Of a stretch of DNA of 64,000 nt, positions 1 through 64,000 are shown one piece after another (positions within the stretch are counted from its first letter, which is position 1; each line of letters begins with the position of its first letter). The DNA is from Phallusia mammillata (lineage: Eukaryota): positions 8,928,001 to 8,992,000 of the forward strand of contig OZ281499.1 of the NCBI GenBank assembly GCA_965637545.1, read 5' to 3'. The notes beneath the pieces were generated by a model. It saw only the letters and a list, made by a program, of their open reading frames with translations. It did not search any database and had not been told where the DNA came from. Position numbers and translations under genes: made by a program.

Positions 1-95
1 GAACCCAGGACATTCCCGGGGACGAATCCCGATGAGTTTTTTTTTTTATGTCTGTACGAGTATATGGGTCAGGCGCGCTGGAACATTCGACCAAC
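1..95 (-). mobile_element. tRNA-derived SINE family A copy (truncated by window edge), in intron 9 of UNC93A copy 1
   Basis: Minus strand reads TTGGTCGAATGTTCCAGCGCGCCTGACCCATATAC...ATCGGGATTCGTCCCCGGGAATGTCCTGGGTTC. It has an A-box-like head and B-box-like motifs and is near-identical to the copies at 8706-8770 and 55718-55814. Confidence 0.7.
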
Positions 96-194
96 AAGAC
101 ATGAGCCATATTGGCTAGTGTAGCCATCTAACGGCGCTCAATTTGTTGGAAGTAACAGGCTGAAAAGGCTTGCCTCACCAAGTGTAATCTTTAC

Positions 195-3100
195 CTCAAC
201 GCAGTAGTACATGGCGATAGCCACGACGAGGATAGAAAGCATGACCCACAACTTAATTGAAACACAAATGAAGTTCTGGTACGCAAACGTGATGACGAAT
301 CCAAGTGATTCCCAAACTTTGTAATTTGCAAAGCCCGCTTCTTGATTGGCAGCAAACAGGACTCCGTACAGTGCTAAAACAAGAAAATACTAGTAAAGGC
401 GTTTTCTAAGCTTATTAGGATCTGATAGGTTTTGAATTTAGACTCTAAACCACAGTAAAGCACATTTATCTTTTTCAAAAATACTTGAGCATCAGAGATC
501 ACCTGGATCATAAAGCTTTTTGTTTACTAGCTTTACTCCTAAACGACCTAATAGCTAAAACACTTTACAAAACTTGGTAGCTGTAACATTGTACACTGTG
601 GTGATAGTCAATGATTGATTATAGTTTCTGCTAATTTAACTACAAATAGAGCATGAGACTAAAATTAAATATGACACAAGCTTGTTGCTAGAGCGAAAAC
701 AAACTGTGCAGAATGATAGTCGATAATTTTTCAATAAACAAATTAAAAAAAAAAAAAACTTTGAGTAAAGGTTTCAACTTACAGTTAAGTTGAGTTTGCC
801 ACACAGCATCTGCTATGCCCCAAAGAGCAGGAATAATAAAAAACAGGGCGACCTCATGCGGATAAGGAATCCACACCTAAATCAAATAAATATTAGAAAC
901 TGGTTAAGTGTTTGAAATAGATTAAGCCCAGTCACCTCCCAAATACTGCTGGTACAGAGCGTATCTAAATTTCAAGCAATGATTTTTATTCTTAAACTTT
1001 TTTATTATCGTTACCCCTGAGAAGAAGTAGATTAAGTTTATTAAACCCTGTTTAAAAACACTAAAGTTAATTTGATGATACAAAATGACAAAATGTGATT
1101 TCTCCTTAAAAATGCCAAACTACTCCTTTGGGAGTAATTACCCACAGGTTACGAATTGCAGTTTTCAATACCTGGTGGTCGCTTTGACATACAAGGCAAT
1201 GCTCGGTAATCGCGTAGTTACCACAATAAGCCAAATCAAAAGGCTTGCGATATGTTATACATAGAAAACAATCGTACCAGAAGAGTAATAAAAAGCGATA
1301 GAAAGATGGCAGTGGCCGCAGTAAAGAGGGGAATTCTTCCAACGTATTTTTCAATTCTTCCAAACAGCAGAGAACAAATTGCATCACACCCGGCGAAGCA
1401 AATAAGGACAAAACCCACCCAGTTCACTCCGAGTGGACAAGTCACGAAAGACTAAAACGAGAAGCATTTGGGGAAATTATCGAAATATGTTAAATGTTTA
1501 TGCGGATGGTCACATTAATTGCCAAAACTTCATTATGTTACTCAAATGTTTCGACAAGTTTATTGTCACTGCTGTTATTTTAAGGATTATGACAAAAACA
1601 CGTCAGCAAAAAAAAATACATTTTTAAACATGATTATTAATAACCCTTTATTGCGGCATTTAGCACATCTATCTATTTATTTTTCAGTTTTTCACGGGGT
1701 TAAAAAAATGCTCAAAATCATACTGCATTACCGGCTTCGGATGGTAACACCATAACACAGTTGCAGGGCTTTTAGGGTCGATTTCGACGTCGGGCTGTAC
1801 GTTCAGACTTAGAAATATTAAAATAATAATAATAATTATAGGTTTCCTTTTTTATCACTGATTTTAATCAATCAATACAAATAATTATTTATTTTGTGAT
1901 CTTATATTACCGTCGTAGACTATACAATATAAAACCACAAAAAGGCATGTTGTTTTTACCCGGGTAAAATCTCCGGTAAGAAATGCCTGTTCAAAACCGC
2001 TGAACACTGTAATAGCAATTAACAGCAGTTGCCGTTTGTCCCTCATATGTTTGAAGGTTGCAATTAATAAAGAGAAAGGTCCTCGGGTTTCCTGAGACCT
2101 AACAAAACATATACAACTTGATCGGAAATTTAACATGTAAAGGTAACGAAACAAGGCTACATGCTTTTAAATAGTCCTGCTCAATACAAATGTCGTACAA
2201 AAGCCTGCATAGTACTAAAAAATATTCCACCACCTTAGCTACTAATTCACTGTTTAAAAAATAAATTGTTATTAAACTATCGTACAACTTGTTGTTTATT
2301 TGCTTGACTTGTTTTAACAGACAAAAAGATCACTTTATTTACCTATGCATTTACCCAGAATTTCCGGTGTTTCATACAAACGGAATAAAATAATACACGT
2401 TTCAGTGTAGTTTTGGATTACTCGTTTAAAAATAGAAGAGAAACATAACTTAAATCCCGATTTATACCGGTGAAACACTAGTGTGGGATTTGCTTGTGAG
2501 AGGATGACTAAGAAACGCGATTAATTAAAAGCACTAATCCATATAAATTACTAGTACCATAGAAGTACTATATTCGTGAATTTTATTCTATCAATTGTTG
2601 AAAAAATAGTTGATCACGCAACAAAGTTTAGCAAATTTGATATTAAAATTATCGCAATCGTTTTAACAAACAACACACAATGAAATTAATAGCAAGTCCA
2701 CACCTGATTTTAATTTTGTCAGCTCCAAAAGCCATTATGAGTGCCCCGCTCATGCTAACCGCCGTATAGATTCCCATTAAAATATATATTGTTGATTTGG
2801 AGGGACCCGAACTGTTCAGTTCAGTAACTGGACACTCACTGCTGTTAAACTGAATTCTAGCAGCAGACAAATTGCCTTGGCAATCATTTCTGCCGCAATT
2901 TTCTTGCATATATGTTTCGTTGTAACAGGTGGGAAATTCTAAAACCAAAAGTAGATATAATTTTTATTGATTTTTATTTGTTACCACAAACTTTCACTGG
3001 GCATCGTAAAAGAAGATTTAAACTACAATTCTTAAAAATTGTGTTGTCTCCAACTTTTTAACCTGTTACATTTTTACCAAAATAGTAAACAGATATATCA

Positions 3101-5352
3101 GATAAAAATCCCAACTGGCACGACTGCTGATTATATTGCCTATTCCGTGTATTGCCTATGATTTTACAAGAACTGCTGCCAAATTTTCACTGTTCACATG
3201 CCAAAATTAACCTATATGGTTAATTTTTTAAAAAATTAACCCATTCATATCTTATAGCATTTTCCGATAGGACCGCTTGTGAACTAAGATTCAAAGGTAA
3301 TCACTGTGAAATGGGTTTTGAAACTTTAGTTGGGTGATAACATATACTCCTGTATTGAACGCTAAAAATCAAGTTTGTCCATTTATGCCTGTTGCAAAAA
3401 CAGAAACAAGATGTAAGCTTAATAATGTTTGTATACCTACCCAGGCTACTAGTGCTGTCTGATGACAAAACGAACGACGAGATGAGGTTTCCAATGATTT
3501 GTGAGGTTTGAAAAAAGAGGAAAAATATTCCGAAAAATCGATTTACGACTGCATCAGTTGTATCTTCTGTCAAGGCAGCGTACCTATAAATTAAGGTAAC
3601 TAATACACCGACCACAATTACAAACTTAATCAAAAAAGGTCAAAGATAACACACTTTGCTGTATACAAGCTGTTGCTGCTAGGTATACATGTATTGTAGC
3701 AGCAACTATAGCTCTTCAAAGAGATTTTTATAGCAAAGTCACCGACGTTGTTTCGTCCCTTTTAAAACGCCATTATGGACAAACATCTGTTTGAAGAGCA
3801 ATATTTGTTGATAACTTGCTATGCATATAGTCATCTTTCATTAGACATAACAACAATGGCCAGAAAATATTTTTTGAGATAACAAAATAAATGGTTTCGT
3901 CACAGGACGGTGAGTAAAAATCAGAAGATGAGTTTGCCACACATGCTGGTGTTATTCGTTACTATTTATAACAGTGAAAAAAGCAAAACAAAGAAATAGT
4001 CACTTGACAGATTATCAATTTCTGTGAATCTGACCTCTTAGCAGCTGTGGTGAGGTAAGTGCATTTTGCCGACCACAGGGGTGCACCAGAGAGTCCAACA
4101 AATATGGAACTTGGTATAAGAGTTCCCCAGTGTGGGTAGAAATTGGCGAGTGGGTAAGTGACGTAACAGCATATGGAAATCACCATTGTCCATTTGCAGC
4201 CGAGACAGTTAATAACTAAAAGTAAGCAAAATTGGAATATTTACCGCAACAGTACAGAAAACGTAACAATTATTTTGTCACTATAGTGAGACGTTGAAGT
4301 AGTACTCAAGAGTTATAAGGAATCTTATGTTAAAAATATTTTTCTATTGAATTTTGTAATTTTCATTTAGAAATACATGCAATTTAAACAAACGTTGATG
4401 GCAATAATGCCAGTTACAAGACTTTACAGAACCTGAGAATACAACAAATGTTTTTGGTCAAGTCGTTTTGGTCAAGTTTTTGGTCAATTAAATGGTGAGA
4501 ATTTTCATTTTCGTTTTAATTTCCCCTTAATTTGAAAAAGGACCGCCAAAACATACTTACCGTAGGTTGGAAGAAACAACGCCGAAAAGATAAGGGTGCC
4601 ATATATAACTGATAGAGAAGCTGTCCCAAGTCCTTCCTGAGGATTTAAACTTGATTGAAGAGCCGAGGCTCCTTGAAAAGCGGTAAAATTGCATAAAAAT
4701 GCCGAACAGATAAGAATGATGTTCTTCCAGATGCGTCTAATTTCTTTTCTTGAAACAAAAATAGCAATAATTGAGAAAAGATTTTCTTGGAAAAGGACAG
4801 ATGGTGCCATACTTTTGGCCAAAAACGATACTAGTAGTGGTTTGTAATAAGAAATACACATACTGACTTGAGTATGCTGAAATTGTCAGCTAAGATGTTA
4901 TTAACAAATACATAGTTAAAAACACGAGATACAGGTATTTTTTATATCTGACGTAAAAATGTGTTCGGTCAATATTGCATTATAAACTATAAAAATCTCT
5001 AAATAATTGCTGTTGATATTTTAATAGACATATTATTCTGTCGTTATACACAGATGGGATATTTCGATTGAAATATCAACCGTTTATCAAGCAATTGTTC
5101 CTAAACAATTTTAAACAGTTGTAAAAAAACCAACAAACCACAACGAAAAAAATTTAAAAAAGACAGTATAAATACAAGTAGGATAAATTAAAAAACCTAT
5201 GTAATTTGTTTAAAGTTAAGTTACGTTTTCAACGACGGATCAGCCAATATTGCATCCATATTTTCCCAGCTTTCATTTGATATCGATGTTTTTCTTTGTA
5301 TGTCCGTTAGGTTGTGATGTGAAGAATCAACATTGCCGTCACTTGAACCCAT
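195..5352 (-). CDS. UNC93A: UNC93A-like MFS membrane protein, copy 1 (last exon lies left of the window)
   Basis: GT-AG exons 5352-5225 (MGSSDGNV..ISNESWENMDAILADPSLK), 4748-4561, 4215-4035, 3583-3441, 2938-2704, 2098-1960, 1451-1278, 876-783, 373-195. Family motifs FTAFQG..LQSSLN, APLWSAK, VNRFFGIFF, CGRNDC, FEQAFLTGDFT, DAVWQTQ, ANYKVWES. Exon lengths match the other copies. Confidence 0.9.
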
Positions 5353-5937
5353 TACTGTTGACTTATGTTACTTATTAAGGTGAGCTAATTACTTGCATAC
5401 GCTGGTAATGCTCTTTAACAAAACAAAACTACTCGGTAAAGCGTTTGTTGACTGTGACACTGCAATGAGTAAGCTTAGTGTACATTTCACAAAACATAGA
5501 AGGTTTATTACTATTTCTTTATGTGATGTTTGCCCATTTTAACAGAATTCTAAACCCAGGTCAAGGGCGGACAAAGTTTATTACGCTTATACGATATGCT
5601 AAATGTATGAGCAAATAGCGAGAGTTAATAAAATTATATAGTTTGCAAATCAGTTTCGACTTTTTAGGGTCGGTTTCCGGCCATACTTTATAGTCGGTCT
5701 TACTTTTGTCTCAATTTCAACCTACTTTGGAACTAACTTGGGATTTCTTTTACAAAATCGATTTTGAGCCGGATTTTGGGCTTGTACTGTTGGAATCAAG
5801 TCCGGTTCGATCCCTAGTTTCAGAAAAGCTTAAAATGTAATTTGAAAGTTGTACACAAACCGAGATACTCCTCAAATCTACACAAACTCGTCAAAGCTCT
5901 CACGTAAGATTGTATACTGTGGTTGAATCACAAACTA

Positions 5938-7235
5938 AACTAGAAGGGTGGCTTAGCACATATTGCCCTTGCATATACACTATAACACATATTTTCTACA
6001 CTTATTTTATATTGGGTCCCATATCATCCACTGTCTTTTGTAACCTTGGTTGTTTCTGCAAGCAAAAACTCATGGGTCCCCCACACATGCAAAGTTGTAA
6101 ATAATACATTTCAAGAGATAACCATGAGAAAGTCGGGTGTTGTAAGGTAAAACACAGTGATTGGTACTGTGCATAAATAAATATGCTTTATGGAGTACAA
6201 ACTATTTAAACTCAGTGCATTTATACATTTTTGAAGGTTTTTCTATTTCATGGTCTATCTGAGAAAAAAGTGTTAAATAGTGAGAAAAGAGGCTAAAACA
6301 CAACAATCAGGTCCTGTAACACAAAGAGCTACAGGGTTGAACACAAGAATCAACACCTATAAATGGTGCACTGTACAAGCTGTCCAAATTTCATTTAATT
6401 CAGACATAGTTTGAAAAATTGACCCATTTTGGGGGGCTAGTGGGGAAAATGTTGGGGCGACAAAGTTGAACATAACAAACAACAACTATAAGTAGCACAT
6501 TCTATAAGCTGTCCAAATTTCATCCAATTCAGACAATGTTTAACAAATTCAGCCTTTTAGGGGGCTAGAGGGGTAAATATTGGGGCTACAGGGTTAAACA
6601 CAACAATTGAAACCTAAAAATAACAAATTATACAAGCTGTCAAAATTTCATCTAATTCCGACACCGTTTAAAAAACTCACCCATTTTAGGGGTTAGTTGG
6701 GTAACTGATGGGGTTTAACACCCAAAAGTATAAAATATGAAATCACAATGACCAATCAACAGTCATGTAAAATTTTATCCAATTCTGACAATGTTTAAAA
6801 TTTTGACCACTAGAGGTGTTATTAGCAACATTCGTCAATGCTTCTGACGTCATAAGGCTGTTAACACCCATCTAACTGTCAACTGCAAAAACATTCACCA
6901 AGCAACCCACAAACGTAAGTAGCATATGTCTGGTTGCCTTTATAACATCACACAAAACTAACGTTTCTGGTGCGCACCAACAACATTTTACATTTTGGGG
7001 GCTAGCGGGGTAAATACTGGGGTTGTCAGGACAAACGAAGCAGATGGCACATCTACGTAACTATATCTGCCATCTGTGAAAGTTTCATCCAAATCCATCA
7101 AACATTTCATGGCAAAAGATGGTGGACAAACTTCAGGGAGGAAAGAAAAAAACGAAAAATACAAGAAAAACAAAAAAAAACAAATCGAGTAAAATCAAGA
7201 TGTGTCCCCTTCAGGGAAGGGGACCCATAACTAGT
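5938..7235 (+). mobile_element. Non-autonomous Helitron/Helentron-like element (tentative)
   Basis: 3' perfect hairpin GTCCCCTTC-AGG-GAAGGGGAC (7204-7224) followed closely by AACTAGT. Sub-terminal inverted motif GGGTCCC (about 6013, 6073) vs GGGACCC (about 7220). Internal 128-bp tandem repeats; AACTAG at both ends; no coding capacity. Confidence 0.5.
6290..6815. repeat. About 128-bp tandem repeat, about 4 units
   Basis: Unit core AAGCTGTCCAAATTTCATCCAATTCAGACA recurs at about 6377, 6506, 6634 and 6763. Confidence 0.8.
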
Positions 7236-8820
7236 GGCCACCCTCTTCAGTAAACCCTGCCTTTTTCTAATACCAATCCTTGTACCATTGTCTTCTATTT
7301 ACAAAAGCTATAGGTTTTGCGACTATGTTTTTATGCCACATTATCATAATATTACCTTGTTGCTTGCGGCAAGGTGAACAAAATGCAATAAAAACATTAA
7401 TTCTCACAAAAATATTGTATGTTATTGAAGCTTTAAAGATTTATATGCACCATAGTCATCGTTTTCAATTGCCACTTCTTTGACATGACGCTTTCTTATA
7501 AGCAGCGACTATGATCAACCACACATTAAACTACGATCAACCACATTTCAGCTGGTCCATTTTACAATCTAATTTACCTAACTTGATTTAAGATTGTTAG
7601 AACCATGCGATTCTATTCAGGTGCTTGCAGTCCTATTAAGCAAGTAGACCAAGTGGATAAAAGGTCCGCAATTTGCTGTTGTAGGCAAACTTTGCAAGGT
7701 TGGTAAATTTGTTTGAACAGTCGCCTTACCAGCCCGGAAGTAAACACTGCTTGCATACGTTTGTTTGCATGGGCAATTCAACTCACTGCCGTGTTTAACG
7801 CATTAACGCATTTGAAATGAAATTTACGGGTTTTAACAACTTAGAAACTTGTTTATAAGTTTATAACAGATTAAGTGCAACGTTTGCACAGTAGTGTTTT
7901 GCTGAAGCAAAATTTTGTCCCTCAAAAAACAGCAAACGCAAAATCTTTTACCACGGTAGTTCAGAAATTCAGAAATATTTTCAGAAAAAATGCAAAAAGT
8001 TAGTATTTCCCAAACATTTGAGAAGCACATTAGTTGTACATAAGGTCCAGATGTTTATAAATTTTTGAAAATATAAAAACATGATAATGTTAACGGTTAG
8101 GGATAATATCGAATCTAATAAACAAGGGGTTGACTTCGATCTTTGGTTTTGTATGTCAAGTTAAGTAAATCGCTTTTGTGTTTGTACTCACAATTTTTTT
8201 TGTATCGCTTAGAGCCTGTAATGGGAGCCAAACCCGAACTCCTTAGAAAGACCAATACAACAAAACACAATAGACAGTAATAGACAATTGTTCTTGAACA
8301 AGGCATTTAAGTGCTATTTGACATCAGGTCATGTCCAGAAACGATCTACAAATTTAGCTGGTTAAATGTATCTAAAAAAATGGCACAGAGTGTAAAATCG
8401 GCCCGAAAAATCCGGGCCAGACCTACAACCCTGGTATCGCTTATAAAACCACGTACAAGGATGTTTTTAGCCGAGAACGATTTATGTTCAGTTAAACTTT
8501 TAAAAAATCAACTGGATATAACATTCCAGATTAAGTTGTTCACATTAAGTCATTTTTTCATTTCAGTTGCATGTCACTAGAGATTGTGAGCTTGTCACGA
8601 CTTACATGGAAACCTATTTTTAACTTTATATTTTTGTACATAAAAAGATCCGTTGTGTGTCGCCGTTGCGCTAGCGTTGCTTGATAAGCTTACGAAGACA
8701 TTAAAAACTTGGCCGAATGGTCTGGCGCGCCTGACCCTTGATCGGGATTCGTCCCCCGGGAGTGTCCTGGTGTACTGTGATTTATATATGAGTGTGCCGT
8801 GATCGCTGGTCTGCATAGAC

Positions 8821-9130
8821 CAGGGGTCGGCAACCTTTTAGGCGACACGTGCCAATTTACTTGTTATTTCTATGTGTTAATGACCTCGCGTGCCAACGTT
8901 TTTCTAAACAATAGTGGTTCGTGCCAGTTGATATCAATAATAAAGAGAAAGCAGCGTGTTTTGTGCATGTAAAGCTAAATTTTAAGACAAGGGCCCGATA
9001 AAAACTATAAACAAGCAGTGTAACAGGTTAAATTGTTACTTAGATATAAACACGCAAATCGGTTGGCGTGCCATGAAAAACCACCTCGCGTGCCAACCTT
9101 GGCACGCGTGCCAGGGGTTGCCGACCCCTG
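8821..9130. mobile_element. hAT-type MITE
   Basis: TIR CAGGGGTCGGCAACC / GGTTGCCGACCCCTG; perfect 8-bp TSD GCATAGAC (8813-8820, 9131-9138). Confidence 0.92.
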
Positions 9131-9182
9131 GCATAGACGCTTCAGGGCTGATCCCAGTTATGAATTTATGTTCATATTAACT

Positions 9183-9802
9183 CAGTGGTTCTCAAAGTAT
9201 GGGTCGCGACCCAAACATGGGTCGCGCAGGGTCAAAAAATGGGTCGCGCTGCAGTGATTCCATTCTGCCCAAACGAACTATTACCGTATTAAGTAAACAC
9301 AAACAAATTTTCTTAATGTAGTAGTAAAGTCACCTCATTTGACACGTTGTTCAGTAAATGAATCAATCATTACAACATACCGACAATAGCCTTTCAATTT
9401 TACTGTTACGCACATAGCGATTGTAACGTCATAGCACGGGGAAAAAAAGGACAAGGTAATCTTGCGAAACTAGACGTGGAGATGTAACAGTTAGCGTTTA
9501 AGGATTATTAAGTATTCATACAAGGAAACTTTTTAGATTTGGGATTCACTTCTATCAATGATCATGGTGCTGCAAAGCCACAATGTGTGTTTTGTTATGC
9601 AGTGTTGTCAAACGAATCGACCTCGTTAAGCCTGCAGCCATTTAGACATGGGCAGACTCCTATGCGGCGACGGCGTGGCCTCGAAATTGCAGTTCGGCTC
9701 GTTAATAAGAATATTTAAATTTTTTGATGTTTGAGGCTTGGGTCGTGAGATATTCATAAAACTCAGATTTGGGTCGTGGTCAAAAAAGTTTGAGAACCAC
9801 TG
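9183..9802 (+). mobile_element. hAT (Buster/Charlie-type) deletion derivative with BED-finger remnant
   Basis: TIR CAGTGGTTCTCAAA / TTTGAGAACCACTG; degenerate TSD TATTAACT/TCTTAACC. 9530-9619 translates FLDLGFTSINDHGAAKPQCVFCYAVLSNES, like the N-terminal zinc-finger of Buster/Charlie transposases. Confidence 0.85.
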
Positions 9803-9913
9803 TCTTAACCGATACTGGTCAATCTGGCGATCCCCTACTACGAAGCTGACATGTGCAGCATACGAGGCAGGCAACGGTGCTTGTGATTCGACTTTCGGCG
9901 GATTCTCCACTGG

Positions 9914-9987
9914 GCCTGTGTAGCTCAGTTGGTAGAGCGCGAGTCCCGGAAAGACTCCTGTCGTGGGTTCGAATCCCACCGCAGGAT
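9914..9987 (+). tRNA. tRNA-like sequence (SINE head or tRNA pseudogene), apparent anticodon GGA
   Basis: Cloverleaf: acceptor GCCTGTG/CGCAGGA (6/7), D arm GCTC/GAGC, anticodon stem GAGTC/GACTC with loop CCGGAAA, 5-nt variable region, T arm GTGGG-TTCGAAT-CCCAC. Perfect A and B boxes; T5 immediately downstream. Non-canonical: C at position 33, an extra base before the anticodon stem, no long variable arm. Confidence 0.55.
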
Positions 9988-12900
9988 TTTTCTAGCCTAC
10001 GCCTTGCCATATGGTGGTGAATGCTTGGTGAATTTATGTTCATCTTAACGGGAGTGTCCTGGGTTCGAACCCCGTGAAAAAAAAACATTTTTTGAATACT
10101 TTGTTGCTTTAGGTAAAAAATATTGTAAGTTTAAATCCCATTCAAGACAGCATATTTTGATTTAATCAATGACATATCACGCTTATATAGACTCAATTAT
10201 TTGCCCTTGGACTGGGTTAAAATATATAATTGTGTCAACTTACACGTATCTTAGGTCATATTGCCATCTTATGTTTTCTTATTTTTAACCTCCTATTACT
10301 TGCATTTCCATTTATTTAATTGGTAGCTTAAAACACTGGCATAAGTAACTCAGTTTGATATTACCATGCTTTCAAAGCTGGGAATGAGGTTAAACAGAAA
10401 ATACTTTTGATTGTAAATATATTGCAACACTATTGTAAAAAATCAAATTAACTTTCAGGATGCTCAATCAAAGCAAACACGTAGGCCTATGAAAATACCG
10501 AATTGTGACTTGTATTTGAATTACCACTTGCACAGCTTAAAAACTGTTTTTGTACACTTTTTCGTACATTAATTCACTCCGCCTGTTCAGTATTTTCTTA
10601 ATTCACTCCGTCGTGTGTGGTTGTTAATAAAAATACTCTGGCCTGCTTTTTCGAAAACAAATTTCATGGTGATGGGGTGATTTACTGTTTGCCCTTACTT
10701 TATCATGTTATAATTTTATGTAAGGTAGCTCTGCTGTAGATGTTGAATATTACTACATTTTATAAAGTATGAGTTTATGTAAGGCCAGAATTAACGAAGA
10801 GCATTTTTATTTCGAACCTTTTTGTGCTGAAACGCTGACAAAATAATTAAATAACTTCAAGAATGTTATGCAAACTTGTCGCAATACAGCAAATATGATG
10901 TGTACTCACATACTACAACTCCCTCCCAGTAAGTAAACACACTAAGCCGACATAACGTTTGTTTTGGCCCTCACATATCGAAACTGGTCTTATCGGAACT
11001 TATCGGAAAATACCTGTGGGAGGGGAAACTCATTGTTTACCAGAAACTTGGGCCAAACAGATTGGAAATTTCTCGAAGGACACTTGATTGGGCAAACTCA
11101 TACCTGCTTCGTGTGTTCAAGTTTTATTAGAAGACCTAGCTGCCTATATTGAACATTCCAACAACGGGCGTAGGGCGTTGAAAACCATGGTTATTTATGG
11201 CATTAGTGAGCGCCTTTTAATTGGGTTAAAACAGGTGTCTTTGAATTCAGTCGTTTTTTGCACGTTAAAAGTCAGACCAGCAGCAGAGTGCACATTGCTT
11301 CGACGTATGGTTATCGTTGCTCATCACTTTATCTTATCTTACCATTCTATCGTCATATCAAAATGTTAAGTCCAACTGTTTATCCAGCAAAATGTAGCCA
11401 AAGAAAGTAACAATAAGGCAACTTGTGTTGAGTGGAAGAAATTGTGCTAAACTGTAAATTGAACCAAATCCAGACGTCATAAAATTGGTTATTGCAGTTA
11501 CAACAATACTATAACAACAGCAGTTGTGAAATAAAACGACGTGTGACTTAAAAGGATAAATATATGCCCTTTTGTGAGTAAGCTTTCGAAAGCAATTTAA
11601 CAACGTTAGAAAAGGTCATATTTTATTTAAAACCTTTACGGCCCGTGCTGACACCCTTCAATACTTTTGTTGTTTTTACATTTGTATAATATTGTAGACC
11701 TAATAATACAAAGCAGCTAAGAGTAAGAATGTTGAAAACTGTTGGAACAATCTACAATAAAAACTGTGGTCACTCAAGCTTTTTGATCACTCAAGCTAAG
11801 TAAAAAGGTCAAGGCAGTCCTTTCCAGGATGTCAAAACCTCGAAGGCGGATCCAAAACCAGAAACAGGTTTCCCAACTCGCACCTCCCTATTATAACAAC
11901 CACAATGGGCCAATCTTCACACTCGCCTGATTCCAGAACGCTTCAAACACTTTCACACTGTTCCGTCACAATCGTATAATCTCAAGGCGAGGCTGTGTTA
12001 TGATTTAGATTGGTTGGATAGCTGTGGGCGTTGCCTGCCTCGACCAATCACCAATCTTCTTGGACGTGCCTTTACCAGGATATCCTGGTTTCAGGACAGG
12101 ATAAGGAATTGTAGCAGCAGTTATGCGACAAAGGGTGCTTTATCTTTTGATGTTGTATGTTGATTTTATCGACCAAAACCTCGAGCAGTTGTTGAAAAAG
12201 TTATGGATTGTTTATCTTTAAAATACGCTGCCTTTGGTGATTTGGGTGTAGAATTTGATGAGTTTAAATACAAATGGGGCCAAAAACTGTAACTTTGTAC
12301 GTAATTTACGCGACAGGCTGTGTTGAAGTCTGTCAAGCTACTTTTAATGAGAACAAATCATTATCTTTTGTAAACTTGCCAATTTATCCACTTTTTGTTT
12401 GGCTCGGACTTACGTAATAAAAATATAAGGAACCAAGTGTTCGGAACGTAGCAATGATGAAGTTATCTGTGCGTCACAGCCCTACCTTTTTATCGCTTGG
12501 CTGACGTCAAATGGTCCATAAATGTTGCGGCGATATTTTAGTCATATAATTGTCTACATTTTGGGAGAAAATCTCAAACAAAAGTTTTTGATGTCATCAC
12601 AACATCACATGTCATGGTACAGAGTTTTCTTGCTATTTGTGCATCAAAAACCAAAAGTTTTTTGTCATAAAAGAAAAATTAAGCAGGTAGTTTATATTAA
12701 CTAGTCTGTGGTGCTATAAAATAAAGGGATGGTCTCTGTTTCAAACACTTAGTTTTTTGACAAAACAAGTCCAAACAGTAAACTTATTTACAAGTTAGAG
12801 GATTTGAATTTGAGGTCCTTGTATATTTAAATAACTAACGGAAAATACATACCAAGTATAAAACGCCGCTTTACATTTTAAAGGAAAATCTTTAATCTAA

Positions 12901-14404
12901 AACCAGCAGGGTTTTAGTTCTTGTTTAGGTTTTGCATAGCAGTTTATGTAACCTGGCGTAAAAAGTCATGGAACAATAACACATTGCATTACATACTGCT
13001 AACGTGCTTGTATTTACCAGAGAGGCGGGTCTATGTCTTAAACCAATCGGAATCTTCCACGTAGCAGGATATTATCAAGAGGTCGTCTATAGTAAACAAA
13101 TATGCGACAACGTGGACCCATGCCATTTAACGACCCATTTTCGAGAAGTTTAACTTCAAAGACAGGTTTTCAGCTTTGAGTTGACTTGCCTTGATTCTGA
13201 AATTAACATTCCTTCTTTGACCCAAATACAACGCCAAAATCAGGTTGTCAAAGTGACTACTTCGTGTGTTCCCCGGGTATTATCAGATTGTTATGAGTGG
13301 GTTCTTGTGATGTATGTGGGATAGCATGTAATAAAATGTCTGGTGATTCAGAATTGAGGTGTGTTACCTGTCCTGCGTTCCTATTGGTTGATATTAAAGG
13401 AAAATGGGGGTGTGTGGACCGGCGTCAGGGAGCAGATCTTCAAAATCTAATAATAAGAAAATAGAGACAGGTTGATAATATTTTTAGATTTTATCTTGCT
13501 GACTCATTTTTTGTCCCCAAAAACTTGAAAATACGGTTTATTTATAAGCATGGTTTTCATTCGTTCCAAAAAGGATAATTTAATCTTATTGCTTTGTCAT
13601 GTTTTTAATTTAAATTTCATCCCTTCCACAATCCTTATTCATGACAATTTTAGCAGCTTTTATGGTCTTAATGTCAATGTTAGAAAGTATTTGAAATTAG
13701 TATGCTCGTAACGTATGTTAAGTTTTGAGTTTACTAATGCTCTTTTGGTAATTAATCACGTTTAATACGATGACCGCAAATTTAAGTAATATTATAACAA
13801 AGATTATGTTTTTTCGTTTCACTTAGTATATCGACAAACTGTATACACAGGGTACTTTACATTTATGGGCTTATTATTTATAATTTAATTATACATGAAT
13901 GTACCTATACTGTAAGGTAAACAATAGTGTATCCCGGAAATGCATTGGAAGTGTCTGGGGATCAAAGTTTAGTTAAAGGATTTTCGTAAAAAATCTCCCG
14001 AATTTCCTCTAAAACAAATTCAACTTTTATACTCGTAAAGAAAAAAAAGTTTTTGGAACAGTCATGTTTTTGTGTGTTAATGTTGATAAATGATGACAAG
14101 TAGCGTAAGTCACCGTGATTCAGCCGACGTAAAGTCAGCATGCTTTAAGCCGGAGACGTACTGGAAGTTACCATTGTGATGTTGAGTTTGCAGGAAGTTG
14201 TCGGTATATACCAATAGAATAAATAAAAACAAAAACAAACGTTCTTTGTTTTTTATTAGGAAGTAAATCATGTTAGTTTAGAGCAGTTGTTTTCAAAATA
14301 TCATTGTAAACAGATCAGCTTGAAGAAAGGTCATTTAATGTTTGATGGCTTTATAATAATGCATTCAGGTATTCGATTATATAAGTTGAACATGTATTCG
14401 TTAC

Positions 14405-14478
14405 CGAGTGTGCCATGATCTATAGGTAGCATCAGCCCAGGGGCATTGCTGGTGACTATAACGATCATGGTACACTCG
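14405..14478. mobile_element. Small hairpin MITE-like element
   Basis: Terminal inverted repeat CGAGTGTGCCATGATC / GATCATGGTACACTCG (15/16). Related sequence GAGTGTGCCGTGATCG at about 8789. Confidence 0.6.
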
Positions 14479-16844
14479 TACTAAACCTTAGTTGTCAACC
14501 TTTAGAGGCTCAGAGACTTGACTTGACTTGACTTACCACTGTTCAAGACCTGATTACAAAACGTGCATTATTATGTACAAGCCCAGCCCAGTTTCGGCCA
14601 AGTTAAAAAATTTCTTCACAAATAATCTGTTTTAGTAAAGAAATAATCTGGTAACTTGCTGAAAGACCTGGTAAGTTTTCTAATAAGCAACAAGGCAGTG
14701 ATGTCAAGAGTGAAACAAACAGCACGTAATTTGAACTCACGAAAACGGAAGGATCTTAAACACGAGCGCTAGTCAGTCCAGAAACTGCGTCGGAAATTGT
14801 CACCCGAGGCATGACTGTGACGTCACAAACCTTTCCCGAGTTGTAGAACGGGTCGATCAACTACAGTTTGTACCCACATGGTTCGTGGTTACCATGGTAT
14901 ACAAAATGTTTGAAGGGATTTAACTCTCGCTGCGCTGGGTTAGACACGGATACTTATTGTTGGGTTGCTTAGCCTCGAAAGTCTTTGTGTACGCAGTCAT
15001 TCGAAGTTAGTAAGGCAGAGAGATACAGATAAATCTAGTTTCTGTCCAGCATACAACTGGAAAACCTTCTTATTTTTTGGCTGTGTCGTTACCTTAAATT
15101 ACTCTGTAACTAAGTTTGTACCACAGTTTTGGAAACGTTTATTTCCATGTTAAAATCTGTTAACTTGTGGAGAATCTTTGCTGGAATTACAATGTAATTG
15201 GAAATGATTCCCAGAATCGAATTACTAGGATTTATAACTAAGTTTATAGATTGAAATCGTTTTTATAACGTTGATATTAGGTTTGTTTACAAAATATTCG
15301 GCCACTTAATAACCCACGTAAGTCAATACTCCTTTAATAAATGGACACACATTATACGCGGTCTGTAATACCGCCTATTGTTTTTATACCGGTATGTAAT
15401 CATGGTCCAGGCTACTGGTGTACAACGAAACGCCGGTTGATGCGTACGCAACTTCCTGTGCTACGATTGGCTAAAATGGTAGGCGTAACCGGTTTGTGGG
15501 TGGGACTTGCTGCGGTGTTTTGGTCTGTGCTGTACATTTAGAGTCTAATCATAGTGGTTCGACTTTTTTTTAACTGGTTTGATTAGACGTAATTTATCAC
15601 AAACGTTGTATTTTGAAAATGACTGTAGAGGCAGAAACGAACTGTACAAGGTGTACGAAGTGAACCTAAAAGCTTTAGTAAATTATAGGTTCCTGTTAAG
15701 CAGCTTAAGAAGGCGTAGAGTGTAGTAAAGAGCAAGTTATGAGTTAAATTTATGCTGCCAACCCAGCCAAATGATTAAAACAGCTAGGCTATATTTAACA
15801 TACAAAACAAATCATTAAACTGAGCTAATCGTATTTTATTATGTGTTTTACATATCACCACAGAAAAGAGTTTGACTTCAAAGTTATACATGTTACTACA
15901 AAAAAGGGTTAGGTATAAAAGTAAAATTGTTCTTTGTCCTTTCTTCTACTACGGCCCACTGTAAAAAACGTCCTATTTATGAATGGGCCAGCTCGCAACG
16001 ACTGTCTCTGAAAAATGTATTGTTTTGGAAACCCAGTCTAAATCGTTAACCAATGTGTTTGTTTGTTTGGTTAGAAAACTGATATAACCTGATGTGTAGC
16101 CTACAGACAAGGCAAGAAATACCTCACATAACGTAGAAAAGATTATGACACACATTTGACAATTTTTTTAACGTTCAATCTATGTTCTTAATGGTACAGA
16201 CTTTGTGGTGTAACTTTTGTGTTCCACACGCAGCATTTTACCTGTTTGACATCGCGGCCTATAAAAAAGTCTTTCAGTAAAATTGACGCGTTTTCTTAGC
16301 GTAGCTGACATACAATGAGGCCAAACCTAGATCAGCTACGCTTGTGAATTTGTAAAGTTAGGAACCGACACATATGTAGGTGTGGTAGGGGTCGCTTTGG
16401 GATAATTTTATCTCTTTTTATAGGCATGCCAGGCCTTTTTTGTCTTCATTGCAGTGGTGCAATAGTACGTTACTTTAGAATATTAGATTTGAACATAAAG
16501 TTAGGGGTATTTCTTCAATTTCATCTTGAATTAGAATTCAGTACCTGTGCAGCGGTTACCATTTTTCTACTATGGTCCTTGAAAGGTTATTCAGCAAGCT
16601 GAAGTCCTGTATAGCTTTCTCGTATATGATAGTCAGAGAATAACAAACAAATTTCTTTATTTGACATACCTCACCAACTCTAACACTAGCGGCTTTCAGT
16701 ACAAAGCAAACCAAACTTTCCCATTCATCAGCAAACAACTGAATCAGGTTTTAAAACGACGCGTAAATGGGTATTGTTCGTCATAATGCTTGATTCATGC
16801 GCATATTTGTCGTCAAGGGACTAAGGCAAATGTTTTTGAAACTT

Positions 16845-16890
16845 ATTCTGGCAAGTTTCAAAGGGAAACGCCCCTTCTTCAGTCCGTCAA
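16845..16890 (-). ncRNA. Possible degenerate Penelope-type hammerhead remnant
   Basis: Minus strand CTGAAGA-AGGG-GCGTTT-CCCT-TT-GAAAC-TTGCCAGAATAAG...ACATTTGCC. The tail resembles that at 36053-36078, but the stem II/GAAA junction and stem I are imperfect. Confidence 0.3.
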
Positions 16891-17646
16891 AGATGTGAAG
16901 AAGGCTGTACGAGAAAGGTACTTTTGGTCTAGGTATATAAGCTTATGTGTGCCCTGTGCACATTTTTTTCTGTCGGCAGTAGCTAAGTTGAGAAGCGTAT
17001 CTGCTGAAGTGCCTAAGCTGTAGTTTCGGTTGAAAGGTATGCGTCGTATAGTTTCGGGGCGCGAAACGGTAAGGCTGGCTTTATTTGACTGGACACAGCG
17101 CTAAACAAGTTAGTGTTGGCAAGGACGCGTTTTTACAAATATGTTTACCTTATCAATATTACCAAACACTAAAAGGCACAAAAAATTTACTGAACAGCCT
17201 AAAACGTTTTTAAACCAGCACGTTTGGTCATAAATCTTTGATAACTTCGGCTCAACGAGTCGGCTTTTGTTGTTATGTATTGTGTAACTTGATATCCCAG
17301 TTACAGCGCTTACTGAATCAAAAATCGCTTTTGTGGCCACAACAAAACGCTCACTATAGTTACGTAGCTATGGTAAAGTATACTCTTTACTATACCAGTT
17401 TAAATAAAAATTAGTGAAAGTGTAGTTTATTTAACAACAATCTGGCACGAACAACGGTACATTTGTCCTAAGAAAAAAATGTTATTTTAGTTGGGAATCT
17501 TATCTCAACCATGTCTAATGCTAATAAATGTTTTTACACAAGCATAAATTCCGCATTTATCTTTCTATATTACTAATATTGTATTCACTTCTTTTTATCC
17601 TAGCTACGTGCAAAGTTATAATTGTAGGAAAAGTTTTTTGAAGACC

Positions 17647-20600
17647 ATGATAAGTGAATCAGACTCAAGTAACAGTAACGGGGATGCACCCATCCACCAT
17701 TCGAAAGCGGATGAACTGTGCAATCTCGCTGATGAAAAGAAAAAAAAGGGCTCAATTTCAAATGAGAGCTTTGAAAATCTGGAAGCCATATTGGCAAGCC
17801 CATCACTAAAAAAGTAAATAATAATAGCTATAATACATTGTGTTTTTGTCTAAAATTTGGGTGTTTTTCAATTCGTTCTTTTTCGGCAGAAAAGAAATCA
17901 GAAAGATTTGGAAGAACTTGATCCTTATCTGCCTTGCATTTGTTGGCAATTTTACTGCTTTTAACGGCGCCTCTGCCCTTCAATCTAGTCTTAACTCGGA
18001 TGAAGGGCTTGGGACAGCTTCACTTTCTATTATCTACGCGACATTAATCATATCGGCAATGTTTCTACCTACCTATGGTAAGTTTTGTATTTGCTTTGCG
18101 GTGAGTTATAAACAAAAGATAGTATAGTAGAATGTGTTATGCTTGAAAACACATACACAACAAGATCCCTAATATCGTCATTTCGACACTGGACCCGAAT
18201 CCTTCAACAATTTTTGGCCACGAGATGCCACAAAACCATGATGTTTCTTTACTTTGCATTCATGTACATAGGATCAAAATGTGTGACGGGTAGGAACTTG
18301 GGTGAATGGTCCTGGGCCCCTGATCTATTTACAGACAATAAAAAAATAATTCTCGTAAAAAGGGGTGTATGAGTCATTTTTTGCAAGCGTTGTTGTTCTT
18401 TCATGGACAAACGCTGACGACCTTGCTTAAATCTCACGACAGATGCGTATGCGAGATTTTTTTAATGTTGGTGTATTATCATACACATATATGCCATAGA
18501 TAAAAGAAAGAAAAAATGTACACAACATGTATGCGCTGGTCACAAACAAAACACAGACCCTGCGATTGCGTTTGTAATATCGACCGAGTGTAAATGTTGT
18601 GTAACACTGTTCGTAACGCTCCCTACATTTCAATAGCAATCCACGATTGAGTGGTTACAAATGCCTTTTAAACATACCTTGGGTATATGCTACGTCCGTT
18701 TGCAAAACAATCAACATAATCCACAAAAAATCGACAACATTTTTAAACATTTAGTATTCAGAATATGTTTTTGCCGTGTCATTCTATTGAACAAAATAAA
18801 TTTAAACCAGATACGGTACCAAAAATATTTTATACGTAAAGGCACAATAAAATAATTCAAGTGTAACTTTGCAGATCATAACGCTATTTTTAGCAACAAA
18901 ACAGTTCCAAAATTTTCCGGTAAAAATGTTCTCTTTTGGCTCACGTTCACGTCAGTGCGTGCTCAATCACGCGTATAATCACGTGGCGTGACGTACGGAC
19001 AAATCAGATTATTTTTGGGCTGTATAAAGTGATCTATTGAGAACTATTTCTCATGCCTCTTTCAATTGAGCGACTCATAATCCACGTACATTATTAAAAC
19101 CCCATCTATATATAACATATAGAAGGATGTACCCTTTCCTGATTGGCAACGTTTTGGACTAGCTATGCGTACCGTTGCCCAGCGACAGCCAAGGGACTTT
19201 TCCAAATACCGGGAACTGACCAAATTTGAAGTGTAGTGTAAGCAGACTTTGAGTAAACAGTTTTGGAATGTTGCGTGCGAATCCAGTAGTAAGTACATGG
19301 GAACAAGTCAGTATTAGTAATTCAATACATCATAACCTTTTTGACACATTTTTCTCGACACGACTTCATTGCAAAGCGTTTTGTATCGCAAACTCAAAAA
19401 CAAGTGAGGTTCTAGCAAGTCATTTGTTGTGTATGTACTTTAAAAAACAGCTAAACATCACGTACTACGAATCCTGGATTTTATGATTCGGCGAAACGGA
19501 ATTTCCCGACCAGCCAACCGCAACCGTCACGCATGATTTCATTTGTGCGTCTTGGGGGCGTATACGCGACGTGACGTGGCAAACTCGAGTGCCTTTTTTC
19601 GCCGAATTCCTGTTTATCGCAATTTTAGGTACTTGCCATAGGTTAGGTACACATAAAAGCTACGGCTAAACTAACATTTTATGTGACATTGTTGGATTTA
19701 TAGCCTAGCCTATGTGGTTTGTGTTGACTTTTGTATTTAAACATCGCTCAAGTTGATTAATAAATTCCGGGTTTATGGAGTTGAGTTTTGACACCATGAC
19801 AATACGTTGTGTGCCTTTGGGTGGATTAAGTGCGATGCTAAGGTTTGTTGTTTGCGTTCACGTTCTAAGTGCGCCTCAAGGGGCTTTGGACACAAGCTGG
19901 CCTTTAAATTTTATTGGCTTTACTGCGACTGAAAGGAGTGGTATGCAGTGCGGTTACACCTAGCCCATGAAAAAGCATTTTTTAATATTTTTTGTCACTA
20001 CGAAATGAGAGATTTGTTGGAATAAATTACACTCTGATGTTACTCATCTTTTGCGGAAATTCATTCCTTCGACCAACCAAACTTTAAATATAAAAAAATG
20101 AAATTGTATTAAAACTTCATGATGTTTAATATCACGATCATGTTAACACCTAATATTTACGTTGTTTCGTTTTGTGTCAGTTCATATTAAGCAAGGCATG
20201 TCGGGTAACTTTGAACTAAGCAGTGTTAAAGACAAGGTGCTAATTAGCACATAGGCGTAATAACAAAAAGCCTGCCTACACACGCAATTGCGGATAACAG
20301 CCGCCCACCATTGAAAAGCATGCACCTCCTGAGGTTTTATTGGTATGAAGGTTGAATATACTGTACTAAAATCGTTTTGATATGTACTTTAAATTGGACC
20401 AGGAGTAGTTGGTAAATTGCAAGTTTTTGCAAAACTGAAAACTTGTAGAGAAAAACGTTTATTAATATGTTTTTTTTATTTTCAGTAATCAACTGGCTTG
20501 GTTGCAAATGGACGATCGTTGTAGCGATTTGCGGCTACGTCACATATCCTCTCGCCAATTTTTACCCACATTGGGGAACTCTTATAACAAGCTCTATATT

Positions 20601-23313
20601 TGTTGGTCTCTCTGCTGCGCCCTTGTGGTCTGCCAAGTGCACATATCTCACCACAGCTGCTAAAAGGTTTGTCTTAAACAAGGATAAGATTTATTTAGTC
20701 ACTTTATGTTGTTAATATGGGTCTTACGCTGTTTAGATATGCGCTACTTACTGACGACACCACCGATGCAGTGGTGAATAGATTTTTTGGCATTTTCTTT
20801 CTATTTTTCCAGTCGACTCAGATTATTGGAAACCTTATTTCGTCCTTTGTCTTGTCAGCTGACAGCACAGAAAATCTTGGTAAGTGTTGATGGAAACTTA
20901 AATGCACAAATCTTTTGGCTAAGGTGAACATACACATTTATTGGGATGGGCCCTGAAGTGTCCATGTAGATAAGCGATCACGGAACACTCATTTATAAAT
21001 CATAGTACACCAGGTCTATTGAAGGCGTTAAACGTTATAGATTTTTCCAGTCTGTGCCTTGCCCTATGGGAATGCTTGGGTGATCGGCTTGATTCGCTTA
21101 AGCCTTTAATAGACCTGGCGTACTTTCACGATTTTTTGTTTTACTTATTGAAATTATTTTATTTTCCCTTTTTGATTAAGACTACATATTAACTGTAGGA
21201 GCTCAATCAATTTTCCATGCCAGTTTTCGCATTGCTTTTTTTGAGCATTGTGGTTTATAAACTACCTGTTTTAAACCCAATTTCAATACTTCTGTCTTTT
21301 TCACACAGAATTTCCCAGTTGCTACGACAAAACTTTCATTGAACAAAACTGCGGTAAAAATGACTGCCAGGGTGATTTGTCTGCTGCTAGAATCCAGTTT
21401 AACAGCAGTGAGTGTCCAGTAACCGATCTTAACAGTTCGGGACCGTCTGATTCTACAATATACACTCTGATGGGAATTTATACTGCCATCGGTTTCTGTG
21501 GTGCTCTTGTAATGGCTGTTGGTGTCGATAACATTAAAGTCAGGTAGGATACTTGATATTTCAATTTTGAATGTATTAGATATACCTGTTAGTTTTTGCA
21601 ACTCTGTTAGCTTTGTAAACAAAAGTCTTTTTAACAAGATTTGTAGTGTTATCTATAATTCTTATAACGAAACCCTATGGACGATATTGTAGTGTGATTT
21701 GCGAAACAATATGCTTTTAATAGAATAATTATCACACGCTTATGGTTAATCGGAAAACATTAAAAATGGTTTAGCGATTGGGCGGTATCGTTTGTATCAA
21801 TCATAATACGACGGTTTTTAAAGTGAACATTATTATTCTGCAGAGACCAGGAAACTCGTGGACCGTTTGCACTGTTGATTGCCACCTTTAAGCACATGAA
21901 AGACAAAAGGCAGCTTTTGCTTATTCCTATTACAATGTACAGCGGATTTGAACAGGCATTCCTCACTGGAGACTTTACTCGGGTATATATTTGTATATTT
22001 CTATCAAAATTGATATATTTGGTTCCTTACATGCGTGACTACAAAACAAGACTGCTTAAATTCGGTATAATATGCTTTTTTTAATTTGTTGAAATGCGTT
22101 CGTGTGACATTCAAAATACTTTAAGCCTGGTTTATTGCTGTTAAACTTTGACTGTATATGTCTATCTTGGAATCAATGTCAATAAAAACTAATTTAACCT
22201 TTTTTTCTTTTAGTCTTTTGTCACTTGCCCTCTTGGAGTCAACTGGGTAGGTTTCGTTCTCATCTGCTATGGAGCTTGCGACGCAGTTTTTTCGCTTCTT
22301 GTCGGCGGATTGGAGAAATTTACTGGAAGGAAACTATTATTTACTGGTGCAGCTCTCATTAATATTGGGCTGATCATCACATTTCAGGTAATAAAATATT
22401 TTAAAAGTTCAGGCGTTGCTTTTGTGAGCGTTTCTTTTAGGGATAGCTTGAGAATAGGCCTTGTTTAATGCTGTGTGTTGATTTTTAGGTATGGACTCCT
22501 TATCCCGATCAAGTAGCGCTGTTCTTTATTCTTCCTGCACTTTGGGGTCTCGCAGATGCTGTGTGGCAAACTCAGCTTAACGGTAAATATAAATGAAATA
22601 CATATACCAAGTAGTGTTATAAAATCACATCTTAAGCAGAAAAACAATTGTCCTTAACCAACAGTCTTAAACAATCATTCTCTTACAGCGTTTTACGGAG
22701 TACTTTTCTTAACGAACCAAGAGGCTAGTTTTGCCAACTACAGGCTTTGGGAATCTCTTGGATTTGTTATTGCATTCGCTTATCAAAATTTCATCTGTGT
22801 ATCTGCAAAACTTTGGGTTCTATTTTCAGTTGTAGTCGTCGGAATGGCGTTGTATTATTATGTTGAGGTAAGTTTTTAACTCAGTTGGAAATAGTAGAAG
22901 GAAAAATCCATGCGAACCAAAACATCTTTAGCATACATACTGTTGTTTTGCCTTTCAACTTATACAAAGTAAAAAAAAAAACTAAGCACAGTTTGGTGAG
23001 GTTGTTGGTATAGAATTTATAACAAGTACCTTGCCTTTGGGTTTAAGTTGTTTAAAACGTTTGAAAAGAATTTAATTTTTGAATTGATGTGTGAAAGTAA
23101 ATGTTCATGCATAGGGCAAACCTTTTTCAAAAAAAGTATGTGAGCGTTTTGGTACAAGACTAACATTTCGACTATTTACAGTACCAAGAAAGGAAGAAGA
23201 TTCCAGAAAAAGAAAGAAATGGGAAAAAATCACCGATACCAGTAGAAAATGGAGGTTATTTAGATTCTCGGTCAAGCGTTAAAACAATGGATAATCGAAT
23301 AACATCTATATAA
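17647..23313 (+). CDS. UNC93A: UNC93A-like MFS membrane protein, copy 2 (complete, 10 exons)
   Basis: Exons 17647-17813, 17890-18077, 20486-20666, 20737-20879, 21309-21543, 21844-21982, 22214-22387, 22489-22582, 22689-22867, 23182-23313 (YQERKKIPEK..VENGGYLDS..ITSI*). All GT-AG with compatible phases. Confidence 0.93.
21003..21125. mobile_element. Short TIR element (Tc1/pogo-like MITE, tentative)
   Basis: Inverted repeat GTACACCAGGTCTATTGAAGGC / GCCTTTAATAGACCTGGCGTAC (20/22). The internal GCCTTGCC..GAATGCTTGG is shared with about 10000-10030 and 52036-52107. Confidence 0.6.
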
Positions 23314-24963
23314 ATCTGGTATTTGTAAATCCACCTTTAATTTGTACCTGAGAAGTCATAAGCGATACGACAAAAGGATGTTGCGGTGCTATATAAATAT
23401 CATTGCTTTAAATCTGCTTTTGGAGTTCGTATAGTGCGCTTCTACATTCAGTATGCAAGCGAAAATTGTACTTATATCGAAAGAAAAGCAGCTTCAGATG
23501 TTTTTGAATGTCGGTTACTGAATATGTTCTGTTTTATTGACACCTTTTTTATTTAATTGAACAACAGACTATTTGGTCTTTCAAATTTTCGTGATATAAG
23601 CACTTCTTTGCACATTTTTTTAAATATGCATTAACGACAACGCAGTACACAAATTTTTTAAATGTTTGGTGCTGCGAAATTACCTCAATTCTGCAGAAAT
23701 ATCAACATGCTACAGTTTTTAAGAAGCAACTTCTTTATAAATGGGTCAAATTAAAAACACAAACACTGTCTGTAGACAAAAACTGCTTATTTGTTTTTTC
23801 GTCATAATATACGGATGTAACAAGTTTTTCCAGGTACAATATTTTTTTATAAACTGGGATACTGCTGTGAATAATCTTTCAAGTTAATGCGGTTAATTTA
23901 TGACATTTAGTGCGGTTAAATGCGGTTAATTTATGACATTAGAACACCATTTCTGATCAAACACAATTCAACCGGTATTGTCAGCTGTTCTTTTGTTTCA
24001 AACGTTACTGCTATTTATTTTTCTCGAAAATATAAAGTATTTTTGCAACGCTTGTACATTTTATGCGCTGTTTCTGATAGGCTCATATTAAACATTGCTT
24101 CTTATTTTATTTGCTGCGGCAGGCTCGTGCAATTTCATTTCTGAACAGTAAAAAGTGCACCTCCTATACTTAATGCTGTGCAATTGAGTTGCTTATAGTA
24201 AGCACTATGTTTTGTGATTTTTTTGTAGTGCCTTAGTTTTTATTGTTAGTGTAGAGGTATCCAACGTATTTACCAATCTGCACTTTGTGTTTATGCGTTT
24301 TATAGTTGTGTATATATTTAGTTTTTCTAGCTTTCTCGAAGTTTTTTGTTTTACATAAAATAGATCGTTCCTTTTCCAAGTTTTTATTTTATTTTATTTT
24401 CGTTTTTAATATTGTATTGGCTTGTGTCGCTTGTGCTTTATGTTTCAGTACAGCACTATCTGTGAAACAAGCTTTTACTGCAACGAAGCATTGTCTTGTG
24501 TTTTAAAAAAGATAGACATTCAAAATTAGAATAACGATGAAATAGAAAGTTGTGTATAGTTGAACCCAAATTCAATAGGATATTGGAAAACATATTATAC
24601 ACAATTTTGTCGCGTTGTTGATCAATGGCACTACAGAGTGTTAGGCTAATCTTATCTGTTATGCAAGATACCACTAATGCGTACTGAGTGTTTATGTAAA
24701 GATTGAAATCGACACTTGGACTTTTTAAAAGCGCTGGAGTAACCGCATTGTGTGAGGATAGGCACGAATCAGTTGCACAGCTTATAAACAGCACAATACT
24801 GCACTCGTGTGACCTCGAACTATGTTTATCTGATCTGCATGGTGAGCTTAGGAAATTTTTACCTCTTTGTCACAACTAAAAGTTTTCGTCAAGGAAGTTA
24901 TGTTTTCAGAAATGTACTTTTTTCAAAAAATATCTCAGAGTTCATTTTATCCGTTGTTTAAAC

Positions 24964-25290
24964 CAGTGGTTCCCAACCTTTTTTGTTATATTCCTCCCTT
25001 TGCCCATTTTCGAACTACCCATTCCTCCCCACACGACGGAAAACAAATATAACATAAAAAAGTATAGCAATTTGAAATAGACCTTATAATTAGGGATGTC
25101 CATTTCAGAATCCTTTACAACCGGTTCCAAATGTGAACCGGGTCCAAATTATAAAGGATATAGTAATGTACATACAAAAATATTCTGTAACATTTCCAAT
25201 GTAATTTTTTTACAGTTTTTATGAAATTCCTCCCCTGAACTCGTAAAATTCCTCCCTAGGGAGGAATTCCTCCCCGGTTGGGAACCACTG
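24964..25290. mobile_element. hAT-type MITE
   Basis: TIR CAGTGGTTCCCAACC / GGTTGGGAACCACTG; degenerate TSD GTTTAAAC/CTTTAAAT; repeated AATTCCTCCC sub-terminal motifs. Confidence 0.82.
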
Positions 25291-26140
25291 CTTTAAATGG
25301 TTACCCAGAAATACGTTCCAAGGCGAGACCAGACATGTTCGTTTGAAGCTCATATAATATGCACTGAAACTTTCCCAAACTCGACAGTACAAGCTCAAAA
25401 CCCGCTTCGAACACGATTTTAAAGCAAAGGCTTGAAAGTGGAATTTTGGCACAAATGATGTCGAGTGTCCCAATTTTTACCCATGTGGTGAAAGTAAACG
25501 CCAAACCTTTCATTTTATCGTTATTTCTACGTTTCCAAATTTAATCATAGGTAACAGTCAATAAATAAATTAAAATGCAGTACAGTACGCAACAACAACC
25601 GGAACGACCCCAGGAAAAGTCCACGTTTCCATATTTTCTGTTGCATGTTCTCATTGCCACAAAAATGACTCACAATTGTGTATTAAAAGTACATCGCAAA
25701 CTAAACTTGTATAATTAAATGTTTTTGATTTTATCACCACTAACAGAAATGAAATGCCTAAAAGCGGGTCCTGATTTGATATAGTTGAATGTGATGCGCA
25801 CTGTGATTTATTTACAATTGTAAACACGTTTTATCTTGTTTTGAAACTACCTTAAATGTTGAAAAAAGAAATGCAAACAAACCGCATACTTTTTTTTGTA
25901 CTAGGTGATCTCATATGGTTTTATTTTATTGCCTACCTGCATTGTACATTCGTTAGTTAAGTAGTTATCTACATATTGCATATAGAACAGGTTATCGCCT
26001 TAAATGTTTTGTTCCGAATTGCAACAAATTAAATATGGCCTAACAGCTATGAACATGTATTTAATACTTGGATCAACCATCAGGCGTTCATGAAGACCAG
26101 CAATAACGCACATTAATATATACAGTAGATCACGCCCTAC

Positions 26141-26250
26141 CAAGTCAAACTGGCCTCCCAAGCATTCCCAGGCGGCAACACATATGCTAGAAATATGTAA
26201 TTTGCCGCCTGGGAATGCCTAGGAGTCCGGCTTTATTTGATACAACGACT
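26141..26250. repeat. Fold-back inverted repeat related to the 21003/52036 family
   Basis: Arms CTCCCAAGCATTCCCAGGCGGCAA (26155-26178) and TTGCCGCCTGGGAATGCCTAGGAG (26202-26225), 22/24 complementary. Confidence 0.7.
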
Positions 26251-27008
26251 CGTGTACGCCTGGTTTACTGTGTTTTGTACAACATTGTATAATTATCACC
26301 AGTCGTCGTGTGTATGTTTTTTTTTGGAGCAGAGAGTTTGTTGTCAACAACAAGTAATATGCAGATGATTTTCAGGTTTGTTACAAAGTCTAACAGCTAA
26401 AAGGTCATCTTTACTTCGCTCTATTTTGAACCTGGTTTGTAAATGACTTTTTTTAAACATTCTTTGCGTTGCAATGAGCCGGGAACGAAAACGTGCCTTT
26501 TAAGAGGTAAAAAAGGGCGAATAGCGGGCCTTTTTGGTTGAAAGGGTCGTAATGTCTCTGGTGATAAAGAGGTATTGGACTTCTGCTATCAACAATGTAC
26601 AGATGTACGGAGCAATACGCACTTTGTTTGCACGTAATGTTTTTTTTTTCAAAAACTTTAGGTTCGGCCCGACTTACAGCTTTGCTGAAATAAACGTCTG
26701 TTCACAAAGTTAGGATCACAAAAGGTGTTGTAGTTGATGTAGGCAGGTTGTTACAATTTGGTATCATAACAAAACAATTACAAATGTTTGCTATTTAGTG
26801 AGACTGGCGGAGTTCCGAATAGTAACGACGCATATTCAACGCTTTGAAAAAAAGGCTTCGAAACAGTAACATGACCAGCGTTTTCCTCTGATGCAAAAAT
26901 ATATACGCAGAGAGTGTTGGGAAATAGTTTTTCTCAAAACTTCCGTAATATGCCCTACGCACAAAACGCTGGCGCTGTAATGTGAACATTGTACAGTATT
27001 ATATAGTT

Positions 27009-27227
27009 CATTGGTTCTCAAACTTTTTTTTTGTTGCGACGCCTCTGGAAAAGTTTTGTGAACTTGCGACGCACCAGCAAATCAAAGTTAATGAGGAAAC
27101 TTACTCTTAAAGTTGTGTTTGATGATACAACAACAAAAAAAAACACGAAACGGAACTATTCTGCGACGCCCTTGGAAAATTGCAACGACGCACCAGGGCG
27201 TCGCGACGCACAGTTTGAGAACTACTG
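27009..27227. mobile_element. hAT-type MITE
   Basis: TIR CATTGGTTCTCAAAC / GTTTGAGAACTACTG; perfect TSD ATATAGTT; repeated GCGACGC motifs. Confidence 0.88.
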
Positions 27228-28137
27228 ATATAGTTGGTCACTGCAATTGTCAAGTGGAAAGTACGAAAACCAAACTCGCGAAATCGAATAAGACATCCTT
27301 AAGTACTGTTAAGCCGGTCAAAATCGCCATAAAACTTAACCCGAGGCATGACTATGACAGCCACGAAGTTTTTCGCACTTGCATAACGAGATGATCCATT
27401 GTGTTTTTGAACATCATACAGAAATAACTTGATTGAGGCTGATAGTGCTTGCATTTATCTAACCATTACAGATTTGTTTTGAGAGACTTCGGCATACGGT
27501 GCACAGTTATGGGAAGTTAGTAAAGAGTTAAAAACGAACCTTACGTTTGTACATTTGTATAAGGTAAGACTTTGTAGCACACTTTGCAGGCTAACAACAC
27601 CAAAAAAAGCAACTATTGCAAGGCGAAATGACATAATAAATTATCACAGGTAAACTCACATCAGTTATAGTAATTAATATTTAGGAATTGTTATGTACAA
27701 AACACATATGTACAAAGTGACCAATAACGATCATCAACACATTAAAATACGTCTTTTAATATAACCGACGTAAGTAGCAGCTTGCTGCATGGAAGTCAGT
27801 AACGAAAAGAACTAAACCACGTTGCGTTATCACACAAAACTGGCTGATAATTGTTACGTCACACAACTCAATACATTGCAACACAAGATGTAGTGAGAAA
27901 AAGCGGCAATCAACAGACAGCAATTACTGGAAAATTAGATGCACCATAGATGTTTTCAGAATCTACTTCCAACTTTAGTGTCATGAGAGACAAGAGAGGG
28001 CCTAAAACATGAGATGACCGTATCATTCTGCAAAACCAAATGTTTTGTGGCAAACCAGTTTATTATTAAAAGTTTATTATTTATGTGTTTTATATACTCA
28101 GGTACTGCAAATTCATAACGTACATTATGTCTATAGC

Positions 28138-28518
28138 CAGGGTTGCCATACCGTCCTTATTTCTAAGATTTGTCCTTATTTTGAAGGGCTATGTCTTAGA
28201 AAAGTCCATTGTCCTTATTTCTAAGAAATGTCCTTATTTTTGACTTGAGTCCTTATTTTGTCTTATTTTCAACAATTACTGGTCAAATCCTTGCTACAAG
28301 TAAAAGTAAACCTAGACCTGAGCTGTCGTGAGATGCACAAAGTATTTTCTACGAACAAGGAGTGGCTTGAACAAATTGTTTCTGACAAAATATTGCATAT
28401 GATATGTCATGGCTCGTACAAATGCAAAGATTTGTTTAAAAACGTTTGTTTTATTTCGTATAAAAACATTAATTTTTCAGTTGTCCTTATTTTTGGTTTC
28501 AAGTCGATGGCAACCCTG
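28138..28518. mobile_element. hAT-type MITE (CAGGGTTGCCA TIR)
   Basis: TIR CAGGGTTGCCAT / ATGGCAACCCTG; perfect TSD TCTATAGC; multiple GTCCTTATTT sub-terminal repeats. Confidence 0.9.
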
Positions 28519-28682
28519 TCTATAGCTAAGATATAAGGTCTACTTCTCCACCATTTTAAGACATTCTGCATATTTTTTTCTAACTCAGTGTTGCCTTCAA
28601 ATCTGCTGTAACCTTTTTTTATGTTTACCAATTGTGCAAGGTTGTAAATGTAGGAAACTTTTTGTACATGCGAGTGAAGATC

Positions 28683-31600
28683 ATGGTAACTAAATTAGAC
28701 TCAAGGAGCAGTGACGCTGATGCCCCAAACCCGCACTTGAAAGAGGATGAGCTGTGCAACCTCGTCGGTGAAAAGGAAATAAGTGTTTCGAATTCGGATG
28801 AAAGCTTTGAAAATTTGGAAGTGATACTGGCGTGTCCTTCACTAAAAAGGTAGAAACATTTTTGTTATTATTTGCACTAAAAAAAATGGCAAATAAGGTT
28901 TAATTTTAATGCACCCAAAAGAAACGTTATTGTGTGAATGTGAATGAAGGCCGAAATCACTATATATCTTGAGTAAAATCATCTTAATGCCATGAATACA
29001 TTTGTAAACTAGGTGTATTTGCACCACCATTCTAAAATAGTATATCTTAATTGGGGTATTATCTGAAACGAAACCCGTGATAATAATCACCTAACACACA
29101 TTTTCCTTCACAGAAACGAAATCAGAAAGATTTGGAAGAACCTGATTCTTATATGTCTTGCATTTGTTGGTAACTTTATTGCGTTTAACGGCGCCAGCGC
29201 CCTTCAATCCAGTCTTAATGCCGAGGCAGGACTCGTGAGCGCTTCACTTTCTGTTATCTATGCTGCAATAATTATATCTGCAATGTTTTTACCAGCTTAT
29301 GGTAAGTTTACTATACGTATTTCGGTTGGTACCACAAAACACAGATGCAAAAACATGATAATTTGTATGAAAAGTTGCATATTATCATTTTATCTATCTT
29401 CAGTTGGGTAGCGGACCCCAGGCCATTACCAATTTGCTACCACCAGATGTTTCGCTGCATTGATTTTTTTTAACTTTCAATTCTGTTGTTTTAGTTATTT
29501 TTCAGGAGTTGGTTTAATTATAGTTAGGTATGTCAGATTAAAAACTAACTACAACGTTTTAAATTGCCAATTTTAACGCTTTAAATTGATAACCTGAAAC
29601 ACATTTTTGTGGGCGTTGAGCTTCGGTATTTTTATTGTAAACTGCTCTTGATTCAATTTAAAACGTAGATTAAACAATCAAAACATCGTCCAATCAATTA
29701 AGTAGTTTTCCGGAAAGAATGCATAACAGGCCAATAGGTCACAGTACTGCTCCCTTATGGCAATCTTATCCGTAGCTAAGGTATAAAATACTTTCTGTTA
29801 CCAAAAGGGTGCCTTACTTGTTGCTAGCCACCAACACTTTAATTAACTGATTTCGTTCATTTGGTTGCAAATGATTACAAGCAACAGTATAGCAATTAGA
29901 TTAGGACAATGCAGTGAAAAGCTAATTTAGCGCATAGGCGCAGCAGTTCACACTGGTATCATATCATCAGCCGGACAATCATAAAACAGCAACCTCTAGA
30001 AATACGCAACCCCAGGGAAAAAAGTCGTCCTGCACCAAATATCGCTTTGCTATTTAACGTAGTTTGTAACTGGCAAAATTTTACCATGAACATTCTAATT
30101 TTTCTCTTTTTTAGTAATTGACTGGCTTGGTTGCAAATGGACGATCGTTGTAGCGATTTGCGGCTACGTCACATATTATCTCGCTAATTTCTACCCACAT
30201 TGGGGAACTCTTATACCAAGTTCCATAATCCTCGGACTCTCTGCTGCTCCCCTGTGGTCTGCCAAGTGCACCTACCTCACCACATCTGCTAAAAGGTTTG
30301 TCCTAAAAAAGATCATTTAGTGCAGGGGTGTCTAACGTGCATGCAGCCCACCAAGCCCTCTAATGCGGCCCTCAAACAAAACAAAAATTGTAGTATTTAG
30401 TCAGATTTTTATCCAAATATAACAGTTTTTTAACTATTCAAAGTTGAAGCTATTCATTAAACGGACATTTACAGCTAGAACTTTAATAAAGAAATAAAAA
30501 AAATGTTATGAATAGAAACGATAGTAAACCGTTCCTCTAACTAAAAAAAGCGTTTAGTTTCAGTCAGGGGTGCAGAACTTGCGGCCGTGCGGACACATGC
30601 GGCCACAGAGACGAGTTTGTGCGGCCATGAACATGTTTATTAAAATACATTATATGTACTGGCGGCCGTGACGTAAATAAAACACATTTGCCAAATATTT
30701 TGACTTTCAAACTGCTCTAAACATATTTTGTGGTACTGAAAAAAGTATTACCATCCTAAATAGCCATATGCGTCAGACTTTTTGCGCCTATTGTGTACTA
30801 ACAATGCGAAAAAACAGGTACCACAGGCATCACAATATAGATTATGACGTCATAAACAATTAAGACTGATCTTCACACTGTGCAGCTCAATCTGCGCCAT
30901 CAAGTTGGAAATTAGTCTGGGCTTTTTGGGCGTCAATAGATGGTATACATATGATATAAACCTATTTCTTTACATCTGTAATTTTAAAACAAGGTGAAAT
31001 AAGGATCTGCAATACGGCCGTCGTGGCGAAAAGATTGTGCTGCCCTGGTTAAAGTTTATAAAACTAGATTAAAAATCACATGCGGCCCTTGGCATAATTT
31101 CCAACTGCAATGTGGCCCTCGAAGCCCCATGAGTTTGACACCCCTGATTTAGTGCAAACTGTTTCGAACTATAAGGTCTCATCAGTGCAGCTGGTGACGA
31201 GAGATAGGCCATACGAGCTAATGTAGCCTTTTACGGCACTCCAGTTTGTTTGGAGCAGTAAGCATACCATTCAAATGTATCAACTTGAAAAAAACGGACA
31301 CTTTGTCATTTGTCTAACGGTACTTGATAGACTTGCGAATTCTGTCAGAAGACCTAAACCGTTATTTTCAAACTCTCAATTATTGTTTAGGTATGCGTTA
31401 CTGACCAATGATATCACAGATGCAGTGGTTAACAGATTTTTTGGCGTTTTCTTTCTATTTTTCCAGTCAAGTCTGATTATTGGAAACCTACTTTCCTCGT
31501 TTGTTTTATCAGCTGACAACACAGAAAAACTTGGTAAAGTGTTAATAATGTGAAATTTCGTCTTTGTGGTTTACTACCAACCCGACTAGATATCCAACCC

Positions 31601-33805
31601 GATGTTTATTTTCTCTGCAGAATTTCCCACCTGCTATAACGAGACACTTATTGAACAAATTTGTGGCAAAAATGACTGCCAAGGCAAATTGTCAACTGCC
31701 AATGTCAAATACAACAGCAGTGACTGCTCTATCATTGAACTAGAAAGTTCGGGAGCGTCCAACTCCGCAATCTATATTTTAATGGGTATCTATACTGCCT
31801 CTGGTTTGTGCGGTGCACTTATATCAGCTGTTGGTGTCGACAATATCAAAGTCAGGTGGGCTTTTTACTGTTGAAAATTATTGAACATACTGATTTTTAT
31901 TGGCGGATTTGACAAATTCGAAGAAAGTTGTTTTGTGTTAGTAATGCTTAAATTGAATATGCTTGTGTTTACTTTGAAATGTAATGTTTCTGTTCTTTTG
32001 TTCACACCTAAAAGGCTTAGGCCACATAGTAACCGTTACGGATTTTAACGATACATATCCGCGTACATCTTGTAGATCCCAGGAAACTCGTGGACCGTTT
32101 GCTTTATTAATCGCATCATTTAACCAAATGAAAGACAAGAGACAGCTTTTACTTATTCCTATCACGATGTACAGCGGATTTGAAATGGCATTCCTAACTG
32201 GCGACTTTACACGGGTAAACGATCATGGTAGCAAGTTTAACCTAATCACAAGTAAACCATCTACTGAACACATCATACTTCGATATTTGGACTTTTACAT
32301 GCATGACATAACGCTTTTGTCAGCTTTTATAGGGTGAATAGGGTTTCAGCTGTGCTGACTTTTGATATTTTTTATTCAGTCTTTTGTTACTTGTCCTCTT
32401 GGGGTCAACTGGGTGGGATTTGTCTTCTTTTGCTATGGTGCTTGTGATGCAATTTTCTCACCTCTTGTCGGGGTGTTGGAGAAATTTACTGGACGGATTT
32501 TTTTGTTGACAGCTGCAGCTCTTATCAGTATTGGGGCTATTATCACAATGCAGGTTAATAAATGTCAGGCACTTAAATACGATGTTTTTCTGAACTGGTA
32601 AAAGCATTTGCAGCTTGATTTAATGCTTAATACTTATTTTTAGGTATGGACTCCTTATCCAAGTCAAGTACCGCTGTTCTTTATTCTTTCTGCACTTTGG
32701 GGGATCTCAGATGCTGTGTGGCAAACTCAGCTTAACGGTAAATAAAAAATTATTTAACTTGGTGATGTTATAAGCTTATAAGTTGAATTTCAGTCAATAG
32801 TGTAAAATCATTTTGTGGTATAACAGAAAGTTTGTATTGATCAGTTTAAGAAATGTTATCTTGTGTTGCAGCGTTGTACGGAGTACTTTTCTTTACAAAC
32901 CAAGAAGCAAGCTTTGCCAACTACAGACTTTGGGAATCAGTTGGGTTTGTCGTAGCATTTGCTTATCAAAACTTTATTTGCTTGTCAACAAAACTCTGGG
33001 TTCTGTTGAGTGTTGTTTTTATCGGGATGACGCTGTATTACTATGTTGAGGTAAGAATTTTCATTGAGCGTTAGTGGTAGTGAAATGTAACAGCATCAAA
33101 GTTGCAACACCGTAGTGGATCCGGGTTGGAACATCAACGTTTGTTTTGCCATTTAAAAAAAACGCGGTGTTAAATGTTTAACCTACGAAGGGAGGTGCTG
33201 TTTTTTTACAGTAAAATTTAAACTGAATCATAAAGCACAAAGTTTATGCTATACCAGCGTTGTAGGTCGGGGCGAGTTCGGGCTTGTGCTTGAATCACTG
33301 CCGGATGCGTATCTTGCGATCAGCGCATATATGCTCTGTTAAAGTTATGTTTGTTTTTTCTATCGCCTCTACCAAGAAAAAATGGAAATTTGATGATAAA
33401 AATTCCTTTAAGACAAGTATTGAAATCCTATGTATTTCATTTACTTGATTGTTTAAAGCAGTGGTTCTTAACCTTTTTTCCTTGCTGCACCCCTTTCAAA
33501 TCACCAACCAATTTTCGCACCCCCTTTCAAATCACCAACCAATTTTCGCTCCCCCTTCTGTATATGCTTAAATAGAATATACCTAACTAACCTTAATGAT
33601 TCAGCATCCCCGCACCCCCTAGGAACAGTTCTCGCACCCCTTGGGGGTGCGCGTACCCCTGGTTAAGAACCCCTGGTTTAAAGCGTCTAAGCTTTTGTGT
33701 ATATGTACATAATTCACACAACTTACATTTGTTTGTTTTTAGTATCAAGAAAGACAAAAGATTCCAGAAAAAGGAAAAGTGGCGAAAAACTATCTATCTC
33801 AATAG
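28683..33805 (+). CDS. UNC93A: UNC93A-like MFS membrane protein, copy 3 (complete; shortened C-tail)
   Basis: Exons 28683-28849, 29114-29301, 30115-30295, 31391-31533, 31621-31855, 32076-32214, 32380-32553, 32644-32737, 32872-33050, 33743-33805 (YQERQKIPEKGKVAKNYLSQ*). Confidence 0.9.
30323..31146. mobile_element. hAT-type MITE (outer) in intron 3 of copy 3
   Basis: TIR CAGGGGTGTC / GACACCCCTG; perfect TSD ATTTAGTG (30315-30322, 31147-31154); GCGGCC motifs. Confidence 0.88.
30565..31047. mobile_element. hAT-type MITE nested inside the 30323 element
   Basis: Ends CAGGGGTGCAGAAC / GTGCTGCCCTG; degenerate TSD GTTTCAGT/GTTAAAGT (6/8). Confidence 0.65.
31152..31228 (-). ncRNA. Hammerhead-ribozyme SINE-like element (family HH-A), 3'-truncated
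   Basis: Minus strand GCTGCA-CTGATGA-GACC-TTATA-GTTC-GAAA-CAGTTTGCACT. The 5' half and catalytic core are intact; the 3' strand of stem I is missing. Confidence 0.75.
33459..33675. mobile_element. hAT-type MITE
   Basis: TIR CAGTGGTTCTTAACC / GGTTAAGAACCCCTG; perfect TSD GTTTAAAG. Same family as 58547-58764 in the opposite orientation. Confidence 0.92.
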
Positions 33806-35641
33806 CATAAGAAAGTTCCCTGGACTTGCATTCCAACAATGGCTGATCAAATAAACAGCTGAGTAAATTCGGACACATGCGTATATCCACCTTTTGAAAG
33901 AACTGCTGCAAATCCAATAGCGCCATGTGGTACACCATAATCGTCATTTAGTATGCAAGCAACTTAATTTTTCGAGATTTTTTTGATGGAAAACAGGACG
34001 AACTTATTTCCATGGACAAAAGCAGATCAAGTTTTTAGCTTCAAGGAATTCCTTTTTTGTAACTGTTTTGATATACATCAGCTGTTACGAAAAGCTTTTC
34101 CAGTGGTAAATCCTCGTAAATATTTCGAAGTATAGACATGGTTTTGCTAGTAACGTGAAATTACCGTGCATAAATGCGTTATTTGTCGCTTACCGATCCA
34201 CTTTCGTTATTATTGACGAAGACGGTATTAGCTGCTACGGCGGAGAAAGCACAATACACAATTCGGTTTTTATTAGTCCTTCTTAGTACTACAGTAATCC
34301 TGAACACAAAAGCGTTTTTCCTGGAATTAACAAATCTACACCAGCTGAAAAAACGTCAAGAAGTCATTTGCAAAAAAACAAAAAAAACAAGAAGTTTAAC
34401 TTTTCACTTTCCACGAAATAACCACAAGCTAATTACATAATTATGACAGAAAATTTTTGCTCGCTATAGAACTATTACGAAGTGCACTTGATTGCACATA
34501 CAAATTTCTGCCGCTATCGTAACATAACATATATATCTACCATTAATAATTAGTTTATTAGCCGCTAAGTTAAGCGGAATATGGTGATAATAAAAAGTTG
34601 GAGAGAGCATGGACTTCAAATAAATATTTTTTGTAAGATGCAGATTTGGATAGAAATCACATACACGGCTTCTAAATAGGGAAGCAGTGCCCTCAAGTGA
34701 CTAATAGTAAGTTAAGTGAGCTTAATCTGGCCGGTTGGTGAGTTTTATTACAGAGTTTTTGGAATAAATCAGGAATTTCAGCTTAGTAAAACATACTTAA
34801 TGGCCGTACACTTTTTGACCCTTTGGTGTTAGATGACTTTTTTGTAAAAGAGAAATATTGCACGGGTGCCTAACGTATAATCCTTCGCATACTCCTTACA
34901 TTATTACTTTTGTTGGTCACAAAAATACATTACTTTTGTTAGTCACAAAATGCATAGTATCAGTCTTAAAAATCCTTGCAAGTTTTTAACTCATAATCAT
35001 TTTAAAGGTGCTTTTGAAATTATCATTATGGAGTCCAATAAAAGTCCCAACCGGTGCACACAACTAAAGTTAATTATGGATTGTAACAATACTTTCTTCA
35101 GTCGCAAGTTGGTACCGAAAAAAACCCACCGAAATGAAACCCTATACAACCCTTCGAGCAGATAAGGTTTTGGGTGGCAAGCTGACGAGTTTGTTATGTA
35201 TACTAAACAAATACAGACAGGCCTAGACTAATTCCAGCAAAACGAAAGTTAAAGAAAATGAGATATTCCACTATTATAGGAATGAAACAAACAAAAAACA
35301 ACTTCACTTTGTCTTTTCCTTTGTGAGAATTTTTATTTTGGTTAAAGTAAGAAAGATGACTACTGGCACTTTTACCTATGACTGCGCGGTATTCAGCGCT
35401 GTAGTAAATCCGGGTTGTAAGTATCAATTGTTATTACAACCGCAGCGCCGAATGTCTAACCAAAACAGGGCCCTGGTTTTGTTACAGAAAAACTTGTGTT
35501 CTTGAAGTGACTCTTGTGAAGCATATAACATAAGATTTACGCTACACATGGCAGAGGTGTAAAACATGCCATTACGAGGAGACGAAAACACATATTATGT
35601 CCAAAGTAAGAAGTAACAGATAAGATAGTACGAAAGTACTA

Positions 35642-36088
35642 TATATTGGGGAGACTGGAAGGTCACTCAACGCCCGCCGAAAAGAACATCAACGGGATGT
35701 TGCCAACAGCGACGCGAAGAAGTCGGCCCTGTCCAATCACAAGGCCACCGTATTGATTTTAATGCGGCGTCTGTTGTGGCCCGGGAGCCTGACTACAGGA
35801 AAAGACTATTTCTTGAGTCATGGAATATTCACCAACGGGGCAACACAATGAACATCAAAACACATGTGATGCTTCCAGCGTGCTACAGGCACCTGCTTAA
35901 AGATTAGAGGGCCAATCATTTGTTATCGCGCGGTGTTTTCGTTGCGTTGTTACGTGCTTGCGTTCCATTCTTTTTTCCTTTGTTTATCATGCACTGTACT
36001 AGTCGCATTCAGTGTTATTTACCCTGATGAAGACGACCTGTATAGGACGTCGAAACGTCGGAATAAAATCACATTTGCCAGAAGAGCT
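35642..36088 (+). mobile_element. 5'-truncated Penelope-like element: GIY-YIG endonuclease C-terminus plus pLTR
   Basis: YIGETGRSLNARRKEHQRDVANSDAKKSALSNH [frameshift] GHRIDFNAASVVAREPDYRKRLFLESWNIH...YRHLLKD*, then a hammerhead at 36012-36073. AAAGTACT at 35633 and 36100 is a possible TSD. Confidence 0.85.
36012..36073 (+). ncRNA. Minimal type-I hammerhead ribozyme of the Penelope pLTR
   Basis: CTGATGA (36024-30), stem II GACG.CCT-GTAT-AGG.CGTC, GAAA, palindromic minimal stem III ACGT, GTC triplet, stem I TTATT(TA)CC / GGAATAA. Confidence 0.75.
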
Positions 36089-36841
36089 CTTTAAACATAA
36101 AAGTACTGCACGTTGCACACTATTAAATAGGTATAATACAAAGCTACGCTTTTGAAACAAAATAGCACTCGCATGTCTGTGCTTAAAGAAATGAGAAAAA
36201 AAAGAAACAGTGCTGCCTCTGCCTGCGACGCAATCAGTTTTACAGACAGCGCGCTAAGAAAACAAAACTTTTTTTCAAAATAAATAAACATATAGTTCAT
36301 ACAAAAGCGAATGTACGATTTTCGACTAACAATAGTCATTTAATATGCATGATTACTGAACGTTGTACAGTAATAAAAAAGATCACTTTACAGCTGTACC
36401 CTGGCTTTAAAACAAACTTGGTACATTTTGTGTTCGACATAAAATAATAAAGAATTATTTTATCTCAAAATAATTAATCTATTGCCAAAGCAATTGTGTT
36501 TCTGCGCCTATAAGATACTGCATGTTAAGAGTAGTTAACGATTTGGAAAAATAATCAACTGCTTCTTTTTTAAAGCATGTAAAAGTGCGTACAAGTACAG
36601 TCCACATGAAAACGAAGGTGCCTATAGGTAGAGTCTAAAAGCCAACATTTTGTGCATTCTTTACTTTTGGTTATAAGTTAAATATAGTGTATACAATTGA
36701 GGAGAGCTACAAAGCTTATAGACACAGTCACTAGCCGCTCTAGCTTTTACACATGCAAAATTTTCTGCATAAAATTTCTACCCCTTCATACGCTATTGCC
36801 GTTTTCTACTCTTTCCTTTGTTTTGGCACTTATACTGGTCG

Positions 36842-39800
36842 CTACAATTTTTCACTTCTTTCTTTTTTAGGAATCTTCTGACGTTCTTGATACTGTAAAT
36901 TGACAAAATTTTAGCTGTGTTTGTACAACGTATAACCAAACGCTTATAAGCCATACACATGCTTGTTTCGGATACGTTAACCAAACAGAAGATTAGAAAC
37001 CGTAAATGTTTTTGGTTGTTCGGTTTGCTTTTGTTTCTATTAAACATCTTGTATTTGTTTTTGCTATAGCACGTGAAAAAAAAATTTGCAAAGCCCTACC
37101 TCAACGTAGTAATATAGTGCCATTCCAACGACAAGGACTGAAAACAAGATCCAGAGTTTTGTTGACACACAGATGAAATTTTGATAAGCGAATGTTATCA
37201 CAAAACCAAGAGATTGCCAAAGTCTGTAGTTGGCGAAGCTTGCCTCTTGGTTGTTTAAGAAAAGTACTCCGTATAACGCTGCAACAAAAAGACATTTTTA
37301 GATTGCTTATATATCCACAATCAATGATTTTACGCTTTAAACTTATAACGTGATTGAATTGGTTTGGGTTTACCATTAAGCTGGGTCATCCACACGGCAT
37401 CTGCGACACCCCAAAGTGCGGGGAGGATAAAGAATAGCCCAGCCTGGGTTGGATAAGGAGTCCATATCTAAAAACGCACGTAATGAACATGCGTTGTTGC
37501 CTGGCATGAAGTTACAACTGCGTCTGCATGCTGAATTTATACATGCTTAAAAACAATCACACGAACAGCTTTTCTGATACTTTTGTATTTTACCTGAAAC
37601 GTGATGATCAGTCCAATATTTATGAGACTCGCTGTAGTAAACAATAAACTCCTTCCCGTATATTTCTCCAAATTCCCAACCAGAAGTGAAAAAATTGCGT
37701 CACAAGCTCCATAGCAAATGAGAACAAAACCCACCCAGTTTACACCAAGAGGACACGTAATGAAAGACTGAACAAAAACAGCCCTAAATGAGGTTAGCAG
37801 TTTTGTAATGAACACATATAGACTTTATTTTCGCCGAAGTTTGACGGAACTCGCTTGGTAAAAAAATATAGGGGTAATTTTTATCTTGAAAAGCTAAAAA
37901 GGACCAACGAGAGAAAACAAGGTTGAGACCTCTGGTCTAGAGATTGTCAAATATATGAAGTTAAGAAACAAAGGTCGTTGCAAAACTTTACATACTGATA
38001 TTAACATGCTTTATAAGAGTTCAGAGTCACGTATGTATTTTAGCCTTAAATCTACTACAACAATGTTTGCTGATGCGTTTGTTAAATTGTGATAAGAATA
38101 TATAATACTTTACCCTGGTGATGTCGCCAGTTAGGAATGCCATTTCAAAACCACCGTACATTGTGATTGGAATAAGCAGAAGTTGTCTCTTGTCTTTCAT
38201 GTGCTTAAAGGTAGCAACTAACAGTGCAAACGGTCCACGAGTTTCCTGGGCTCTGCAAGTTTAGAACATTTTTTCATCGAGCACCTTCATTAAAGTTTAA
38301 GTCAACAATCATAATGACACGTCAAAATATGGTGTAGATGTAAGTCATGATCCTAGAATTATGCCCGACACTGTTTTTAGCTCCATAAGATTTCTGCGTT
38401 GCGCAGCTATTTTCGGCTTGGTGGTTATTTTGTTGCAATTGTAATTGCTGTGTGTTTTTCACTAAGTTAGATTAGATAATCTCAACAAAACAACAACATG
38501 CTTTGTCATCAAATCTATTCCCATGGCCAACTTAAGGAGTGATAACACTACAAAATTTATTTAAACAACCGAGGAACCAACCAAAATCAAAATATACCAA
38601 ATCTACGAGCATAGCTTATAATTTTGTCTAATAAGTCATATCTGAAATTTCTTTAAAGGAATGTCAGAAACCGAGACGCCCACCTGACTTTGATATTGTC
38701 GACTCCAACAGCCATTACTAATGCACCACATAAACCAGTTGCAGTATAAATTCCCATTAACGTGTAGATTGTAGAATTAGACGGCCTCGAACTGGTAATC
38801 CTTGAGGTTGGACTTTCGCTGCTGTTGCAATTTACTTCAGCAGCCAACAATGTCCCCTGGCAGTCATTAGCCCCACAGCTCTGTTTAATGTATGTTTCGT
38901 TGTAACATGTGGGAAATTCTGCATGGAAAGTTATGAGAAGAATTGTATTAGGATTCGAACAAGTTTTTACCTAATGTAGAAAAATAGGATAGACGGTTTT
39001 AATGATTGTACAATACATACGTAGCAATAAATAGAAACATTGACAACTAACCGTAGAACATAAGCTAAAAATGGCAAATATAAATCTAAAAAATGGCAAA
39101 TTTAAAATTGTGAGCTTGGAATGAAAACAGAAAGATTGATGCATTACGGTTTTATATAGTTACCAAGTTTCTCTGTGCTGTCAGCTGACAAAACAAAAGA
39201 TGAAATGAGGTTTCCAATAATTGTACTAGACTGGAAAAACAGAAAGAAAATGCCAAAAAATCTGTTCACCACTGCGTCCGTTGTATCGTTGGTTAGTAAC
39301 GCATATCTATAAACAACAAAAATTGTCTCCTGTTTTGGTAGGAAGTAATTAATCAGTCGACCTTTTTGGCTCAGTAAATATCGCATAGAATGTTGTGCTG
39401 CGCCGGCTAAAGGTATGAGACTGCTGTTCCTTTTGTGTTTTTTTTTTTGCATTTTAAGACGTGATTGATCTTGATTTGGGACAAACCTTTTAGCAGATGT
39501 GGTGAGGTAGGTGCACTTGGCCGACCACAAGGGAGCAGCAGAGAGTCCCAAAAGTATCGAGCTTGGTATAAGAGTTCCCCAATGTGGGTAGAAATTGGCG
39601 AGAGAATATGAGACGTAGCCGCAAATCGATACAACGATCGTCCATTTGCAACCAAGCCAGTTAATCACTAGAAGAAAAATATACAATAGTTTAGTGACAA
39701 CAATTGTGACAACTAAATTCTCAACCGTTCAGCATTAACTGAATCATGTCGAGTTAAAAAAGCTAGTTCTTGTCTATTGTCTTCATAATTAAAATGGTTA

Positions 39801-40680
39801 CAAGCCTAAGTATTTTGTGTTCGCAGTACAGCACTGTGTAAATATTTGGATTCAAAATGTTAATTCCACGATGGAGTGTATGAGTTAATATTTCACTACT
39901 GCAGCATCCATGCGCTACTCGGCATGTACTCATTCTTCGTTTGAAACCACATTACTGAGCTATTTTCTCAATAAAGTCAAATCATTACGTGCCCCAGTAT
40001 TTCAGGCACAATTGGCAAATACCATAGTGTCATTTTTACAAAAGTTATCATTTAGTATGTAGCAATCTTTCCTAACACCAACACTACATTGTCAAGCTTA
40101 CCGTAAGTAGGTAAAAACATTGAGGAGATAATCAACGTGGCATAAATAATAGAAAGTGAAGCTGTCCCAAGCCCTGCCTCAGAATTGAGACTGGATTGAA
40201 GGACGGAGGCGCCGTTAAAAGCCGTGAAATTGCCAACAAATGCAAGACAGATGATGATCAGATTTTTCCAAATCTTTTTGGTCTCTTTTCTGAGGTAATA
40301 TATGTATTTGGTAAACGTCGGAATAAAAATACATTTGCCAGAAGAGCTATATTAACTTGATATTATGCCTGACAGCATGTATTTGGTAATATTGACATTT
40401 ATTGTCTTCTTGTAAATTATGTTTTAAAAAACATAAACATATTTTTCTACTTATTGTGGGTCAAACCAATATCCAAAGTTGCAAGATGTGTGCAAAAATA
40501 GATTTGTCTTTACTTTTTAAGACAAGGACTTGCCAATATGACTTCCAGATTTTCAAAGCTTTCAGGTGAAATTGAAACTTTTATTTTCTTCTCATCAGCG
40601 AGATTGCAAAGTTCATCTTCTTTCGAGTGGGGCTTATGGGCATCTCCGTCATTGCTATGCGAGTCAGCTTCAGTTTCCAT
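36842..40680 (-). CDS. UNC93A: UNC93A-like MFS membrane protein, copy 4 (complete; shortened C-tail)
   Basis: Exons 40680-40514 (METEADSHSND..SFENLEVILASPCLK), 40289-40102, 39667-39487, 39306-39164, 38918-38684, 38252-38114, 37767-37594, 37467-37374, 37278-37100, 36892-36842 (YQERQKIPKKERSEKL*). Confidence 0.9.
40315..40376 (+). mobile_element. 62-bp extremely 5'-truncated Penelope pLTR insertion in intron 1 of copy 4
   Basis: ACGTCGGAATAAAAATACATTTGCCAGAAGAGCT matches 36055-36088. Flanked by 13-bp TSD ATGTATTTGGTAA (40302-40314, 40377-40389). Confidence 0.75.
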
Positions 40681-41639
40681 TGTCTTTACTTACAAATACT
40701 TTACAACAATTACAAGCTTGCACTTAGCTATATTGAAGCAAGTTAAACAGAAAACAAGAGTACGATGCATTGATACCTTACAGGTACTACACATGGTATA
40801 TTTTGAAACAGTGCGTACTTATGTAACAGTTATATATTCTGCCTCAGTATAGCCACGTTTCAGACAAAAATAGCGTTGGGGACCAAATAGATTTAGTCAA
40901 ACCAGTTACAAGTACCAAAGGTTCAAATTTACAGAACCTCAGTCCAATACACGGCAGTCCCACCCACAAAGCCGACCACGCCCTCCATTTTGGCCAATAG
41001 TAGCACAGGAAATTGCGTACACGTCAAACCGGTATTTGGTTTAAACAGCCCAGTCCTAAGCGCTAGCTTTGACAATATTACCGGTAAAAAGCAATAGGCT
41101 TCATTAACTTACCGGGTTGCGTACGTTATACAGTATGTTTGCGAACAAACACGTAATACCACTGTACTAAAAACCTCGTTAAACAACAAAACGTAAAGTT
41201 GGAGGATGGTTTTATCCAAAGAGGAAATCACTGAAACTGCCTGTGCTAAAACTGCCTGCACTAAAACTGTACACTATTCAGCATCTTTCGATTGTTCCTA
41301 CAAAACTAACTTACAGTGACCGTGCACTATTTAGCAAAGCAAGTCGAATAGAAGCCCCTTGAATACAACGCAACAAATCGTATTCAACCAAGCGAAACGA
41401 TTGTTAGACTAAATATAAAGCTTTTCCTTTGCCTTGAGCTGAGACAGGGGTACATGTCAATGTTTGTGCGAGCGAAAAAGGGATGCGTTTATGCTGTGTC
41501 AACGCAATGGCCTGTTGCTGTGTCAATACTTTGCATGAAAAGTTTTGAAGCTGCACTGAGGATCAAAGTTTGTTTTGATTGATCAGCTATCTAATCTGAG
41601 TACAATATTTCAATCAACTACAAACACATCATGGTAATA

Positions 41640-41794
41640 CAGTAAAGGTCTGTTAATGCCTACCCGTCTGGACCAAACGAATTCACCGAATTAGTAGCCT
41701 TACCACATTACAAATCCTCAAATTGTACCTCAAATTTTGTTCGAAATAGGCAAAGATCCAAATTAATCGAATCCGGTTAAACCGAGGTTTACTG
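41640..41794. mobile_element. pogo/Tigger-like MITE (tentative)
   Basis: Ends TA-CAGTAAAGGTCTGTTAA / TTAAACCGAGGTTTACTG; the right-hand TA is not preserved. Confidence 0.5.
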
Positions 41795-42897
41795 TCTTTT
41801 CACGCCTGAAGTGCAACACAAAAGAATGTACATAAACCAGTTCTACAACTCGACAAACACTTGTGACGTCACAGTCCTGTCTTGAAAAGAGTATCTCACC
41901 TAGGATAATATGCAAGATTATCAGTGTTTGCTAGATCGTTCGGGTTTTGTAGGTTTGACTCTCATGTCGTGGGTTGCGTTTATGACACTAATGTCATTGC
42001 TATTAGCGCAAAACTTTTTGAGCAATTGTAACAATTATGTTCGGTTGTGTTAAATGTTTAATGAACCCTTATGCGATACAACACTCTTGTGTAATCCTGC
42101 AGAAATTACATAGAAGTTACTTTAGTAGGTTAACTGTCAGAAACCGTGTTCCCGTTTCTTGAATCAAAGATATTTCTGCGTATATGTACAGGATAAAACG
42201 TTGATTGTTGTCAACTGGTGAATATAACAACAAATCTAAACTATATCTTTCGTTATAATAGCCCAACAAAACGTTTCAAAATCCATTGAGTAACCACAAT
42301 GTATGATAGCAGGCACGCAATACAGATTTACCGCAGATATCAGATGCACGATTTAAAAACAACAAAACAGTCTTTGCTTTGACTCTAAAGAAGAGTGTGT
42401 TTAGTTTAATCTGATTGGTATCTTCAACTGTTCTCATCGTGCCTTTAACTCTTTATTTTAGAATTGTTGATAGGGCAGCGGAATGGCTGTACGACTGAGT
42501 GGTAAAATTAAAATTAATGCATCGATCAAAACCACATGAGCATGTTGTCACTTTCTTAAAAACATGGTTGTTTCAAGAATTCTAATGCCGTCTTTAGCAA
42601 CCAATAGGTTTTTAATGACTGCAAAAGTTCCTTGTTGTTGTGTAGCTGCAGACGTTTTGACGGGCAGGTAAAGTGGTTAAAGTCGCCTTTTTGAAGCATA
42701 GACATTATTTGATTTGTTTGGTTTGGACCAACCACAAAACGATTACAACATTTAATGCAAATTCTGTACGAGGCATCATTCCTTCTATTTCAAACTGTTT
42801 AAGTAAATATTTCAAGTATCCTTAACTCCTCAAGTAACAAGTAAAAAAACGGATTTATGTAGACAAAGAAGTAAACAGAACAAACAATGCATTTACT

Positions 42898-44000
42898 GAG
42901 GCTGAATGCAGTTTATCCGAGCATATCTTTCACACAAGAACTAGAGTTACACAACACCATCCATTACTTAGATGTGCTCGTAACGAATACACCCAATGGC
43001 ATAGTCACTACCACCTACCGCAAGCCTACCCACAGTGGACTTTACAGCAAGTGGGACAGCTTTGTACCCCTTCACCATAAACGCAACCTCGTTAACTGCC
43101 TCATAAAAAGAGCATATAACATCTCCAGTTCCTACAAAATCATGGACCAAGAGTTTCGAACAGTAAAATCCATGCTTGCCTCCAATGGATACCCTGTCAC
43201 CTTCCTTGACGGGTGTGTTAAAGGGTTTCTCAACAGATGTCATCGCCCCACACTTCCATCTTCACCCAAACGATCGGAAACCACACTATTGGTGACCATG
43301 CGCCTCCCCTTTATAGGAACCACATCTTACAATATAGCGCGTGAGCTCAAGGGATTTGTGAAACGCACAATACTCGATGTGGAACTACGGGTTATCCACA
43401 AACCGACAAAAATTGGCAGTTTCTTTTCTATCAAGGACCGCCCTTGCAACAACCTCCGCTGCAGTGTTGTTTACAGGCTGACATGTTCGTGTGGGTCCTC
43501 ATATATTGGTGAGACGCAGCGAAACTTAATAACTCGAATAAAAGAGCACCAGACCAACGAAAAATCGGAAGTGTGTAGGCATCTCCAGACTAACCCTATG
43601 CATAGGGTCAACTTCACAGAACCAGAAATATTGGACGCAACGTCAGATCGGATTCGTTTGTTTATTCTGGAGTCGCTTCTTATCCAGCAACATGACCGGG
43701 GCTGAACGTGGACACAACTTCGATGCCCCTGCGGCTTTTTAACACCTAATTCACTGGTTTTATCGTTATCTCCATTTTGTCGGCAACCTTTTATCAGCGT
43801 GACGCAGTTGATTAAACTTTTCTCCTTACTTTTTCTGTATATAAACGCGCTTGTTTCCACTTGTGCATTACATTTTCACTGATGATGACAATAGTTTTGT
43901 CGAAACGTTTGTTTTAATAAAATGAATACGTTTTACTCTACGTCGCTGGCAATTTGCTTTTTATTAAAGCTGTTATTCAAGTCCGTGTCTTGTGTACCTA
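42898..44000 (+). mobile_element. 5'-truncated Penelope-like retroelement (RT C-terminus + GIY-YIG endonuclease + pLTR with hammerhead)
   Basis: ORF 42887-43705: HYLDVLV, YRKPTHSGLY (RT thumb), VVYRLTCSCGSSYIGETQRNLITRIKEH (GIY-YIG), ILESLLI; terminal 1-nt frameshift. Perfect 12-bp TSD AATGCATTTACT (42886-42897, 44001-44012). Confidence 0.93.
43866..43925 (+). ncRNA. Minimal type-I hammerhead ribozyme of the Penelope pLTR
   Basis: CTGATGA (43879-85), stem II GACAA-TAGTT-TTGTC, GAAA, stem III ACGT, triplet GTT, stem I CATTTTCA / TG..AAAATG. Confidence 0.72.
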
Positions 44001-44504
44001 AATGCATTTACTTTTGTACGAAACACACATACACTCATGTCTGTTCCATTGCAGTAACGTAAACTGAAGTATATCACGGAAATGTAGTGGAAGATTGGCA
44101 GGAAGTCAAGTTCAGTTTTGCCACTGCCAATATTCACCACCATATTGTTATGTACAGTTCGCAGAAATAATGTTAGTTCTTAGTACAATTAAAACAGCAA
44201 CCTTTGTAATAGGAAGTAAACAAAAATTGTTGTATTAAAAAATGAATGCAAATCAGTGCTGGCTCCAATAATACGAGTAAAAACACGTTTGTGTGCACCA
44301 TAAATTGAACCATAAACTTTTGAGTTTTAGCTGCCAGCTGGAACGACACAGGGTTAAGTTTCTTTGGTGGATTCTGTAACTTGACATGACTTAAATTTCA
44401 ATAGCTTTGTTATCAAAAAGATGTTGCATTGGGACAGTGTTTCTCAAAGGTATGGACCAACTAAGACACAAATTGAGCTTCTAAAAGTGCATTTTATCAT
44501 CAAG

Positions 44505-45132
44505 TAATTGCCTGGCTTAGTTGCAAATCGTTGTAGCGATTTGCGGCTACATCACATATCCTCTCGCTAATTTTTATCCACATTAGGAAACTCTTATACC
44601 AAGTTTAGTTATCGATGAACTCTCTGCTGCAACCTGTGGTCGGCCAAGTGCACAAAACTGTTAAGTTATAATTATACAACTGTTAGATGTAGGTAATATT
44701 TTGTTTGTCACCACTATCAGTCTCTGTTTGTTATTTCCTGATCAGAAGTTTATTCAGAGTTTAGCTTTAGCCAAAACTCATATTTCATAATGCTTATTAT
44801 TTTCTTGGCAGTATGTCCTACCTGCTACAACAAAACATTTATTGAACAACAATGTGGCAAAAGTGACTCCCAGGGTGACTTGTCTGCAGCCAGATTGAAA
44901 TTCAACAACTATGAGTGTTCAATGTAAAAGCATATAGAGCCAATAAATGATAAGCTGCAGACAGTGCACACTGTTTCGACCTATAAGGTCTCATATGAGT
45001 GTTCAGTTTCTGATCTGAACATTTCGGGACCGACTTATTCTACAATCTATACATTTTAATGGGAATTTACACTGCCAGCGGATTCTTTGGGGCGTTTGTA
45101 ATGGCTGTTGGTGTCGATAACATTAAAGTCAG
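44505..45132 (+). pseudogene. UNC93A: Decayed seventh UNC93A-like copy (exon 3-like and exon 5-like remnants; exon 4 absent)
   Basis: 44505-44653 matches exon 3 with deletions and a TGG>TAG stop in HWG. 44812-45132 matches exon 5 (ends GTCGATAACATTAAAGTCAG|gt as in copy 2) with a frameshift and a 72-bp insertion. Confidence 0.87.
44922..44993 (-). mobile_element. HH-A hammerhead element, 5'-truncated insertion with 12-bp TSD
   Basis: Minus strand TGA-GACC-TTATA-GGTC-GAAA-CAGTGTGCACTG-TC-TGCAGC-TTATCATTTATTGGCTCTATATGCTTTTACAT. TSD TATGAGTGTTCA at 44910-44921 and 44994-45005. Confidence 0.85.
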
Positions 45133-46896
45133 GTACGGAAATTTCTTATTCTTCAAAACAATAAAAATGTAAAATAAAAAAAATCGATATCTATGTACAT
45201 GATGAACTGGCAAATCACGAAGTATTCCGAAGAGTTAGTATGAGGGTGAAGTTTTGTTGTTTGGCTTTAACGTCCTTGAGTGTCCCTTAATGGGTTTGAT
45301 GACAAACAGCCCTATGGTTTTTATCAGATGGCAGATACAAAAAAGACTACGTTTGTTTGAACAATGACTTAGTTTTAAGAGCTGACAATTCAAAACCCTT
45401 TTTTGGTGACTTTTAAGCTCGCTAAATTGCTGATTCGGTTGGTTGTTAACCCGATAACAGCGTTTTTTGAACTCGTTTTCATTGTTCATAGACTCTCCAA
45501 CGACTTGGTCTACGAAGGTTACTACAACAAATTCGCATCGAAACTCGATAAAATGCAAATCAAGTAAACTGAAGGGTCAAATAAGATTCCTTCCTTCACA
45601 GTCCATGACAATGTTTCTTAAACAAACAAAAAATATCGTTTTTTATCAAGTGATTGCCTACTAGCTTGTCTGCTGGGACGACGATCAAAGTTGTTAATGT
45701 ATATACAACACAATATTTGCGCTTTTGGATGCTTGACTGGTGCATTTTTGCCATTTTTACGACTTCTATCACTATATTTTGAGTTTTTGTAATTAACACC
45801 TTTAGTCAAGGCTTTATATTGTATCGGAGACCACAAATCAACACCTGATTAAAAGTATGTTGATGTCCAAAAAAAAAAATCTCAACGTATTTGATACATA
45901 CAAGATTGGGAACTAATGTTGCATACCACCCAAATAAAGCGTAATACTATGCTGTTTTTGTAGTTGTGTGACAGAATGACAAGAAAACCAATAAAACCTT
46001 TTCAAAAGTGAAAATGTTTGTAATTTTGCATACCGGCCTTTAAATGTCGAGTTTTATAATGCATATTTTCAACACGTTTTAACTTATTAATCGGATTTTC
46101 GCAACTCTGATATCACATTTATTATCAGTGTTGTATTTATAATAAACAAGAATTCAATGAAAGAAAGTGATTGATTCAGCTACGTGCGAAAATGTTTTCA
46201 CATTTGTGCAAACAAGATTTGTAAACAGAGCAACCAAACATTGCAAAATACCATTACTGATAAAGTGGGATCGAAGTTAGTATATAAGCTACCAAGTAAA
46301 TACAATCAAAACTGAATCATTCCTTAGCGTCAGGTGATCAATTGTCGCATAACGCGAGAGAATATAAACGCAGGATCAATTGAAACAACACTGCACTATT
46401 CATTATCACAACTGAAGTTGTATTAAGTGCTGGCCTTGAGTTCAGCGATTGAGTTTGTTTTGCGGCCATAAAACGTTTTCAATGCTCAGGCCCCTTGTGC
46501 AAAGATTTACTTTTCGATTCACAACAAGCTTCGTTGCGTTGCACTGCATTCGCTGTGAGCAACGAGGTGCAGTAGTTGGTTTTATAGCTCACCCTTTAGA
46601 GATTATTACTCACTATTTCGAGTTTTATTATCTTTTGTAAGGCACACATATAAAGATCAATATCACGTAGGCACTCTTCAGTTTCTGTTTAATGCACAGC
46701 TTAGAGAATAGCAAAATTTTGTCAGAATTTGACAAAGCATATCGGAAGGCTTCTGGCTTGTTGACTGCTAGCTTTTTAGGTGCACAAAACGACGTTTACG
46801 CCTTGAGAAAGTTTCAAAAGGTTTTAAGGTTTATGCAAAGCATTATGTTATGACACTTTCTCTTTCGCAGTTTGTTCCTTTTAAATTTGTATCAGA

Positions 46897-49800
46897 ATGA
46901 GCGAAACAAGTTCGATCAAGGCGGATGAATTGTGGGAAGGAGACATCGAAAATCTAAAACGCATTAAATCTAATCCTGAGGAAAAAAAGTATGAAATAAT
47001 TGTGACAAAATAGTTTACTACAGTTTTACTTTCATCGATATGAGGTTATTGAGGTTATTTATTTTCTTTAGAAAAGAAATAAGGAAGATTTGGAAGAACT
47101 TGATCCTTATCTGCATCGCATTTGTGGGAAACTTTACTGCTTTTAACGGGGCATCCGCTCTTCAATCCAGTCTTAACTCTGATGAAGGACTTGGAACAGC
47201 TTCGCTATCTGTTATATACGGGACGCTCATCATTTCGGCATTGTTCCTTCCCACTTACGGTAAAAATTTATCTCATTATATAAATGGTTTCCACCTTTTT
47301 TTTTCTGTGGCTCATGTTATTCAAATCGGTAAATGCATAAAACATTTGAAACCACTTATTTAACACAAAATTAAAATTTAGTGTAACATCACAAATCAGT
47401 ACATCTTCAAAGCTCTGTGGCTTCTCCAACATGGTTTTGTGGCTTATTGCAGGGTTATGGGCCCCTGTTTGGGAACCAGTCCTTTATGCTTTGTACAACC
47501 AGTTTTCACCTCTTTTAAAAGTACCAAGCATTATTTTATCTTTAAAATATACATGCATTTTAACCGAAAAAAGGCCTTATACCTTATGTGAGTTGAGTAA
47601 CTTTTATTGCAAGTCCTGCCCAACACTAAGTTGTGTACAATTTACTGTTTTGTTGACATCGAAGGTTCGTTGGCAGCAGAAAGTCCCACAATGAACAAAG
47701 ATTTTTTTTATTTGTCCAATTAACATTGTGCTCGTAAACCTCTAATGTAGTAATCTTTATGTGGAAAACGTTTATATGGCGGATGTTCTCACAAAACTAA
47801 CTTTACAGCCTTGTGACCATAAAGACGAAGTTTCGGGTCAATGACGCTTTGCAAAAAAATTTATAGCTTAACTGCCTGACGGTTATTGGTTTCCGCTCTT
47901 TTACACCAAAATAAACCATTTAAGGGAACAATCGGCAAACAAATCGTTGCGCTAAACGATTAAAGAAATATCTGGAAGGCTTCATGAATATTCCATGGTG
48001 CTTTTTCCACCATTGCTTACAAATGAGTTTTAAAAATTTAATCAGCGACATTTTTCAGTGATCAACTTTCTCGGCTGCAAATGGACGATCGTTGTAGCGA
48101 TTTGCGGTTACGTCACATATCCACTCGCTAACTTCTACCCACATTGGGGAACTCTTATGCCAAGCTCCATATTTGTTGGTCTCTCTGCTGCGCCCTTGTG
48201 GTCGGCCAAGTGTGCCTACCTTACAACAAATGCTAAAAGGTTTGACACATTTATAGCTATAATTCCAAAGAAACTGATACTGGCAAATTCTAATGCTGTA
48301 ACGCAATTTTCCTAACGTTTTTTCCACATCTCATACCAAACACAAGTTTAAACCTTATGGTGCTGCTTTTTTCTAGAAACGGAAGATACTTTAATAACGA
48401 AATACCTTTGCGTTTCAATAAAGAAATGCTAAACTTTCCAAATTTGTATACGGTCTAAATTTTAACATAAAAGATTGAACACAAAGGTATTTAGTGATAT
48501 CATTATTTCTGAGACTAAACCTAAACATCTCCAAGTCTCAGAACGTTGGAATTTGATCTAGTTCAGATCAGCAATGGAACCAAATGTTTTTTGTAAAACA
48601 TGCAGGTACGCCATTTTAACACATGACAAAAAAGATGGAGAGGAAAGCGACATAAGTTTAACCAAACTTGTGGATGCAATAGTAAACAGGTTCTTCGGAA
48701 TTTTTTTCCTATTCTTTCAGTCGACGCAAATCATTGGAAATCTCATTTCATCTTTTGTTCTGTCGGCTGATGTCATCAATGATCTTGGTTAGTTTAACTT
48801 GCGCTTCTTTAAACAATAAATAAACCTAAATATTGCTTCATGATACAGAATTCCCTACATGCTTCAACGAAACCTATATTGAAGAAAATTGTGGTAAAAA
48901 TGACTGCCAGGGTGACTTAAACGCAGCTAGAATCCAGTATAACAGCAGTGAGTGTCCCGTGAGCGACCTCAATAGCTCCGGTCCGTCGGACGACACAATC
49001 TACATACTAATGGGAATATACACTGCTATTGGTTTGAGCGGTGCACTTCTCATGGCCCTTGCAGTCGACAACATCAAAATAAGGTATTTTGTTTTGGTCA
49101 ATATAAAAGCAAGCAAAAAAAGACATGTGTTTATTTTGATTTGCAGAGAAAAAGAAACTCGTGGGCTGTTTGCTTTGCTATTCGCAACAATAGAACATAT
49201 GAAGGACAAGCGACAACTGCTGCTAATTCCTATCACAATGTACAGTGGCTTTGAGCAAGCTTTTCTAACTGGAGACTACACCAGGGTAATGCGTATGCTT
49301 ATTGTATGTCTTAACTCAACCCATTTACTTTGGATGAAAATCAATTGACAGCGCCCTACTCTCTTTAAAATAATGTTCTTAAAAGTCAAAAACAGAGGCA
49401 TTTGCTGTAACCATTTCCTGTTTTTTAGTCGTTTATTACTTGCCCAATCGGAGTGAACTGGGTTGGATTTGTGTTGATTTGCTACGGTGGCTGTGATGCG
49501 ATTTTTTCTTTGCTGTGCGGTGGGGCTGAGAAGTATGTTGGAAGGTGGCCACTTTTTTCTGTAGCTGCTCTCATCAATCTTGGTCTCATCATTACGTTCC
49601 AAGTTAGTCAGTGTGTGTTTATCACCAAGCTTTACTATTTTTCGAAATGCTTATAGATTTGCAATTTGTTGTCATATCCGACCATTTTTAGGTGTGGTTG
49701 CCATATCCCAACGAGGTAGCTCTCTTTTTTGTCCTTCCTGCTCTCTGGGGGTTGGCAGATGCTGTATGGCAGACCCAGCTTAACGGTAAGTTATATTTGC

Positions 49801-50483
49801 ATGCACATGATCTTTACAACAATATAGTATTGGTCGATACTTTCAGTATGAATTCTAATAATCTAAGTAATTGACAGCTCTGTTATTCCGAGTTTTCCGA
49901 TTAGCATTATTACAAACCAGAGACAAAAAACACTTCCACATTTTCACAGTTGATTTTTTTGTTGCAGCGCTTTACGGAGTGCTTTTCGTAGGCAACCAAG
50001 AAGCAAGTTTTGCCAACTACCGGCTTTGGGAGTCAATTGGATTCGTGATTTCTTTTGGATATCAGAACTTTGTCTGTGTTTCAGACAAACTTTGGGTGAT
50101 ACTTTCTGTTCTTATCGTTGGCATGACACTCTACTATTATGTTGAGGTAGGATTTGTTCGTTAGGTTAGGAAGTGTTTCAACATTTGTAAATAGCTAACC
50201 GTAGATTGTAGCATCATATGAGCAATGAACATCGACCCATGGGCGGAAAATGTTGTTTGTAGTTTATGGGGTTGGTAACTAACAAAATCGGCATATAATT
50301 GACTTATGCGGTATTAACCTTTTGATCAAAATCTTACAGTTTCGAGAAAGAAAGAAACCCAATCAAACTGTGACATTTAATGATGAACATAAAAGCAAGA
50401 ATAACATGGCATTTAGGAAGACATCTGTAAGCACAATAAGCGCCAATGGGGTCGACAACGGTGGTTTTTCGACTGAGCTCTAG
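46897..50483 (+). CDS. UNC93A: UNC93A-like MFS membrane protein, copy 5 (complete)
   Basis: Exons 46897-46988, 47072-47259, 48059-48239, 48606-48787 (39 nt longer than in the other copies), 48849-49083, 49147-49285, 49429-49602, 49692-49785, 49968-50146, 50340-50483 (..GVDNGGFSTEL*). Confidence 0.93.
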
Positions 50484-50967
50484 AGGAAAAGAAGTTTGAT
50501 ATACCAACAAAGTTCCTGCATGCTTTTCGTCCCTTGTCATACGTTTCGTTATGATTTTATGCAAGGCCTGTGCCGATTTGAAATCTTACTTCTGTAAACA
50601 GTGCTTTGCAGCATCCCACTGTGTAAAAACTGATTCGTTATAATGTTGTAATTTGTCATTCCTTTTTTTAATTTTTCCAGAGCGACCTCATATGAATGCA
50701 TTTGATGCTTGGTATATATGTGCCTATTATAAATAAAAGCAGTGACAGGTTGGTTCATTAAGCTACGTTCATTAAGCTATCTTAGAGGTTTGAATGCAAA
50801 TTCCTGATGTTAAGATTAGAGTTGTAAGTCGCACGGGTTTTTGGGGTTTGGTCACATTTTCGTCCCGGTGACGTTCAACAAAATACATTGTGCCAATTGC
50901 CTCGATGCCACTCAGGTCCAATTCAATACAGGAAAAACCAGCCACTAAACATAGGATTGTGTGAGTT

Positions 50968-51062
50968 AAATAAGCCGCAGACAGTGCACACTGTTTCGAT
51001 CTAAAAGGTCCTATTAGTGCAGCTTGTGAAACAAACTATAGGCCGTATTAGCTGGTGTAGCA
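50968..51062 (-). ncRNA. HH-A hammerhead element, full span but core-mutated
   Basis: Minus strand GCTGCA-CTAATAG-GACC-TTTTA-GATC-GAAA-CAGTGTGCACTG-TC-TGCGGC. CTGATGA is changed to CTAATAG. Confidence 0.75.
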
Positions 51063-52035
51063 ATGGCTCTCCTGTTTGTTGGAAGTCACAGACTGAAAAC
51101 CCATGCCTCACCAACTCTGTTCCATAACTAGGCATAAACTACAGGCCAGCGTTTTCTGAATTTCGCAGTCTTAAAACACAAATTGAATTGTAATGGTATA
51201 ATGACGAGCTAGATAGATTTTCAGAACAAATAAAACAATTATAAGGTTCCAGAGTCGTAATGCACATCCATATCTCGCCAGCAAGCCTTAAAATATGAGA
51301 TGATACATGCACTCGTTAAGAATAGTCTTTTTCGAGCCAAACAAATACCTGTATAGGCACATTTTGAAACCCTCGATGACTTTCCATAGAGAGCCGCAGC
51401 CCAATTTAGAAATCTTCGTGACTGATGTAAGCCGCTATTAAAAATCAAAAATATTAGTTTTTCTAAATATGACAATATTGTTAAGTTCGTGTTGCTTGTT
51501 AATACAAACGTCAACATGCCACAACTGCAACAATTTACAAGTCTTAGTCATCTAGATTCTAGAATCTAGATGATGAAGAGTTACAAAACCTGATTCAATG
51601 ATGAAGGCTATTTTCAATCGCGAGGTTTCGCAGCTGTTTCTTGATTCTGTGTCTCTTATTTAAATGTTTTCAATTTTATCAATTATATGTTCAGGACAGA
51701 AATAAACACAATACAAGGCAACATATCGGGCAATTTAAGGCTGCTTGCAACGCAGACAAACTAAAGTAACGTTTGAAACAAAATATCCGGTAGACTCCGC
51801 CAAATAACTTTCATATCCTATGCAACCACGGACCCTTACAGCTCTGTCTATAAAGTAGCATAAATTTCGCGTTCAAAAACAAAAACTAAAATGGTATTAC
51901 TGTACTGAGTCAGTAAGCAAATGGAATGTAACCACAAATATTGCTTTTCAAAATTACAGGGGGATTTACACATATATTGCAGGCATACACATAGAGTAAA
52001 AAGAAACAGAATCTCTCTGCAAACCAAATAAAGCA

Positions 52036-52107
52036 CAGTACGCCAGGCCCATTGAAGGCGCTATACCGAATCAGCCGGTCACCAAGCACTCACCACCATA
52101 TGGCACT
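52036..52107. mobile_element. Fragment of the 21003-type TIR element
   Basis: CAGTACGCCAGGCCCATTGAAGGCG matches the 21003 TIR. TCACCAAGCACTCACCACCATATGGCA is the reverse complement of about 10005-10031. Confidence 0.6.
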
Positions 52108-53304
52108 AACGCAAACATATAAGATCACCAGGCAGGTTGTCCTTAAAGTAAACATAGAGATAGCCAGCTGGCCGAAATTCCTAACTTATCACCGACATCT
52201 TTCCTATATAAGCCACAATTTTTTCGGTAACTGTTCATTTTGTAGTAAACGGTTGGTCGAGCTAGGAGGTTAAAGTTAGAGCAAGGATGCCAGATCGTAC
52301 TATATTTAGACAACGTTTTAGTAAGTTGTATGCTGACCAACATAAGAACATATAGTAGTACACTTACCGAGATATCATAAACCAAACTGTTCAGTGCTGT
52401 ATAATATACACTGTATATGCTACTCGATGTTATTCGCATTTTATTTTGGGGATACTTAGTTTTTATAGCCTATTTCATATTCTCGAAACTGAATCGCGTT
52501 TATATCAAGCTAGCCAGTACAAGCAAATGCAAGTGACAGGTTAGTTTTCTAAAACTATTGTTTTTGGAAGAAGATATATTATGCGCACGCTAATGTATCA
52601 AATTACTTGATTAGACCAACAGTGGATGGCGCTCTTTGCTGCCGTCGGGGCAAGATTGTCCGTCAAAAAACTTGGTAGTCATATGACCCCCGGTCTCTAC
52701 ACACTAAACACTAGGCATCATAGATTTTGCATGGGGCATGAACATTTGATTAAAACAAAATATGTAGGGGGCTGCGTCAAGGTTTATGATTAGTTAGATC
52801 AGGATGATCAAAACCGCATGTAGCTTTTGTGCGGCCCGAGAACAGTATCTGCATATGAATCATCGAATCGATTGCAGTAAATAATACGCTAATCATCAAG
52901 TAGAAGGTCATTGTATATCTATTGTTAACCAACAAATTCTCTTTGTTGCGAACATCGGAACTTACAGGAGCTTTAAAACAGTTGTTACAGAGTGCTAGCA
53001 GATGTGCTTTGTGGTGATAATATTTAGGTCCTAATATCTTACATAAAGTCAACTAGAACAGAAAATTCAGTCATTGGATACAAAAGTATTTCTCCTGTGC
53101 GTTTCGCAAACCGTTAGTTAAACCCTAACGTGGCCTTCTATTTTTATAGTCTTGGACCACCATGAGTTAGCTTATATCAAAAACAGGTCCTAGCTGGTTG
53201 TTTCGAGATGGCCAAGATCCCACTAAACATCAACCCATACCCTTGATTTTTTTCTCTCTTATAGAGGTATATTGTTTTCTTTTAAATTTGTATGCAATAA
53301 TAAT

Positions 53305-56300
53305 ATGGAAGAAGGTAAAAGGAGCGATGTCAGCGAGGAATCGAAGTGGGATGGGGATATTGATGAGCTGACAAACATTAAGAATAATCCTATCAGAAAA
53401 AAGTAAGAGAATATTGCAAAAATAATGTGCAGACAATGCACATTTTTTCGACCTACAGGGTCTCAATAGTACAGATGGATGGTTACAAGAGGTAGGCCTA
53501 TCCTTGTCACCAGCTGCAATGATGAGTCCCTGTAGGCCAGGGGTGGGCAACCTTTGTCACTGTGAGGCCAAATACAATTGCTATGATTGGATCGCGGGCC
53601 GCACCTTTATATAACACAATGTGATCTTACTTCGTTGCATACCAAAAATGCCTTACTACAAGAAACATTCGCATTTGATTCTAACAGCACATTGTCAGGT
53701 CGCAGAAAAACAGCATCAGGCCCACTAATCTGCTCAAAAAATTTTAATAGTTGGACTTGTTTGCCAGTACATTTGAAATCCAAGTGTCTCTGCGGGCCGC
53801 ACAACTTTAATCAAAGGGCCGCATGCGGTCCACGGGCCGCAGGTTGCCCACCCCTGCTGTAGGCAGTGGTGGGATTCAAATTTTTGGTTAGCCGGTTTTT
53901 TCACAAAAGTCATATTTTTTAGCCGATTCTGTTACAAAAAGTCCATTGACAGTAACCAGTAATGCTCACCAGTTTCCTGATCTCATAAAGTTTCGTGAGA
54001 CGGTTCTATAGAACCGGTGCGAACCGGCTAAATCCCACCACTGCCATAGGTCGAAACAGTGTGCACTGTCTGCAGCTTATCTTTTTTTGGCTTGATGCTT
54101 TTTCATTGCAAATGTATATATTCGTTTTTACTGCGATTAGGTATAGTTTTGGTATGGCAAGTCTGTATCATTATGCGCAAACCACATGCTAATGTTTTAT
54201 AAAACGATTTTGCAAATATTGGCTAATAATTTTTTTGATTGTTCATGATTCAAATACAATTAATTATCCTGAAATCAATAAACAGATTCTTGTAATTCTT
54301 CTAAGTGAATAAAAGTTCTTCATATTATCTGAAATATGTGTACAGAACCGAGATTAGAAAGATCTGGAAGAACCTGATCCTCATCTGTATTTCATTTGTG
54401 GGAAACTTTACGGCTTTTAACGGTGCTTCCGCTCTTCAATCAAGCCTTAACTCAGAGGAAGGACTTGGAACAGCTTCGCTTGCGATCATTTACGCCTCAC
54501 TTATTATATCGGCGCTGTTCCTTCCCACTTATGGTAAGGCTTATCTCTGATTGAAGTAACATAGTGGTAAGATTATGTCGGTTCATGTAGATCTGGTTTT
54601 GGAAACGTAAAGACCTCCCCGAACCGGTTGTTTAGTCGTAGTATTTAGGCTTATAGGTCAGTTGGATCGGATTGAAAGCTGGGTAGCTAGGTCATGTACT
54701 TACAAACATGGTTGTACTCTTGAGATCGACTAAGGGCACTTGTTGTGAATATGTTTAACATTACATTACAGTAAAAACTTACTAAAAAAAGTGAAAAACA
54801 ACAAATGGAACTTTATTGCAGGAAAACACCCAAAAGTCACAATGGTATTTGATCTTTATTTGTACTGAAAACCTAGAGGCCGTTAAACTCCATATAATGT
54901 CAGTAACGTTCGGGTTTCTAAAGAACTTTGAAAGTGAATGTCCTCACAAACTTTTACCATCCTGTAGTCACAGTAACAGAGTTACGAGTCTGACAACGCT
55001 TTTGTGTTTGCGAACAAAATTGCAGTTTAACGATTTGATGATTGTTTGGTTCCGCTGTTTTACTCCAAAGGCAACAGATTAAATGCTGATAAAGTTTGTA
55101 AAAGAAAGTAAAACTATTTTAGTACTAGGACAAACAAATAATTCTGAAGAAATCGTAAACCTCTGTTAGTGTTTTGATATAACCATAGTTACTTAGCGGG
55201 TAAAAATTTACTGGCGTTTGGAATTCAAACACCTGTATCTGTTCTTTCGCAGTCATCAATTTTCTCGGCTGCAAATGGACGATCGTTGTAGCGATTTGCG
55301 GCTATGTCACTTATCCTCTGGCCAATTTTTACCCACACTGGGGAACTCTTATTCCAAGCTCCATATTTGTTGGACTCTCTGCTGCCCCCTTATGGTCAGC
55401 TAAATGCACTTACCTTACTACAAGTGCCAAAAGGTTTGTAAATAAAAGTAAGATTTATATGGAATATTATGTGTATTAGGTTCTGGTGAAGATACTAAAG
55501 TATAAACTCAAATAACAAAAGTTTGCTAAAATCCGAAAGATGACGTAAAGAACATAGTTATTTTAGTGTATGGAACTGAATTAGAGGTTAGTGAGTAAGT
55601 TTTTCAGTTAGTTTACTGTTATTTTTTTATAAAACCTCAGGCTATACCCCAACCCTAATGTCTCTCATTGTCAGCATTTTCACACATAATTTCGTCAACA
55701 TTTCAAAATTTCAATACGGATTCGAACCCAGTATGCTCCCAAAGAATCCCGATCACGGTTTTTAAGACTGTATATGGGTCAGGCGCGCTGGACCATTCGG
55801 CCAAGTTCCAACCCATTTTCAGCAATTTTTTTAGCTTAATTCTTAATGCTCTTTACGCCACCTATCGTTGTTTCACAAACTTTTGTGATTTGAGTTCTCA
55901 CCTTAGTACCTCAACCTTGAATTCTATACCGTAAATATATATGAGTTCAGATGTGTATGCCCAATCGCTAACCTTTGGTGCTAACTCATCTTATTCTGAT
56001 TTAGTTGTAAAGTATCGTTAAGATTTTCAATTATGTTGAAAATGCATTGAGGTCATGTTTCATTTAGGTACGCATTTTTAACGGATGAAAGTGTGGATGC
56101 CATGGTAAACAGGTTCTTTGGAATTTTCTTCCTATTCTTCCAGTCGACGCAGATCATTGGAAACCTCATTTCATCTTTCATACTTTCAGCTGACTCCACT
56201 AACAATCTCGGTTAGTTAAACTTGAGCTTCTTCAGGCAATAGAAAAACCTAGTTATTGCTTCATGATGTAGAATTCCCCACATGCTTCAACGAGACCTAC

Positions 56301-59150
56301 ATTGAAGAAAATTGTGGTAAAAATGACTGCCAGGGTGACTTGACGGCAGCTAGAATCCAGTATAACAGCAGCGAGTGTCCTGTGAGCGACCTCAATAGTT
56401 CAGGACCATCCAACTCTACCATCTACACACTGATGGGAATATACACCGCTATTGGTTTCAGTGGTGCACTTCTCATGGCTCTTGCGGTGGATCCCATACA
56501 AATAAGGTTTTGCTATAATCTGTAACTTTTGGATAATGAAGAATTACTTTGGTGTTACGCATATTTTGATTGACAGAAAGAAAGAAACTCGTGGACCGTT
56601 TGATTTGCTCATTGCAACAATATTTCACATGAAGGATAAACGACAACTGCTGCTAATTCCTATCACAATGTACAGTGGCTTTGAGCAAGCTTTTCTGACT
56701 GGAGACTACACCAGGGTAATAGGCCTACACCAGTGGTTCCCAAACTTTTTAATATTTTTTTCTAAACGGTCCCCTTGCCATTATTTCGGCTCGCGGTCCT
56801 TAAGCCTAAATGTGTATTTCATAAAAACAAAAGTTGATTGCAGGATTTTAGCCAGTTGTGCAAAATTGCGCATAATAATCATCCAAGGACAGCATGTGAC
56901 ATCACAAACAGGACAAAAACATTACGATTGTGCGCGAACAATTGCATTTATTATAGTTGTCATTCAATAAAGGCCATTGTTTAGCAATGGAGACAGTCGA
57001 TTCTTAATTCTACTTTGATTTAAACTTATTTAGTGGCACAAACTGACGCCAAATAAGATTATAGAATTACTTCAATCGCCTCGCGGTCCCCTCAAAATTG
57101 CCCCACGGACCCCAGTTTGGGAACCGCTGGCCTACACTAACACTGTACATGATTTATGATTAGTTTTAGTAAATTGAGGTGTTTATGGATGCTTTTGTAA
57201 AGAACTTTACGAAACCTCAGGAAAAATCATTACATCCACCGTTAAATGACCATTTCCTCCAACATTTTTAGTCGTTTATTACTTGCCCAATCGGAGTGAA
57301 CTGGGTTGGATTCGTATTGATTTGCTACGGTGCCTGCGATTCGGTATTCTCTTTGCTGTTCGGTGGGGCTGAGAAGTATGTTGGAAGGTGGCCACTTTTT
57401 ACTGGAGCAACATTGATCAACCTTGCCCTTATAATTACCTTCCAGGTAATCATAATAACATTGATCCTATTCCACTGGTCTAGTCTTTGCACGTTTGGTA
57501 GTGTAGTAAATGTTAATGATTTTTAGGTCTGGCTGCCCTATCCCAATGAGGTAGCTCTTTTCTTTGTTCTTCCTGCTCTATGGGGGTTGGCGGATGCTGT
57601 ATGGCAGACCCAGCTTAACGGTAAGTTACAAATATGGTTACAAGTTAAACCCGGCACTGTTTTCGCTGCATTTCTTGTTTTATGATAAGCTGCTGACAGT
57701 GCACACAGAAGTACCAACAGTGCAGCTGATGAAAATACATAGGCCGTATTGGCTATAGTAGCTCCATCTAACGGTGCAGCATCTAACGGTATTCTTGTTT
57801 TCAATCCAAGAAACTTCCGTAATATTCTTGAAAGTATACTTGGCGGATATGATGTTATTGTTTTTTAGGCTTGAAAGTGTCCTCGTAAGAAACACGTGCA
57901 GTTATCCCTATTTTTTGCAGCTCTCTACGGAGTACTTTTCGTAACCAATCAAGAAGCAAGTTTTGCCAACTACCGGCTTTGGGAGTCAATCGGCTATGTG
58001 ATTTCATTTGGATATCAGAACTTTATCTGTGTTTCGGTCAAACTCTGGGTGATGCTGTCTGTTCTTATCGTTGGCATGGCACTTTACTACTACGTTGAGG
58101 TAGGCCAGTTTTTAGTCGTGATAAACAAGTGTTCCCTTTTCAGTTTGGGGCTACAGCGTGCATGTAATGTCGCTGATTGGGGATACACAAAGATCTCGTA
58201 TTTGTCTGCAAAGGTGAAAAATAGAGGGGGCATGGATCAAACAGCAGTTGTGCAGTAACGATTGGTCGGGTACAAAGAACAATCAAAGCATGCAGTGTTA
58301 CTTTTAGTGGAAGTTGCCCAAATGTCCTAAGCAACAGATTTTTAACCTATGAATAACTCGCGTACCATCGACGTCTTTTCATCGCCTTGTAGCACCCAAA
58401 CCCTGCTTGGGTGGGTAGACCAATAGCTATAGGCCTATTCTTCTTGACTAGGCTAGCATATTTCTAAAACCGACAAGGTTAGCAATTCCAAAGGCATCGT
58501 CAAGACATTTTGGACGAGTATTGTCCAAAACCATAGCTAATTAGTTCAGGGGTTCTTAACCAGGGGTGCACGCAGCCCCAAGGGGTGCGAGAACTGTTCC
58601 TTGGGGTTGCGGGGAGGCTGAATCATTAAGGTTGGTTAGGTCTATTATATATAAATACAAAAACCCAGCGGGGTGCGAAAACTGGTTGGTGATTGGAAAG
58701 GAGTGCGAAAATTGGTTGGTGATTGGAAAGGGGTGCAGCAACGCAAAAAGTTTAAGAACCACTGAATTAGTTGGTGTTGGGCCAATTGGGTTGCATTTCA
58801 TAATCTGACTTGACTTACGTATAGCACAAAGCCACCACCATAAACACTCCGGTGTAACACTAATGGTACGCGTAGTACAGGTTGAGAACCATTGCTCTGT
58901 CCAGGTGTACGACCTGCAGTTTTATTTCACGTGCACCTAAGTAAGTATTTCCTTCGCCGTTTCAAACTGTAAATTTTCCAGGCGTGTTATTTACCTTTCT
59001 TCATAATTTTAGATTTTGGAAAGGAAGACACCCAATCGGACGTCAGCAATCAACGACGAAGAAAACAGAAAGGACAACATTTCTTCTATCAGTAGCAGGA
59101 GTAGATATGACAGTGGGGTTGACAACGTGGCCTTTGCGGGGGAACTTTAG
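53305..59150 (+). CDS. UNC93A: UNC93A-like MFS membrane protein, copy 6 (complete)
   Basis: Exons 53305-53402 (MEEGKRSD..WDGDIDELTNIKNNP), 54346-54533, 55253-55433, 56068-56210, 56272-56506, 56577-56715, 57272-57445, 57527-57620, 57921-58099, 59013-59150 (..GVDNVAFAGEL*). Confidence 0.9.
53538..53856. mobile_element. hAT-type MITE
   Basis: TIR CAGGGGTGGGCAACC / GGTTGCCCACCCCTG; perfect TSD CTGTAGGC. Confidence 0.92.
53864..54043. mobile_element. hAT-type MITE (CAGTGGTGGGATT TIR)
   Basis: TIR CAGTGGTGGGATT / AATCCCACCACTG; flanks CTGTAGG / CCATAGGT (degenerate TSD). Same family as 61775-61922. Confidence 0.85.
55718..55814 (-). mobile_element. tRNA-derived SINE family A copy (intron 3 of copy 6)
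   Basis: Minus strand TTGGCCGAATGGTCCAGCGCGCCTGACCCATATAC...GATCGGGATTC...GGGTTCGAATCC; matches 1-95 and 8706-8770. Confidence 0.72.
56731..57129. mobile_element. hAT-type MITE
   Basis: TIR CAGTGGTTCCCAAAC / GTTTGGGAACCGCTG; perfect TSD GCCTACAC. Confidence 0.9.
57683..57790 (-). ncRNA. HH-A element, degenerate (stem II and GAAA region deleted)
   Basis: Plus strand GATAAGCTGCTGACAGTGCACAC...CAGTGCAGCTG...ATAGGCCGTATTGGCTA..CCATCTAACGG is colinear with the other HH-A copies. Confidence 0.65.
58547..58764. mobile_element. hAT-type MITE
   Basis: TIR CAGGGGTTCTTAACC / TTTAAGAACCACTG; perfect TSD AATTAGTT; reverse-complement sibling of 33459-33675. Confidence 0.92.
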
Positions 59151-60123
59151 GCATCGGAACGAACTGGACGTGGAAATATAGTTACAAACAATTTACTTAC
59201 ATTTGACACGACTGGCTCATAGCACTTATTATTTTTCCGTCGCCCATGCATTAGAGTTCATCCACTGTGTAGCATATTCCACAATGATGTGCATGTGATT
59301 AGTCATAGCCCTTTTTATTTTATTTCCAGCAGTATTGCTTCGTTTTTTTGGTGTAGATTTATTCCATATGTTTTTAATGCCGTTTTCTATCTTGTTTACT
59401 TACCGACAAAGCATATTCTGCTAGAGACTGTGTCTTCATAAATCTTATTAGACACTACAAAAAACTTGGACCAAAATAAGTAAGACGTCAACGGATCCCT
59501 TTTTAAATCAGCAAAATCAGTTCCGTTTTTGAAAAAAAGGAAGAAAATAACTCACTGATGCAAACGACATGGCCTTTTTTGAGTAATTTCGGATTTAATA
59601 TTTTACGTGTCTAATTACCATCAGCACCAGCCAATTTTCTTTCCGTTTGCTAATGAAAGTACACATTAGCTGGTGGCAAGTCAAGAAAGTTACCGCTACA
59701 CAATCAGTTAGCAAATAACCATTGAATTAGAGAATGGCAGTGAGCTATGGGCAAAGAGGGTTTCGGCAAACATTTCAACCAACAAAAATGGATCATTGTC
59801 TAATTTCTCTGTGGGGTACTAACTCGGTCAATCATTGCGTTGTATTAATCTTCTAAAACACAGTGCAACAAATTAGGCAATAATCTCATACGTTCAAAGA
59901 CAAAAAGCTGAAGCAAAAACGATAATGATTGTATCGATAAGACCTCTTGTGCAAAGCAATGCTTTCACAGCCAACTTTTACGCAACACTTTGCACCCAAG
60001 GTATATAACAGTAGAAAGATGCTGTTTGGCTGCCAATACACACCAAAAACCAATTATCAAACACCTAAATTTCCAATTATACTCAACTTGAATCAAGCAA
60101 CGTCACTTCAGCAGAGCAAACCC

Positions 60124-62965
60124 TCACAGGGTTTGAAGAACATTAAGTGATTGTGGTTTATAAAGTCGTATAGTTTCATCCCATCCACAATCTGCCACCA
60201 AACCAGGGACAAAAGTACTAAAATCAACTCCATACACAAACTCTGTATGATGGTCAATTGTTTCTAAAAGAGGACTGAGACCTTGAGGCTTCAGAAAATC
60301 CCATGTTCTGCAAAACATAAAGTTAAAACTCAATTCATTAATGTGTATTAATATGTAATTAAGTAAAATAAGTCTTACATGCCAAAATAAAAAATGTGTG
60401 CATGTTAAAATTCCAAGGAAAGGCAATATAGTTTTACACTATTTTAAAGACAAGACACACCAAGGTACACAATTCATGGTTAGATTCATACAAGAAACAA
60501 ACAGTCCAATATTCTTGTATAAAACATTTCAACAGCAACTTGTGTCATTCTTAAATAAAATGAATGTAAAACCCAACAGCAAGTAAAAGAGGCACCTGCA
60601 TTTTGTGCTGTTTTTTTCGCATTTATTGCTTTTACTGGTTTTACTCGCTGCTTGGTTTTTACATTAAATTCATTTGAGAATGACACAAGTTGCTGTTGAA
60701 ATGTCATGTTATATACAAATATATTGGCTTGTTTGTTTCTCGCTATGACTTACTAATATAAAACATGATTGCCAAAACTGTTTGCTAACGTCATAACTCA
60801 CCTTACAGTGAAGTCATATGAACAACTTGCCACAGTTCCAGCTACATATGGTGAACAACGAACTCTGCGCACTGCATATGTGTGACCACACATCTGACAC
60901 AAGCACGATTTGGTATTTCTTAAGTCCCAAACTCTGGAACATATTGAAAGTTTTGACTGCAAAAATGTCACAAACACAAGTATACAGGAGGCCTGTGGTC
61001 CAAACAAAAATTTGAGCACAAAACCTGTGTAAACCTCTGATTACCTTAGTGAGCAGTCTACAGAACCTGTAATAAGTATTTTATCATCATATTTTGACCA
61101 ATCACATGAAAGAACTTCCGTTTCATGGGCAGGTATCACATGTTGTGGCATGTACTGCTTCCGTATGTCCCAAATTCGTGCAGTTCCATCAGCTGCAAAT
61201 CAATTAATTTTAGCAACAAAATAGAGTTTGTTTTTTCAGTATTTAAAATATTAATGGCTTGTCAAAAAACATACAAGTCTGGTACAAAATGTATTTGTTC
61301 GCACACATATACAAGTAAACTGTATCTTTCAATGAAATTTGTAGAAATAGAAATCATAACATACCAGAGGTGCTGGCAAAACATCCAGATATATGTGGAG
61401 ACCAAACTGCACTGTATACAACACCGTAATGGCCAGCAAAGCTTCCCAAAGACTTTCCCAAACCAGCTCCAATATCCCATAACTTTACCGTATTGTCCCA
61501 TGAACCAGATATAACAAGATTTTTGTCTCCAGTATGACACCAATCCACTGAATAAACCTCCTTCTCATGTTCTCGCAAGACCAGCATTGGTACCTGAACA
61601 AAAAATGATGCCACTAATAGAAAATAGTTGTTTTATGCTCAACCATTTAGCAACATATATATGATTTAAGCGTAAAAATAGAGATAAAAACTACTATGTT
61701 AAAAAATGCAAAAAAAGAAAATACAAAAGCAAGAAAAAAAACGACTGCTGCCTTAATCATTCTTTAGTCAGAAACAGTGGTGGGATTCAGCCGGTTCGCA
61801 GCATTCTATAGAACTGTCTCACGCAATTTTATAACATCAGCGAAACGGTTAGCATTACTGGCTACTGTCCATGGACTTTTTGTAACATAACCGGCCGACA
61901 AAAAATTTGAATCCCACCACTGGCCCCACTTTAATACAAAGAAAAATTATAAGACTTTCTGACATTGTTAGTGATGTTCCAGACTTGGATTCCACCATCT
62001 CCACCAGCAGTGACACAAACTGCTTCATCCAGCTCACTCCAACTCACATCAAACAATCCATCTTCCCATTTGCATGTTTGTGTTACAGCAATTGGTGCAT
62101 TGAAGTTCGGATCAAATTCAAATATAAGTAGAGCAGCAGTTCCTTCATGGTACAGTAAAAATACATCAAAGTCAAAACATTTAATATGTCACAGATTACT
62201 CTAGGTCAGTAATTGTCAAGCTGTATTTGAATGACCCCTTTGGGAGCTTGTGGTTTTCAAAAAACAACAACATGAAGACAGACAAAAGTCCATAATTTTT
62301 TTTTCATTTTACTGATTTCATGTTGAGGAAATTTTCAATAAATTGCTCATGACACACGAATAAAGAGATATATGTTCAAATTTCCCTTGTCTGTCTTTTA
62401 ACACCACTGTTCTAGGTATAAAAATGTTTAATAATAGTTTTGCAATTCCAAAAGCAATCAAACATCTAACATAAATAATAATGCAATACACAACTTAACA
62501 ATGAAAACATAAAAATTATTTCAAATTTGCAAGTGTTTTTGTCAAGAACATCCTTTCCTTAGTTAAACATATTTGTGCCTTCGATTTATATCTGATTAAA
62601 CAGCCAACACAATGTTGTCAACTACAGTAGCAAAGCAAGTTTTGTACAAACACCAAGGGCACCTTTCATGCAAAAGTACTGTCAGCCATAAAATAAAAAC
62701 TTATTAAAAATGGAAGTGCTGTATTTTTGCCAATTTAAATAAAGCTTCAATTTAACTAAAAATAGATGTTTAATTGCATTTTCCATTGCACATACCTTTA
62801 AACAACATAAATTAAGTTTTAGTCTGTTATTTTGCACGAAATTAAAACCTTCAAGTTACCTGAAATTCCATACTGTTGGCATGCAACACATGCAAGCCTT
62901 GTAGGAGAAAAGGGCGAAAATTTCACAGAATAACCATGAAGGCCTTGTGTGTGAAAGGAAGTCAT
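60124..62965 (-). CDS. PEX7: Peroxisomal PTS2 receptor PEX7 (WD40), 6 exons
   Basis: Exons 62965-62860 ([36 protein letters not shown]), 62142-61964 (..[18 protein letters not shown]), 61593-61365 ([22 protein letters not shown]), 61192-61045 ([14 protein letters not shown]), 60933-60802 ([18 protein letters not shown]), 60307-60124 ([22 protein letters not shown]). Motifs are colinear with PEX7 as I recall it. Confidence 0.93.
60493..60740. repeat. Long imperfect inverted repeat in PEX7 last intron
   Basis: ACATTTCAACAGCAACTTGTGTCATTCT and AGAATGACACAAGTTGCTGTTGAAATGT are perfectly complementary. The arms extend imperfectly to about 100 bp around a roughly 50-bp spacer. Confidence 0.8.
61775..61922. 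mobile_element. hAT-type MITE in PEX7 intron 2
   Basis: TIR CAGTGGTGGGATTCA / TGAATCCCACCACTG; no recognisable TSD. Confidence 0.8.
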
Positions 62966-63483
62966 ATCTTTGCGTCAATTTTCCATGATTTACTCCATTA
63001 AAATTGAAAGAAATCCTGCTTCGCGCTCAGCCCTCACATCACGCAAAAAATATGATTTCTATCAATCTTTTGACTTTTCTTTAAGGGTAAACCCCCCAAT
63101 ATATGTGAATGTTTTAAATTTAGATGGGAAAATTGTAATTTCAACTTTTGTTGGAAATTTTATTTCATGCTTTTTCGTATGTTCAAAGTGGCATGAATCA
63201 ACATAAGTAAACAAAGCGTAGTAAGACATGAGGTTGTCGTGATTTGACTTGCAAAACTGCTCACGTATTTACCTTTCACCTACTACTGCATGAAAAACGT
63301 GCGTTCGCTTTCAGCTCTCTCCACTCTCTATTGAAACTAGTCTACAATGGTCTGAGTATCAGCGTTATTTTGTGTTGACTGTTGACCTTTCAAAACGCTT
63401 TGGCTGTTGTCGAACCGCATTTATTTTATTTTGGAGTGAATTTAATAATTGTAGCAAAAGTTCTGATGTTCTGAAAACAAAAC
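62966..63483. promoter_or_regulatory. Probable bidirectional promoter between PEX7 and the USP gene
   Basis: Only 518 bp separate the divergent start codons; several ACGT-core motifs. Inferred from position only. Confidence 0.5.
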
Positions 63484-63797
63484 ATGGTGAAAAAGCGTGT
63501 AAAACAGCGTAGAAGCAACGCAAAGCAGAACCAAAGGAATTCAAACAGAACCAGTCCTAATGTGGTCAAAAGTGTGAATTCTGTTGAGAAAGAAGGTATG
63601 ATTTAATCAAAACGAGACTTACGAACAAAGGAAGTATGTTATTTTCAATTTTACCTTTAGAAACTTTATCTGAAGATGACACAAAATCAGAACAATGTGT
63701 TGAAACTACCTTAAGTGCCACAGAAGAGGCACAACTTCCGCAACCTATTGGACTACAAAATCTTGGAAATACATGTTTTTTCAACAGTGTAATGCAG
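63484..63797 (+). CDS. Ubiquitin-specific protease, USP16/USP45-like (first two exons; continues beyond window)
   Basis: Exons 63484-63595 (MVKKRVKQRRS..) and 63661-63797, ending GLQNLGNTCFFNSVMQ|gt, a USP Cys-box with the CFFN.VMQ signature of the USP16/45 group. Confidence 0.8.
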
Positions 63798-64000
63798 GTG
63801 AAAAACGTTGGCTCTATGGCAAACAAACTCTAAAAAATTGAACAAAAAATGTTCCAACGGACTTGCAATGCAGGCAGCGTGATGTTAAGCATAATGCATT
63901 TATGTGTCAGATGATAAAATAAAACAATCGAAACTTTTAATCTTTTAAATTACCTCTTGTTTGACATCGCTCACTAGGGTACTGATGTCAATAAAATCAA

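What the first reader, a model, noticed from the sequence alone, without database searches (positions are those of the whole stretch)
195..59150. Seven-copy tandem expansion of UNC93A-like genes with mixed orientation
Seen: six intact genes and one pseudogene with identical internal exon lengths. Exon 1 falls into two classes (copies 1-4: ..SNESFENLEAILASPSLK; copies 5-6: ..WEGDIENL..NP). The array may continue left of the window. Established: the UNC-93 family (C. elegans UNC-93 K2P-channel regulator, vertebrate UNC93A, TLR chaperone UNC93B1, MFSD11) has the MFS fold and is usually low-copy. Inference: lineage-specific birth-and-death expansion with functional diversification, for example of transport substrates, channel partners or innate-immune receptor trafficking.
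Basis: partly seen in the sequence, partly recalled or inferred. Interest (0 to 1): 0.72.

Follow-up and report, generated by a model that had tools for sequence, protein, structure and literature searches.

The report
Six-gene UNC93A cluster in an ascidian
A sea-squirt-type genome carries six intact, long-diverged copies and one decayed remnant of the membrane-protein gene UNC93A at a spot where Ciona has only one copy: a real but fairly ordinary lineage-specific gene-family expansion.

Summary
Between 195 and 59150 lie six UNC93A-like genes in the order - + + - + +, plus a two-exon relic. Each gene has 10 coding exons. All 48 internal exons have AG/GT borders. Internal exon lengths are 188/181/143/235/139/174/94/179 nt in every copy, except copy 5 exon 4, which is 39 nt longer. 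Copy 1 lacks its last exon at the window edge.

The copies are old: 71-86 % nucleotide identity, dS 0.6 to saturated. All are under purifying selection (dN/dS 0.04-0.16), so they are not assembly or haplotype artefacts.

The closest named relative is the Ciona UNC93A-like protein (65-71 % identity), so the window is tunicate DNA; the species was not identified. The Ciona locus has one gene with the same exon structure beside the same convergent WD40 (PEX7-like) neighbour. The six copies form one clade (UFBoot 86). The expansion is therefore lineage-specific.

It is not unusual. Styela clava has its own small mixed-orientation cluster, and a mollusc-like contig has a tandem pair.

Functional diversification is only hinted at. 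Copies 3 and 4 changed family-invariant residues and lost the C-terminal tail. Roles in transport, K2P channels or TLR trafficking are untested. Interest is modest.

The parts
195..5352 (-). UNC93A-like copy 1 (c1). Exons 1-9 of 10 are present: 5352-5225, 4748-4561, 4215-4035, 3583-3441, 2938-2704, 2098-1960, 1451-1278, 876-783, 373-195. The last coding exon lies beyond the left edge of the window. At least 487 codons.
   Evidence: Pfam UNC-93 on exon 3, 29.5 bits; sister to the other five copies
17647..23313 (+). UNC93A-like copy 2 (c2), 10 coding exons, 543 aa. Exons: 17647-17813, 17890-18077, 20486-20666, 20737-20879, 21309-21543, 21844-21982, 22214-22387, 22489-22582, 22689-22867, 23182-23313.
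   Evidence: all 46 family-invariant residues kept
28683..33805 (+). UNC93A-like copy 3 (c3), 520 aa. Exons: 28683-28849, 29114-29301, 30115-30295, 31391-31533, 31621-31855, 32076-32214, 32380-32553, 32644-32737, 32872-33050, 33743-33805. Short C-terminal tail. Two invariant residues changed.
36842..40680 (-). UNC93A-like copy 4 (c4), 516 aa, tail-to-tail with c3. Exons: 40680-40514, 40289-40102, 39667-39487, 39306-39164, 38918-38684, 38252-38114, 37767-37594, 37467-37374, 37278-37100, 36892-36842. Short C-terminal tail. Four invariant residues changed.
44505..45132 (+). Relic of a seventh copy. Only an exon-3-like piece (about 44505-44654: stop, 7-nt deletion) and an exon-5-like piece (44813-45132: 84-nt repeat insert, stop, frameshift) remain. 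Nearest to the c2/c3/c4 group. A weak exon-1-like match lies on the opposite strand at 45708-45773 (E = 0.006).
46897..50483 (+). UNC93A-like copy 5 (c5), 535 aa. Exons: 46897-46988, 47072-47259, 48059-48239, 48606-48787 (182 nt, +13 aa), 48849-49083, 49147-49285, 49429-49602, 49692-49785, 49968-50146, 50340-50483.
53305..59150 (+). UNC93A-like copy 6 (c6), 522 aa, the copy next to the WD40 neighbour. Exons: 53305-53402, 54346-54533, 55253-55433, 56068-56210, 56272-56506, 56577-56715, 57272-57445, 57527-57620, 57921-58099, 59013-59150.
60124..63826 (-). WD40-repeat gene convergent with c6, which marks the right end of the array. It is the orthologue of the 325-aa WD40 gene that follows the single Ciona UNC93A-like gene. 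PEX7-like only by my recall of the PEX7 sequence and a weak match to yeast Pex7p. The 5' limit is not mapped; exon matches reach 62130.
42878..43705 (+). 5'-truncated Penelope-like retroelement (end of the RT plus a GIY-YIG endonuclease) between c4 and the relic.
15424..15539 (+). Non-coding block upstream of c2, 78 % identical to 40925-41041 upstream of c4. Candidate shared promoter or 5'UTR exon.
40925..41041 (-). Partner of the c2 upstream block, 0.25 kb upstream of the c4 start codon.

Best explanation
The window shows a tunicate (ascidian) locus where one ancestral UNC93A-type gene, sitting next to a PEX7-like WD40 gene, was multiplied into at least seven copies. The multiplication involved repeated local duplication, some of it inverted.

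Six copies are still intact. All encode proteins of about 516-543 aa with a major-facilitator fold. One copy has decayed to two exon scraps.

The duplications are old. The first one, c1 against the rest, approaches the depth of the split from the Ciona lineage. The youngest pairs have dS of about 0.6-0.8. All copies have been kept under purifying selection.

Shown:
- gene structures and intactness
- divergence between copies and purifying selection
- monophyly of the six copies
- synteny with a single-copy Ciona locus

Inferred:
- The proteins work like other UNC93A proteins. That is, each is a 12-helix membrane protein acting either as an orphan transporter or, more in line with the worm and fly data, as an auxiliary or trafficking partner of membrane proteins such as two-pore potassium channels.
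- The paralogues are divided mainly by expression, or by what binds their divergent cytosolic tails and the glycosylated, four-cysteine loop between helices 5 and 6.
- c3 and c4 have moved furthest. They share a Gln-to-Met change in the invariant EQAF motif of helix 7. c4 has further changes in helices 10 and 11. Both have lost the conserved C-terminal tail.
For: Anatomy: six complete exon series with canonical splice sites and equal exon lengths, and no stops.

Family:
- Pfam UNC-93 scores 27-29.5 bits on exon 3 of each copy, against a cut-off of 22.9.
- Exons are colinear with bird, mollusc and tunicate UNC93A.
- 42-46 of 46 positions invariant in 58 UNC93A proteins are kept.

Fold, by proxy:
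- An AlphaFold model of the Ciona orthologue has pLDDT 85.9 and pTM 0.86.
- Its best PDB matches are UNC93B1 (TM 0.68-0.78), then MFS transporters.
- Hydropathy run exon by exon finds 10 strong hydrophobic segments.

Age and selection:
- 70.6-89.7 % amino-acid identity and 71-86 % nucleotide identity.
- dS is 0.62 for c5-c6, about 0.77 among c2/c3/c4, and saturated for other pairs.
- dN/dS is 0.04-0.16 overall and <= 0.25 in every exon pooled over the four within-group pairs, including exon 1.

Lineage specificity:
- NJ places the six copies in one clade in 200 of 200 replicates against 21 outside fragments.
- A partitioned ML tree gives UFBoot 86 for that clade inside a tunicate clade supported at 100.
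- The Ciona locus has one gene with the same eight internal exons, followed by the orthologous convergent WD40 gene.

Birth and death: the relic carries a stop, indels and a repeat insertion.

Function by analogy: PMC7591606 (fly CG4928: renal function, membrane potential, proximity to TASK1) and PMC2289394 (worm unc-93).
Against: - No expression data are available, so one or more 'intact' copies could be silent.
- The species is not identified, and the left end of the array lies outside the window.
- Support for monophyly is good but not maximal (86). The position of the window clade among tunicates is unresolved (53).
- Only 10 kb on each side of the Ciona gene could be inspected, and Ciona paralogues elsewhere in that genome were not excluded.
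- Low dS in exon 3 among c2-c4 (0.19-0.35) shows that some gene conversion may have occurred, which can inflate apparent monophyly.
- The window's own proteins were not folded and were not searched as whole proteins. The spliced model was never joined.
- The function of UNC93A itself is unsettled in the literature.
Confidence: 0.78

Rival explanations
1. The array is ancient and shared by ascidians. Gene conversion homogenised the copies, so they only look monophyletic, and Ciona lost its extra copies.
For: Exon 3 has unusually low dS among c2/c3/c4 and a 21-nt run invariant across c2-c6. The c1 split is nearly as deep as the split from Ciona. Styela also has a cluster.
Against: Outside exon 3, dS between copies is 0.6 to saturated, so there is no continuing homogenisation. 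Ciona has one gene at the syntenic site. The two Styela genes are each other's sisters at support 100, so that duplication was independent.
Confidence: 0.1
2. The copies are an assembly or haplotype artefact: collapsed or duplicated alleles.
For: None was found. Ascidians are highly heterozygous (my own knowledge), so the check was worth making.
Against: Exons are only 71-86 % identical at the nucleotide level. Intron lengths differ throughout (61 to 2408 nt). Exon 1 and the tails differ between copies, and the orientations are mixed.
Confidence: 0.01
3. Only some copies are functional. c3 and c4 (and possibly others) are young unprocessed pseudogenes or are drifting towards loss, not diversifying.
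For: c3 and c4 have 2 and 4 replacements at family-invariant positions, a shared EQAF-to-EMAF change, truncated C-terminal tails, long branches and the highest omega values (0.12-0.16).
Against: Both keep open frames over about 517-521 codons and all splice sites. Omega remains far below 1 despite dS of about 0.78.
Confidence: 0.12
4. The paralogues have taken over UNC93B1-like client-specific chaperone roles, for example for Toll-like receptors. Ciona was reported to lack UNC93B1.
For: No UNC93B1 was found in C. intestinalis in PMC7591606. The Ciona orthologue model matches the UNC93B1 structures best. The tails and the ecto-loop are the most divergent parts.
Against: Sequence is much closer to UNC93A: 59 % identity to bird UNC93A in exon 3 against about 35 % to UNC93B1. 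The other exons tested gave no PDB match to UNC93B1. There are no immune-related neighbours and no expression data.
Confidence: 0.05

Closest known systems
UNC93A (vertebrate UNC93A; Drosophila CG4928)
   Same: It has the Pfam UNC-93 signature. It is colinear over all eight internal exons. It is 45-51 % identical to vertebrate UNC93A and 65-71 % to the Ciona UNC93A-like protein. It keeps the CG-x-x-DC loop motif, and 42-46 of 46 family-invariant residues are retained.
   Different: There are six intact linked paralogues instead of the one or two reported in surveyed species (PMC7591606, PMC5671512). The N-terminal exon is longer. c3 and c4 carry changes at invariant sites and have short tails.
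Single UNC93A-like gene of Ciona (P0183; GCA_018327825.2 AP043578.1, about 1.56-1.57 Mb)
   Same: It has the same eight internal exons and the same convergent WD40 neighbour. The N-terminal motif and the C-terminal N-x-A-[YF] motif are shared.
   Different: Ciona has one gene at the locus. Its upstream neighbours are a SAM_PNT gene and an intersectin-like gene, not more UNC93A copies.
Styela clava UNC93A-like cluster (P0191, a partial copy, P0207; OZ123518.1, about 9.858-9.886 Mb)
   Same: It is a local cluster with mixed orientation that includes a truncated copy, and it has the same exon structure.
   Different: It has only two intact genes. The duplication was independent: the two Styela genes are sisters at support 100. 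No WD40 neighbour lies within 10 kb.
UNC93B1 (TLR trafficking chaperone; PDB 7C76, 7C77)
   Same: It belongs to the same Pfam family and has the same MFS-like fold. The Ciona orthologue model matches it best.
   Different: Only exon 3 gives a sequence match (E = 7e-6, about 35 % identity). Exons 2 and 8 give none.
C. elegans UNC-93 (partner of the SUP-9 K2P channel)
   Same: It is the founding member of the family and provides the functional analogy for an auxiliary-subunit role (PMC2289394, PMC7591606).
   Different: It is very distant in sequence (20.6 % identity to human UNC93A according to PMC7591606). No channel partner is encoded in the window.

Membership tests
UNC-93 family (Pfam PF05978) | Match to the family profile above Pfam's gathering score | tested here: met
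   Exon 3 alone of each of the six copies scores 27.0-29.5 bits against a cut-off of 22.9. Exon 6 of c5 scores 19.8 bits, below the cut-off. The test was run exon by exon only.
UNC-93 family (Pfam PF05978) | Twelve-helix major-facilitator-like fold | tested here: met
   Tested by proxy. The model of the Ciona orthologue (65-71 % identical) has pLDDT 85.9 and pTM 0.86. Its best PDB matches are UNC93B1 and then MFS transporters. Exon-wise hydropathy of c2 finds 10 strong hydrophobic segments; two weaker amphipathic helices are expected. The window's own spliced proteins were not folded.
UNC93A subfamily | Closest to UNC93A rather than UNC93B1 or MFSD11 | tested here: inconclusive
   The best named hits are all UNC93A or UNC93A-like. 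The copies sit in a tunicate clade next to vertebrate UNC93A. UNC93B1 is much more distant. No UNC93B1 or MFSD11 sequence was placed in the tree, so orthology is strongly suggested but not formally shown.
UNC93A subfamily | Retention of residues invariant across 58 UNC93A proteins | tested here: met
   c1, c2 and c5 keep 46 of 46. c6 keeps 45. c3 keeps 44. c4 keeps 42.
Lineage-specific tandem array (birth-and-death) | Paralogues adjacent and monophyletic relative to orthologues of other species | tested here: met
   NJ gives 200/200. ML gives UFBoot 86.
Lineage-specific tandem array (birth-and-death) | Fewer copies at the syntenic locus of an outgroup | tested here: met
   The Ciona locus has one gene next to the orthologous WD40 gene, and no other UNC93 exon lies within 10 kb on either side.
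Lineage-specific tandem array (birth-and-death) | Decayed members alongside intact ones | tested here: met
   The two-exon relic at 44505-45132 carries a stop, indels and a repeat insertion.
UNC93B1-type TLR chaperone | Close sequence relationship to UNC93B1 | tested here: not met
   About 35 % identity in exon 3 only. Exons 2 and 8 give no match.
K2P-channel auxiliary subunit (UNC-93/SUP-9 type) | Physical or genetic interaction with a two-pore potassium channel | not testable with these tools
   There is literature analogy only (PMC7591606, PMC2289394).

The most novel reading that the evidence does not exclude
In a tunicate lineage that lacks UNC93B1, the expanded UNC93A paralogues have become client-specific trafficking or regulatory partners for different membrane proteins (K2P channels, TLRs or others). 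The c3/c4 pair would be neofunctionalised through polar-to-hydrophobic changes in helices 7 and 10 and through loss of the C-terminal tail motif.
Probability: 0.08. Interest if true: 0.6.

Novelty: new member of a known kind. Interest (0 to 1): 0.3.

Why it matters
UNC93A is an orphan: it is not settled whether it is a transporter or an auxiliary subunit. A natural series of six constrained paralogues from one locus shows which parts of the protein can change (both tails and the helix 5-6 loop) and which cannot. Two members also altered otherwise invariant helix residues. This gives a ready-made comparison set for structure-function work in a chordate relative.

As genome biology it is a routine case. 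Local duplication of this family recurs in marine invertebrates.

Tried and rejected
- **First word search.** I used a 180-aa read-through ORF as the query. It found only fragments at 50-65 % identity, so it did not identify the organism.
- **Penelope-like ORF.** I tried it as a species marker. The best hits were 51 % identical and unnamed.
- **Mollusc loci.** The Biomphalaria, Mytilus and Potamilus loci and several ENA contigs have a different exon structure: exons 2-4 are fused in the bivalve-like ones. Ten kilobases of flank is too little to count copies there.
- **P0082.** This hit shares the exon 4 / short intron / exon 5 layout and about 50 % of the loop. It comes from run SRR25569784, and no DNA could be fetched for it.
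- **Literature.** Searches for a reported UNC93A expansion found none.
- **Intergenic ORFs.** Twenty were scanned with Pfam. Only the WD40 piece scored, so no other gene was seen inside the array.
- **PEX7 identity of the neighbour.** The PDB search gave generic WD40 matches and only a weak Pex7p match.
- **Left out on purpose.** I did not use the big representative-protein search.
- **Also left out.** I made no search and no fold of a joined spliced protein. Exons were always handled one by one by reference, and the ML tree used one alignment file per exon.
Full report
**What is there.** The window is AT-rich eukaryotic DNA (34-41 % GC) with no N. Exon-sized ORFs with UNC93-like sequence are visible in the ORF list. 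tblastn with exon peptides taken from the window itself finds six complete, colinear exon series and one fragment.

I set the exon borders from DNA alignments of each exon with its flanks, and from explicit acceptor and donor scans. Exon 1 and a short last coding exon were found by translated comparison of the flanks.

Each gene has ten coding exons. All 48 internal exons are bounded by AG and GT behind pyrimidine-rich tracts. Their lengths are 188, 181, 143, 235, 139, 174, 94 and 179 nt in every copy. The one exception is exon 4 of copy 5, which is 182 nt because of an in-frame 39-nt insert. No exon holds a stop codon, and the summed lengths are multiples of three.

| Copy | Strand | CDS span | Protein |
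|---|---|---|---|
| c1 | - | 5352..195 | at least 487 codons; last exon off the left edge |
| c2 | + | 17647..23313 | 543 aa |
| c3 | + | 28683..33805 | 520 aa |
| c4 | - | 40680..36842 | 516 aa |
| c5 | + | 46897..50483 | 535 aa |
| c6 | + | 53305..59150 | 522 aa |

**The seventh copy is a relic.** It consists of two pieces on the + strand.
- The exon-3-like piece (about 44505-44654) has a stop and a 7-nt deletion.
- The exon-5-like piece (44813-45132) is broken by an 84-nt insert, a stop and a frameshift.

The insert recurs at two other places in the window, so it is a small mobile element. The other eight exons are gone. A 5'-truncated Penelope-like element lies just upstream of the relic.

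**A note on method.** Exons were sent one by one by reference. Distances and dN/dS were summed over exons using whole codons only. The maximum-likelihood tree used one alignment file per exon. That is why the window's own proteins were not folded or searched as whole proteins.

**The copies are real and old.** Over the 439 whole codons of exons 2-8, pairwise identity is 70.6-89.7 % at the protein level and 71-86 % at the nucleotide level.

| Pair or group | dS |
|---|---|
| c5-c6 | 0.62 |
| among c2, c3, c4 | about 0.77 |
| all other pairs | saturated |

dN/dS is 0.04-0.16 overall. Pooled over the four within-group pairs it stays at or below 0.25 in every exon, including exon 1. Intron lengths differ throughout, from 61 to 2408 nt.

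This rules out haplotype or assembly duplication. It shows long-term purifying selection on all six copies.

**Family.**
- Exon 3 alone of each copy passes Pfam's UNC-93 gathering score, at 27.0-29.5 bits against 22.9.
- The first word search gave UNC93A fragments at 50-65 % identity.
- The exons are colinear with a bird UNC93A.
- Against solved structures, exon 3 matches UNC93B1 at about 35 % identity (E = 7e-6). Exons 2 and 8 match nothing. The genes are therefore UNC93A-like and not UNC93B1-like.
- Of 46 positions invariant in an alignment of 58 UNC93A proteins, c1, c2 and c5 keep all. c6 keeps 45, c3 keeps 44 and c4 keeps 42.

A model of the nearest named relative, the Ciona protein P0183, has pLDDT 85.9 and pTM 0.86. 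Its best PDB matches are the two UNC93B1 cryo-EM chains (TM 0.68-0.78), followed by SV2A, VMAT, VAChT and FucP. Exon-wise hydropathy of c2 gives ten strong hydrophobic segments. The helix 5-6 loop carries four cysteines and 2-4 N-glycosylation sequons in every copy.

**Whose genome, and is the expansion lineage-specific?** For the third word search I used an alignment of hit fragments with the window's exons added as separate referenced rows. It returned named full-length proteins.

| Relative | Identity to the window's exons 2-8 |
|---|---|
| 'protein unc-93 homolog A-like [Ciona intestinalis]' (P0183) | 65-71 % |
| three unnamed sequences and two Styela clava proteins | 56-68 % |
| vertebrate UNC93A | about 45-51 % |

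The window is therefore tunicate DNA, from a species that I could not identify and that is not the Ciona of that record.

The Ciona locus was read over 10 kb on each side of the gene.
- It contains a single UNC93A-like gene with the same eight internal exons.
- That gene is followed by a convergent 325-aa WD40 gene whose exons are 59-71 % identical to the WD40 gene at 60.1-63.8 kb of the window. Synteny is therefore conserved.
- Upstream in Ciona lie a SAM_PNT gene and an intersectin-like gene, with no further UNC93 exons.

In a neighbour-joining analysis of exons 2-4 against 21 outside fragments, the six copies form a clade in 200 of 200 replicates. The partitioned ML tree included Ciona, Styela, four vertebrates, an echinoderm, four molluscs and a horseshoe crab.
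- The six copies are monophyletic (UFBoot 86) inside a tunicate clade (100).
- c1 is sister to the rest (90).
- (c5,c6) has support 99, and (c2,(c3,c4)) has 95 and 93.

The expansion therefore happened after the split from the sampled tunicates. Its first step is deep. c1 differs from the other copies by 22-29 % of residues, and Ciona differs from the window by 29-35 %. Related genera should therefore share part of the array.

**How unusual is it?** Surveys of model species report one UNC93A gene, with two in fruit fly, mosquito and mouse. They found none of the UNC93B1 type in Ciona (PMC7591606, PMC5671512). I found no paper describing an UNC93A expansion.

The family does duplicate locally elsewhere.
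- Styela clava has one intact gene, a partial copy (exons 6-8) and a second intact gene in the opposite orientation within about 27 kb. The two Styela genes are sisters (100), so that duplication was independent.
- A mollusc-like metagenome contig has two adjacent genes in tandem.
- Another such contig has two genes 60 kb apart.
- Locus tags of Sinanodonta and Potamilus proteins suggest clusters.

But the phenomenon is recurrent, which lowers the surprise.

**Diversification.** The least conserved parts are exon 1, the last exon and the loop half of exon 5.

The two exon-1 classes are real. Both end in a motif that other tunicate proteins share (hydrophobic-x-acidic-x-L/I, then I-K/L/M-S/T-N/S-P, ending in K). 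They are diverged homologues and not unrelated exons.

The C-terminal tail of c2 and c5 keeps an N-x-A/G-[YF] motif also seen in Ciona and Styela. c6 aligns there but has lost the aromatic residue. c3 and c4 stop after 20 and 16 residues and lack the motif.

c3 and c4 share Gln-to-Met in the invariant EQAF motif of helix 7. c4 also changes an invariant Ser in that helix, the invariant Gln of WQTQ (helix 10) and the Glu of RLWES (helix 11). c3 changes an invariant Gly in helix 2 (helix assignment from the model). They also have the longest branches after c1 and the highest omega values.

This is either functional change or relaxed constraint. With omega at or below 0.16 and all splice sites intact, I favour retained but altered function, with low confidence.

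**Verdict.** This is a real, well-preserved, lineage-specific tandem and inverted expansion of UNC93A-type genes in an ascidian, with one decayed member. It is only weakly supported for 'functional diversification'. It is a new member of a known kind of feature, and interest is modest.

Noticed in passing
window 42878-43705 (+); scrap at 35639-35740: A 5'-truncated Penelope-like retroelement with a stop-free 272-aa ORF carrying a GIY-YIG endonuclease domain. Its best database relatives are only 30-51 % identical.
   Followed up: partly
window 9913-9988 (+): A tRNA-like sequence called Ser(GGA) by ARAGORN and scoring 46 bits in Rfam. At 76 nt it lacks the long extra arm of a serine tRNA, so it is probably a SINE head or a pseudo-tRNA.
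   Followed up: no
window 15424-15539 and 40925-41041: A non-coding block 78 % identical between the upstream regions of c2 (2.1 kb from the start codon) and c4 (0.25 kb from it). It may be a shared promoter or an untranslated first exon.
   Followed up: no
exon 3 of c2-c6 (e.g. window 20486-20666, 30115-30295, 39487-39667): Synonymous divergence among c2, c3 and c4 is only 0.19-0.35 in exon 3, against 0.6-1.9 in most other exons. A 21-nt run is invariant in five copies. This points to local gene conversion or a nucleotide-level constraint.
   Followed up: partly
window 44920-44984, 54046-54108, 50970-51010: The insert that breaks exon 5 of the relic is a short repeat that also occurs in c6 intron 1 and downstream of c5.
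   Followed up: partly
window 33459-33675 and 58547-58764: A 219-bp repeat, 87 % identical and inverted, sits in the last intron of both c3 and c6. It is probably a SINE or MITE.
   Followed up: no
window 6328-6800: A tandem repeat with a unit of about 129 bp lies in the 12-kb spacer between c1 and c2.
   Followed up: no
window 60486-60748: A 263-bp palindromic (self-inverted) stretch lies inside the WD40 gene region.
   Followed up: no
window 48606-48787 (c5 exon 4): An in-frame 39-nt insert adds 13 mostly charged residues ahead of helix 5. It is unique to this copy.
   Followed up: partly
L010 and L011 (Styela clava OZ123518.1, about 9.858-9.886 Mb): An independent small cluster: an intact gene, a partial copy (exons 6-8) and a second intact gene in the opposite orientation. 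It has the same exon structure as the window's genes.
   Followed up: yes
L004 (ENA ERZ25073293 ctg31819l, 483534-504172): Two adjacent UNC93A-like genes lie in tandem on a mollusc-like contig. There, exons 2-4 are fused into one exon, as in Mytilus and Potamilus.
   Followed up: partly

What the first reader, a model, noticed from the sequence alone, without database searches (positions are those of the whole stretch)
31152..57790. Dispersed ~130-nt retro-mobile family built around a type-I hammerhead ribozyme (retrozyme-like SINE, HH-A)
Seen: six related copies (31152, 44922, 50968, two in 53427-54081, 57683) plus a flank-only fragment at 96-140. Overlapping them gives a consensus with a perfect hammerhead core: AGCTGCA-CTGATGA-GACC-TTATA-GGTC-GAAA-CAGTGTGCACTG-TC-TGCAGCT. 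It has a GUC triplet and a self-complementary stem III. Flanks from different copies (AGCCAATA upstream, TATTGGCT downstream) close a further 8-bp helix beyond an internal loop in stem I, the architecture that allows loop II/stem I tertiary contact. One copy has a 12-bp TSD and 5' truncation. Established: short non-autonomous hammerhead-bearing elements (retrozymes) and Penelope pLTR hammerheads occur in metazoans. Inference: this is a distinct non-coding family, unrelated in sequence to the two Penelope pLTRs here, probably mobilised by Penelope RT. No individual copy in the window is fully intact.
Basis: partly seen in the sequence, partly recalled or inferred. Interest (0 to 1): 0.85.

Follow-up and report, generated by a model that had tools for sequence, protein, structure and literature searches.

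The report
Penelope-spread repeat carrying a hammerhead ribozyme
This animal genome holds scattered, decayed copies of a short repeat whose consensus is a self-cutting hammerhead RNA and whose ends show it was pasted in by a Penelope retrotransposon enzyme; it is a new example of a known kind of element and carries a sequence tag that points to its likely helper.

Summary
The repeat is real: six insertions (seven arms), at least 175 nt long. The majority consensus gives an exact type-I hammerhead (chance about 1e-4) of the canonical class: helices of 7, 4 and 5 bp, no extra base after A9. No copy is intact, the core is not more conserved than the rest, and covariation is weak (two pairs, one arm). 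Penelope-type insertion is well supported: three TSDs (8, 10, 11-12 bp), one head-to-head inverted insertion with a palindromic junction, and two 3'-end classes (about +11 and +37 from the cleavage site) that match an ORF-coding Penelope fetched as control. New here: the 3' end carries a terminal motif (GGC..G(C)TTTT) shared by six ORF-linked Penelope families, including one in the window. No Pol III boxes, no tandem copies and no defined 5' end were found, so neither SINE nor retrozyme membership is shown. Best reading: a non-coding, retrozyme-like Penelope parasite (0.58). Rival: truncated pLTRs of an unsampled autonomous Penelope (0.35). New member of a known kind.

The parts
96..181 (-). 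Copy c0: upstream (5') part only, no ribozyme core; begins about 11 nt inside an intron of a UNC-93 gene and abuts an internal piece of another repeat
31151..31262 (-). Copy c31: the only copy with CUGAUGA and GAAA both intact; one helix II mismatch; homology stops 3 nt before the cleavage site; intronic, antisense to the host gene
30323..31146 (.). Later hAT-like MITE (nested) inserted at the 3' side of c31, 8-bp TSD; a possible tail remnant follows at about 30300-30314
44922..44994 (-). Copy c44: youngest (about 2% from consensus), 5'-truncated inside the core, long 3' end (+38), inserted in an exon of a partial UNC-93 copy; TSD at 44910-44921 and 44994-45005; cleavage position 44960
50968..51114 (-). 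Copy c50: longest arm, three core changes, short 3' end (about +10); true 5' end unknown, no TSD found
53421..53498 (-). Arm c53a: left arm of the inverted insertion, short 3' end (+11), two compensatory pairs, core broken; left TSD at 53413-53420; palindromic junction at 53493-53500
53495..54104 (+). Arm c53b: right arm, long 3' end (+34 to +37), split in loop II by two MITEs (53538-53856 and 53864-54043); without them it differs from the consensus ribozyme at one core base and one helix II base; right TSD at 54105-54112
57682..57791 (-). Copy c57: internal deletion across helix II and GAAA, short 3' end (+13), 10-nt duplication at the 5' junction; TSD at 57672-57681 and 57792-57801; intronic, antisense
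11275..11308 (-). Possible very old fragment (weak)
   Evidence: nhmmer E=0.03
44922..44941 (-). Penelope-type terminal motif at the long 3' end (also at about 54088-54104 on +)
42887..43966 (+). PLE1: Penelope 3' fragment with GIY-YIG ORF remnant, minimal hammerhead at 43879 and the same terminal motif; a representative of the likely helper clade, not shown to be the helper itself
35641..36099 (+). PLE2: second Penelope 3' fragment, frameshifted, minimal hammerhead at 36024, 8-bp TSD, lacks the terminal motif (comparison only)

Best explanation
HH-A is a short non-coding retroelement that parasitises a Penelope/Poseidon-type element. Its master RNA holds a canonical type-I hammerhead followed by a Penelope-like tail. 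Steps: (1) transcription from an unknown promoter or by read-through (inferred; no Pol III boxes). (2) The helper's RT-GIY-YIG protein recognises the tail, nicks AT-rich DNA and starts reverse transcription inside the RNA at either of two sites, about 11 or about 37 nt downstream of the cleavage site (end positions shown; enzymology inferred from PMC11167929). The template must therefore span the cleavage site: uncut, religated or circular RNA (inferred). (3) Synthesis stops early or folds back at a near-palindrome, giving 5'-truncated and head-to-head inverted insertions with 8-12 bp TSDs (shown). (4) Inserted copies decay roughly neutrally and collect MITEs (shown). The ribozyme probably cuts after GUC as a monomer in the master RNA and may make unit-length or circular RNA from tandem masters elsewhere in the genome (inferred, untested). 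A duplicated heptamer allows an inactive fold of nearly equal energy, which could keep some templates uncut (computed, function inferred).
For: Exact core and helices from majority consensus, chance about 1e-4; hammerhead fold within 0.2 kcal/mol of the best fold. Three TSDs against a null of 0.002 or less each. Inverted pair with a junction palindrome and a tail on one arm only, as described for Penelope (PMC3846280, PMC8557442); the same end geometry in ORF-coding locus L136 (+11 and +39). Tail scores like a member of six ORF-linked Penelope tails, p=0.002-0.013, with a 10-nt exact match to L138. For non-autonomy: all seven ORF-linked families examined have minimal hammerheads with an extra base after A9 and no helix III, and T-rich upstream regions (T 37-51%, GC 25-42%) versus T 27%, GC 49% in HH-A; canonical type-I motifs in animals are typical of retrozymes (PMC4209133, PMC7229834). 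No Penelope coding remnant lies next to any copy. All seven arms are under 180 nt of shared sequence.
Against: No natural 5' end is demonstrated: the apparent shared start of c0 and c50 is only where c0 ends beside an exon. Known upstream sequence (99 nt) is shorter than the 116-129 nt stop-to-core distance of the window's Penelopes, so an ORF could lie just beyond. A PLE2-like family also leaves a 62-nt insertion with a 13-bp TSD. No tandem copy. Only one Penelope clade was sampled in depth. The tail motif was noticed before it was tested, is T-rich, and one training family (L003) scores at background in leave-one-out. No copy outside the window was found.
Confidence: 0.58

Rival explanations
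1. HH-A is the 3' end (pLTR plus optional tail) of a third, autonomous Penelope family with an unusually canonical hammerhead; the window samples only heavily 5'-truncated copies and solo pLTRs.
For: Every insertion feature (TSDs, inversion, two end classes, tail motif) is what an autonomous Penelope leaves. Tiny fragments and ORF-less pLTR hammerheads are common here: 40315-40376, 16882, 63670. No 5' boundary shown. Xenopus retrozymes are close to pLTRs (bioRxiv 10.64898/2026.07.22.740005). A short match to PLE2's helix II apex (p=0.0015 uncorrected).
Against: Ribozyme class and upstream composition differ from all seven ORF-linked families seen; none of seven arms reaches coding sequence, while both ORF-linked families in the window do; 2.3 kb upstream of c50 has no Penelope similarity.
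Confidence: 0.35
2. A retroposed repeat whose hammerhead is a dead relic: the ribozyme was inherited but did not cleave in the masters that produced these copies.
For: No intact copy; core changes 12.7% versus 17.6% elsewhere, p=0.38; hammerhead mutants do not impair Penelope insertion in vitro (PMC11167929); competing fold of equal energy.
Against: The reconstructed consensus is perfect at all core positions and all 16 pairs, which needs selection in the master lineage; neutral decay after insertion explains the broken copies; two compensatory pairs in c53a, P about 0.03-0.06.
Confidence: 0.05
3. The consensus is an artefact of stitching unrelated fragments or of gene duplication in the UNC-93 cluster.
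For: The window is a cluster of duplicated genes; Rfam gives only sub-threshold hammerhead matches.
Against: Copies sit at non-equivalent positions of the paralogues and in both orientations; c50 alone spans 149 nt of the consensus; most ribozyme columns have depth 5-6; independent TSDs.
Confidence: 0.02

Closest known systems
Metazoan non-LTR retrozymes (Cervera and de la Pena 2020, PMC7229834; review PMC7761336)
   Same: Canonical type-I hammerhead with 4-bp helix II, non-coding, GC below 50%, TSDs longer than 4 bp, co-occurrence with Penelope elements
   Different: No tandem units seen; copies are truncated dispersed fragments; helix III is 5 bp (usually 1-2); it has a recognisable Penelope terminal motif, whereas PMC7761336 states that retrozyme repeats show no conserved motif pointing to their helper; circular RNA untested
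Penelope/Poseidon pLTRs and tails (PMC4209133, PMC3846280, PMC8557442, PMC11167929)
   Same: 5' truncation, head-to-head inversion with palindromic junction, 8-12 bp TSD, optional tail on one arm, terminal motif shared with the PLE1 clade
   Different: Canonical rather than minimal hammerhead; upstream not T-rich; no ORF attached in any copy; tail difference about 25 nt versus the 30-40 quoted
PLE-derived retrozymes of Xenopus (Li, Clavereau, Pollet, bioRxiv 10.64898/2026.07.22.740005)
   Same: Same proposed relation: hammerhead repeats as non-autonomous Penelope derivatives, with dispersed monomers
   Different: That study defines families by tandem arrays and covers mainly vertebrates; here homology to Penelope is confined to the last 20 nt
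Schistosoma Sm-alpha SINE-like hammerhead repeats (described in PMC6765202; structure from own knowledge)
   Same: 4-bp helix II with a loop ending in UA; weak Rfam alignment over this part
   Different: No Pol III A or B box found; no sequence homology tested beyond the core

Membership tests
Type-I hammerhead ribozyme (canonical) | Core CUGANGA, GAAA, NUH with helices I-III, open ends in helix I | tested here: met
   Met by the majority consensus only, not by any single copy
Type-I hammerhead ribozyme (canonical) | Helix I about 6 bp, helix II 4 bp, no extra base after A9 | tested here: met
   7 and 4 bp, no extra base; contrast with the PLE motifs; definition in PMC4209133
Type-I hammerhead ribozyme (canonical) | Loop II / stem I tertiary contact | tested here: inconclusive
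Type-I hammerhead ribozyme (canonical) | Rfam hammerhead model at gathering score | tested here: not met
   Only sub-threshold matches for the broken copies, E 0.35-0.39; the consensus could not be submitted
Type-I hammerhead ribozyme (canonical) | Self-cleavage | not testable with these tools
   Needs in vitro assay
Non-LTR retrozyme | Head-to-tail tandem units of 150-450 bp each with a hammerhead | tested here: not met
   None in the window; the rest of the genome was not available
Non-LTR retrozyme | No protein coding | tested here: inconclusive
   No coding similarity in or next to copies, but the 5' end is unknown
Non-LTR retrozyme | TSD longer than 4 bp, GC below 50% | tested here: met
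   8, 10, 11-12 bp TSDs; upstream GC 49%
Non-LTR retrozyme | Expressed as circular monomers | not testable with these tools
   Needs RNA data
Penelope-mobilised element | 5' truncation, inverted head-to-head arms, optional tail on one end, TSD | tested here: met
   c53a/b, c44, c57; control L136
Penelope-mobilised element | 3' terminal similarity to an autonomous Penelope | tested here: met
   p=0.002-0.013 against six PLE1-clade tails; five other pLTR tails at background; modest strength, noticed before testing
Autonomous Penelope (pLTR of) | RT plus GIY-YIG ORF upstream | tested here: inconclusive
   None next to any copy, but known sequence may stop short of where an ORF would end
Autonomous Penelope (pLTR of) | Minimal hammerhead with extra base after A9 and no helix III (metazoan norm) | tested here: not met
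SINE (Pol III) | Internal A and B boxes or tRNA/5S/7SL head | tested here: not met
   No boxes, T4 run at position 16; no similarity to the tRNA-like repeat at 9913; a head beyond the known 5' part is not excluded

The most novel reading that the evidence does not exclude
HH-A is a chimeric non-autonomous element: a monomer-active canonical hammerhead with a built-in on/off refolding switch, joined to a short Penelope terminal motif that is the cis signal for the helper RT. It would be a direct sequence link between an animal retrozyme-type RNA and a named Penelope clade, and would define the minimal signal for Penelope mobilisation in trans.
Probability: 0.25. Interest if true: 0.65.

Novelty: new member of a known kind. 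Interest (0 to 1): 0.4.

Why it matters
Which retrotransposon moves animal hammerhead repeats is an open question; Penelope elements are the favoured but mostly circumstantial candidate (PMC7229834, PMC7761336). This family shows Penelope insertion signatures on a canonical-hammerhead repeat and a short terminal motif shared with one Penelope clade, which gives a concrete test of RT recognition. Literature searches found no report of such a family with Penelope in ascidians, if the host is one. The class itself is known, the copies here are dead, and nothing suggests a host function.

Tried and rejected
Outside copies: exact-pattern scans of viral, metagenome and GTDB contigs gave nothing or chance matches; a generic core pattern returned unrelated phage hammerheads; phage BLAST empty. 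Ten window ORFs are absent from the protein collection, so this genome could not be extended. 208 kb of related animal contigs hold no HH-A. The PLE2 piece found no homologue. The organism could not be named: sample ids are not in the paper library. Rejected: a shared 5' start of c0 and c50 as proof of a defined 5' end; unequal ages of the two inverted arms (11 vs 7 private changes, p=0.48); the distal helix as a feature conserved in Penelopes; similarity of the upstream region to PLE1 (p=0.06 to 0.2); an open frame through the tail (broken in c53b, expected by chance); the 17-nt match at 16665 (E=0.15). One paper (PMC5785218) was not held. The window has no N. No contig looked human.

Full report
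Context. The window is animal DNA (37% GC, no N) holding a tandem cluster of eight-exon UNC-93-like genes and a partial copy, MITEs and Penelope fragments. The closest exon matches are unnamed host contigs in marine metagenome assemblies. I take the host to be an ascidian, but that rests on my recollection of two JGI sample numbers and is unverified.

Observation. They are six insertion events: c0, c31, c44, c50, the inverted pair c53a/c53b, and c57. They lie at non-equivalent positions of the paralogous genes, so they are not products of gene duplication. After removing three later MITE insertions identified by their own TSDs, the majority consensus is 175 nt with depth 5-6 across the ribozyme. 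It has the exact core, a GUC triplet and helices of 7, 4 and 5 bp. A looser descriptor fires about once per 4 Mb of window-like random sequence. The isolated motif folds as a hammerhead; in the whole consensus the hammerhead fold is 0.2 kcal/mol from the optimum. The competitor arises because a heptamer covering the end of helix I and the first core bases is repeated in the 3' strand of helix III.

State of the copies. They differ from the consensus by about 2-26%. Core positions change at 12.7% and others at 17.6% (p=0.38), as expected for neutral decay after insertion. Of 16 pairs, two show compensatory change, both in c53a (P about 0.03 by simulation, 32/500 shuffles). This is weak support. 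Rfam gives only sub-threshold matches. The three core-bearing copies inside gene bodies (c31, c44, c57), and c50 just past the last mapped exon, are antisense to the host gene, and the one sense copy lacks the core. That fits selection against intronic self-cleavage, but n is too small.

How it was inserted. Three events have TSDs: 11-12 bp (c44), 10 bp (c57) and 8 bp around the whole c53 unit; the null for 8 bp or more is 0.002. The c53 unit is head-to-head, joined at a palindrome, with the long end on one arm only. This is the arrangement described for Penelope in PMC3846280 and PMC8557442. The 3' ends fall in two classes, +10 to +13 (c50, c53a, c57) and +34 to +38 (c44, c53b) after the cleavage site. 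A fetched ORF-coding inverted Penelope, L136, ends at +11 and +39 after its own hammerhead. PMC11167929 explains such optional tails by two internal RT start sites and reports a preferred ATT nick motif; ATT lies at both long-end junctions here.

The tail motif. Tails of six ORF-linked relatives of the window's PLE1 share GGC, a short spacer, then G(C)TTTT near the terminus, predicted as a small hairpin in several. Both long HH-A ends carry it 4-5 nt from the end. Scored against those six tails, HH-A gives p=0.002 (random), 0.009-0.013 (T-matched) and 0.004-0.009 (shuffled), while PLE2 and four other pLTR tails are at background. I noticed the match before testing it, and one training family fails leave-one-out, so the strength is moderate. 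Its upstream partner prefers a local hairpin whose stem is kept in c0, c31 and c57 while the loop varies. The distal helix is possible (p about 0.02 for an 8-nt complement) but not established.

Autonomous or not. All seven ORF-linked families inspected have minimal hammerheads with an extra base after A9 and no helix III, and T-rich upstream sequence. HH-A has neither feature and matches the canonical class that PMC4209133 and PMC7229834 associate with retrozymes. No Penelope coding similarity adjoins any copy. Against this, the 5' end is unknown, the known 99 nt upstream of the core is shorter than the 116-129 nt between stop codon and core in the window's Penelopes, and a PLE2-like family left a 62-nt insertion with a 13-bp TSD. 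Small size alone therefore proves nothing. I put non-autonomous at 0.58 and unsampled autonomous pLTR at 0.35.

Comparison and verdict. It works like a Penelope-mobilised element (well supported) carrying a retrozyme-type hammerhead (consensus level; cleavage untested). It fails the tandem criterion for non-LTR retrozymes within the window and the promoter criterion for SINEs. A 2026 preprint already argues that animal retrozymes derive from Penelope pLTRs. A second dispersed canonical-class hammerhead family turned up in an unrelated sample (L137, L135), so such families are probably not rare in these animals. New member of a known kind; the helper-pointing tail motif is the part worth following, since PMC7761336 notes that retrozymes lacked one. 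Interest 0.4.

Noticed in passing
window 191-58104: Tandem cluster of six UNC-93-like genes in both orientations plus a partial copy at about 44490-45135 whose exon is disrupted by c44; a lineage-specific expansion
   Followed up: partly
window 16882 (-) and 63670 (+): Two further Penelope-type minimal hammerheads with no ORF remnant nearby; at least four Penelope-like 3' ends in 64 kb
   Followed up: partly
window 40315-40376: 62-nt insertion of a PLE2-like tail, truncated inside its hammerhead, with a 13-bp TSD
   Followed up: yes
window 53538-54043 and 30323-31146: hAT-like MITEs with 8-bp TSDs inserted into HH-A; in c53b the first hit the helix II hairpin and the second inserted into the first one's TSD
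   Followed up: yes
L137:430-480 (+) and L135:16798-16857 (-): A different dispersed canonical-class type-I hammerhead family (6-bp helix I, palindromic helix III), both copies with core changes, in ENA sample ERZ25067590
   Followed up: partly
L003, L136-L140 and window 43943-43963: Terminal motif shared by tails of one Penelope clade across several animals; not found described in the papers read
   Followed up: partly
window 36032-36046 versus HH-A helix II: 11 of 12 matching bases between PLE2's helix II apex and HH-A's helix II and loop (p=0.0015 uncorrected); ancestry or convergence unclear
   Followed up: partly
window 9913-9988: tRNA-like sequence (Rfam 46 bits; ARAGORN calls Ser-GGA), probably the head of a tRNA-derived SINE; flanking pieces recur at 21040 and 52079
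   Followed up: no
L134:11584-11750: Penelope relative whose pLTR hammerhead core looks atypical and escaped the descriptor
   Followed up: no
L138, L140: Penelope hammerheads with U3-A8 in place of C3-G8, a natural covariation of the core pair
   Followed up: no
window 60124-60426 (-): WD40 exon resembling the end of a PEX7-like gene (name from own knowledge; Pfam hit weak)
   Followed up: no
window 6328-6692: 128-bp tandem repeat, 2.8 copies, no hammerhead
   Followed up: no
window 26145-26235, 51539-51582, 55490-55911: Long hairpin or inverted-repeat elements, probably MITEs
   Followed up: no

Follow-up and report, generated by a model that had tools for sequence, protein, structure and literature searches.

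Head-to-head hammerhead repeats in a UNC93A intron, probably the product of one Penelope-type insertion

We find two hammerhead repeats, each truncated at its 5' end, joined head-to-head in intron 1 of a UNC93A gene copy within a 64,000-nt stretch of DNA (hereafter the window). The pair probably arose by a single Penelope-type retrotransposition and was disabled afterwards by point changes and the insertion of two MITEs. In keeping with the initial annotation, which had offered a retrotransposition product of this type as one of its two explanations, a single target duplication surrounds both arms and a tail is present on one of them. The flanking direct repeat and the one-sided tail are additions to that first reading of the locus. 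The unit is larger than the extent first assigned to the dimer, 53427..54081, running from 53413 to 54112 with the target duplication and tail. Without the MITEs it consists of ~170 bp, and in its present state it is most probably an inert piece of the intron.

An exon map made with tblastn identified six full UNC93A copies and one fragment in the window, and the dimer was confirmed to lie in intron 1 of the sixth full copy. Coding exon 1 of copy 6 (53305..53402, plus strand) begins with an ATG at 53305 and is followed by a GT at 53403; its frame runs on into exon 2, and it resembles exon 1 of the neighbouring copy. Intron 1 (53403..54345, plus strand, 943 bp), which carries the insertion, has GT..AG boundaries. 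The neighbouring paralog has an intron 1 of ~80 bp, which is too diverged to act as an empty site. The nearest named relative of one UNC93A exon was a Clavelina lepadiformis protein (80% identity), which makes an ascidian the likely host. The cluster spans 252-58104, with the six full paralogs in mixed orientation, two minus and four plus. The fragment, a seventh copy at 44527-45135 (plus strand), has an exon disrupted by a 72-bp hammerhead insertion and a 2-bp frameshift relative to copy 2. The window also contains a tandem repeat of three copies with a period of ~129 bp (6328-6692).

The two arms are homologous, lie in opposite orientation and meet back-to-back at the palindrome TAGGCCTA (53493-53500), with one hammerhead motif on each strand and both cores mutated, as originally described. 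The left arm (53421..53496, minus strand) is a 5'-truncated, tail-less hammerhead copy with its former cleavage site at C 53432. Its core, CTATTGA (minus strand, 53469-53463), departs from CTGATGA by two changes (G5A and A6U), and stems I and III are changed as well. The right arm lies on the plus strand in two parts. The 5' part (53497..53536) holds the 5' strand of stem I, the core ATGATGA (53519-53525) and the 5' strand of stem II with its loop; the 3' part (54051..54081) holds GAAA, a stem III of 5 bp, the former cleavage site C 54070 and the 3' strand of stem I. The change in the right-arm core is C3A, and position 53519 is C in most of the paralog contigs aligned. An intact catalytic core is absent from both arms, and the right arm additionally contains two MITEs in loop II. 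Judging from the known conservation of the core, we would expect neither arm to self-cleave now.

Both arms are truncated and joined at GGCC (53495..53498), a 4-nt palindrome that is found in monomers of the family. The monomers c31185, c51017 and c57700 run upstream past this hinge for >70 bp through TAYGGCCTAT. Because the monomers read TAYGGCCTAT, only GGCC existed beforehand, and the TA..TA around it, hence the longer palindrome, results from the inversion. The 8-bp junction palindrome is thus no prior feature. Folding with the MITEs removed in silico gave one rod of about -78 kcal/mol on either strand; the rod follows from the inversion and is therefore not independent evidence.

The two MITEs reported within the dimer both split the right arm in loop II. 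MITE1 (53538..53856, 319 bp) has perfect 16-bp TIRs and a perfect 8-bp target duplication, CTGTAGGC, at 53530-37 and 53857-64. MITE2 (53864..54043, 180 bp) has 13-bp TIRs, and its target duplication is degenerate (CCTGTAGG at 53529-36, CC-ATAGG at 54044-50). MITE1 landed at the left end of MITE2; since the first base of MITE2 forms part of the target of MITE1, MITE2 was inserted first and MITE1 second. Both elements show the 8-bp target duplication and short TIRs of hAT-type MITEs, which we take them to be. In contigs, the target consensus of the MITE2 family, GTTATAAC, resembles the ancestral loop II more than it does CTGTA, the variant found in the arms. A second MITE2 copy, 85% identical, is located at 61775-61922. 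In monomer c31185 a further MITE-like end (CAGGGGTGTCAAAC, about 31140-31150) interrupts stem III, so that with the dimer counted three MITE insertions sit in hammerhead loops or stems.

To check the assembly, contigs of four of 24 listed runs were aligned to the window, three of them DNA runs (X1, X3 and X4); such contigs carry no information on strand or ends, and the window itself may derive from X1. The fourth, X10, presumably RNA, had no coverage in the junction bin, which is uninformative. An X1 contig spans the junction with 0 differences, at a depth of 30.2 versus 26.8 on the right flank, and an X4 contig spans it with 2 differences. Both continue into MITE1; the X3 contig extends just 15 nt beyond the junction centre. 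The 31-mers of the junction are single-copy. Bridged in two of the three DNA runs and at single-copy depth, the junction is therefore no assembly artefact. No empty allele of the dimer locus appeared among the contigs listed and 15 of 170 joints; of the loose ends, 24 of 1759 were covered.

A profile built from the window copies and run over the window matched both arms, five further copies, all on the minus strand (92-156, 31151-31258, 44949-44995, 50969-51090 and 57684-57777), and, weakly, 11278-11308. Uninterrupted hammerheads with an intact CTGATGA core and a TT-form loop II were present in 172, 180 and 169 contigs of the three DNA runs, and CTGATGA is likewise intact in c31185 and in the contig consensus. 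These counts, together with diverse flanks at 54102, indicate a high-copy, dispersed family with a fixed tail end. For the majority sequence of the window copies, the minimum-energy fold is a type I hammerhead (-17.9 kcal/mol). With stems of 7, 5 and 5 bp, an open helix I and a core of CUGANGA, GAAA and NUH, the family consensus has the core motifs and the predicted folding of a type I hammerhead. At the gathering score, Rfam returned one tRNA-like match and no hammerhead for the whole window; its six sub-threshold matches in 43700-54200 included 0 hammerheads, and the HepC_CRE and snoRNA rows among the sub-threshold results were dismissed as chance. The tRNA-like sequence (9914-9987, plus strand, 46 bits) is possibly the head of a tRNA-derived SINE. 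A pattern scan of metagenomes returned one locus (L001) with a 21-base match, rejected for its unrelated flanks. The 13 loci from a viral scan were similar just around a 16-base seed and were rejected as unrelated hammerhead-like motifs. The hammerhead family is undescribed in the literature searched, whose coverage was incomplete and where the supplements of PMC4209133 and PMC8557442 may list it. That literature contained no publication matching hammerhead ribozyme, ascidian and Penelope together, and none on ORF-less inverted pairs as judged by title or abstract start.

How the family moves can be seen in a reference monomer, c44997 (44922..44993, minus strand, 72 bp), which is tailed, truncated at the 5' side inside the core and located inside a UNC93A exon. 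It is flanked by a 12-bp target duplication (44910-21 and 44994-45005), and its empty site aligns to two paralogous UNC93A exons with no gap at the site. The duplication and the clean empty site therefore show that the family moves with target duplications. Head-to-tail tandem units were not seen in the window: the copies there are single, and the flanks past the 3' end are diverse (agreement 0.44-0.49). The two longest copies, 50968-51114 and 92-181, start matching each other at TTGGTGAGGC, and this shared start may be the defined 5' end of an element of ~150-190 bp. Among the copies inside UNC93A (92-181, 31151-31258, 44922-44993, 57684-57777 and 53421-54106), every recognisable hammerhead is antisense to the host gene, and in the two sense copies (92-181 and the right arm) the core is deleted or broken. 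This antisense bias fits selection against cleavage of the pre-mRNA, on tiny numbers.

The left target-site duplication ATTGCAAA (53413..53420, plus strand) adjoins the end of the left arm. The right one (54105..54112, plus strand) overlaps the tail end with its first 2 nt, so the duplication around the whole unit measures 6-8 bp. ATTGCAAA is the sole 8-mer common to both flanks, and this single repeat encloses the entire ~170-bp unit; the probability that it arose by chance lies between 0.0005 and 0.002 if all 8 bp are counted, and between 0.004 and 0.018 for 6 bp, with the tail-overlap bases discounted. The right arm alone carries a 3' tail of about 25-30 bp (54082..54106, plus strand), slightly short against the 30-40 bp of the optional Penelope-type tail. 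This tail is common to c44997, which it matches over 41 columns (83%). Consistently, 85, 83 and 86 contigs of the three DNA runs stop matching at 54102 and continue with ACA and then unrelated AT-rich flanks; a cluster of contig ends at 54079, to which copies with and without the tail both contribute, was left out of the counts. The left arm, c51017 and c57700 end without a tail ~10-12 nt after the cleavage site, and of the three remaining window copies whose 3' end is intact, one has the tail and two do not. The two arms thus end where family members normally do at the 3' side, with the tail on the right and without it on the left.

An inverted, 5'-truncated copy in head-to-head arrangement with a palindrome at the junction is characteristic of Penelope-type insertions, and all of these are present here. 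In the available text of PMC3846280, Penelope inserts have an adjacent inverted pLTR and 8-10-bp duplications around the insert; one of the inverted pLTRs carries a 31-bp tail, the junctions are mostly head-to-head with palindromes, and these palindromes are read as a sign of self-priming. The typical Penelope layout, according to the accessible part of PMC8557442, comprises 5'-truncated copies inverted next to one another, together with a tail of 30-40 bp. Excerpts of PMC4209133 describe opposite-strand hammerhead pairs, 100-700 bp apart, that derive from truncated PLEs, and those of PMC11167929 an anole Penelope enzyme that in vitro cleaves each target strand and extends it, starting at two sites between which the tail lies. 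Both an optional tail and a type I hammerhead close to the 3' end count as Penelope traits in the excerpted texts of PMC8557442 and PMC11167929.

On this basis, we propose that a Penelope GIY-YIG/RT enzyme would have made a staggered cut at the target, and that both target strands would have primed reverse transcription on RNA from a single source locus. The right-arm cDNA would start at the tail end and the left-arm cDNA at the tail-less end; both would stop at GGCC, anneal through that palindrome and have their gaps filled in. Within the same model, fold-back self-priming at GGCC is an alternative route that we consider somewhat less probable than dual priming, which is favoured because the left arm stops at the 3' boundary typical of tail-less family members. 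Insertion of MITE2, then of MITE1, and point changes would later have disabled the unit. That the host genome has such enzymes is shown by a 5'-truncated Penelope ORF with a GIY-YIG domain in the window (42875-43705). The element around it (42875-43930, plus strand) has an open stretch of 276 aa with a C-terminal GIY-YIG domain (Pfam 3e-06; 50% to P0002). Downstream, at about 43879-43915, the element has a minimal hammerhead-like motif of its own, of another family than that of the dimer. Because its hammerhead at 43879 belongs to another family, this remnant is not linked to the dimer as a partner; an autonomous element with the dimer-family repeat as its pLTR was not found within the window. 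Besides the missing partner and the lack of an empty allele among the contigs and joints listed, the length of helix III counts against this reading: it is 5 bp, compared with 1-2 bp in most animal hammerheads as described in the available text of PMC4209133.

Whether the arms come from one template bears directly on this reading. The loop-II sequence CTGTA had been described as shared by the arms and lacking in other copies. Among the window copies this is correct, since the three others that keep loop II all differ (TTATA, TTATA and TTTTA), leaving two changes common to the arms and absent elsewhere in the window; against it, the right target copy of MITE2, CC-ATAGG, keeps the ancestral A at one of the two variant positions. 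Elsewhere, 4, 5 and 3 contigs join 53532 to 54047, compatible with G in a few other copies. With A kept in the MITE2 copy, the shared G would reflect either the template followed by a later reversion, or conversion or parallel change. The overall identities are 59/73 between right and left arms (80.8%), 42/46 between the right arm and c44997 (91.3%), 52/59 between the right arm and c31185, and 37/45 between the left arm and c44997; by this measure the arms are not each other's closest relatives. Private differences number 13 in the left arm and 3 in the right (p = 0.02 by columns; 0.09 by events, a count that takes clustered changes once), and the left arm is ~four times more diverged than the matching part of the right arm. 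This asymmetry is odd for arms born together. The initial claim of one template is thus supported by the shared loop-II changes and opposed by the overall identities and the MITE2 copy. On balance we still prefer one template, which accounts in addition for there being a single duplication and for both arms being truncated at one point.

The strongest competitor, though an improbable one, is a sequence of two DNA-level steps: an older left copy joined by a later right copy, or a local inverted duplication of a monomer at GGCC, after which hairpin gene conversion made the shared loop-II bases. The greater divergence of the left arm and the closer relatives elsewhere would suit such a history, as would the ancestral A in the right target copy of MITE2, by which the shared G may be secondary. 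Against this, one direct repeat encloses both arms, the same GGCC truncates both, and the left arm stops at the tail-less 3' end, a boundary that a local duplication would have no reason to observe. Moreover, within 1.5 kb of the five other window copies there is no inverted partner, nor is there one near the 3' end of the Penelope remnant. The initial annotation had held that a unique junction, with arms no closer to each other than to other copies, would indicate two independent insertions. The junction is indeed single-copy and the arms are not closer, but two independent insertions would not account for the single duplication, for truncation of both arms at one GGCC or for the loop-II changes they have in common.

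All target-primed elements share the habit of target duplication and 5' truncation, and twin priming gives non-overlapping segments. It is nevertheless very unlikely that the repeat was a SINE-like passenger of an ordinary LINE, inverted by twin priming. Such an origin would account for the target duplications and the 5' truncation, and no Penelope ORF is linked to the repeat in the window; yet both arms share the same 3' end, unlike twin-priming products, that end has neither poly(A) nor a simple repeat, and the optional tail is, like the type I hammerhead close to the 3' end, a Penelope trait.

Hardly any probability attaches to the other explanation first offered, the fossil of a rod-like ambisense RNA, taken here as the integrated copy of a circle that has a hammerhead in either polarity, as in the carnation small viroid-like RNA. 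Each strand does have a hammerhead, placed at corresponding points of the rod, either strand folds into a stable rod, and the two shared loop-II changes preserve pairing; these changes are explained equally well by one template. The arms are truncated pieces of a longer, dispersed genomic monomer family and have its normal 3' ends, the locus contains neither a head-to-tail repeat nor a unit running from one cleavage site to the next, and contigs across the junction have single-copy depth. Rod pairing comprises 59 pairs, with 3 G-U pairs on the plus strand only, 3 on the minus strand only and 8 mismatches, so that the 14 arm differences are unpaired or strand-neutral, showing no strand bias and no compensation. 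Since the differences between the arms do not compensate each other and neither core is intact today, though both may have been when the unit inserted, it is unlikely that an ambisense RNA replicated here. Just as slight is the chance that GGCC is a recurrent joint at which the family spawned self-complementary RNAs of ~170 nt, with a monomer-competent hammerhead in each polarity, that circularised and were re-inserted or copied as a unit.

On the preferred reading, a single Penelope-type insertion, the dimer is a further example of a known layout and matters little. It would have modest mechanistic value, as no body lies between the arms and their tailed and tail-less ends fit the two start sites of the anole enzyme; the stable helix III of its family is unusual for animal Penelope-type hammerheads. 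Were such dimers a replicating class, they would imply a host retroelement origin of ambisense ribozyme RNA and bear on the origins of viroids. The ~170-nt RNA class, if real, would mean that in an animal a viroid-like ambisense RNA can arise from a Penelope terminus by a genomic route.

Among known systems, the carnation small viroid-like RNA, a 275-nt circle, is the known integrated ambisense case in the available text of PMC12382478. The dimer resembles it and the Avsunviroidae in having hammerheads in both polarities and a possible rod. Unlike them, as far as that text describes them, it has no unit-length repeats, its ribozymes are broken, it is known from DNA alone and both of its arms come from one genomic repeat family. 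The metazoan non-LTR retrozymes, in the accessible portions of PMC7229834 and bioRxiv 10.64898/2026.07.22.740005, share with the family a non-coding nature, a type I hammerhead and a proposed derivation from Penelope, but they form head-to-tail tandems of 170-400 nt, whereas the dimer family is dispersed, truncated and here inverted. The truncated-PLE pairs of Schistosoma mansoni, as excerpted from PMC4209133, likewise combine close opposite-strand hammerheads with a majority of dispersed single members. Their hammerheads are minimal, with little or no helix III, in contrast to the 5-bp helix III and 7-bp stem I of the dimer family, which in this respect is nearer to the monomer-competent hammerheads of fungi and protists covered in the same excerpts. 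As in Adineta vaga Pen2a, Pen2 and Pen3a (available text of PMC3846280; layout in PMC8557442, Fig. 2), the dimer has a head-to-head inverted terminal copy and a junction palindrome, and it shares with the endonuclease-positive PLEs of that species, as these sources present them, one short target duplication, a one-sided tail and a hammerhead near the 3' end. It differs from them in that nothing lies between the inverted ends, neither an ORF nor a second direct pLTR, and in its arms of about 75-100 bp, which are decayed, one of them split by MITEs, and linked to no autonomous partner. Collectively, on every feature tested in these comparisons, the unit appears to belong with the inverted Penelope-type insertion units, whose layout is already known.
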